Of a DNA stretch of 64,000 nucleotides, positions 1 to 64,000 are shown in pieces. The notes under the pieces are model-generated. The model did no database searches. It was not told the origin of the DNA and saw only the letters and a program-made list of their open reading frames with translations. The position numbers were made by a program, and so were the translations under genes. This DNA comes from Diadema antillarum (taxonomy: Eukaryota): contig NW_027271045.1 in the NCBI RefSeq assembly GCF_040938485.1, positions 868,001-932,000 on the forward strand, written 5' to 3'. Each line of letters starts with the position of its first letter. Positions within the stretch are counted from its first letter, which is position 1.

Positions 1-219
1 GATCAAATTAGGGGACAAAAACTGCGTTGACATTGCATGCACGCGACTCGCGTACAGAGCACCCATTGCGTCACGTCACCGCCTTGTTATTAGTTCGCGT
101 ATCGTGTACCTGCAGACCGATCGAAACAGAGATAAGCGTCAACTTCGACTCTAGATCGATCATTTCAATCTCAAAATTTTGTCGATTTCCAGACTTTTGA
201 GAGCTCAGAAAACTCAAAA
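1..219 (+). promoter_or_regulatory. CpG-rich probable promoter/5' UTR of gene A
   Basis: CpG density well above the AT-rich background, with a CRE/ATF-like TGCGTCACGTCA at 68-79. Function is inferred. Confidence 0.5.
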
Positions 220-420
220 ATGCCTCGTAGGAGCAATCCTACTGCTGGCCAGAGCGGCAAAATACTCAGCCCACGGTCATCTGTTTGGCAATTCATGGAA
301 CTGAACCGAGAAACACGACGGGCCAAGTGTCAATTCTGCGACAAGATACTTGCATACACGGGGGGAACGACAAATTTGCGATACCATCTAACAGCCGCGC
401 ATTCGATGCAAGAATTTGAG
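220..420 (+). CDS. ZBED1-like gene A (domesticated hAT transposase), exon 1 of 4: BED zinc finger
   Basis: ATG at 220. Encodes RSSVWQF...CQFCDKILAYTGGTTNLRYHLTAAH (W-x-F, CxxC, HxxxxH BED signature). Ends GAG|gtaatg at 420/421, 201 nt, phase 0. Confidence 0.88.
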
Positions 421-1845
421 GTAATGTACATCTGACAAGTAGGAATCGATTTGACAGGTTAAAATGTTTTTCTACACATCGACTACTATACGGTACAATT
501 CCTATTAAATCCATGCAGATCGATTAAGGTATGAATCACACTGCCTGGGTGGGAAAATTAAAATTCTTAGTCAGTGTACGCTACTAACAAAGTTAGCTAG
601 TACAGTATGTATGTGGAGACTTTCGTCTAAACTGCTAGTGTTTACCGACTCGAGGAACATGTGCTGGATCAGCTACAGTACAAATGGGACATATGCAGTA
701 CACGGATTCATAGCGTTACATACAACTACTAACGTTAGAGCCTCATAGATCTAACCCATGATACAGTACAGTTGTACAGTTGTAATTAAACTGTTCACTG
801 TTCGTTAGTCTGGAGCCTTTGGCCAACGCAGTATACAAGTGCTTCGCACGGCGTCGTCGGGATTGTGGGGGGTCGGGATTGTGGGGGGTGGGGGTGGGGG
901 GGGGTGGGGGTGGGGTGCGTTAAACCGTTGGTGCGAACGCACCCCCACTTCTTATTTATTTATTTATTGTTTTATTTTATTTATTTTTACTTGTCTATAG
1001 CTGATGAAACCCGGAAGTAGAACCAGAAAAAAAGTACCTTCCCCTCCCCTTGGAAAAAGCTGGTGATGCCCCTGTGTAAGCTACATAGAATGTTCTAATG
1101 GCCTTAAAAAAAAAAAAGGAAAAGAAAAAGGAAAGGAAAGAAGAAAATGGGAAATGAAGCTACTCTAGATAAGCACATGAAAAGAAGAATGATGTACAGA
1201 TCAATCCTGTTAGTATAATGAATATAATGAAATTCCTGTTATAACAAAGTGAAAAATGGTCCCAAAATCTAGTTTGATAACTGTTGTTGTGTTCTAAATA
1301 AATTTTTATATAATGCAAGAAAATTGCCAGTCCTAGGACTCGCCATCAGTATAACGTTAGATAGCTGACCACAAATTTATATCACTACCAACAAGATAGG
1401 CCTTGTAAGCATTCAGTATAACTATGATATTGGGCCAAGACAATAAAAGAAGGTTATTCTATTTTATTTTCTATTTTATTATTATTATTTTTTTTTTTTT
1501 GGGGGGGGGGGAGGGCTTTAAAAAAAAATTTCATTGGTGTAAGCCTACATTTGGAGAAAATAGGACAAATGACATTTCTTGAAATTTATATGTCACTGTT
1601 AAATACTAGATCTAAAGTTTTTGAATAATGAAATACATCTTAGGGATTTATTTCTTTTTTTAACTTGGAATGTTCACTTGTACAAATGTTACGTATAGAT
1701 CATTCTTCAAATGAGACAATGTCATCACTGTAAAACTCTTCAGATTTTTTTTTTTTTTTTTTTGGGGGGGGGGGAGGAGGGTACAAAGATATTATTACTG
1801 CATATTTGGTTGATAATTTGGCAATTACATGTACATCTGTACAAC

Positions 1846-2213
1846 CAGAGCTACAACGCATTCTGCGTGAGACTCAAGCATTTTAGGGTCTGTCTCACGA
1901 TCTCACGCATGGCACCCATTTTTCTCACGCATCTGGTGAAGTCTGCAATTTGGGCCAAAAATAAGGAGCATAGCTCAAAGGATTAAAGTGATAGTTGCAA
2001 TTGAAGGTATATTTCCCTTTTACCTTTCAAAATTAGTAAAAAATAGTCACTAAAGTATGCACCAGATCTCATCATTAAGAGCTAATGATTTAAAAAAGCT
2101 CCCTACCATGGGAGGGGGACACCCTCCTCGTTCGCGTGCGCATGCGTGCGAGCGCCGAGACGCTGAGTCATAAAAATCTCACTCATAAAAGTTTTTTGAA
2201 CTTGGCATCTCTG
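1846..2213. mobile_element. MITE with 6-bp TSD (hAT6-like), gene A intron 1
   Basis: TACAAC|CAGAGCTACAAC...CTTGGCATCTCTG|TACAAC: imperfect TIR, perfect 6-bp direct repeat. Confidence 0.75.
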
Positions 2214-2876
2214 TACAACCCTTTTTACCTTAAAAATCAATTACATTACATGTATATTGTATCACAACATCCACACAGGGGTATCCACTCGACATGAAAA
2301 AATTTCCTTTCTTGAAAAGATAACTAGTAAGTACATCATGTCAAGTGGATCACTACAATATGTGGGTGCTGTGATAACATGGCTTTAGTAACTGTAAAGG
2401 TCTATTTGTACCACACATACATTAATGAATATGTATAATCTTTTCAAGAAAAGAAATTTATCAAAGATTCGTAGGAGCTATGTGTAGGGTAATAATACCT
2501 GCTGACTGGAATGGTGATTGTGATTTTTTTTTTTTAAACTGTGATACAATTTCTGTGTGAATCCAACAAGTCCTGAGGTACTTTGTGCAGAATCATTTCA
2601 TCATTAAATCAGCAACTTTGAATTTTATCCTGATGTTATATTCGAGAGAGATTAGGTACATTTGTAGAACTGGTTGATCAACACTGCACACTGGCACTGG
2701 TCCCGATGGTCTGGGACCAGTAAAAATAGAAAAACCTACCCTACCTACTGACAAGGACAGGTGGAACCAATAGAAAAATGGGTTAGTGTGCTGCCCTGGG
2801 TTAATTCATTTCTTCTGCACAAAATTTTGGGAAAAACCCCCAATTTTAGAGATACATGTATTGTAACAGGGATTAA

Positions 2877-3663
2877 CCCTATTCCCACTGGGGGCATTTT
2901 GCCCCCCCTCCCCCCCCCCCCCCCCCGTCGACGTTTAGCGTGATTATTTCGCAACGCGTAATGCTCTTGCTGTGACATTTTATGACTTTTTTCTTTCAAG
3001 TATGGTATCGCGCAAATTTTGAGACCAAATTTGTCGCTCCCAGGCATACCGTTTTGAAGCCATGCCCCTTTGAAAAAAGTTTGTCGACCCAAAAATTGCT
3101 CAAAAACATGATTTTGTGTACAAATCCAATGTAAATTGTGTTTTTGCAATTAATTCATACAAAAATAAATATTTATACTTTTAATGGCTGATAATGATTT
3201 ATTTTAGCCTGATTACATGCTTAAAAAGGTTTCTGCGACAAATTTTGACAAAAAAACAACGAAAACAAAAAGTAAAAAAGAGAAATACATAAGAAATTCA
3301 GTAAACAATAAAATACATAAGAAGTAATTATGAAGCCGAATTTTTGCTTCAATATTATTGTTGAGGATATTGAAAAGAATATGTTCACCAAAAATTAGAA
3401 GTCTTGGAGCTTTATTTTTTTTATTTATAGGCAAATTTTTTTTGCATAAATTAGCATAGATTAATTAATATAGAATACATAAATTAAAATTTGAAAAATC
3501 GAACTATACAGTCTTGTAGATTACATTGGCCTCTACCTTAGTGCAAATTTTCGCGAGGATCGCGTGATCCACGACCGAGATCTGAAGGGGGGGGGGGGGG
3601 GGGGCCAAAAAGGCCCCCCCGTGGTGCGTTCAAGTCCCTCAAAAATACCCGGTGGGATTAGGT
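2877..3663. mobile_element. piggyBac-like MITE (TTAA TSD)
   Basis: TTAA|CCCTATTCCCAC...GTGGGATTAGGT|TTAA. A related, decayed sequence starts at about 37541. Confidence 0.7.
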
Positions 3664-5186
3664 TTAATCTTCTCCAATGTATTGCCAATTTAGGGACAAG
3701 GAATATTTACTGGAGCAATTCAGAGAATTGGAAACTTCTGCTACTAAAACAAATCCCCAAATATGTGAATTGAGTGAACACAGCAATTATGGTCGAACAC
3801 ATTTTAGGGGGTTTGAGGAAATCTGACCATTCGCTCAACAAAACTTATGAATTTGTAAAATTTTTGTGCCACCATCGCTGGATGAGACGTGAAACAGTGT
3901 TTGATGTCACTGCGGAACAGCAGGTATACACCTGTATATAAAGAGACAACATATTTTAATTTTTTTAGTATTATTAATGAAAGAGAATGTTATACAGTTT
4001 GCCTTGCCTCTTTCAGAAAGGGAATATTATTACCCCGACATACAAGTCGTAGTTTGTTCTTTCCATTAAAAAAGAAGTTTTGTGGAATTCTCTTATATCG
4101 ATTGTTGTTCTGCAATGACGTCACAGACTGTTGTAGTCTTCTCATCCAGTGATGGCGACACCAAAACTTTTAAAAATTCATTAACTTCAAAACAGATTGA
4201 TTTCCCTCAAACTTCACTGGTGTGTTCTGCTATTAATTACTGCATTCACTCAATCCACATGAATGAAAAGGTAGGCCCTATCATTCTCCTTTGATGAGAC
4301 TGCTTCCATTTTATTGATTGTGACTATTTCGGTTGTTTGTTCAATTTATTCAACTTGAATATTATGGATTAGCAATCAGGAATGTAATTCAATTTCAGTG
4401 TAAGCTATCCTATAAGTTTAAAATTCAACTTACACACACACATGAGGGTACACGTACACTGGGTGGCAGGTAGCACATTCATATCATTTGAATGTCAATA
4501 TTGGGTTAGTACTGAATGTGCTATGTGGTACCAAGAGTATTATTTTTGTCTTTACAGTATAACCATTTGTTATAATGGTGCAATGTCCCTTTTTCTGCTT
4601 TTGAAAGACAAGCATACAAGTACAATGTGTGTACAACTTGTATATAAGATTGTAGACCTATGAAAATGACAAGGAATCTCTAAGTTAAACACTTAAACTC
4701 CGCATTCAAAGTCAAGTGGCATGAATTGCATCTTTGACCCTTATTGAAATTAAGTCTCAGACAAAAAAGAAAGAAAGAAAGTAAGAAAGACAGAAAGAAA
4801 GGTGTGTGCTAGGCCTAATTGCATCATGTCAAATGAATATCACCAAAGTCAAAGGTTTAACTCCCATGATGTTAGACAGTCTGTAATGAAATATAACCAG
4901 AAGCAAGGCATAATGTAACAGAGATCATTTAGGCTATTTCATACAATGCATTGTGTATGACCTGTTGAACTGCCAACACTAGTGTGATGATCTGGTAAAC
5001 TTGCATGTGTAGTACCTAGCGTGTAAGTTGTTTGTCAAGCAGTTATTAACTTAATCCTGCATGTCATAGAACTCAGCAGAAAGTGAATTAATATTCTGAA
5101 AACCTGCAACCTTTTGTTAGAATAGACTTTGCGTAACTTATGATGAAATTGTTCATGAATTGTATTTGTGATATTTGCCATAACAG

Positions 5187-5660
5187 GTTGTTGGTCCTTC
5201 AGCTAAGGTATTCAAGCCAGGAAAGGTCAAGTCCATTCTTGGAAGCTCATTGCCAGCAGAACGGAAAAAACGTGGAAGGCCCAAAATCAAAGGAGTGAAG
5301 GAGGAAGAAGGCACAGATGGACCTTCGACATCAAATAACCCAACACTGTCTACTGCCAACAACACATCAACTGAGGTTGCCAACCCAGCAACACCGAGTG
5401 CTGTGCTGTCAACAAAGCACCAGCCATTGGGCCTTTCTGCATTCCGTATGCGGTTCAATATGAACAGAAACTTCACAGACAACCAGAATGCCATTGTGCA
5501 TGAAAAACTTCTTCATATGCTTGTCCAGAGCCTGCAACCACTCAGTTTTGTTGAGTCAGAAGGGTTCCAAGGGTTAATGAAATTCTTAGAGCCAGTATAC
5601 ACTCTTCCAGACAAGAAACTGTTACAAGACATGCTGTTGAACATGTATGAAGCTGGCAAG
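5187..5660 (+). CDS. ZBED1-like gene A, exon 2 of 4: AT-hook-like motif, low-complexity linker, hAT N-terminal dimerisation region
   Basis: Acceptor ...ccataacag|GTT at 5187, in frame with ORF 5250-5672. Contains KKRGRPK and LQPLSFVESEGFQGLMKFLEPVYTLP (cf. hAT LQPFSIVEDEGF...LEPRY.LP). Donor AAG|gtaagt at 5660/5661, 474 nt, phase 0. Confidence 0.88.
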
Positions 5661-6824
5661 GTAAGTAATTGAAGTGATACTCATCAGATTTAAGTGAGTG
5701 AAATGATTGATACTAAAACAGCATTTATTAATCTTGTGACAGTCTGTGGAGGTACTCAGAGGAGTCACAGGCAGACACACACACAGACAGACAGACAAAC
5801 ACATGTACACACAAAATCAACAACAAATAAGATCAGCTTGGCTGAGTCTTATCGACAAGTGTAATTGTGTATGCCATTTTTTTTTTGTCTCTTCATTTCC
5901 ATTTCTAGCTAAAGTATGGTATACAACAAATACAATGCATCACTTATGGTCTGAAATTAAGCAATTAGTATTTAAGTCAATGTGAAATGTGAAATAAACA
6001 GGGAACTTAACACTTAAAACTTGGTATGAAATTTCAAACAATGGGAAAGCTGAAGTGAAGGTCTTCTTGTGTAAATCGAATTAACTTTGAACAGATGAAA
6101 ATCATTACATGTATGCTGGGTATTGCAACTTTGAACAATACTGTTTGCAATAAGCATGTTGATATATCAACAGGTAAAAAGTTTTGCCATATGAAGGATT
6201 ATACGTGTATATAAATCATGAATCTTCAAAATTCATAATTTTGTAAACATTTTTCTTGCACTATCGGGGCTTTATTAACCTGTCCTACATGACAGATCAG
6301 AAGAATGTACATATCAATGTACTAAATATGGCTGCTCAAAAAAAAACAAAAAACAAAAGAAAACAAACAAACAAAAACATGTATGAACAAAAAACAAATC
6401 CACACTCTTGTACAATTGTAGGTGTCTGATGCTCAATACAATGTACATAGTTTATGTGAGGCTCTTGGTAACAATATTCTACTGTTCACTAGTACATGTA
6501 ATTGTGTTGTTTTGTTTGTTTTTTAGCACAATGTTTTAGCGACCTGTCTTTGTTTTGGAACAACTAGCATAATACTGTATGTAGCTGGCTGCTTTAATTG
6601 GTAGTGGTTATGTGTAGGCGGGCATGTGGGTGTGGAGCTGAACCCTACAACATACCATTAGCTGCAATGTGTTTTTATCTACTTTCTTAGTACAATTTTT
6701 AAATTGAAGCAAGGCTGTGCAGTATTATTTTTTTTCCTCTTGAAATTCCATTCTTACATATTTACATGTACATACTTTTGTAGAGGGTGCTGTTGTTTGC
6801 AATCACTTTTCATACTCCTTACAG

Positions 6825-7373
6825 GTGAAACTTATGAGCACTCTTGCAGAGGATGCTCCACACTACTCTGTGGTCTACGATTTGTGGAGGAACAATGATC
6901 AAGAATGCTACATGACAGTCATCATCCATTACCTGAATGACCAGTGGGAACGCAAGAGCTGGGTGCTTGGCACTGAGCAGTTAAGCCAACTCCGTGCCAC
7001 AGGAAATGAAATTGGCAACTGCATCAGCAGCCTCCTGCTCATGTACAACCTGCCTCTGCAGGGGCTGGTGGGGACTGTGTACCGTCAAGGCATGCTCAAG
7101 TCTCAGATGGGACGAATCGGCACCCTGTTGGCATGTGAAAGCATGAGCTGTGCTGCTGAAAAGCTGGACATGTGTGTTCAGGCAGCATTTGCCATACCAG
7201 AGATCAGGGATGTGATTGATAAGGCAGGGAAGTTAGCCAACTACCTGATCCACGATGACGGGGCACGCCGCATCCTTCAGGAAATGAAGGAGGTGGATGG
7301 CTTTACTCACCAGGTGGAACTTGCGCAAGATCACAAGGGGTCATGGGTAGCCACTTGCAATATGCTGATGAAG
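6825..7373 (+). CDS. ZBED1-like gene A, exon 3 of 4: RNase H-like core and insertion domain
   Basis: Acceptor ctccttacag|GTG at 6825. Encodes VVYDLWRN...YMTVIIHYLNDQWERKSWVLGT, CAAEKLDMCVQ (CxxH position) and GSWVATCNML (W motif). Donor AAG|gtttgt at 7373/7374, 549 nt, phase 0. Confidence 0.87.
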
Positions 7374-7493
7374 GTTTGTTATTGTGCAATGACAAAGAAT
7401 TCCAGTATCCAAACTTCAAAGTTTAACTCCAGTCAACAAACCAAGAACCATTTTTACCAGTGGGAGGAATTCTAACTGAAAAGAAGAATTTAA

Positions 7494-7873
7494 AGGATTT
7501 GTATAGCTTAGGCCTAGACCTAACTTTGGGTTTCTAACATTTTTTTTTTGTGAGATAATGAGAAACCTTTAATGAAATATGAAAGAATATGTAGTTCCAT
7601 GAGCAATTTAACATTTACTTGATGAAAATTGGTTTTGAAATGGCTGAGATATCCAAAACAGAGTGATCCTAGTAAAAGGTGGGACCCACCTTTTATAATG
7701 AACGCTTTGTTTTACTTTGATTTTGGATGTGTTAGCCATTCCAAAACCAATTTTTGAAAGTTTGAATTCCTGTTAGAATGGTATGGTCTGTACTATAAAC
7801 AAAAGTGGTTTCGTGATATCTCACAAAATATTAAAAGCCCAATTCTCATCTCCACCAATACTATACCATCCCT
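7494..7873. mobile_element. TTAA|AGG...CCT|TTAA MITE (Kolobok-like), gene A intron 3
   Basis: Termini TTAA|AGGATTTGTATAG and CTATACCATCCCT|TTAA. Collinear with the copy at 45383-45765. Confidence 0.78.
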
Positions 7874-8377
7874 TTAAATACAAGTCTGTTAGGCTAGTAC
7901 TTAGTTATTGAAAATATGCATGTTTATTTCAAGTTACATTTTGCCACAACTGCAATGGCTCAATTTCTGAGAACTCGATTCATTTTGATATTAGATTGAA
8001 TCTTTTTAAAGGGTTTTTGGTAACAATCTCATTTGAATACATTTTGGAATGAGGAGCATAACATTAAAAGTAATGTGCTTGAAAAGTATCAGCAACTAGA
8101 AGTTAAAAAGAAAATTGATTAGACCATTGTGCATCCTGTTTTGCCAAACAATTTCTGTTGATTCTGCAGAAACCCCAAAAATATGTGGGCCAAACTGAAC
8201 ACTATACAAGTGTATAATTTCCACTCAGTTAACATGAAAATATTGCAAACACACTCATTAATGCCTATTCTCTAAGTGAATGCATGTTGTTGAATATGAC
8301 ATTGTAGGCCAGAAGTTAAAATCTATATTCTCTGGACATGTTACATAGTGTCGCTATAACATTTCTCTCTGTTGCAG

Positions 8378-9169
8378 TTGATAGCCCTCAAGGAAGAGAT
8401 TGAAAAAGTCAGCGATCAAGACATCAAGAACAAACAACTGTACCTCAGTGAAGAGAAATGGGCTCTCATTGAGTTGTTGATGAATTCCCTCCAAATCCTG
8501 AAGGCAGCACTGACAGTTATGAGCGAGGACAAGACAGGCTCTGTGTCATGTCTTCTGCCTGTGGTCCACAGCATTCTCCAGCATTGCGAAGATTCCAGTC
8601 ATGCCAAGAACTCACCCATGGACAACTTCCTGAAGACCATTGGCAAGGAAACCCGGGAAAAGTGGGATCTCACTGCCATTCTGCCTTCATCCATACCGAT
8701 GCTTGCTGCTCTGCTTGATCCAAGATTCAAGAAACTAAAATTCATTGCTGAAGAGGACAAAGGAGATGTGTTTGATGCCCTCAAGGGAGTTCTTGGTACC
8801 ATTAAAGTTGCAGGAACTGATGGCACAACCAACTCCAACTCTCAGGACCTATCCCCATTCCTGTGTCTGTTCGGAGGCACTGAGGAATACACCCAGGAGC
8901 GGCAGGACACTGACAGTGAGATTACCAACTACACCAACTTTCCTATGCTAAGACATGAGTGCTGTCCACTGGACTGGTGGCGGGTCAATCAAGGCCGGTT
9001 TCCAGAGTTGGCTAAGCTGGCCAGACAGTACCTGTCAGTACCAGCTATTGCACTGCCAGTGAAGGAAATCAAAGCTGGTGCTTGGCAGCTGGATATGAAA
9101 AGGGGTCTTCTTGAAGTAGAGGCTGCAGGACCCCTGATCTTCATGAATCATAACTGGGCATTGTACTGA
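8378..9169 (+). CDS. ZBED1-like gene A, exon 4 of 4: hAT C-terminal dimerisation (hATC) region, stop codon
   Basis: Acceptor ctctgttgcag|TTG at 8378. Encodes LSEEKWALIE, AALLDPRFK, PLDWWRVNQGRFPELAKLARQYLSVPA and LIFMNHN; TGA ends at 9169. Spliced ORF is 67+158+183+263 = 671 aa with no internal stop. Confidence 0.9.
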   Translation: MIALKEEIEKVSDQDIKNKQLYLSEEKWALIELLMNSLQILKAALTVMSEDKTGSVSCLLPVVHSILQHCEDSSHAKNSPMDNFLKTIGKETREKWDLTAILPSSIPMLAALLDPRFKKLKFIAEEDKGDVFDALKGVLGTIKVAGTDGTTNSNSQDLSPFLCLFGGTEEYTQERQDTDSEITNYTNFPMLRHECCPLDWWRVNQGRFPELAKLARQYLSVPAIALPVKEIKAGAWQLDMKRGLLEVEAAGPLIFMNHNWALY

Positions 9170-9943
9170 ACATTGCAGAATTGGCTCTGACATCTGAAAC
9201 TCAGACCTTGGTCTTCTTAGCATGCAACAACAACTGATTTGAAATGTTTTGCATCATATCAGTTGTCAGGGCTGATCTTACACCAGAGGTTGACAGAGTT
9301 ACAGTGATGTTATGTTACTCATCAAGACGTGGAAAATGAAGAAATACAAATGTTGGTGGAACAAAATGTTACATACATGCAACTTGGATCTTAAGTAATT
9401 GAACAGACACAAGGGAGGGAAATTTCTTTATGCAAATCATTTTAATTGCATGTGCATTGGTCTACAACATGATGAGATTGATGAAAAAAAGCAGAACAAG
9501 GTCATGATAAAATGACCAGAGTCATGTAAAAAAAAACCAACAACAACAATAATGTGTGTCGGCATCTAATAATGCATTGCAAATTTCTTTATTTTTAACA
9601 GCAAAATTCTTTTACCTTTTGTTGCATACAACATGAATGGTAACCATCCCAATACTTTTGAAAATAGAACTGTAAATCTGACAGTACAGTGAAACTAGAA
9701 ACCACTTTTAACAAGCTGATGATATTAGTCCTATTTTCCTTTGAGTGTAAACCAACGGCAGAATGGTTTGGTTACAATGAGCTCAGTTATAATGAGATTC
9801 TAATTCTATCAAGGACATATTTGGTGCATTTTGATAAAGAAACACAGAGGCAGTCTGATCAGATACGAGGTTTCATATTTTGACTTGCTACTTTCAAACA
9901 TGTGAAAAACGAAACATTTAAAACTGAATTCATGCTATCCATG

Positions 9944-10686
9944 TACTGTATACGCCATATATTTCGCGAGTCTAAATTTTTGCGAATCGGGACTTCCCAA
10001 CAATTTCGCGAGTGGTTAAATTCGTAATCGTGGAGTCTTGTACTGAACGGAGAAATGTATATGCGTATGTCACATTCATATCATATTTTCACGTGTTTTT
10101 AACTCTTAATGTGCCATGGTGGAAACCACCTGTGTGCCACGTTATTCTGAGACACGAAGGTAGTCATGCTTTGAGAAAGAATTCTGTTTTTCCAATTTGT
10201 ATAACTTCTACAAATTTCTGTTAAGATAGGCATAATAGTAGGCAAAGTTAAAGAGGAATGCCAAGCTTTGTTTCGATATGAATTGTATGACGACTCTATT
10301 TTCAATTTTTCTTTTAATGACCAGGTGCTACATTACTATAAAGGCATGACTTTTGCACATTAAACATTGACAGAAACTTAGAATGTACGAGCAAATCTAA
10401 TTGGGAACATGGCTTGATAGTCGATCACCACATAGAATGCAAGCCGTATATGAGAGGAACAAAAGCACGAGAAACACTTTCATTGTGCCGCGGGATTAGC
10501 AGTAATTAGCGGTTTATCGATCGGTCTTGGCGGCTTTGTTTGTTGAGCAGAATATGCGAAGTTGGCACGCCGTCGACTGAGTCGGATGTGCGATGGCACA
10601 TAAAGAGTTAATTTCGCGAATAGCAGGTGATTCGCGAAAATAAAAACCACGCAAAATATGTGCAATGTACAGATGTACATATAGTA
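9944..10686. mobile_element. TA-flanked TIR element with TTCGCGA subterminal repeats, superfamily uncertain
   Basis: Left TACTGTATACGCCATATATTTCGCGAG. Right end has repeated TTCGCGAA and CGCAAAATATG...TACAG; the exact right boundary is uncertain. Confidence 0.5.
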
Positions 10687-11129
10687 CATGTATGCATAGT
10701 GATCCCATGCCATCTCTCTATCTGAATTATCAGAAGCAGGAAGAGGAAAAAATATGCTAGGCTCAGACCCGCTGTTGTCCCTCTCTATCCCCATTATCAG
10801 TGATGAATAACCAATGACTGTGCTTTCAATGTTTTCTTATAAACCATGTGATAAGAAACACGAATGCCCTCCGGTGTACTTAAATCTTTGAACATAATCA
10901 TTTGATTTCTTTTAGAGATACACTTCTATACTATTTGATATACTCATTGAAAAACTTTCCATCTAATGAAACTAGTGGCAAAAAATGGAAGAATATTTTT
11001 TTGGAATGCATGCAGCTGTTTTTCTGATTAGTAAACATTGATGTGTAGGCCTACATCATGTAAAAGATTAAAGCTAAAATAATTAATGAAATCAGTGTGA
11101 TCCCACCAGGCAACAACAGCATAAAACAG

Positions 11130-11790
11130 TTGAATCATGATCCTGCCTGGCAACAACAACATAAGACAAGTTGAATAATGCATGTACTTGTGCCAATGTT
11201 CAGAAAAATAACAAATGCATCTAACAGTGTTTAGTAGATTTTCTTTTTATTTTGTTCATTATCATCGTATGCTGCATATCGCAAATGAATATTTTCATTC
11301 TCTCTGAATGGTCTAATATATGAGGTAGAGCTAGGCGTAAAAAGGATCATGAATTCTACCCTGTCTTGTAACTTTCTAGAACACATACAAAATGCGATGA
11401 GGTTTTCCAAAGAAAAATGAAGAATGCATTTTCAACCCCTCCTGGGTCATAAATCCTTAAAGATTGTAGCCAGAATAATTCATAAAATCATCGCAATCCT
11501 CCTGGGCACCAACAGTGTAATTTACCCAGCAAGTTGAATAACGCATGTTGCTCTACTCGTGCTGATGTTTAGAAAAGTAACAAATGCACTTAATACTGTA
11601 CAATCTATGTTAATTATCATTTTACAATGTATTTCACAAATGAAAATTTGCATTCTTTCAGAATAGTTCAATACACAAAGAAAAGATAGATGTTGAAAGT
11701 GTCATGAATTCGACCCTGCTGTGTACTTTTTAGGAGCAAATGGACAACATATCCCCAAAAGATTGGGGAAGAAAAATAGAAAATGCATTT
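11130..11790. repeat. Diverged tandem duplication, unit about 360 bp
   Basis: Blocks recur in order about 360 bp apart: caagttgaataa, agaaaa(a/g)taacaaatgca, tcatgaattc(t/g)accctg, aatgcattt(t)caacccct. Confidence 0.7.
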
Positions 11791-13603
11791 CAACCCCTTT
11801 CTTTTTTCTTTTCTTTGTTGTTTCAATTCACAACTAATGTGATTCCGTCTTAATGATGAGCCATATACTTGTGTAAATAAAATGCAAAGACTGTTCATAG
11901 CTTTGATTGATTGGTATATGACTCCATGTGTATGTTTTTCTTTGTTTTTACTGAGTATGGTTATTATGAGGAACCAATTATCACAAGGTACAATATCACT
12001 GATCCCACAGACCTTCAAGCAACACAGGTCCCACAGACCTTGTTAAAAGGAGTTTCACTGTAGATATATTGATATCCTTGGTATTTGTGAATTAGCAACT
12101 GTTGAAGTACATGAGTAGTGAAGTCATCAGGCCAAGTACATGTAATTGATTTTCAAGTACAATGTCTGTCATAAAATTTAACTTGCTACTCTCTGACATT
12201 GATCTACATTATTCAGATTTTGCTGGCAACTCATGGACATATACTAGTATATTGTGAGTAATCAGCAATACAATTGAAGGCATCAATTGGACTGCATTAT
12301 GTATGTGTACATTACAATGTTATCTTCCTTTCCCCAAGCAAGGGCAGGATCCCAGTCCTTTGTACTGTACTTTAATGATGTATTCAGTGTTTTCTTATAT
12401 ACCCAGTACATACATGTACAATTCATTACAATCCAGTAGAGCACATACTGTAAAATTTTTTCACTGTAGTTAATATTCTGTTCCTGAGGCGTGGAACATG
12501 TCATAGTGCATGTGTTTATCCGCAAACATGTTTGTACCATATGTTTTGTGTTTCTGTTTTAACCATTGATGCTTCTTAAATATACAAGCAGCTAAAAAAA
12601 CATTAATGCCATTTGAAAGTTGTCATGAACTACACATGTGACTATTACAAAAGGCAGCAAGATCGCCATAACCCTGTATGTGAAGTGTAATGTACATGCT
12701 GACAGTGATGGCTCTTCTAAGTATCATGTGCTTTTACACTTGTACTAAGTATCTGTCTGTAAGAAACAGTTTGATGATGGTATGTTTTGTGAAGTAATGG
12801 TTGTACTACAGTGCATACACTGTACAAGGTTTTCATATAATATTTTAACTAATGTTTTTTAGGAGCCAGATGTGAAGGAATAGTTCTCTTTTTTCATTGC
12901 ACAGATTTGTTCTTGCATCATGTATCAGTGAAAAGAACATTCATGTTTTTTGTGAGTATCAATCTTTCTCTTTCTCTCTCTTTTGTTATGTTTTGTATGT
13001 TATGGTATTCAAAATTATCAGCAAAAAAACAAAATGTGAGGGCAGTAATACATGTAATTAATTTATGCTTTTATGATATGTTGATACATACTAGAAGGCA
13101 AGGGCAAGATCAAATTAGAAAAAAAACAAACTTATGTTACAGTCTGACAAACATTGGCATTTGAAAAAAAAATGCAGTGTACCAATGCAAGACTTGTTTG
13201 AACACAGTCATTACATTTCTTTGTCAAATCCTTGCTTCAAATTGATGGCCCTGACCTTCTTGGCACTTGATGATCACGCCATAATCTTTGGCAAAGTCGG
13301 TGACCAAACAAGTCTCTAAGTTGTGTACAAACGTGTACATGTATATTTTATATAAATATATATATATATGATAATAGTTATGTCACTATAGAAAAATGTG
13401 TTAAATGCTAATTCCATTTTATTAAAAATCAAAATTTCCGGAGGCCTCTCTGTCATGGATGAAAGTGATGAAGCAAATTCTGATTTTGAATAAAAGACAA
13501 TTGGCATTTAATGCATTTTTCCATTGTGACATTACTACATGTATTACTACTACTGCCAATTCAAAGATCAAATGAAATGTGTATATATATACATACATAC
13601 AAT

Positions 13604-13607
<4 letters not shown>

Positions 13608-13648
<41 letters not shown>
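13608..13648. repeat. (TA)n microsatellite
   Basis: Direct reading. A second (TA)n tract lies at about 47148-47176. Confidence 0.95.
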
Positions 13649-13652
<4 letters not shown>

Positions 13653-13788
13653 GCAATAAAGTCACAATAGAGGAATGCATTAAATGCCAGTTGCCTTGAT
13701 TTTATTTTCCGAATTTTTTGGGGCCTTCCCCTTCGTCAGGGATGACAGTGCATTCCTCTATTGTGACTTTATTACTGCTATTTCTAGT

Positions 13789-14024
13789 NNNNNNNNNNNN
13801 NNNNNNNNNNNNNNNNNNNNNNNNNNNNNNNNNNNNNNNNNNNNNNNNNNNNNNNNNNNNNNNNNNNNNNNNNNNNNNNNNNNNNNNNNNNNNNNNNNNN
13901 NNNNNNNNNNNNNNNNNNNNNNNNNNNNNNNNNNNNNNNNNNNNNNNNNNNNNNNNNNNNNNNNNNNNNNNNNNNNNNNNNNNNNNNNNNNNNNNNNNNN
14001 NNNNNNNNNNNNNNNNNNNNNNNN
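13789..14024. other. Assembly gap (236 N)
   Basis: Run of N. Confidence 1.
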
Positions 14025-14291
14025 TTATCCATTTTGGACTCCATAAACATTGGTCTCACAGATGACTTATAATGCAGTAATATTTCATGCATTTACTAAA
14101 TTACACTCACTTCCAAGGAAAATGTACTGCATGGCAGTAGCAAAGCATTGCAATCATACAGATCTACGACCTTACAAGAAGGTTCATATAACTAGCTTTC
14201 ATTGATGTATGCCTGTTAAGGTCAGTTTGAACGTACAGAAATGACAGGAATGACATGTGAAATCATGAAACATTAAATTTGACTATGAATA

Positions 14292-14716
14292 CAGTATATA
14301 GTACTCTGCTTAATTGGGTACCGCTTAATCGGGCATTCCCAATTACAGTAGCCATGAAACACATGGGGACACAACAGAATTCATTGCAGCATTTGGCTGC
14401 ATACCATGCATAGGAATTTAGTTACACGTACATGACACATACTTAGAAGCATGCATGTGACTCCATGAGGACTCAGGGCTGTATGCAGATTATTTACGGA
14501 GTTATGCTGCAGACACTAATGCTGTTGTGTGACTTTATATGAGCTGTGACTGTAGGTGACATATTGTGCTGTGAGTTTAATATAGAGAGGTTGTAATTAG
14601 TTTCTGGGGCATCTGGGATGTGAACCAATCAACATTCTTTCCGGTTAATTGGGTACTCCACTTAATTGGGTAAGAAATGCTCTGCAAGACACTACCCGAT
14701 TAAGTGGAGAGTACTG
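14292..14716. mobile_element. Tigger-type MITE, TA TSD
   Basis: AGTACTCTGCTTAATTGGG...CCGATTAAGTGGAGAGTACTG|TA. Confidence 0.65.
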
Positions 14717-15002
14717 TACATTTTCAAAACAAACTGAGATTTTGATACATGATCTAGGTCTCTTGCCTCAACTTCTGACACACACAAAAAAAAGGGGGGG
14801 GGGGGGGGAAAGGCCTTCAGCACAATTTCCTGTTGCCACTTCTGGATTTCTTCAGCTAACAAGCAAAAAATACTGTCGCCATTTTCTGCTTTTCATCAGC
14901 TGACAAGCAAAAAAAAAAAAAGACAAACAACCAACCAACCAACCAAACAAAAAACCAGCCTTCACTACAGTCTTCTGGCACAACTTCCAAGGGTAATTGG
15001 CT

Positions 15003-15037
<35 letters not shown>

Positions 15038-16949
15038 TCCTTGGTAACCACATTTTTGTGGTACCACTTCCAGGGTAAAAAAGTGGGAGCCCAAACTGAA
15101 TAGAGCCTATGTATTCCTATGCATGAAAAAAAGTATAAGAGGGGTTAGTCGTTTTGTTGTGTTTTCATGCCAAGCATACCCACCCCCTCAAAAGAAAAAA
15201 AAAAATAGGATTATGAAAAGTTGATTCATCCCTCAATATATTGTTTAAAATTCTTATAACTGAAAATAGTAAAGAAAAAATAGGATTACAAAAAATTGAT
15301 TTATCCTTCATTATATTGTTTAAAATTCTCATAAATGAAAATTGCACATTCTTGAAATGAACATTTTAAATTTTCATAAATTGTATTGCAAACAAAAAAC
15401 AAAACTGAAGCTATCACTCTCCCCCATGATAATTATACAGTTGTTGATCTCTAGGCTATAGTCAAATTCTATCAAGGGTATCTTGACTTACACATCCTCC
15501 ATGGTGGAGACAACTTACCTGAGGTGTCTATTAGTGCATCTGCAGGAATTGATTTTACTTCATATTTGATGAATAATGCCTACACTTGTACAGAATAAAG
15601 AGACGTCAGGTGAGGAGACCTGAAACGTAGACCTATAGTCTAAATACATCTGTAGGAAAATGGATGTCGTTACAGAGGTCGAATGAGGATCAACCATGTT
15701 AAAATGACTGATCACTAGGGGGGCTCTGCTGGACCTTGTGCACTTAGCACATACTGTCGGCACTGTTTCAATAGTAGTTTCTCTTCTAGAAGTCCTTCAT
15801 GGTTTTATTTGTACATGGAAAAGGGAAATCATGCTTGTTTCCCTGTATATCGGCAATAGAAGCTAGTCAGAACAAACAGAGCAGTGGAAGCTGCGTAGCA
15901 ACAATTGACTGGGGTTCCCAAACAATTAGTATGTTGATAAAGAAATTTGACATTTGTTATTTCCATCCCAATATCAATGGTATCTTGATTATCAAAATCA
16001 TGATTAGGATGGAATGTTTGTTGTCATCATGACTGGATATGAGCAAAGGTGTGTTAATTTTTTTTAAATCACAGTATTAGTAGTAAAGCTTTTTACAGCA
16101 TTTGCATGTCAAAATTCAATTATATGAAGGAGAATCACATCCACATAAATGTTATACATGTATATTGCCATGAATGTATGCAATCTTAAAAGTATTCTTT
16201 GTATATTATGTAGAAAGGTGTTCTGCATAGTAAGTAGCTGAAAGCTATCAGATGTAAGCCATTTTCTGAAAGGCAGATGAAGTTAAGACACTTTGTCAGC
16301 TAGATACATTGTAAATATCATGCATTGGTATGATGTGTATACATCAATTATGTTTATTAACCCTTTGAGGACGGGGTGGTTTTGCTAAAACATGCACTTC
16401 CCGTACACACCTGCACGAGTATACTCGTAACTCATCTTCAACAGGTTAATTAATGCTAAGTCAGTGTAATCAGGTGAGTAGGCCTATACACATGATTTCT
16501 ATGCCAATGCCCATGTGCTATATGTAGTACTGACAGCATTTATCCAGGAATTCCGTAAAGGGGAGGTGCCTTCACAAAATTAAGGGGGGAGGGGATGCAT
16601 ACACCCCCAATTTTCTTCTTTTTATTTCTTTTGTTTTAACAAAAAATAAAGAGGGGTGCACACCCCGTGCACCCCCCTCTGGATCCGCCACTGTTTATAC
16701 AAGGAATTCATTTGTATAGTGCGTCCCTTGTTAAAGTAAATCACAATAATGATGTTACGACATGACATGACACAACACAACACAATATGATACAACAGAA
16801 TTAACACTGGACTGAATTACACTTCACTCACTGCATCCCATTTCACTTTGGATACACATCAGTGTATATGTTTGATTGTGCTTCTTGGATGGAATGTTTC
16901 AATAAATCCAGCATTAAACCTGAACAGGCTGGAGTTATAGCAGCAAACA

Positions 16950-17560
16950 ACAAGTTGGACAGTGTGTTTATTGTAATGTCTCAATGATTGATCATGTTTC
17001 AATGTCCAATACAAGAATGCATTTGCAATTACGATACCCCTTCTCGTAGTTATGCAGTGAAGCTACATTTAGATGCCTTGATATTGTATAATGGCATTTC
17101 TTCAGTTATAATATTCTCTGTCCACTTTGGCATAAATTTCATGAGGTTAGTTGTACTTGAATGCATCAAGCTACTCTGTTTAAACAGACATCTAGTCCCA
17201 ATTTGATACATGTATAAACAAACATACAGGAATGGAAGTTTGTTAGGAAATTAGTAAAAGACGGTTTATCATTAAACTCAAAGTAAGGCTCTTTCATAAT
17301 CAAGATTGACGAGCCAGCCACAAGAATCTAAAACTGCAAATTATTGTTGCTCTTTGGTATACTTGTTTTTATGTAATGTTGCAGGGTTTGTGAGACAATA
17401 TAACTCTAGAGAATCCCTACATGAAGGAAAATAGGTGTCCATGATATATTTGAATAATGTGAGAATCCTTTCCTGCCGGATACAGCTTTGTAAAATACAA
17501 TTTCAATTTTTGTGAGATGTTTGATGGAGTGTGATGAGGACAAAACTGTTAAAAAGCCTG
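16950..17560 (-). mobile_element. Highly decayed L2/CR1-type LINE RT remnant
   Basis: Minus-strand pieces loosely resemble NYRPISIL..LSKILER, HSTTT.L.K...W..N and DLSKAFD in the expected order. Very diverged. Confidence 0.4.
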
Positions 17561-17638
17561 TCATACATTCTTCAGCTGCAACACTATATTACTTCGACCT
17601 TCACATGTTGGTGGTTAAAAAAAATCACCCCCCCCCCC

Positions 17639-17678
<40 letters not shown>

Positions 17679-17756
17679 TTCCGAATGATGAATGCATGGT
17701 GAGGCTTGGAAGAGGAAAATGGGGGTGCGACCCTTTCAACAAACTTTCTAAGAACC

Positions 17757-17898
17757 NNNNNNNNNNNNNNNNNNNNNNNNNNNNNNNNNNNNNNNNNNNN
17801 NNNNNNNNNNNNNNNNNNNNNNNNNNNNNNNNNNNNNNNNNNNNNNNNNNNNNNNNNNNNNNNNNNNNNNNNNNNNNNNNNNNNNNNNNNNNNNNNNN
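17757..17898. other. Assembly gap (142 N), just upstream of the gene B promoter region
   Basis: Run of N. Confidence 1.
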
Positions 17899-18588
17899 GC
17901 CGTTCTCTGCAGTGAACATAACACCCGCGCGTTGTTTCCACGCCGATGAAAACTTTACACCAATGACTGACGAGGATTCCAATGATCGATAAATACAATA
18001 AGAATTTCGTCAGAGGCACGATCGATTAATCGAGTGCTCACTACCTTGGACATAAGTTATATCCCCTTGATTATAGCGTATTACCAAATGGTACCAAGAC
18101 AAAAAGAAGGCCGTAACAATGTATTGTTTGCAAGCAAAAACGACCTACTGATGTGGTGAATAAGATGTAACAGCAGCATTCGAACCTACGAGGTGGATAT
18201 AATAAAGCAAAAAAAAGGAGGCGCATCTTGCCAAGCGCGTCTTTTTCTCAATTCGATTATCAAAAATATTCCCGATGCCTGGTAAGCGAGGCTAAGCAAG
18301 TTGTACGCAAGCGCACTCTAACTCAACCCCGGATGCATTTACGTGATACGTATGGATTACTGAACGTTCAGCGCGCGGTTTCTCCGTATGTCAGTGTCGT
18401 GGCCATCCGCCGCGAACTATCCGCATCCGGACCATGATTGTACCAGCAGGCGCGTGTCCGTAATTCGTACGCACGCACCGAATGAGGAGACCCAGCGAAA
18501 CCGCGCTGTGTGTGCCGAATTATCCGCATTGTTTTAAGGCTAAAATTACTATTTCCACGGGCTTTGTCTGCGCACAATTTTCATTAAA
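17899..18588 (+). promoter_or_regulatory. CpG-rich probable promoter/5' UTR of gene B
   Basis: CpG-rich stretch directly upstream of ATG 18589 and continuing into exon 1. Confidence 0.5.
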
Positions 18589-19329
18589 ATGAGCGATAAA
18601 ATGATAGATGCGATAGACAATCAAACTATGGAGAGTATTATACTGCAGAGAAATAATAGTCGGCGATCGGATGTTTGGCAGTTCATGGAACACAACGAGG
18701 AGTCTCGGTATGTCACTTGCAAATTGTGCGGATTTCGTCTAACCTCCTCGTCACGAAGCGGTACATCTAACTTGAGGAATCATTTAATGAATCGACACTC
18801 GGATGTGTATCGCCCCGCTAAAATACCGGATCGTGCCAAACGAAAGTACGAGGGTTGTGATCGCGATGTTGAGGATTCACATCCTGTTGGTCTCGATGAC
18901 GCATTGGGCGTTGATACCTCAGACGAAAGCGGATGGCAGAGCCAACAAACCACTCTCCGATCGAGGAGTTGCGTCGGTGACGAGCCTGCTGCTGCTGGTC
19001 AACGGCGGAGTGAACAGCACAGCAACGGCAACACGTCGAAGGGGAGCGCGCGACTCATTGGTATCAAGAAAGAGAAGGTTGGAAAAGAACCGAATCAGAA
19101 TGAAGCGAAGAAGAAAGCTCAGACAAATAAGCTGGCAACCATTTCCAAGGACAAAGGCAATGATAAAACAGCGAAGAGGCACTGGTGCTCTGCTCCACGC
19201 TCTCGAGCCATCACCAACCTGATTTTTAGAATGGTCGTGGAGGATTTATTACCATTGTCCGTGACAGAGGGAACAGGATTGCGTGGATTAGTTCATGGTC
19301 TGGAGCCAGGATATGACTTCCCTTCCAGG
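18589..19329 (+). CDS. ZBED1-like gene B (domesticated hAT transposase), exon 1 of 3: BED finger, linker, N-terminal dimerisation region
   Basis: ATG at 18589. Encodes RSDVWQF...CKLCGFRL...GTSNLRNHLMNRH and MVVEDLLPLSVTEGTGLRGLVHGLEPGYDFPSR. Donor AGG|gtaaaa at 19329/19330, 741 nt, phase 0. Confidence 0.88.
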
Positions 19330-19912
19330 GTAAAACCAATATAGAATTACCACCACCCGTAACCTTGTTGATAGTTATAGTTACCTAAAATACTTGCATC
19401 TGAGTCTCCGAAGTCGAATAGATGTTAAGTTTGAACACTTTTAGTAGGCCGTATTTACAAGTGTCGGAAAATCTTGATCGTGATCATCTGGTCTGAATGT
19501 AACTGCGACAGCCGCCACACTGTGTGGCGGCTGCGCCGTGCTCCCATAAAAGATCTTCATGTTGAACAAACGGGTGCCTTTGCGGCGCTATATTTCCTTA
19601 ATTTTTCAACAGAAACTACTAGGAATACTTACATGGGTCGATGAAACCTAAATGACTATCATCGGCGACTGTTTGATGCATTTCATTGCTTGTGATGCAC
19701 AAAATGATGTCTTATAAGCAGCTCACCGATGTTCACAGAATTCACAATCACTTGCACAAGCGCACAGAATACTTGAACTAACATAAGCGAAACTGCGGGG
19801 AAGCCGCCAGGACCGCGCCTGGCGGCGCGGTCTCCGGGGCTAGTCTGAATGCAGCGACGACACAGCGGTTTTTTCTACATGGTGTCATTGAAATTGAAAA
19901 GCTAACGGTTGA

Positions 19913-21012
19913 AGGACAAGTTCACCTTCAGTTCAGAGACATGTGGATTGAGTGAATGCAACAATATTTATAGAACACATCAGCAATAGTTTGAGGAAAA
20001 TCGGACAATCAGTTTAAAAGTTATGATTTTTTTAAGTTTCTGCTTAGTCACTGCTGGATGAGAAGACTACCACAGCTTGTGATGTCACATGTGTACAATG
20101 ATATTAAGAAAGTATGAGGAAAATTCAAGATATTTTCCCTTTTCTCGCATAATAAAAGACCGCTTCAATTCCCTCTTTTAGAAGGCAAGGGGAATAATAA
20201 TGTAATATTACCCTTAACATACGTCAGTGACAAGTCGAGGAAATGTGCACCTTTTTCAAAAAGTAAAATTTTGTGAAATTCTCTTTATATTTCTCTTATA
20301 TCGTTGTACCACTGAACTCTATAGTGGAAGGGGCGCTGTGCGCACTTGGCGCGCACTACACACCGAAAAGCAACTACGCTCGTGTTGCACTGTGGGTAAA
20401 AGCTTGAAGCCACCGGAAGTGCTGGCCGGTGGTGGCCATTTTGGGACTTTGCTATGGGGCACCAAAAAGGTGCCAAGAATCACATGGCTATTTTGTTACA
20501 AAATGAGTAATTTTGAATTCAGTCATTTCGTTGAAGAAATGTTCACTTTTGTCAAAAAACCAGTTGTTTTGTTAGGACATGTTCATTTTGTCGACTAAAG
20601 AGCCATTTCGTAATGAAATAGCCCATGCGATACTTGGCGCCCCATGATTTACACCAAAGTGACTTTCCACTGAGGAACGTGCCAAAGCGTCTTTGTGCAC
20701 CACAATAGCGTAGAGTAAAGTGGGCGGGGCCTAAAGGTGGAGTCCTAAAATGGCAGCGCCAACTAAAGCACTTGCGGTGGCTTCGAGCACTGCGCGTAAC
20801 GTCACTTCCAATATAGAGTTCAGTGCGTTATACGCATGTGACATCATACACTCTAGTAGTCTTCTCATCCAGCAGTGACTGTGCATGCTAGCTTAAAAAT
20901 TCATAACTTTTGAACGGATTGTCCAATTTTCCCCAAACTTTCACTGATGTGCTCTACAAATACTGCATTCACTCACTCCACATGTACAAGTATATGAAGG
21001 TGGACTTGTCCT
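19913..21012. mobile_element. Kolobok-like MITE with long (about 190-bp) TIRs, carrying a nested element
   Basis: ttga|AGGACAAGTTCACCTTCA...TGAAGGTGGACTTGTCCT|TTAA. A family member without the nested insert lies at 36976-37540 and a decayed one at about 3790-4265. Confidence 0.8.
20310..20825. mobile_element. Nested TIR element with near-perfect 8-bp TSD (hAT- or P-like)
   Basis: CGTTGTAC|CACTGAACTCTATAGTGGAAG...CTTCCAATATAGAGTTCAGTG|CGTTATAC. Confidence 0.7.
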
Positions 21013-21240
21013 TTAAAGTTTGTTTTTCCTCTTTTCCTCGGCCAAGTCTTGCGTTAGCAGTTGTAACGTTAGCTTCAAAGTGGTTGAACGTGTGCGCGAG
21101 TACGTGTTGCCACTTATATCTTTCCCTGAGTCTTTCTGTTCTATCTTTTCTTTCATTTTCAGGAAGAATCTGTAGGCCTATAGTAGGCTATAAATTTTGC
21201 TTTCCTTTTTATCAATTATTTCATTGTGGTTTTCCTCTTG

Positions 21241-21542
21241 CAGAGACTCCAACCCCAAGCACCTTCTGATCTGGAGATTCTCCCACCTGAAACCCCTAGC
21301 AAACGGGAGACTCGAACTTGATGTGTGCGAAGCGCGAAATTTCTTGTGGCGGGGTCCAGCTCTACGGTTCTAGATGCTATTTCATGTTATCTAAGGCTTA
21401 TTTTTCAACATACGATGACCCTAAGTACGAAATCATTTCAAGCGGGAGAAATTGAATCTCAAGCGGGAGAACAGGAGATTTTGCAAAAATGGGCTTTCGG
21501 CGGGAGATCTCCCGTCGAAAGCGGGAGAGTTGGAGTCTTCTG
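21241..21542 (+). mobile_element. MITE with 6-bp TSD (hAT6-like), copy 1 of a close pair
   Basis: CTCTTG|CAGAGACTCCAAC...GTTGGAGTCTTCTG|CTCTTG. Highly similar along its length to 31586-31888 in the opposite orientation. Confidence 0.85.
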
Positions 21543-22040
21543 CTCTTGTCTAACTTTCTCAATTTCCTATGTAACTGTACTTTCTGCCTAATTGTTCTGT
21601 GTTTCCTTCATGGGTTATTTTCCCTCCAACTACAAAGGGTTTTTCCTTTCTAAATTCTATTCTTTCCAATACCTTTTTCTTATGTGCAGTTCTAATGAAT
21701 CATTTTCTTCATTTCCTTTTCAACCTGTATAATTCCTTCCTAATCTTTGCCTTTAATAATCCAGTTTTGATTCATCTCTTCTTCTAAGTAGACCCTATGT
21801 TTTTCAGTTTTCAATCTTCATTTTTTCTCTTTGCTTTCTTCTTTTCTTTTCAAACATACATGTATCCATCTCTCCCTTGCTTTCCTGTAATAATATAATG
21901 CAAGTTTCTCTTTTTTCTTTCCTTTCATTATCTGTTAGTAAACTATTTTCTAAACCTTTTGTTTCATTTTTCCAGGTTTTGTTAATATCTTTTCTTTCAT
22001 TTCCTTTTCCTAGCCTAAAGGCTTTAGGCCTAGACCCTCT

Positions 22041-22737
22041 ATATGTGACCGTGCACCTCAAAACAAACAAAAAGTCGCCAGACATGAATTTTTAGTTAAG
22101 ACCATATTCTGAAAGAGCAGACTTTAAGCTTTAAAATGATGTATAACTCAAATCAAATGGACTCTTCTAACCTATCTGAATATTGGAAAGAAAGCACAAA
22201 CTCAGGAAAAGTGTGAACTGAGAAAAGAGGCTCTGAAGTACAGTGCCTATTCAAGCGCTTAATCTTTACCAAACCGTGCTGGCTGTGCGATGAATGGGAC
22301 AAAAAACAGGAAGTAAACCACCAGAGTAACAACAATGAAGGGATTATCAGATTAAAATGAAATTAAGCATGCCTCATTAACACATTCTGTCCGTAATTAA
22401 TGCCAACTTTCAAAGCAGTAGCACTATTCTTTCAAAAGTTATTAGAGTTGAAAGTGAAGAGTGTGGACAAGGTTTTTCAGAAATGAAAAAGGGATTCTAA
22501 AGACACACCTAATCACACTATTCTACCAAAAATGTTCGAGATAAACTGCTAAACAAACACACTTTCCTGCCCGTTTTATGAAACCAAATTTTAGCATAAT
22601 GTAAAAGAAGACCCGCTCTTTCAGAAAATATGAAAAAGTCAAGTTCGGCTAGGTTGACCCATTTCACTTATTTTCAGTCCTCACGCAAAATCAGTGTGTG
22701 CGACTTTATGTTCGTTTTTAGGTGCACGGTCACATAT
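22041..22737. mobile_element. TIR MITE flanked by ATAT (Sola1-like target)
   Basis: ATAT|GTGACCGTGCACCTCAAAACAAACAAAAAGTCGC...GCGACTTTATGTTCGTTTTTAGGTGCACGGTCAC|ATAT. A truncated relative lies at about 25940-26525 in the same intron. Confidence 0.72.
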
Positions 22738-23325
22738 TCTTTCAGCCTTGTCGTATAACCACATTTTTCACAATCTTCTTTCATGCACACACATACACGT
22801 ACACACACGTGCATACACACACACAAAACACGAACAATCTCAATCCTCACTCAATCGCTCCCATGACTCGGTACAAGCTGAGAGAAAGGCAGAAAAAGTA
22901 TTATCTTTTTAAAGATACCATAGAATAACTTGCTCTGATCGCTGTGAGATAGCTACATTCAGGTCAAGTGCAGTGCTTGCAGCTATGACCATGTTTTGTA
23001 ACCCGTTCCGCGCTGTCTGCTCGTAATGCAGTTAAATCGCAGAGCAAACTACATTGTAGTTGCGATCGACATATTCCAACAAGTGTATGAAGTGTCAAAT
23101 GGTGAAAAATTCCTTTTTTACTGGACTTGAATCTTACTCAGATGCAAATATTCGAGGCTGTTGGGTATTTAGACTAGAGTGAGTTCGCGCATGTTTGGAG
23201 ATCATTTGACAAACAGGTGCGAAAGTACACTAGTGTCTAGAGATGGTAGAGTTCTAAAAGATTTAACAGCGGCACCCTGTGTATGTGGTTGTTACTAGTG
23301 TTGGTGTATAGTGTAGAATGAAAAG

Positions 23326-23500
23326 CAGGGGCGGATCCAGGAATTCCGTAAAGAGGGGGGGGGGGGGGGTTTACAAAATTAAAGGGGGGGCGCACGCACC
23401 CCTCCTCTCATTTTTTTCTTTTTATTTCTTTTGTTTCAACAAAAAATAAAGGGGGGGGGGGGGCGTGCGCCGGTTGCGGTCCTCCCTGCATCCGCCCCTG
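23326..23500. mobile_element. GC-rich MITE with 5-bp TSD (hAT5-like)
   Basis: AAAAG|CAGGGGCGGATCCAGG...CCTGCATCCGCCCCTG|AAAAG. Related decayed copies at about 16534-16693 and 59409-59929. Confidence 0.75.
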
Positions 23501-23836
23501 AAAAGTTACACCATACACTCTGAAAATAATAAAAACAAGACAAAAGACAAACTCGTAAACAAACTAACAAAAAACTAAACTAGACATGGTTCCATTACAC
23601 ATCCTCTTTTGCGAACATGACACATGACTGAAATTCACAGATATTACCTGTCTATAGTACATGTATAAACTGAGGGCAGGGTGGCGATCTCAAGGTACCC
23701 TTTTAGAGCTGCGCAAATAACAATGCATTGGACGCACTATAGTAACAGCGTTTTTTCACTATGGGGATTCAAAATCAGCAGGGTGGCCATGGGATTCAAA
23801 ACTGCAGTTTTTACGCCATATTTGAGGCAAAACTTA

Positions 23837-24406
23837 AGCCCTTTTTACACTTGTGTTTCTTAGCCCCATACTTTCTCTGACCCAGGACTATCGTTAGTCC
23901 CGTACCAATTTTTTCAGCTTTTTACACTCGCCAATAAATCCTGTACTAAGCTCTTGTCCTGGGATAAGGAGAAAACTGACCTTTTGACACTCGTATTTCT
24001 TAATCCCGTACTTTCCAAACCACATGAATATTCATGATTACGCTGTGCACTGTACAAGTACACGCACACACAGGCAGCACTTGATTACCTCGTTTCTGAT
24101 TGGTCAGTGGGGGGTCGGACTTCGTCTCCCCGTCGCTTAGCCCCGGATTATTTTATCGTTCTGTTTACACTCGCTTGCTTGGCACCGCAATTGCGGGGTT
24201 AGCACCGCAATTGCGATGCTAACCCTGCTTTTTTGCAGGGCCAGATAGTACGGGATTATCGGTGGGGCTAGCCCACTTTGGCAAAAACAAGTGTAAACAG
24301 AAAGTGGGCTAAAGGAAAGTCCGGTACCAACGATGGGGCTAAGGCCCCCCCTTAGCCCCACTGTTGGTACGGGACTAAGCAAAAATTTGCAAGTGTAAAA
24401 AGCCCT
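23837..24406. mobile_element. PIF/Harbinger-like MITE (TTA TSD)
   Basis: TTA|AGCCCTTTTTACACTTG...CAAGTGTAAAAAGCCCT|TTA, with internal repeated ttagcccc and gtcccgtacc motifs. Confidence 0.78.
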
Positions 24407-26916
24407 TTAGGTGATGTCATATACTTTCGGAACAAATGAGCTAGAGGTCCTTAGGGTGGTATTTTAACTAAGTAGTACCCTCAGAATAGCCACAGGTAGC
24501 TAAAAGGCCATGGAATGGTATGGCAAGATTGATGGGGGGGGGGGGGGGGGGGGGAGTAGATCTAATGACATTCCAAGCAAGTAAAGTTGGAAGTGATCAA
24601 ATTCTGGTGAATAACGCAAGATACACATTGTTTGTACACTAGACTGGTCTGCTAGTAAGTACATTTTAGCTTATTTCCAATCAATAGTGGAAATTTCAAC
24701 CCAAGTGGAAAGTATTCATCAATGTTGACTTTCATGTCTTCGCTCAATGTGCACATTTGTACAACTCCCTCTTCTCAAACCTCTCATTTGTGATCACAGT
24801 GTACGCTACCTGCACAATTTGAAACTGAAGTTAGCTCCAACCTCTGTATCTAATAGTTGGCGACATGCCTACATTGTATCTTTCATATAATGTAACCAGT
24901 TCCATAAAGCCACAAATTTCTCCATGCATGAAACTTTCATGAATTTTGCAAGATTCCTGAAAGTACATTTTAATGTAAAGTGCATGCAGAAGATTTTGTC
25001 TATCCCAGCTATACACCACATTGTACCATGGCATGCAATAAAAGTGCCAGTTGGTAATTACGAATTTTCAAAAATGTCATGCCAGGTACAGGCCATTGGC
25101 TCCAGTTCATGAAAGTTTCATGCCACAAATGTTCCTGGCTTTTAATAGAGTAACTAAAAATCAATATAAAGTTTTACACTTCAATCCAGAGTTCAGATGT
25201 GTGTGTGTGTGGTGTGTGTGTGTGCGTGTGACTACCTTTGTCTGTCTGTGTCTGGGTGTGTCAATGTGCTTGGAATTGCATTTCTTAACCATCTTCATTC
25301 AACATGTCATAATCATTTGTGTATTGATATTTAACTTCTATTAGATAGCTAACTTCAGTTTCAAATTCTGCGGGCAGGCATGAGTGTACACTACAGTACA
25401 ATCATGAATTAGAGGCGTACGAAAGGGGTGATTGTTTATGCCAAATTTTTGCCAACTAAATCACAATGTTCCACAGTACATTGAAAGCGCCACAGCTGTA
25501 ACTGTGTCATAAAATTTACATCACAACAAAACTTTCAGTTTTCTATAAAACTTTGCCGTACTGCATTTCTATTACACCAGGTACAAGTTTCTTTTTTAAG
25601 TCACATACATTGTAGCTTTGAAAACAAAATGTTTCCAAAAGCTGTCATGCATTGTGGTCTCAGAATAATGTGGTGGCACACAAAGATATAAACCAGAAAT
25701 GCTCTTACAGGTATTGTAGTAAGTGAAATGTACAGTAAGTACATTCGTATGAGTACATGCACATTCCAGTTTGTTTCTGCCAGATCGAGGGTTACCTCCT
25801 TAGGGTCAGTACCAAATTTGGTGCCAGTTTTCACATTTTGATCTTTATGAAAACATATGGTACTGTCAAATTTTCTTCAAATTTAGCAAACATTATTGCC
25901 AGTGTGATAGAATATTTTGCACTACATCACAAAAAACTACCAAAAAGTTGCCAAACATGGAGTTTTAGTTAAGAGTAGATTCTGAAAGCCCTGAGCAGAC
26001 TGTATGATGATCTATAATTGGACTTTCATTGCCTATCTATGCAAAGGAAAGAAAATGCACATTCTGGAAATGTGTTTGCTGAGAAAAGAGGCATTGAAGT
26101 TTGGGGTATTCGAGTGCTTTTAAAACCTCACTGTGCTGTGCTATGTGCAATGAATGGGACAAAAAACAGGATGTAAGACTCTGTAGCAATCACAATGAAG
26201 GGATTATTAGATTATTAAACCAAAACTTCCTCCACTCATTGAAAGCACATTTTATTAATGACCGATATCAACTCTAAATGCAGTAGCACCATCCTTTCAA
26301 AAATGAGGAGTGTGTAAAGGGTTTTTAAGAAATGAAAGGGGGCCTCTAAGACATCACTAATCACACTATTTTAAAAATGAAAAGATGTTCTGGAAAAGTG
26401 CAAAAAAACATAATTTCCATTCATTTTATGATCCTAAACTTCAGATATAAATGTATAGAAGAATTACTCTGTCAGAAAATATAGAAACGTGAAGATTGAC
26501 CAAGTATGTTGACCCACTTCACTTACCAGAAATGTTTGCGGTCATATTATTTTTGTGAATTTCATGATACCCAATATTTGTGATAGTGGCAATTCGTGAA
26601 AATTTCAGGCTACAAAAAAGACTATTGGCTCCACTTTGCGAAAAATTTAATGCCACCAAAATATCTTGCTTTACTATTTTGATTCCTCACGTAAAACTAT
26701 CGTAGGGAGTGCAACCATTTTGTTGGTTTTGTGATGCCCAGTCACTTGAAAATTGTAGAAATAGACATGATGCCCTCCTGGAGGACCATCAAGTTTGCTA
26801 CATCATGTATGTTCTTAATGATAATGATAAGTCTGCCAGAATGCATGGAAAGTGAACTTGTGATATTCAGGCAAGTGCTTGACTGACTGGTCTCTTGTTT
26901 TCATTGTAAACAATAG

Positions 26917-27117
26917 GAAGAACTTGAGGATCGTCTGTCTGAGAAGCTGAAAGAAGGGCGACAAAAACTTGGTGAACAGATTTCAACTGATGAGCAGAGA
27001 ATTGGTTTAACTTGCACTCTATGGTCTGATTATCAAAGCAAGAACTACATCACTCTAACAGCACACATCATCACAAGTGAATGGAAGAGCAAGATGTGGA
27101 CTGTGGGAACAATCCAA
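26917..27117 (+). CDS. ZBED1-like gene B, exon 2 of 3 (absent from the ORF track)
   Basis: Acceptor ...gtaaacaatag|GAA at 26917. Hand translation EELEDRLSEKLKEGRQKLGEQISTDEQRIGLTCTLWSDYQSKNYITLTAHIITSEWKSKMWTVGTIQ fills the missing hAT segment (cf. LTTDxWTS...Y.TLTAH.I...W). Donor CAA|gtgagt at 27117/27118, 201 nt, phase 0. Confidence 0.88.
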
Positions 27118-28380
27118 GTGAGTATACAGGGAATAAAAGAGAATATCATGAAATCTAATCTGTTACCACTTAATAGAAAAATCAGTCATGTGATGGAACT
27201 AATGTGATGATCCAATGAATTTGAATTTTCAATTGTCAATCTGGGAAGTAGAGTTTCGTTGTTAAGATGACACATGTCACAACATAGCTTTGTTTGAACA
27301 CAACATGTAATGTAGGGTTTTAGGAAACACAGAACTCAAGCCAAATAGCAATGGACCAAACAACACATTTAAAAACAAACATTTAACTTGTACAGCTGTG
27401 TATACACAAATTTAGTATGTGAGAAATTTAAGAGGATACTCGGTCATAATCAATTTAAACAATTCAGTCGACTACAACCTTCCATTTTAATATACATGTA
27501 CTTTAATATTTGACAGTTCTGAATGTGTTGAAAATTCCATGTGATCTACATGTATAAAGCCTACTTTCTCATAAAGTACAATGTGAAATAAAATATCATT
27601 ATCATTATTGCCTTCATTATTATTAACATTATTGTGCAGATTTTGATGTATTTATGTTTGATTACTTGCATTTGTTGGTTGACTCTCACTTTCATTTTGT
27701 TGCCTCCTCTTGGTACACCTTTTTAGGGCTTGCCGTTTGCTCAGTCCCCCCCCCCCCCCTTACTGTTGCTATTTCACTCTTTTTTCTTTCTTTATCTCTC
27801 TGTTTTTCCTTATCTTGTTTGATGTTGCCTCCCTATTCATCCTTTTCCTTCAATGGTTGCCCCCTTGGTCCTTAGGATCATTACTGACCCTCCTCTGCCT
27901 TTTGTCTGTCCACCCTCCTGCTCTAATTCCCCCTCCTTTTACCTGTTGGGCTCCTTGCCCATGACCTCCTACCCTCTCCTTTTGTTTTCTTTGTTCTGTG
28001 TCCCTAGCCTGTCCCTGACTGTTCTTGTTGTGTGAAGTCCTTATTGATTATGTGATTGCTTTCACTGCCTGTTCGCCATTTTGCCTCTGACGAATCAAAA
28101 GCTCAGGACCCTTTTGACTCCATTTTACTCCATTGGCTCGCCACTATTGGATAAGCAGTTTTCAGCAGCTTTTTTTGCTGCAAATAAAAATCAAAACGGG
28201 TAACTGCAGAAGAAAGATGGCAAGGTTTATTCACATATATGCAAGAAATGACCCCAAATATACCATCATGTATTGTATTAAGTCATGTATAGTACTTCAA
28301 TACATGTAGGGTTGATGTAAACTAGAGAAGTGGTGCAAGTCTTAAAGTTAACCCTTTCACTTTTATTTTCCTTCATTCAG

Positions 28381-29574
28381 GTATTTGAGAATGCCACTGA
28401 TCAGGATGTAGCCCAACAGATCCAAAATCTGTGCCAAGAGTGCAACATTCCCATTGACAGTGTTGCTGGTATAGTGTTTGGTACCGATGGCAAGCAGTCC
28501 ATTCCTGACATCTCAGAAAGGCTGAAGATTCTGAAGTCTATCTGCTCCTTTCTAAATTGGGAGTGCAGACCCTGTGCAGGGGAAATGCTCGAAATATCTG
28601 TACAAAATGCTCTGAGTATCCAACCTGTTGCAGAACTTATTCAGGCAACAGGACGTCTGATCATCCACTTGACAATCAACAAGGATCTGAATGACAACCT
28701 TTGCAAGGTGCTGAAGAGATTCAAGCAGTCAGCAACACTGAGCATGTACAATTGCACCAATGGCTGGCTCTCAGTATGTGACATGTTTGTCAAGATTTCA
28801 GAGATGCACAAGGCAATCATGGAGGTTCTTGATGAAAAAAATGAACATAATCTAACTGATGGCCAGTGGCAGTTACTGCCCGAGTTGGTAGAAGCTTTGC
28901 AAAGTATCAAAGCAGCTGTTGCTGTCATGAGTGACTCGAGGAACAAATCTGGATCATGTTGGTTGCCAGTGATGCAGGGTGTTCTCCAGCACATTCAGTC
29001 CAGCGATGGCAAGGAGATATCTGAAGAAGCCAAGGCCTTCCGTGATGCTCTGAAAAGGGAACTTAACATTCGCTGCGAACTAGATGAGATTCTTCCCAGC
29101 TCCCTTACGATGCAAGCATCTGTCATTGATCCACGCTTTCACCACCTTCGTTTCCTCTCAGATGAGGACCGCACCCCAGTCATTGACGAACTCAAGAAAC
29201 GGCTTGTTGGAATGCCCACAGAAGAGCAGAAGGGTAATGATTCTAATGCCCAGGAGGAATCTCCATTCTTCAAGCTCCTTGGAGAGGATGAATTCAACAA
29301 GAAGATGGTCAAGCCAGAAGATGAAATTGATCTCTTTCGGCTCGAGCGTCCAGTTTCTCGCGAAACAGATCCCCTTAACTGGTGGCGGCTTAATGAGAAA
29401 CGATTTCCTGGTCTTGCAAGGCTTGCTAGGGCAATCCTGTGTGTGCCAGCTGCAGCCTCGCCAATCAATAAGACTTCAGAGAAAGTGGCCAGTTTGGAGA
29501 ATCGCAGACGCCTAGAAGCTGCTCATGTGGATGCTCAACTCTTCCTCCACACAAACTTGGAACTTTTTTTGTAA
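28381..29574 (+). CDS. ZBED1-like gene B, exon 3 of 3: core, insertion domain and hATC region, stop codon
   Basis: Acceptor ttccttcattcag|GTA at 28381, in frame with ORF 28330-29574. Encodes PCAGEMLE, NGWLSV, LTDGQWQLL, SVIDPRFH, PLNWWRLNEKRFPGLARLARAILCVPA and AHVDAQLFLHTN (cf. human ZBED1 AHVDEQVFLYEN, recalled). Spliced ORF is 247+67+397 = 711 aa. Confidence 0.9.
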   Translation, partial: VFENATDQDVAQQIQNLCQECNIPIDSVAGIVFGTDGKQSIPDISERLKILKSICSFLNWECRPCAGEMLEISVQNALSIQPVAELIQATGRLIIHLTINKDLNDNLCKVLKRFKQSATLSMYNCTNGWLSVCDMFVKISEMHKAIMEVLDEKNEHNLTDGQWQLLPELVEALQSIKAAVAVMSDSRNKSGSCWLPVMQGVLQHIQSSDGKEISEEAKAFRDALKRELNIRCELDEILPSSLTMQASVIDPRFHHLRFLSDEDRTPVIDELKKRLVGMPTEEQKGNDSNAQEESPFFKLLGEDEFNKKMVKPEDEIDLFRLERPVSRETDPLNWWRLNEKRFPGLARLARAILCVPAAASPINKTSEKVASLENRRRLEAAHVDAQLFLHTNLELFL

Positions 29575-31019
29575 AGGCAATGTTTTTTCCGATTGTCAAA
29601 ACGGTTTAAGTTGTCAGGATATCTGTGTTCAGATGTAGCTCACACACTGTTGCTGCAATATTTTGTGGTGAATCATCACTCATGAGCAGCAAGAGCAGGG
29701 TTTTCAGATTTTTGTACAAATTAAGTACTTTCTTGACTCTGAAACATATGCTTAAAGACTAGTTCTCAGCTCTAAATAAACATCATCCATTACAACTTCA
29801 ATGTAACTCTGAAAGTCCATTATCAATTACTGTGATGTCTAACAGATGGGCAAAGATTACACTGAAAATAATCATCCCAGACAGCTGTTGAAAACTTACC
29901 AACATTTCAATTTCCTGAAAAGTTGTTTTTTTGTTTTTTTTTTGTTTTAAATGAAAGGATGCAGTTTACTGTGAATTCAATTTCTTCTTAATTCTTTAAA
30001 TTCAGATTAGAGCAAAGGAGAACAAAAGAGGGCCTAAAAATCTAAGGGCTAATACAACATTAGATATATGGATTTATAATCTGTTAATGGCAGAAATTGA
30101 TTAACAAACTTGCTAATGGGTTGGAGTCACCTGCACCAGCAGTGTATGTAACCCGACATGTGTGTGTTTATGTAGCAACCTGTGGACACATGTTAAAACA
30201 AAACTTTGTTACATAAGAAGAAAAAAATCTTGTGGACAGAGTATCATTTTAATAAGGTTTGTCTGTACAAGGCTCTTAAAGTAGAAAGACGACATGAATG
30301 ATAATCATTGGTCAGTTGCCAAGCAAAATTAGGTCCTTTGCTACTACAGGCTGATTGAGTTGGCTGAATTTCTCTGTTCTATCCAAAACTTCAGTCCACT
30401 TTATCATTACATATCTTTTATGCCAATACAATACAGAGGTGGACTCTCGTTATGACAAAGTTCTCTTGACCAACAGCTTTCTTTTGTTATATCAAATTTC
30501 GTTATAGCCAAACAAATAATAAAAAACAGAGAGTGCACAATGTTGCGGCCTGAGTTTTTACTTCATTGTAACTGGAATATTGTTATTTTTACCATGTTCG
30601 TTACAATGGGAGTGCACGGTACATTCAAATTTTCAAATGTTCAATATAGTTTTGATAATTTGTGATATTGTAATTTTGATGCTAAGACCTGGTTTTTACA
30701 TAGGATAAGTACAATGTAACATAAAATGTCTGATTTCATTAGTAAACTCTACTAGACTTTTTGGATGTTTGTCATCATTGGTGCATGAATTGCATAATCA
30801 TCAAAAGAATGAAAGTGCTGATGCTACATCTTCCCGCAGACAACGGCAGTTCTGTTTCAGGCCACTTGTGGACAGTATAGGATGGACATGAAACAATGCG
30901 ATGGGACGGGATGGGTAAACTTGACAGGCCGTTATTACCCTGTAGGCCATGTCAGACTTTTAAACTGTCAGAAAATTTGCCAAAGCAGTCAAAGTGCTGA
31001 TGAGAAACCTAAGAGGCCG

Positions 31020-31276
31020 TAATAAATAATAATAATATAATAATAATAAGGTCTTATTTACCCAGGGTAGCCTCTTCAGTGTTGCCACTGCTCTACCAGA
31101 GGGCCCTGCTATTATTATTACCCTAGCGTCGCCAGGTACCCATTTATACTCCTGGGTCGAGAGGGACATTGTGGGTAAAAATATCTTGTCCAAGGATGTA
31201 AGCACTGGGCGGGATTAGAACTCACGGTCCTCCGTTCGGGAGTCGGAAGTCTTATCCACTATGCCACAGCACCCCC
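31020..31276 (-). mobile_element. tRNA-derived SINE (SINE2) with CORE-like central domain and (TAT)n tail
   Basis: Minus strand reads GGGGGTGCTGTGGCATAGTGG (A box)...GAGTTCTAATCCCG (B box), then CCTTGGACAAG...CTCGACCCAGGAGTATAAATGGGTACC, ending in TTATTATTATTAT. Confidence 0.85.
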
Positions 31277-31585
31277 ACAATAAAACGGGGTGAATGCAGC
31301 AAAGTGTGACAGCTCATAATTGGACATCACAAAAATTTGAGGCATTCTGTAGTTGGCCACAATGAGCAATATGTGCAGTCTAGCCTAACCAGATGCTGTG
31401 AGAATGTGAACTCAGAACTGAAATGCTCTTTTGAGCAACAACTGGATTGAATAAGACTAGATTACAAAGGTGGGGGGGGGGGATAATATCTTTCCTACAG
31501 TACCCACAGCATAGTACATTTCAGGCAAACAGGGCTGCCATGGCCGCTGGGAACATGGTGTAAATGTAGCATTAGAGAACAGATG

Positions 31586-31888
31586 CAGAGACTCCAACTC
31601 TCCCGTTTTCGACGGGAGATCTCCCGCCGAAAACCCATTTTTGCAAAATCTCCCGTTCTTCCGCTTGAGATTTAATTTCTCCCGCCCTGGCTCTTTGTCT
31701 CCCGTTGGAAAGGATTTCTTACTTATTTCTATCGTATGTTTAAAAAATAAGCCTTAGGTAGCACCAGAAAGCATCTAGAACCCTAGGAACTTCGCGCTTC
31801 GCACACATCAAGTTGGAGTCTCCCGTTTGCTAGGAGTTTCAGGCGGGAGAATCTCCAGATCAGAAGGTGCTTTGGGTTGGAGTCTCTG
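31586..31888 (-). mobile_element. MITE with 6-bp TSD (hAT6-like), copy 2 of the pair
   Basis: CAGATG|CAGAGACTCCAAC...GTTGGAGTCTCTG|CAGATG: perfect 13-bp TIR and 6-bp TSD. Confidence 0.88.
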
Positions 31889-32248
31889 CAGATGGATCTT
31901 CTGTCCACCACAAAATACAACTCGTTCTTTTCAAAGCACAGAATTACATCAAAATTTAACAAAATATATTACATTGTATAGCTCCTTGGCATGACAGGCA
32001 CTCCATGCTGTAGATTATGGCATACATTACTATTACCCTGCTCATTTGGGGGACTTCATACATGTACAGTAGCTCTCAATCATGTTTTGTTTGCACATTT
32101 CATTTGTACCTATTAAGTGATGTACACTACATGTATTTAGCTTGAATATCTTAGGATGTCAAGTCTGACAACTGGTCCCCACAGTCAGTCTGCAGGATGA
32201 CGTGTGAGTTGTACAGCAAACTTTGTTGAAGAACCAAATGTTAGATAA

Positions 32249-32384
32249 CTCCTCAACGAGGAAGCCCAGTTTGACAGCCATCGGAGATATAGAAGTAATC
32301 TTTTCCTGGACGATGGAGACAAACGGAAGGATGAGGAGGGCATCTTTCTTGTGGCACAGAATTTGTTGCCACAAGAAGGATCTC
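32249..32384 (-). pseudogene. HELQ: Isolated frameshifted fragment of a HELQ-type Ski2-like helicase
   Basis: EIL[+1 nt][42 protein letters not shown] aligns to recalled human HELQ [45 protein letters not shown]. No splice sites flank it and no Walker A (GKT) lies upstream. Confidence 0.75.
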
Positions 32385-33057
32385 GTCCTCATGTCCTCCT
32401 CATGATAGATAACACATACAGTGTATTACATAGTTTTGGTAAACAATGATGGTTTACGTTGCAGACATTAAGAATGTCTTTGGGGCATACTTCAAGTTAC
32501 TGGTTGCTATCACTGTTCACTGTAAGATATTTTTCATGGGCCATTCTGCCTTGGTGTAATGAAAGTGTTCACTCAAGATTTTTATAAATTTTTCAAAGCA
32601 TTGTTTGTAACATAAAATTGCATCAAATCATACTTACACACTGTACATAATAATTCAACAAAGAAACAGTTAATTTGCTGTGTTGTCTTACAGTTGATAA
32701 ACCATTTTGAAGAGAAAGAATAATATATACTCTGTTAAGCCTAAAGTTAATGGCTATGAGAAGTACTGTATAACATTTCTGGCAGGGTTGTCCAGAAGAG
32801 ATTGTTTCAGTAGGTCATCCAGAAGAAGCAATATAAATTTGTGTGGCAGTCTACAGCTCCTTTGCCAAAATTTGACAAAATACTTAAAAAAGAACAAACT
32901 TTGCAGTGTGTCAAATACATTGTATGTTGTTGACATTCATGCCAAGAGAATTGTATGTCTCTGCCTTGAAGGATGTTGGGTTGTCTCTGTGTGTTGGCTG
33001 GCCAGCTGTAAGATCTTGCTAAAAAATTCCTTCGATTTTTTTCCCCCCTTTTTGCTA

Positions 33058-33587
33058 CAGTGCACTCCCGTTATAAGGAAATGCTCGGGACCGGCAGTTT
33101 TCTTTCGTTATAACGAAATTTCGTTATAACCGAACAAATACAATATGTATATAACGAAAACAAGGAAACCACGTCCTGTTTGCTGAAGACTCATCATACA
33201 CTGGAAAGCTATGTGAAATGTGATGGGATAACTGTATTACAATAATAAACGCAAGTTCCCCTCAGAAGCTGTGCGTGACACATGGAGCGAATACACAGTG
33301 GTGTGAAGCGTTCACCCATGCAGAGACACTATAAATGCTTGTTCCGCTATATACATATTTTCGAAAGTAATTCGCATTTCGTTATAACGGAGCACATTTC
33401 TTTTGTTTTTCTTTGTCTGTGGCTCTCGGAAAAGACTTCGTTATAACGGAAATTTCGCTATAACCGTGTTCGTTATAAGCGAATTTTGTACCATAGACTT
33501 TAATGGTGATAATTTTGGGACCAGGAGAATTACTTCGTTATAACGAAATTTCGTTATAACCGTGTTCGTTGTAACGGGAGTGCACTG
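33058..33587. mobile_element. Tc1/mariner (pogo/Tigger-type) MITE, TA TSD
   Basis: TA|CAGTGCACTCCCGTTATAA...TTGTAACGGGAGTGCACTG|TA, with many CGTTATAAC subterminal repeats. A decayed copy lies at 30434-30619. Confidence 0.85.
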
Positions 33588-34264
33588 TACTTAGCCCAGC
33601 TCTGTGGCATGATAAGGTTTAGATGTGCTGATGAGATTTTTGGGAAGATCCTTTAAGGTCACTGGTCATTTAACTTTAACTAGAAAAAAAAAAAATCTGC
33701 TGTAACTTTATCCTTGAATTTCCAGTGGTAATATTATGGAGGAAGGATACAACTGAATCAACAATGTTATTATTCCAATGAAATGACTGAGATAAATGGT
33801 CACTGTGCTAATTGCAAAACATGTCACTTTCAGTCATTACTTCAGCTAGCAGTTATTTGCATAAATATGACAAGACAGAAGTGTAGGGTTGATGAGAAAA
33901 GTCAATTTAACTTTAATCAAAAATATCATAACAAGCCATATCTTTAGTCAGGTATGTCCAAAGGTGTGAGCTTCTCCATACTCATGTGTAGGTTATGGAT
34001 CTGAAGTGGTTAGCATGATCACTTCAGATTTCCTCTTGTTTATTGTAAGGCCAACTTGCTGTGCAAAGTAGCAGAGACATGATGTTTTTTCTTGCCTGTG
34101 TCAGCGAAACGTGTGCAACCAGATCCAGATCAACAGAAAAATCAAGGTTCGTTCATGGAAAAAAAAAAAAAAAAGGTCCAGCATACCTCTAGTTGTATGT
34201 GCCATTGTAAGGCACATTACCCAGTCGATAGCAATACTAACAGCACACAACCTTGTCTGACTGA

Positions 34265-35579
34265 TTTTTATTATGCCTCCGCCATGAAGTGGTGCCGGAG
34301 GCATTATGTTTTCGGGGTTGTCCGTACGTCCGTCCGCTTTCGTTTACGCGATAACTTGAGTAATATAGACTTGAATTCTACCAAACTTGGTCCAAGTATA
34401 AAGTATGATGGGGCAATTAGTTGATTCGATTTTGGGTGAAATCCGCCAAAGATCAAAGGTCAAGGTCAAATGAAATCGTATCCATTTACGCAATAACTCA
34501 AGACTGGATCGAGCAAATTTCACCAAACTTTGTCGGACGATGATGTATGATGAGACAATTACTTGATTAGTATTTTAGTGAAATCAGACTGAGGTCAAAG
34601 GTCAAAGATCAAGGTCGAATCCTGAAATTTATATGTTTACGTGATAACTCAATACTGGATGAAGCAGCTTTCACCAAACTTGGTCCAAGGATGATGTATG
34701 ATGGGACAATTAGCTGAGTAGATTTTAGTGACATTGGCAAGAGGTCAAAGGTCAAAAGGTCAAGGTCAAATGCTAAAAATGTTGCTATTTCCCAATATCT
34801 ATGCATTTGCCTAAGGTGTTTTCTTGAAACTTGGTGTAGACATGTATTACTGCGTAGATTCTCCAGAGAGTTTCATGTCATAAGGTCAAAGGTTAGGTGA
34901 AAATGTTGTAATATCACTTTTCTCACAAATGGTTCAATGTATCTTCATGGAACTTGGTACATACGCATGTACGGTTGTACTGACTGGCAGAGATTATCTA
35001 GGGAATTTAGGGGTCATAGGTCACATATAGTCATGGGGTCAAAGGTCAAGGTCAACTCCTCAATATTTTACTATTTCCCTCATACACTAGTATATCAAAT
35101 GCTTGCATTATTAGTTTTCAAACTTAATATATACATGCATTACCTAATGGAGATTCTCCTGGAAATTTCCAGCCAGAATGTCAAAGGTCAAATGTTAAGG
35201 TTCAAAGGCCAGGTTTCAATGCCCCCCCCCCCAAAAAAAAAAAAAAAAAAAAAAAATCTATTTTGTACTGTAATTACACTCTTTCTTCATACCTTGGAAA
35301 TTACTCAATGCACAAACTTATAAAAGGGTCGGTCAGAATTCAAGTAAAAATTCTCAATTCCCCAAACATGTGTACCTGCACTCTTCGACAATTATAGCAA
35401 ACCCAGTTCAAGGAAAGTGAACATTCAAGTCATTTCTGACAAACCTGTCATATCAATATTTTGCCAGTTATGTGAAACTGTCATGGATCACACATTGTGA
35501 AGAGATTGTACTATACGCCTATTGGGAGAATCATGCATTATGGCGGAGGCATCAGTCGCCATAGCGACATTTCTAGTTT
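34265..35579 (+). mobile_element. Helentron-associated interspersed element (HINE/DINE-1-like)
   Basis: T-run start; 5' subTIR ATGCCTCCGCCA with nearby inverted copy CGGAGGCAT; (GTCC)n microsatellite; internal GGTCAAAGGTCA repeats; 3' subTIR TGGCGGAGGCAT; stem-loop GTCGCCATAGCGAC; ends in CTAGTTT. Confidence 0.8.
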
Positions 35580-36975
35580 GTAATGCCGGAATACTCGGTT
35601 CTGTTCCCTGCCAGCATTTGAAGTTGGCATAGAAGGTATTAATGAAGTCCACTACTTATAAAAGCTCTGGGATTTCATGCATCCTTGAAATGTTCCAGAG
35701 GCCTTCTCAGTGTATGTTATAGAAGGCCATTTCAAAGTTGACAAAGTGATAGATACTGTATTTGCTTCTGCCATTTTGTACATTGTTCTATGATGTTTCC
35801 AAATGCAAGTACAATTGTACCTTGGGTATCTTGTCATCGCATCCCCTTCCCTTTACAGAATCCTGCCTGGTTATTTCTTACCTGAGCTCAGGAAATTTGT
35901 GCTGTACATTGCTCTATATGTGTAACTTTAATGATACATGTACTTTCATTTGGTGTAATGGGTAGAAGTAACCAAAAATTTATATTATTTAGGGAGAGAG
36001 GGTTTAAGGTCTTAAGTCAAGATCACTAAACTTGAAATGTACAGGTACATGTAGGTGAAGAGTAATTATCAGCATGTATGACAGATAGTGATTGCCTGAG
36101 GTGTGGAGGCAGCCCAATCTATTAAACGTGTGTGTTGCACTTGAGTTACTAAAGTTATCCCGTGTGGTAAGGTTAAGATAGCACGAGAGAGTATCTCTGT
36201 CAAGGGAAATTTCACTCTTGTACTCTCAATTCAAACACAATATCAAATACTTTTGTATAATCTTCTCTGCAACTCGCTATTAAATGTCAAGCTGTGGACC
36301 ACCCTGCACAGTATTGCTGAACATGTTTGTTATAGTTCTACTACAATCTTTAATTCATAACAGGTTTAAATTACTTGATTGTAATTTTCAGCCAGCCTGT
36401 TACTAGCAGTCTTCAGTACTCTGGCTGACATCTGTGGAGACTACATGACACAAAATCAAACTGCTTTAGTTTAGTTATGCTATTTTATGCTTGTGAACAT
36501 GTGTGTACCATTGATGATTTTGTAATTAAAATGTCACAGGAAGAGTAACTGACTGGTGCATATGAGTTTTCATTTACTATTATACAACTTTACATAGTAA
36601 AATGGTGACATGGATCCTAATCAAATGATTGACTGAGAGCAGTCATGTGACTAGTCTTTCATATTGCCTATCGACTACTAACGACTGCTCAGAGATGTCA
36701 TCGCTCAAATGCTTGACTTTGTTCATTCAGTTGTGTTTCCCGTACTGTGCTCACTGACATCACAAATGTATGCTTTTAACAGCGTGCACTCAATCACGTA
36801 TTTATTGTTAACAACTTTTAAATTTGTGTTCAGTGTGTTTGGAATCATTGCCTCAAACATCTTGGCTTCAGAGCAAGTTCAACATGTAGCTGACAGGTAT
36901 TTACCCTTAACCCAAAAGGTAAATGAAAAATTGTTCTTTGAACCATTTTATAAACCAAGTTATGCACAGGTTTAA

Positions 36976-37540
36976 AGGACAAGATCAGCCTAATTACATG
37001 TACATAGGGATTGCGAGAATGCAGCTATATTAGTACACACATCAGTGAAAGTTTGAGGAAAATTTGACAATCTGTTCAAAAGTCATGAATATTTCAAGTG
37101 TTAATGCTGCCATCACTGGATGAGAAGACTACTACTGTTAACAGCTTGTGATGTCACAGGCATAGAATAATCTAAAGAAAAGATAAAAATAATTCAACAT
37201 ACAATGTATTTTTACTTTTCTCACATAATAAAAGAGCACCTGACTTGCCTCTTTCAGAACACAGAGGGAAAATTACTACCCATAACATATGTCAGTAACA
37301 AGTCAAGGAAATGCATACTTAATTTTCCTTACATTGTATATATTGCTGTATGCATGATGTGACATCATATACTGTACCTTAGTCTTCCCATCTAGCAGTG
37401 ACTGCGCTGAAACTTAGAAATTCATTTCAACTTTTAGACTGATTGTCGGATTTTCCACAAACTTTCACTGATTAATTCGGCTAATATTGCTGCATTCACT
37501 CGATCCACATGTACAATTATATATTAAGATGAACTTGTCC
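36976..37540. mobile_element. Kolobok-like MITE, same family as 19913-21012
   Basis: TTAA|AGGACAAGATCAGCC...GATGAACTTGTCC|TTAA. Shared internal blocks ctggatgagaagactac and cttgcctctttcaga. Confidence 0.78.
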
Positions 37541-38253
37541 TTAACCCTAACTAGGCCAGGCTAATGATAGTGTGTGTGTGTGTGTGTGGGGGGGGGGGAC
37601 CTCCCAGGCCCCCTCCAGATCTTTGCTGTCGACTGCATGATTACACATACATTGCCCGTGATGTAATCTGCAAAACTGAGGAGTTGATTTACAATGGAAA
37701 AAAGTATATGTGGTAATTTATTATGCTAATTTTGAACAATGTACACGACTGTATGCATGAAATCAAACTTTTTGCTGTAAATCAGTTGCAATTGTAAAAA
37801 AAAAAGTGCCATCAAAATGAATTTCTGAAGTATTGTATTTTCTTTTTTTTTACCTTCTCTATGTATTCCAATGTTTTTTCATGTTTTGCTTTTTATTTAT
37901 CTTTTTAAGATGAATTTTGATGTAGGCATTTCATGAAGCGTTTTGTGCTACAAATGCGTCATAGCTCACATCTGTGAAAAGTTAATAAGAGTACACCACA
38001 AAACTGAGTAGACCCTAGAGCCCTTACCAGGGAAAGTTCCTTGACCTTTTGTTCTTGTTGGATTTTAATATCCATATTCAAATTTGAACGCTGATTTTAG
38101 GTTATGTACCTGTGATGCTTGTTTGGTGGTCATAGCTCAAAGTCATACATAGAGAGTAGACCAAATAACCTGTTGATGACTTTGACAACGGCAAAGTGAT
38201 GCCTACACTGTATGTCTCACTTCTGTTAAGCAGGCAGATAGAAACTGTCTCTG

Positions 38254-38378
38254 GGGGGCATTTCATGAAGCGTTTTGTGCGACAAACCTGTCGGCTGATC
38301 AGATGCAAGGATTTCAGTAGCCTAGAACAGTTTGTCAGAAAAAAAATTTCTTGACAAAACACCTAATGAAATGCCCCC
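38254..38378. mobile_element. Harbinger-like mini-MITE (CTG TSD)
   Basis: CTG|GGGGGCATTTCAT...ATGAAATGCCCCC|CTG. A partial copy of the left end lies at about 37925. Confidence 0.72.
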
Positions 38379-39159
38379 CTGGTCAACACTTGCAACAATG
38401 CTATGAATTATAATCATCACTCCTGCTTGTGAAGACGTTTTTCAATTCCCCCCACATTCCAATTTGAATGCGGTACAGTGAGAAAGAGCTGACCACGCAG
38501 CCCACATCAAGTCGCATGAGACACACGAACACACACACACACACATAAGTTAGTTTACATAAGACGCAATCACACACACCTACTTCAAGTGGTGCCTGCA
38601 TGCAACATGTTGAATCATGGATATAAATACCATAGAGAACTGAACCACACTACTAATGATTGAGTGTTCTTGTCGTGTCTTGTTATAAAGACAAAAATAC
38701 CCGTCAACTTAGACAGAACTTCCCCAGTTTGGAGGAAGAACTCGTGTAGACATGGAAATAGTCGACTTGCAAAAATGTAGACAAACATACAGGATTTCAT
38801 AAGAATGAATTCAGTTGACTTATGCAATTTGGCAACTTACGCAATGTCAAATTGTGCAAGCTTTACTGTCCATTAACATCAGTATTAGGCCCACGGGTAT
38901 ATGTATTGGAGATTCTGCCATCAAAGTGCACGTAACAGTGGTGCTTTGGCAGCAAATGACTGATCTTACTTTTGACAGAGCATGTGCAGGTCAGTTTGGT
39001 ATGAACCAAAAATATCTCACTTGAATACATTTTTATCAAAGCAGGCATTCCTTATCCCATTGTTTACTGACCTGTTTCCAATCATAAATTAACATCAAAG
39101 TAAAAGTATGTACTTGTTTCCCAGTACATCCTCTTATATAATCACAATAATACACTCAC

Positions 39160-39401
39160 CAATTTCCATCAGCAGTCTTCCCAATCCTCCTCTGCTGCCT
39201 CTTCCGTTTGGCCTCCTCCTTTTCCTTCTCTGCGATCTCCCTCTTTCTCTCTCTCCTCTCAATAATTTTGGTGACGGCATGGGATACACTGCCTCCAGCA
39301 GCTCTAAGGCCAAGCCTGGACTCCACCATGTCATACCCCATGGACATTAGCTGCATCAGTTTATTCTCATCTACTTGTAGTGATGTTAAGATACTCTCAG
39401 C
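39160..39401 (-). CDS. NUB1: NUB1 coding exon 9 (first UBA domain, coiled coil); last exon found, gene 3'-incomplete in my model
   Basis: ttctaaag|GCT; AESILTSLQVDENKLMQLMSMGYDMVESRLGLRAAGGSVSHAVTKIIERR...RRIGKTADGN; TG|gtgagt. 242 nt, phase 0->2. UBA MGY motif and RLGLRA match NUB1. Confidence 0.9.
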
Positions 39402-40794
39402 CTTTAGAAACAATGTCAGTTGGGTGTGATATAAGAATATAGCAGCATCAGTATGACATGAAATTAAATATACAGGGTAGATAATCAGCACAGGCAAATA
39501 TCAATGAAAGAGATGAAAGCGAATTGCCAGCAAGAGTTCATCCAACTAACACATGTATTATATTGGTTCTATTTTTTGGTGATTTGAAAAAAAAAAAAAG
39601 TGTATACATGTATCTACACACCAACTCCACAATCAAATGCAAGGTCTGACCAGACATTCTATACTTTGCTTCTGCAGGATTTATCCATGATGAGAACTAC
39701 ACCATATCAATTAACAGTAATTATTGCTTCAGGTTAAAACAAGGATTTTTGTCACAAAGATAATGAAAAAAATTAATGTACTAGTAGACTACATTCATCT
39801 TGATTAGAAATACAGTGTAATACCAACACACCAAAATGAAAAGGTGATATTTCTTAACTGAGAATGCAACAGTGGTTTTAAAAAAAAAAGTGTTTTTTTT
39901 TTCCTGATTCAGTATGACAGGAATATTAAGGTTATGTGGAATAAAGAATACTGTTTATTATAACAACAGTTCACTTTATAGCAATCTATGTTTTTCTTTG
40001 TGAGTCTAAAAAGTAATAAATTCAGCAAGGATAGATAATGAAACTTGGAGACACTCCAGCAAACTATGCATGTCTGAGTATTACAGACATAATTTGCAAT
40101 AAAAATTAAATCTTCAATCGTCTTGAAGTAGAAGTTCAGTGCTGCTGTCGACTCAATGTACATAAATAAACAACCACATGCTAAAAACAAACAAACAAAC
40201 AAACAAACAAACAAACAAACCATGTATCACCAAAGGCAATTGTCCAATACAGTAGGAATAGTCCACATGATTGTTTACTGTGGAGTCAACTTTTGCTGCT
40301 TCATAATACAATATACAATGTGAGTAACAATCATAATATCGGCTGGCTTCTCACATCAAGATACAAAAGAAAATTGTCCTTTGTAGAGTAATACTTTGAT
40401 AGTCTGAACAGTTATTCAACTTAGTAGTGTTAGCTTTGGCAATATACAAGGGAAACTCAATAAACCAAAACTCTCATTGACATAAGATCTATATCAGAAA
40501 ATTTCTTCTGACCTGATGTTTCTCCCCTACAAGGAAATGTATTATGCTGCTCTTAGAGTGAGACCCGCTGTAAGGAAATAACACCTCGTCCACAATTTTA
40601 TAGTAGCTGTATGGTACAACACAGTGCTCAATCTAGCCAGTGTATGATCCATATTTTTTTTTTGTTATTTTTTTGAACTGCAGAATTAAATAACGCACCG
40701 TTGTTCCTCACAATAAAATTAAGTGCCTTTACCCACAAACACACACATGCATGTGGCATTAAGCTCTCGTATGCTATACCCATTCCAAAGAGAT

Positions 40795-41107
40795 TTTTTT
40801 CTCATCGGTAACTTGTCGGAAGCAAAGTTATTTGCTTCTGGCCACCAACCAAAGTGTATTGGATCACAGTCTCATGAATGGAACTTGTGTTGGTAGACTA
40901 GCAGGTCAGTATCAGACATGATGGGCGATGGATGATCCGATGAGGCAAGATCGTCCAATGAGGAATCAAGCACGGCATGTCTGACACTGACCTGACAGTC
41001 AACCAACACAAGTTTGATTCATCAGATTGTGCACATGATCTGATCCACTTTGGTTGGTGGCGAGACGCAACAAACTTTGCTTCTGATGACTGACCGATGA
41101 GAAATAA
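40795..41107. repeat. Diverged inverted repeat (about 75-bp arms), probable decayed MITE
   Basis: The reverse complement of 40795-40870 (cactttggttggtggccagaagc...ctttgcttccgacaagttaccgatgaga) matches 41045-41107 (cactttggttggtggcgagacgc...ctttgcttctgatgactgaccgatgaga). Confidence 0.7.
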
Positions 41108-41620
41108 GTTTCTGTGGAATGGGGGTACTAGTCATCACTAACATTTCACCACATACATGCACAAAATGTTCCACATCCATCCACTGTCCACAGTATACAC
41201 CCAAACTTTGGAAACGATGATATGACTGTGTGAATGACATACACTGCTCATTTAATTAATCTTTTATCCAACAAATTGGAACATGTATTGTGGATTCTGT
41301 TGTTTTTTCTGTGAATGACAACAAAATTATGTTTACATTCAAAACGAGACTCATATTCTGCAGCACTGCAGGTTCAGCACTGAAGTCATGCTATTTTACA
41401 TGATATATATCTGTACATTGTACTAGTAGTCCAAACACATATTGGTATAATATTTGAGCAATGCACTTTGTGCTTACTGATATAAAAAGGTACATGTGGG
41501 CTTTAATGAGGAAAATGGCTGAGGTCTGACCTCCTTGTTATATTGAGTTTCCCCTGTATTCTATGATGCCTTTCAATAAATTTTACAGAGTCTTGGAAAA
41601 TAAGATAAATGTTAACCTAC

Positions 41621-41677
41621 TTTATTCAGAAGCGTTCCTGCTTGTAGTTTATTGTTTTTCAGAGCTGCAACTATGCC
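41621..41677 (-). CDS. NUB1: NUB1 coding exon 8 (57-nt small exon)
   Basis: atttcttttcag|GGC; GIVAALKNNKLQAGTLLNK; AAA|gtaggt. Phase 0->0. Fills the 19-aa gap corresponding to human GIRNYHSGNDVEAYEYLNK. Confidence 0.82.
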
Positions 41678-42019
41678 CTGAAAAGAAATTAACAAAGACT
41701 GAATGCACAGTGACACATGGCAAAACAACATTTTTAATGAAAATCAAAAGTACAACTGTTGTTCTTTTGGTGGGGGAGGGGGGGGGGGGGGGGTAAATAT
41801 AAGATCTACTTATTATAGCATAAATTCTATTACAGGGGATGTACTTAAATCATATTAAATCAAAAGCAAACAAATCAATTATGGGTATTAATTCAAACGA
41901 TATATTATGCAGGAAGAGTTAAAACGCAGAAAGTTTATATTCAGCCCTCATGTATTATGACAGAATATCCCACGTTAGCGGCATAGAGTTGAATTTTAGA
42001 CAAAAAAAAAAGAAACAGC

Positions 42020-43351
42020 TTAAAGGAGAAAGGGTTGTGGTAACACCATGTGTTCTTAGTCCTCACAGGGAATATTGCCTAGAAGAGCCTAGAAAGAGGA
42101 GAGTTGCGGAGGGAAGCGAAATGGGGGGGAGTATAAGGAAGACAGATGGTGATAATTGAGGGGAAGCAGTGAGGTTGAAGTTGAAGTTGCACTAGTGGAG
42201 ACAGGAGAAAAGGGGACAGGAAAGAAGAATAAAATGAAAATCAGGTAAAGGGTTTGGAAGTCATTGGGAGGAGAAAGGTGAAAACAGGAAAAAGGTGAAA
42301 GAGGGAGAAGATGAAGGTTGGAAAATCATGGAGATAGGAGAGAGAAGTGAAGTTTCACAAAACCAAGGGAGAAAAACGAAGCCTGTGAATGATAAGAACT
42401 ATTGAAGGAATGCAAAATCAAAACAACAAAAAAGGAATACACACATTTCTCTGAGGTTTTAATGTATTCTTATTCTTGCTCTCTCTGAACTAGTGTTTTT
42501 GCTCACTCATTTTCATTCCACTTTTTTCTTTCTCTTAAACTGTAGTCTGATTCTCCTCCACTTATCTCTTTCCTCCTTTTATTTCTTGCTTTCCTTACAA
42601 ACAACAGTCCGTTTCAGGACCATCTCAACATTGCTTATGTTTCTTTGCAAGATTATATCTCAGTGCTTTCTCCCCCTTAGGACTACATTTTTAAAACTTT
42701 ACATTCTCTCCAATTCCCTTCTTCCACCAGAATCTTAACTTCAGGACTTAACTTTTAATTATTATTTCTCTCCCCCACAGCAATCTTTTCTATGATGCAC
42801 TCAACCCCTCCCCTTCACTTTATTATGTTTCATTCCTCTTTTTCTTTCCTTTCTCTTACTCTATAGTCTCATTTCTCCTCGACTTACCTCCTTCCTTCCC
42901 GATTTATTCCTCTTTTTATCGTTTGATTCCGCGTTCCATAACCCACATCGTTCACTGGCTTCATTTCTCTCCCTTGGTTTCATGAAACTTCACTTCTCTC
43001 TCTTTAATATCTCCATGATTTTCTAACCTTCAACTTCTTTGTCTAATTCTCCCTCCTTTCTGTTTCATCTTACTCCTGTCAATGATTTCCGAAGCCTTTA
43101 CCTGATTTTCGCTCCATTCTTTCTTATGACTCGCTCTGTTCCCTTTTTCTCCTGTCTCCAGTACGGTAACTTCAACTTCCAGCTCAATGTTGCCCCTCAA
43201 TTGTCACTATTTGCCTGCCTTCCCTATATTCTCCAAATGTCACTTTCTTCCTCAAGTCTCCTCTTTCTATAGACTCTTCTCCTGCCAAGCAATAGTCCCT
43301 GGATGGACTATGTACACATGGTGTTACTGCAAACCTCTCTTCCTCATTTAA
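42020..43351. mobile_element. TTAA-bounded fold-back element with about 370-bp diverged inverted arms (Kolobok-like)
   Basis: Left TTAAAGGAGAAAGGGTTGTGGTAACACCATGT; right end ACATGGTGTTACTGCAAACCTCTCTTCCTCATTTAA. The purine-rich arm at about 42020-42390 matches the reverse complement of about 42950-43351. Confidence 0.75.
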
Positions 43352-43665
43352 TTCATCACACAAACCTTCAAGCATCACAAAATAGGTTAAACATGGGTCA
43401 GTGGCAAGAACCACAAAAATTTCCCAATCTAGCTAGGTATCCTTTACTGTGGTATTTCATTAACATGACATGTTGGATACTCGTCAGAAACAAATATTCA
43501 CCACATGATAGGTTCATTAATGCAGAATTTAAGGGAACTTGCTATTCAAAAATACAATATGGGATTTTTTATTCAGATAGTATAACATGGCAACATTATT
43601 GAACTGAATCAGTTTTCACAAAAGTGCATAATACAAATGAATTGGTCCCTGCATGTGTCACTCAC

Positions 43666-43793
43666 CAGTAAGAGGTAGAGCCGGACGTAGAGTGCAAGCT
43701 CTGTGCTGCTGTCACCTTTTAGTGCTGTGAGGCGCTCCATGTTCTCTCCATAGCTCCTCTTGAAACAATCCTCACAAGTTTGCAGTCTGGACT
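43666..43793 (-). CDS. NUB1: NUB1 coding exon 7
   Basis: tctgacag|AG; SRLQTCEDCFKRSYGENMERLTALKGDSSTELALYVRLYLLL (cf. human CFKNCYGENHQRLVHIKG...LFLRLYLLQ); CTG|gtgagt. 128 nt, phase 1->0. Confidence 0.92.
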
Positions 43794-45177
43794 CTGTCAG
43801 ATAAACACCATCCACATCAGTAAATAAAATATGATTTCTTTTTCCTTTGTAGGTCTACACAACCATGTGAATCTATCAAAACAATAGTTTTATACTTTCA
43901 TGCTTGCTGCTGACTTCTATAATTTTGACATAACTATGTCATGTTTTCCTAGTGAGTGCATCCCACAGCAATTGAAACTTGTAAGCTATGCACTGAGAAA
44001 GAAAGACACACAGATCACCTTTTGTGCAAAGTGGCAGACAAGATTGGTGTGCACATCTCAGCATAACATATTGAGCTCCCCCACTTTGTTGAGGGGTCCA
44101 TGCCCCAAGCCACTCAACACTAAATGTCAAACAACTCATATGCTGCTGCAGCTCACAGTGGTCAATTCCTCCTCTTCCACCCCGTGACCCCATCATCTAA
44201 AAGACAAAGCATCACTTGCATTCATTAAAAACAGACAAACAAACAATGTATTCTGATATTCAACTGATCAATCCTCCTGTATGATTGATGTCTTTCAATG
44301 ATGTTTATAACCTACGCCCACATTCCAAGGAACACTCACATCTGCAAAGACTACGCACATGACATTTCTCCAGCAGATGTATACGGCTACGCCTCCAAGC
44401 AATACTAATACATGACTGAAGATCATTTCATCAACGCAAAACAGAATTCAGATTTTACTTGTTATGCTAGTAAACTGCAGGAGCCACCCACAAAACTTTG
44501 AAGCCCTAAACTTTGGCTTACAGTCATTCTAACGTTTGCTACACATAGAATTTCATATCATTTGATCAACATAAACCTGGTTAAATTACAGTCTTCTTTG
44601 AACCTTGTAGGCCTAATAATATTGTTTTCATTATCGATGAACAGAAGTGCAGGAGAGGTGGCCATGTAAGTAACTACATTCATATGAAGAGATATTACTT
44701 TTAAAGGGAAATTCCATCGAAAAAATGTTTTGGTATAAGCACTAGTACAATATGCCAACATTTTTGCACAATGACATGATGCAATCTAAGCATTTACAAT
44801 ACATATTTGTATCTCACCTATTTACCATATGTCTTTATTACAATAACAGTGTTTTCTAAAGGTATAACATTGTAATCTTTTGCGAAAATTATCATGATTT
44901 ACACACAACCGCAATGGCAGTAGTGTTGTTTGGGTGAAATTTTTGATTTCTTTCTTTGTGCATCCATGCATTCTTTACAAACAAATCATCCATTAATTCA
45001 AGTTCATGTACAGTGCAGATACTGTAATAATGGAAAAGAGTACAGAAGCTTGAGAGTGAGCCCATTGTATTTATTTCTACTCTAGCATGGAAATATGATC
45101 TTTACAATACTTATTGTTCTGTAGTGTCCTAATCAGCTACATTCTAGACTATATCAATATGTCACAGACATTCTCAC

Positions 45178-45287
45178 CTGCATCTGGCAATTGTTCCACA
45201 TTTTGTAGGCAAAGGTAGCACCAGACGATATCAAGACACAACACAGCATAGTTATCAACTGCTTGCAGAATTTCAGATCGACATTGC
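45178..45287 (-). CDS. NUB1: NUB1 coding exon 6
   Basis: catgaag|G; QCRSEILQAVDNYAVLCLDIVWCYLCLQNVEQLPDA (cf. human VDNYAVLQLDIVWCYF); G|gtgaga. 110 nt, phase 2->1. Confidence 0.92.
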
Positions 45288-45382
45288 CTTCATGAAACAA
45301 AGACAAGAACAACAATGGGAAAGAAAGAATTAGAAACATCATGTCAAAAAGACTGCAGACCACTTCCTGAGTTACTACTTAA

Positions 45383-45765
45383 AGGGATCGTATAGTTCTG
45401 GTTGAGACCTAATTTCAGATTTCTAACATTTGTTGGTGAGATAATGAGAAACCTCTTGTGAAATATGAAAAAGCATGTAATTCTACGAGGAATTCATCAT
45501 TTATTTGATGAAAATTGGTTTCAAAATGGCTGAGATATCCAAAAAGAGCGATTCTAATAAAGTGTGGGACCCACACTTTATTACGATTACTTTGTTTTAC
45601 TTTGTTTTTGGATGTTTCAGTAATTCCAAACCCGATTTTCATCAAACTTCGAATTCCTCTTAAAATGGTATGCTCTGTACTACATGTGTATCATCAGTGT
45701 TTTCTTGGTATCTCACAAAAAGTTAAAAGCCCAATTCTCATCTCCACCAATACTGTACCATCCCT
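45383..45765. mobile_element. Kolobok-like MITE, same family as 7494-7873, in a NUB1 intron
   Basis: TTAA|AGGGATCGTATAG...CTGTACCATCCCT|TTAA. Shares internal blocks (gagataatgagaaacc, gtgggacccac, aaagcccaattctcatctccacc). Confidence 0.8.
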
Positions 45766-46612
45766 TTAATATATATTTCCTGAAAAAAATTACTGATTTA
45801 GTCTACTCAGTATATGTTTTGCTCTCTGTATTTGGTGTATATGAGAGTCAGAGATAATTATAATGTGCTCATAAGTAAACAATGGAAACAAATAAATCTG
45901 CAGGGTTCCTATGGGAGTAGTATTTTCATGTAAGCTTTTAGCATCCACACACTTGACCTAATATGCACAATACCAGGTAGAAAATGCCTACAAGGTGGAA
46001 AATTCTGAAGTGTTAACAAGTGCCTTGCACCTCTTCTATAATATGAGCTGCATGACATTCTGACACTTGACAATTAATTCAAGTGGGCGATATTTGAGTT
46101 TCACTCTTGTACATTTACAAGCAGTGTTCTGTGCTACAGGCCTTTCCAATGTCCAGTTAGTTTATTCTGCATGTCACAGTTGGCCCGTGTCACATCCATG
46201 TTACATATCTGGAAGTTCTTGAAGTTCTATAAGTTTTGTAGGCATCATGTGTAGCCATGAAGTGCGTGTTATATTACCAACACATTTACTTATGATATTG
46301 GTAAACAAGGGCCAAAACTGGCATTCTGTTTTCTCTCTGGTTATGTCACTAAGAAACTTTCTCTTAGCTTCAGCTAAAGCAAATATGTTTTTAGCTTTAT
46401 TTTTTGTTTGTTGTTGTTGTTGTTGTTTTGGGGTGGGGAGGGCAGTGGCCTACATTTGAAGTTTCATGTAGGTATTATGTGTATGGGTACCTAAGAACTC
46501 CAAAAAAAAAAAAAAAAAAGGTTTGTAATTCCTCAGGTTCTATAGTCTGAAAATGAAATACGGTTCGTTAATCCGAAAAAGAAAAAAGAAAAGGTGCATA
46601 TTATAGGACCTA

Positions 46613-46714
46613 TGGAATAACAAACCTTATTGCATTTTCAGATTAAAGAACCTTGGAATAACAAACCTTATTGCATTTTCAGATTATTTAAAGAACCTAG
46701 GAATAACCTTATTT
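46613..46714. repeat. About 40-bp tandem duplication (2.5 copies)
   Basis: ggaataacaaaccttattgcattttcagatta...aagaacct repeated. Confidence 0.8.
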
Positions 46715-46885
46715 CATATTTTTTACAAACTTTCGGAGCAACGTGCCTTCGGAATAATGAATCTTTGGCATGATAAACTGTAACCATACTTTTACAGTCA
46801 CTGTCAGTCACAAAGGACCAAACAGTTTCAATATTTCTTTTTCCGTATATTTGATGCAAAAGCATCTCCTGAATTCTATACTGAC

Positions 46886-47084
46886 TTGAAAGCTTGGTCA
46901 GCTTCCAGCAGGATGAGCAGAGCTTCTCCATATTGCTTTCGTTTCAGGCATGCCCGCCCCTTCTCATTAAGTGTGAGGGCAACAGACAGGGCTTGGCGCT
47001 CTTCGTCAGGCAGCTTGATAGGCCGTCCTGTTTGGTCAGCAATCTGAAGAAAGTATCGGTCATCTTCTCTACCAATTCTGTCTT
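46886..47084 (-). CDS. NUB1: NUB1 coding exon 5
   Basis: ttcttgtag|AA; DRYFLQIADQTGRPIKLPDEERQALSVALTLNEKGRACLKRKQYGEALLILLEADQAF (cf. human [41 protein letters not shown]); AA|gtcagt. 199 nt, phase 1->2. Confidence 0.92.
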
Positions 47085-47144
47085 CTACAAGAAAATAGAT
47101 ATATTAAAATAAATGGATAAATAAATAAATATATATTATATATG

Positions 47145-47176
<32 letters not shown>

Positions 47177-48713
47177 CTTCTCATTCCAGTACAACTGAAT
47201 ATAACTATATTTGACATAAGAGTACAAGTACTGTAAAACCAGAAATATACAGCACAAAATTTTAGCGAATTGCCACTAGCACTCAATATATCAGCATAAG
47301 TATACAGAGCTTTATCTATAATTTGTGGATGCAGTTACTCCTAAACTCAAACTGCCCATTCAAAGATATTGATATTTCATGAAATTGCAAATAGGGTTTA
47401 AGCCAGCCTAGTTATTACAATTCCCGACCTTACGAAAAAGACTTGTGCAACATCAAGCGAGGAGAATACCATTCTCCTTTCTATTTTGGAAACCTACTGA
47501 AACTCGCTGAACATGCCTGATACTTGTGATGTCACTGAATGGAATCAGAAAGCAAAAGCAGACTGTGTCCTATAGACAATGCACAGGTTCAACGGTGTAT
47601 AACTGTCCTTCTTGTTGAGCGTTTTATTGGTATTTACACGCAGCAAGGATAAAATGCCATACCAATGCAAAGTGAATCTAACACTTTTCTGTGTCATTTG
47701 AATGATCTGCTTTAAAAACATTAACAGTAACACCAATATTTCAAATAGGTGAATTCCATATCACTCAGGCACTTGCCCACTCTGAACACTTCAGCAAAAG
47801 TCACTGTCAGCATTTGCTTGGCCTTGCTACTGTTTGAGTTATGCATTCAGCCGCACTGCCACGCTGGGTGGTTTGCTGTTCACTCAGGTTTAGCATTGTT
47901 AGACAGGCTTTTTAAACTAAAAAAATGCAATGGTCCTTGTGTTCTAAAATCATAGATATGCCTTTTGAGTGATGGTCTTCAAGCCAGGCACTGGCATAGT
48001 AGTGTTCTGAGCCACCTTTTCTTTAGAAGTATATCACAATTAGCATAATTAGCGAAGCAATTCAAACTCTTCTTCAGCAGCAATGCATGCACTTCTGATT
48101 TGTGTTTTAGCTGTGACACGTCGTCTGCTGCGGTTAGATTGGTACATTTTATGACATCAGTCCAACCTTTGCCAAATTCTACCGATTTCATCTGAAGTGC
48201 TTGAATTACAACAGACATCGTATGAATTTTCTCTTTGTTCTTGTTGCATCCCCCGTTGTGGAACGAGCAAAGTCTTACATTTCGTCCTTTCCAAGATTCT
48301 CGTATAAACACAGCATATAAATTTGTGCCAAATGGTAATTTTCTTTGAATTTTTACTTTAATTTACAAAGTATTGTCTCTTGATTAGGTATCTGCAATAC
48401 AGATAGTTGTGTATATTTGGGATATTGGTATACCTAATGTTCAGTAAAGATTTTCACTAGATAATGGACACTACACAAGACAATAAAACTATGGGCATTA
48501 AGTGCCATTTGTCTCTTGTTCAAACTTGTCATTATTGTAACTGTTTTAAACAGATGTTTGAGATTAAACTTCTGATGATATTAGATTAAAGTGACTTGGC
48601 ATAAATCTCCATTAGGCCTAATGCCTCTGCTTCATTGCTCTATGTTTCCATTAGGAAGCATATTAATCTCTTTAGACTGCATTCTTCACACTAAGAGTGC
48701 AGGCTACGCCAAC

Positions 48714-48828
48714 CTGTGTTTCTTTTGGCAAGAATCTTGGCTGCTTCTTTGGTTCTTTCCAGACGATTCCGCTGGTCTTCCTGCTTTCTTGCCTCAACTT
48801 CACTTTGGGACAGACAAATCACCATCAC
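48714..48828 (-). CDS. NUB1: NUB1 coding exon 4
   Basis: gtttag|GTG; VMVICLSQSEVEARKQEDQRNRLERTKEAAKILAKRNT (cf. human QIQRTKRGLEILAKR); G|gttggc. 115 nt, phase 0->1. Confidence 0.87.
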
Positions 48829-49481
48829 CTAAACATTGGGCAAGGAAAAAAGGAGTAGTTTAAATGCCACAGCAAATGATTTTAATTGTAAAGTGTATGT
48901 AATATTTGGATCATCCAAATATACATGCATTATGAAGAACAAGAGAAGCAAGGCTTTATCTCTCTCAGTATTTAGTTACTTGTGAACTGGGAGTCAACAT
49001 TTTCTTTTAATACTGAATGTTAGGGGACTTTATCTTTGAAGTTTTCAGGCATTTGGATGCATGGCAAGGTTTTTCAAGCTAGAATCAAATTTATGCACAC
49101 CATGTTTATCATGATGACATCATTCCAATATCATGGTGTACAGTACTATAGTCATATGAGAAGAAAGGTTTTTGGTAGCCTTTTAGCAGAAAACCCCACA
49201 ATAAATCTTCACACTGACAAATAGCAATACTAGGGTACATTAATATAGCGCTGTGACAAAAAAACAAAACAAAAAAAACCCTCTTTTTTCATGATTCTGC
49301 AATCCATTTAGTCTTTGTAAAGGAGTTTCTAGGTTTCTGTGCGTGATGGGAAGATAGCCCATTTGTAACAAAATTGATAATTCTCCTTCGAAACGATAAG
49401 TCAGCTATGAGAATAAGATATCTGAGGCCAGCAACAGCTTGCTATGCCATTCATCATGGCTTCTGTGTGTTTAGAACTAAC

Positions 49482-49593
49482 CTGAGAATTTGGGCCAAGA
49501 CCTTGCTCTCTGAGATTCTTCCCATCATCAAGGACACGTCCACAACTAATTAGCTTCAGGTGATCCATACCAACAGAAGTTTGGGCAGATATC
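49482..49593 (-). CDS. NUB1: NUB1 coding exon 3 (ubiquitin-like domain)
   Basis: atatag|G; ISAQTSVGMDHLKLISCGRVLDDGKNLREQGLGPNSQ (UBL-type LKLI..G..L....L.EQG); CAG|gttagt. 112 nt, phase 2->0. Confidence 0.87.
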
Positions 49594-50029
49594 CTATATG
49601 TTGAAATAAATGAGGATGAAATATTTCAAATCCAATCTAACTTATTACATAATGGTTATACAGACATTGATAACATGTAATATAACTTCTGATAACAGCA
49701 ACAGCTAATTGAATATATAGCAACATTATTGCTTGCTGAATCATTCTGCATTTTATAGGCAGGACAGCTTGGCCTTTCTGACACATAGTAAATAAGGCCA
49801 GTTTACTGACAATCAATAATACCAAATATGACATCTCCCTACCACTCTGAGAGCATTGTTCAATTGTTAGAAGTTTTAAACTGGACTGGAAAAGTATAAT
49901 TCTTTCTCACATGTGCATCTCTGTAATATGTTTGCTCTTAAGATCGACAACAATAAGGAAGTACTACAATCCCATCCACCCCCCAAAACAAACAAACAAA
50001 CAAAATAAAACAACAACAACAACAAACAA

Positions 50030-50638
50030 AACAGTCGCTATGGCGACTGCAATGCCTCTGCCATAATGCGTGGTTCTCCCAATAGGTCTAGCGTACGTCT
50101 TGACAATTGCATAAATATTGGGGAAATAGTGAAATTTAAGAATTTGACCTTAACCCCTGACCCTTGATCTTTGACTCCTTACCAAAAAGTCCCAAGTGAA
50201 TTACTGTCAGGCAATACACGCATATGAAGATACCCTGAGCCATCCCTGAGATATAGAGAAAAAGTGAAATTTTAGCACTTTCACTTGACCTTTGACCTCA
50301 TGGCCTGAAACTTTCCTCTTAGAGAATCTTTTTCTCGCAATATGTAATACACCAAGTATCAACAAAATACCTCCAGGCATTGCAGAGATGTGGGAGAAAT
50401 AGCAGAATTGTGTGAATTTGATCTTGACCTTTGACCTTCAGCATGTGCAACCAAAAGTTGATAGGCACAACTTTGTCCACTCCAATACATGCCGTATATC
50501 ATTTTATTTGGATACCTCACAAGATTTGCTGTCCACAAAATTGATTATGGACAGAAGGACAGATGGATCAGCAGACAGACGACCCCAAAACATAATTAGT
50601 GCCTCTGGCAACACTTCGAGGTGGAGGCATAAAAAATA
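50030..50638 (-). mobile_element. HINE, same family as 34265-35579, in a NUB1 intron
   Basis: Plus strand shows GTCGCTATGGCGACTGCAATGCCTCTGCCATAATGC (3' end reversed), TGACCTTTGACC repeats, CAGACAGACGACCCCAAAACATAAT and GGTGGAGGCATAAAAA (5' end reversed). A further 3'-end fragment lies at about 53620-53720. Confidence 0.78.
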
Positions 50639-50661
50639 CAAATTCTATTCTTCATACTTAC

Positions 50662-50897
50662 TGTTCCTTTAGCTCTGAACTGCTGACATCAATTTTGGTC
50701 TCATGCTCAAAGTTACTACAGCGAACACCTTCAGGTATACTGCCTGTCAGCTTTATCTTCAAATTGGCAATACCCTCTTCAAGGAACCTTTGTCGAGCTG
50801 CTAGCTTGTCCAAGGCATGGTGCCGCAGATCCTCTAAAGTCGCCGAAACTATTTCCTTTGGTATTCCAAGTGCCAAGGAGTATTTCTTGATAAGCTC
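50662..50897 (-). CDS. NUB1: NUB1 coding exon 2
   Basis: ctaatag|GAG; ELIKKYSLALGIPKEIVSATLEDLRHHALDKL...GIANLKIKL...VSSSELKE; CA|gtaagt. 236 nt, phase 0->2. Confidence 0.85.
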
Positions 50898-51846
50898 CTA
50901 TTAGAGATCACAAAATTTCACTGTCAAAAAATATTAGCAATATATTGTAGTAGTGTTCTATCTGCATTTAGTACAAATAGGCAAAAGCTATATCATGAAT
51001 TGCATCTGTGTGATGTATAGAATCTACGTTCATTACACTTGAAAAAACAATAATGTGTGAAGAGAGTGTGAGAGCAACTGGGAAAAGGAATATATCCAGA
51101 CTAAGCTGCTTTCACATTGTTTTTTCTTTACCTTTCCTACAAATGCAAATGTATTGTAATGCTGCATTTGGCACATTTGATCTCACTATAAATGACATGT
51201 CTTGGATCTCATTTCACTCTTGATAATCATGGTTCACTAATGGATGAGACTCCTTTTTTTCCTCCCTTATCATCTAACTCTCCCATCTCTCTGTCATTCT
51301 CTACTTTTAACATACACCAGTCATGAGTTTATTCTGTGCTTATTATGTCAATGTTAGTGCAGCGAGGGAAAAAAATGTTTACTGTCATCAAGAAAGACTG
51401 ACAAAGTCATTACATATCAGTACTAATAATACTATTATCACTGCTTTTTCCAGACCCTTGGCTTTCCAATAACACATAATATGCTCTCAATTTATTATTT
51501 TTTCAACCCCACTACTGAAACAAAACAAAAGCTTGCAAAAATATGACAGTTCTGAGAAAATCAGCTTTTAAGAAGTAGTCAAGCATTTGAGAGAAAAGGT
51601 ATTTAAACACAATGCATGAACTCAAAATACTTCAGAATGCCTTAGAAAATCTGAAAGGTTTGCATTTGAAAACATTCTACACTTTCTTATCAAGACAGAA
51701 AGGTAGTTCAATCAGTTAACTAGCATTTTTTTTAAACAAAAACTTTTGATTATTCAGCTTCTCAACTTATTTGATGTATGTGACTGTATCAGAGAAACAT
51801 GGTAAATCGGGTGACATAATGATCCTTCATGCCCATGTATACTTAC

Positions 51847-51972
51847 CTCTGGTATTATGCCTTGTGTTCTGGATTCTGTCGTATATGGAGGTAGCCATAA
51901 CTTGATTTTATCCTCATTCAGTTTCTTACGGAGTGAATCCCGGACCTGCTCATCAGATATATTTGACGCCAT
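51847..51972 (-). CDS. NUB1: NUB1 (negative regulator of ubiquitin-like proteins 1), first coding exon
   Basis: MASNISDEQVRDSLRKKLNEDKIKLWLPPYTTES resembles the human NUB1 N-terminus (LREDRIQLWKPPYT, recalled). Donor GAG|gtaagt. The exon extends 5' as UTR to an acceptor ttctttgcag| at 52013, implying an upstream non-coding exon. Confidence 0.9.

Positions 51973-64000: not shown

Follow-up and report, generated by a model that had tools for sequence, protein, structure and literature searches.

The 64,000-nt stretch of the sea urchin Diadema antillarum genome analysed here (hereinafter the window) very probably holds two of the three members of a domesticated, hAT-derived echinoid gene family, whose products are probable DNA-binding regulators. 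The two genes, hereinafter designated A and B, are neighbours on the same strand, and the evidence supports their being immobile, selected host genes whose retention predates the divergence of the main sea-urchin lineages. A first-pass annotation of the window had proposed two intact spliced genes of 671 and 711 amino acids, each with BED and hAT domains; our gene models, Pfam hits and NCBI matches agree, and the motifs on which it drew (RSxVWQFME, YDLW, GTVYRQG, CAAE and PVKEI, LTCTLW, CAGE and PINKT) all lie where it had placed them.

Gene structures and the NUB1-like locus

Gene A (671 aa, 220-9169) comprises four exons and gene B (711 aa, 18589-29574) three (Table 1). All introns are of the GT-AG type and phase 0, and the window copies of both genes are uninterrupted by stop codons or frameshifts. 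Spliced gene B reproduces exactly the NCBI 711-aa protein P0001, named "ZBED1-like". The NCBI model for gene A, P0186, is truncated to 517 aa: it begins within exon 2 and corresponds to residues 155-671 of our model. The linker encoded by gene A exon 2 carries a basic RKKRGRPK stretch (5262-5285), and residues 88-169 of gene B are modelled at pLDDT below 50. Intron 1 of gene B is filled with MITE-like foldbacks.

Table 1. Positions of genes, domains, motifs and assembly gaps in the window
Feature	Position	Strand	Content
Gene A exon 1	220-420	+	Start codon and BED zinc finger; Pfam zf-BED E 1e-10; donor GT at 421
Gene A RSSVWQFME	274-300	+	BED finger
Gene A CxxC	328-339	+	BED finger
Gene A HxxxxH	385-402	+	BED finger
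Gene A exon 2	5187-5660	+	Low-complexity linker, then N-terminal helical DNA-binding domain of the hAT fold
Gene A exon 3	6825-7373	+	RNase H-like core, from alignments and translation
Gene A YDLW	6876-6887	+	D1 kept
Gene A GTVYRQG	7071-7091	+	D2 lost
Gene A CAAE	7149-7160	+	CxxE
Gene A exon 4	8378-9169	+	All-alpha insertion domain and hAT C-terminal dimerisation region; stop 9167-9169
Gene A PVKEI	9056-9070	+	Lys at catalytic Glu position
Assembly gap (N)	13789-14024	.	Intergenic between A and B; outside both coding models
Assembly gap (N)	17757-17898	.	Intergenic; ends 690 bp upstream of gene B ATG
Gene B exon 1	18589-19329	+	BED finger (Pfam zf-BED), disordered acidic/basic linker, start of helical DNA-binding domain
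Gene B RSDVWQFME	18664-18690	+	BED finger
Gene B CxxC	18718-18729	+	BED finger
Gene B HxxxxH	18781-18798	+	BED finger
Gene B exon 2	26917-27117	+	First strands of RNase H-like core
Gene B LTCTLW	27007-27024	+	Thr at D1 position (codon ACT, 27016-27018)
Gene B exon 3	28381-29574	+	Remaining core, insertion domain, hAT dimerisation region; stop 29572-29574
Gene B FGTDG	28477-28491	+	D2 kept
Gene B CAGE	28573-28584	+	CxxE
Gene B PINKT	29461-29475	+	Asn at catalytic Glu position
NUB1-like host gene exons	39138-45289	-	Ubiquitin-like and UBA; tblastx blocks conserved with Lytechinus

The same A-then-B tandem, on one strand, is found in Lytechinus variegatus (L001) and Strongylocentrotus purpuratus (L002), and the third paralogue, A2, is located elsewhere, outside the tandem. 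In Diadema and L. variegatus the tandem is nested antisense in a NUB1-like (ubiquitin and UBA) gene with conserved flanking exons; in S. purpuratus it adjoins a UBA-bearing gene fragment. The annotated span of the Diadema NUB1-like gene (597 aa) encloses both hAT-derived genes and runs past both ends of L004 (window 8589-39576), with a UBA domain in the exon at 39270-39401 (E 4.5e-7). The second assembly gap may conceal the promoter or 5'UTR of gene B, and no coding exon, because the B protein can be aligned with its orthologues from its very first residue.

Intron positions are conserved among orthologues and common to A and A2, and none is common to A and B. In Diadema, A and B are each encoded at one locus per contig on two contigs with identical neighbours. 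A draft Diadema assembly measures 1.73 Gb, versus a 0.70 Gb haploid estimate, and 84% of its BUSCOs are duplicated; we read both genes as single-copy. No inverted repeats bracketing gene B were found, so the absence of visible TIRs noted in the first pass holds there; on the left of gene A the window offers only 219 bp before the ATG.

Transposase fold and catalytic residues

Predicted structures and domain matches show that A and B retain the full transposase layout of BED finger, helical DNA-binding domain, RNase H-like core, alpha insertion and dimerisation region. The BED finger starts with RSxVWQFME in both, and its four zinc ligands (CxxC...HxxxxH) are invariant across seven family members; the BED exon of gene A is 87-93% identical to those of the Lytechinus and S. 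purpuratus orthologues. Gene A exon 2 gives a weak DBD_Tnp_Hermes match, and its predicted model fits the Hermes N-terminal domain. Both proteins score above the gathering threshold for Dimer_Tnp_hAT (PF05699; E 2e-8 for A, 1e-11 to 4e-12 for B). The AlphaFold models (pLDDT 92 for residues 155-671 of A and 81 for B) match Hermes chains with E values of 1e-13 to 1e-16 over about 540 aligned columns, and TM scores by target are 0.56-0.70 for both models (0.63-0.70 for most chains).

The family thus shares its fold with Hermes of Musca domestica and other active hATs (the C-terminal region also matches in sequence, E 1e-13), and conserves the equivalents of Hermes W182 and W319. Unlike Hermes, no urchin member combines D180, D248 and E572 with H268, and the genes are single-copy, syntenic, intron-bearing loci, B with no TIRs bracketing it. 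At the triad sites A has D, a non-acidic R/Y and K, the Lys of PVKEI standing opposite Hermes E572 in the HMMER alignment; B has T, D and N. D1 is Asp in A and in the B orthologues of other urchins; the Thr of Diadema B is seen on both assembly contigs. Gene B had been described as having no in-register VTDN, a claim that we correct: FGTDG pairs with Hermes FVTDRG (D248) in the HMMER alignment, falls where strand beta-4 ends in the predicted structure and is conserved in all B orthologues, and D2 is absent from all A and A2 proteins. The canonical catalytic Glu is absent from every A, A2 and B member, replaced by K/S in A, N in A2 and N/C in B. The Glu of CxxE is invariant in all of them, an unusual state that, among 86 aligned hATs, is otherwise seen only in gar ZBED1. 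In Hermes, H268 of CxxH sits in the active site and its mutation is severely defective (PMC4763223). The Asp-Asp-Glu triad plus His is complete in none of the members, so the family is not expected to transpose by cut and paste.

Camarodont B orthologues keep D1, D2 and both hairpin-related tryptophans, and the core is the most constrained region of B in these urchins; selection therefore acts on some function of the camarodont B core, for which residual metal binding or nicking is conceivable. A stronger version, in which B-type proteins, at least in camarodonts, keep a nuclease or metal site with the CxxE Glu replacing the canonical Glu beside D1 and D2, seems to us very improbable. It would account for D1, D2 and both tryptophans being kept in B of S. 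purpuratus, Lytechinus and the species of run SRR6173504, for a Glu invariant in all paralogues at the place of Hermes H268, and for the RNase H core having the lowest dN/dS of B (0.08), but it sits badly with the Thr at D1 of Diadema B and with the loss of D2 from all A and A2. We know of no precedent for a CxxE Glu substituting for the catalytic Glu.

Selection and expression

Between S. purpuratus and L. variegatus, A has a dN/dS of 0.14-0.19 and B one of 0.19-0.24; comparisons with Diadema reach saturation in dS. Every domain of either gene lies below 0.25: the BED finger at 0.009 in A and 0.10 in B, the hATC regions at 0.08-0.11, and the B core as given above. Together with the tandem order, strand and introns conserved in L. 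variegatus and S. purpuratus, these ratios support the earlier proposal that the genes are kept by selection. The reading frame of the L. variegatus A orthologue is shifted by 1 nt at a C5 run, probably through an assembly error, although it could be a real lesion. Transcripts are seen for the orthologues P0007 (A) and P0003 (B), uninterrupted full-length ORFs with UTRs on intronless 2.9-kb contigs (Logan SRR6173504), from one RNA-derived run of another echinoid, the fourth urchin.

CpG-rich 5' ends, also noted in the first pass, are evident: the observed/expected ratio is 1.1-1.5 at the 5' ends of A and B, versus 0.48 window-wide, and 0.19-0.39 in the downstream exons, a pattern compatible with methylation of the gene body but not of the 5' end.

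It is exceedingly improbable that A and B are artefacts of annotation or transposon copies that are decaying or were immobilised recently, and this reading is rejected by the synteny and selection results. The name "ZBED1-like" is indeed also borne by P0045, a Lytechinus pictus hAT whose DDE triad is intact, and the foldbacks in B intron 1 could be taken the same way, but against it stand the orthologues in three species, with their conserved synteny and introns, the dN/dS range of 0.14-0.24, the spliced mRNAs from a fourth species, the intact window ORFs and the lack of TIRs around B.

Origin of the family and its relation to known domesticated hATs

A, A2 and B group together in a single clade (UFBoot 100 / SH-aLRT 99; 99 in another tree) and all have CxxE and no catalytic Glu, in agreement with the single origin proposed for A and B in the first pass. 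Its further proposal, that catalysis was lost before the duplication, stands only in part. CxxE and Glu loss are found in all members, but both aspartates must still have been present at the A/B split, judging from the alignments, because D1 survives in A and non-Diadema B and D2 in all B. With the aspartates intact at the split and the catalytic Glu replacements differing between lineages, His-to-Glu is the only clearly shared ancestral lesion, and only part of the inactivation predates the duplication. The same residues, and the lack of a common intron position, would also suit separate domestications of two closely related, adjacent copies of one transposon family. We consider this improbable, given the strong monophyly of A, A2 and B against all sampled hATs, the unusual shared His-to-Glu state and a same-strand adjacency most simply explained by tandem duplication.

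The nearest clade to the urchin family in the best trees is that of the jawed-vertebrate ZBED1/ZBED4/ZBED6-like genes (Ac-type; PMC3606216), which likewise encode one BED finger and a full hAT body with hATC and are likewise selected host genes. Both clades could descend from one early-deuterostome domestication, making A and B (co-)orthologues of ZBED1/4, a possibility that we regard as doubtful. In both data sets the best tree places the two as sisters, with support of 99/96 in a careful 47-row analysis, and both have lost the CxxH His, gar ZBED1 (P0034) even having CAGE. In a 76-row tree, however, support is only 9.8; when the clades, both long-stemmed, are analysed apart, their points of attachment differ and lack support, and the data do not reject an alternative placement (delta lnL 9.15, p-AU 0.08); long-branch attraction of two fast-evolving inactive lineages is therefore a plausible cause of the grouping. 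The sister relation to the ZBED1/4 clade is thus not robust. Nor is synteny shared: ZBED1 of Polypterus and of the stingray Hypanus has no NUB1-like gene within 10 kb (two loci, short flanks). In fish, the ZBED1 coding region that was examined has no introns, unlike the urchin genes. Outside urchins, an exhaustive HMMER search of A exon 4 against 1.84 billion representatives recovered no intermediate relatives, and Hayward et al. 2013 did not find ZBEDs beyond jawed vertebrates (PMC3606216), which also counts against co-orthology. The residues differ as well: His of CxxH is N, R, E, D or Q in ZBED1-like proteins of fish, shark and bird, whereas the urchin Glu is invariant; vertebrate ZBEDs have E or H at D1, keep D2 and in some cases the catalytic E, whereas the urchin family has D at D1 (with exceptions) and lacks the catalytic E throughout.

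On the preferred reading, of an echinoid domestication, an ancestral and probably intronless transposase gene would have become immobile and lost its active-site His (CxxH to CxxE), then duplicated in tandem into A and B within an intron of the NUB1-like gene. A and B would each have acquired their own introns after the duplication, A2 would have arisen later from A, and all these steps would precede the split of Diadema from camarodont urchins.

Functional parallels come from elsewhere. The angiosperm genes DAYSLEEPER/SLEEPER (PMC3499209) and DREF of Drosophila, which were domesticated independently in other kingdoms or phyla, likewise combine BED and hATC with degenerate cores and are DNA-binding regulators. 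Kat1 of Kluyveromyces lactis (PMC4763223) is likewise a domesticated hAT transposase retained by its host, but its catalytic residues and its CxxH are intact and it remains able to cut DNA, unlike the urchin proteins, which lack these residues. By analogy with ZBED1/DREF, ZBED6 and DAYSLEEPER, DNA binding, oligomerisation and a regulatory role are likely for A and B: the BED finger would read DNA sequence-specifically and the hAT C-terminal region would dimerise or oligomerise, with regulation of transcription or chromatin as the likely role. A and B belong to automatically annotated ZBED1/ZBED4-like genes, and the suggestion of an undescribed system is not supported; the pair represents a clean but unsurprising transposase domestication, of a kind already well known.

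Gene structure and genomic setting

The largest ORF of gene B is 100% identical to the Diadema antillarum NCBI protein P0001 (711 aa, named "E3 SUMO-protein ligase ZBED1-like"), and a brute-force search for GT-AG junctions yielded an exon set that reproduces P0001 exactly. The intact 671-aa ORF that the first-pass annotation proposed for gene A was likewise reproduced, by four phase-0 GT-AG exons. NCBI's P0186 (517 aa), its model of gene A, exactly matches residues 155-671 of this protein; it opens with a Met internal to exon 2, and the linker and the BED-finger exon are missing from it. The latter is real, as judged from its zf-BED score (E = 1e-10) and its 87-93% identity to exon 1 of its orthologues. 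The 671-aa model, backed by orthologues and one mRNA contig, thus corrects the NCBI annotation. Runs of N between the A stop codon and the B ATG interrupt no coding exon of either gene. Since the N-termini of gene B and its orthologues align from residue 1 onward, these runs conceal no coding exon, while the true A-B distance and the gene B promoter and 5'UTR are left uncertain by them. The gene A linker contains a basic RKKRGRPK stretch with an AT-hook-like GRP core, kept only loosely by the orthologues.

Coordinates of the features at the Diadema locus and at loci of other sea urchins
Locus	Feature	Position	Strand	Remarks
Diadema window	Gene A exons	220-420, 5187-5660, 6825-7373, 8378-9169	+	BED finger in 220-420; stop codon at 9169
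Diadema window	RKKRGRPK stretch	5262-5285		Gene A linker
Diadema window	N runs	13789-14024, 17757-17898		Between A stop codon and B ATG
Diadema window	Gene B exons	18589-19329, 26917-27117, 28381-29574	+	Phase 0; ATG at 18589
Diadema window	MITE-like foldbacks	19909-21016, 22041-22737, 24806-25377		Gene B intron 1; TIRs 22-120 nt, 83-95% complementarity
Diadema window	Gene B D1 codon (ACT)	27016-27018		Thr in LTCTLW
Diadema window	Gene B D2 motif	28477-28491		FGTDG
Diadema window	NUB1-like gene exons	39138-45289	-	Conserved with Lytechinus; UBA-domain exon 39270-39401
L. variegatus L001	A orthologue	143-4736		Upstream of B, same strand
L. variegatus L001	Frameshift in C5 run	4400-4420		1 nt, in A orthologue
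L. variegatus L001	B orthologue	10001-17389		Annotated
S. purpuratus L002	A orthologue	10001-16553
S. purpuratus L002	B orthologue	19751-24128		Follows A

The A-then-B tandem recurs in Lytechinus variegatus and S. purpuratus, and intron positions are identical between orthologues. In both Diadema and Lytechinus, the pair is enclosed by the annotated extent of a gene on the minus strand that encodes ubiquitin-like and UBA domains, in agreement with the NUB1 neighbour named in the first-pass annotation, and sits antisense within a single intron of this NUB1-like gene. The frameshift in the L. variegatus A orthologue may account for the absent gene call there; it is probably a long-read assembly error, as past it the frame retains 95% identity to the protein of L. 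pictus.

Selection on both genes, likewise anticipated by the first-pass annotation, is borne out by the dN/dS between S. purpuratus and L. variegatus, which is 0.14-0.19 for A and 0.19-0.24 for B and lies below 0.25 in each domain (A and B, respectively: BED finger, 0.009 and 0.10; RNase H core, 0.21 and 0.08; hATC region, 0.08 and 0.11; linker, 0.22 and 0.23); Diadema comparisons were left out, YN00 and NG86 dS against this species being saturated. Orthologues of A and B (P0007 and P0003) occur in the same Logan run, SRR6173504, each as a complete, unbroken ORF flanked by UTRs on a contig of 2.9 kb; these contigs probably represent spliced mRNAs of a fourth echinoid. The CpG observed/expected ratio is 1.1-1.5 at the 5' ends of A and B, 0.19-0.39 in their downstream exons and 0.48 over the window, a pattern suggestive of a germline-expressed, body-methylated gene. 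No inverted repeats flanking gene B on both sides were found.

The whole locus (NUB1-like gene, A and B) is present on two Diadema contigs, L004 and L005 (JBFRCO010000087.1 and JBFRCO010000157.1), with identical neighbours and B proteins. A paper on a draft Diadema assembly gives its size as 1.73 Gb, compared with a haploid estimate of 0.70 Gb, with 84% duplicated BUSCOs, and the two contigs are most likely uncollapsed redundant haplotypes, not dispersed copies.

A retained hAT fold with an incomplete active site

Both A and B contain zf-BED and Dimer_Tnp_hAT domains (Pfam), and gene B aligns with Hermes transposase at E = 8e-14 (HMMER). The gene A core exon alone gave no useful match in Pfam and PDB sequence searches, so its fold was shown via structure prediction. 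The predicted models of B (full length; mean pLDDT 81.4, pTM 0.72) and A (aa 155-671; mean pLDDT 91.6, pTM 0.89) match Hermes at E values of 1e-13 to 3e-15 and 1e-14 to 1e-16, respectively, and align with Hermes chains over ~540 columns (TM-score by target 0.56-0.70, and 0.63-0.70 for most chains). An alignment of this extent indicates that, as modeled, A and B retain the whole fold, comprising the helical DNA-binding domain, the RNase H-like core, the alpha-helical insertion and the C-terminal region. Look-alikes in the ESM Atlas are generic BED/hAT clusters only.

We compared the catalytic motifs of A and B with those of a third paralogue located elsewhere, A2 (625-636 aa), which has members in Diadema (P0184), S. 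purpuratus (P0163) and L. pictus (P0182).

States at the catalytic positions, numbered as in Hermes
Gene	D1 (D180)	D2 (D248)	CxxH (H268)	E (E572)
A	Asp (YDLW) in all orthologues	Lost: GTVYRQG in Diadema; N for Y, then RQG, in other orthologues; no acidic residue	CAAE	Lys in Diadema; Ser in other orthologues
A2	Glu	Lost: AVVNRQG	CAAE	Asn
B	Thr in Diadema; Asp in S. purpuratus, Lytechinus and SRR6173504 orthologues	FGTDG, kept in every orthologue	CAGE	Asn in Diadema; Cys in other orthologues

By these motif states, no A, A2 or B member has a complete active site. The first-pass description of the motifs largely stands except for one error, namely that gene B lacks D2: its FGTDG aligns in register with FVTDRG of Hermes and, in the predicted model, falls where beta-4 ends. 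The CxxE glutamate is invariant in all A, A2 and B proteins. In Hermes, the CxxH histidine H268 is an active-site residue whose mutation causes a severe defect, and in Kat1 the CxxH motif is needed for hairpin formation (PMC4763223). CAGE also occurs in a gar ZBED1 (P0034, Atractosteus spatula), and the last residue of the motif is N, R, D or Q in the other vertebrate ZBED1-like proteins; the His-to-Glu change is therefore either variable within vertebrates or of at least two origins.

In A and B, the BED finger is intact and very strongly constrained, the hATC region is conserved, the core is conserved yet catalytically incomplete, and the linker is disordered. In camarodont B, the core is the most constrained part and keeps D1, D2 and both tryptophans, reminiscent of the puzzle of conserved triad residues in ZBEDs described by Hayward et al. 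(PMC3606216). This constraint could reflect a residual metal-binding or nicking role of the B core, a possible but unlikely explanation that the Diadema genes themselves contradict. By analogy with ZBED1/DREF, ZBED6 and DAYSLEEPER (PMC3606216, PMC7471704, PMC3499209), we infer that A and B probably act as oligomerising DNA-binding proteins that regulate transcription or chromatin.

Family history and relation to vertebrate ZBEDs

In the trees, A and A2 are sister to B in a single clade, which receives SH-aLRT 99 with 76 rows and UFBoot 100 and SH-aLRT 99 with 47 rows (LG+C20 PMSF), in line with the single origin of A and B that the first-pass annotation proposed. An exhaustive HMMER search of 1.84 billion representatives with the last exon of A placed the urchin A/A2 and B clusters alone above the general hAT background, with four hits at or below 1e-30, and a word-search with the family-alignment profile gave only A and A2 relatives among the matches listed. 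P0010 and P0012-P0024, short top hits of the exhaustive search, were rejected as orthologues of other echinoderm species: each has SERxF intact and is a fragment of an ordinary transposase. Among intact hATs, the nearest include P0147, P0037 and P0055.

A and A2 have three intron positions in common, A2 having one extra intron, and the two intron positions of gene B are different, none being common to B and the A lineage. In S. purpuratus, A2 (L003) is flanked by an ANAPC3-like gene on one side and a JmjC gene on the other, ~9 Mb away from A and B. The proposal that catalysis was lost before duplication holds for the H-to-E change, which A, A2 and B share, but not for the D1 and D2 aspartates, both of which were still intact when A and B separated. 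In the simplest history, an intronless transposase gene already carrying the H-to-E mutation would have duplicated in tandem, the A and B copies would each have acquired separate introns, and A would then have given rise to A2. Since a Diadema orthologue exists for every paralogue, these events predate the Diadema-camarodont split, which is ~200-250 Myr old in echinoid time trees.

In the best trees, the clade closest to A/A2/B comprises jawed-vertebrate ZBED1/ZBED4-like proteins (gar, bichir, sturgeon, arowana, carp, stingray, chimaera and birds). The join between the two has support of 99/96 in the 47-row tree versus 9.8 in the 76-row tree; analysed separately, the urchin and vertebrate clades, both long-stemmed, attach at different, unsupported places; an alternative placement is only 9.15 lnL units worse (p-AU 0.08); and no NUB1 neighbour was found at two fish ZBED1 loci. 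On these grounds, we consider it rather unlikely that A/A2/B and vertebrate ZBED1/4/6 trace back to a single domestication of a hAT in an early deuterostome. If they do, ZBED1-type regulators, whose origin Hayward et al. (2013, PMC3606216) place in the ancestor of jawed vertebrates, would be older by well over 100 million years, with losses implied in intervening lineages. The NCBI name of P0001 is uninformative on orthology and on domesticated versus mobile status, as L. pictus P0045, a hAT with intact DDE triad and CxxH, bears it too.

The urchin A, A2 and B genes are previously unstudied members of a well-known kind, domesticated hAT transposases; our literature search found no papers on them. 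The first-pass interpretation thus survives in outline, as selected host genes of one clade, and not as an undescribed system. They extend the set of host genes recruited from hAT transposases by an invertebrate-deuterostome case: a family of three whose tandem pair lies inside a NUB1-like gene and which has been maintained since before Diadema and the camarodonts diverged. Because sea urchins lend themselves well to work on gene-regulatory networks, what the BED/hAT pair does can be tested directly there. The invariant CxxE, the constrained "dead" B core and the tentative vertebrate ZBED1/4 link are of further interest, bearing on why domesticated hATs conserve residues of the catalytic domain (Hayward et al., PMC3606216).
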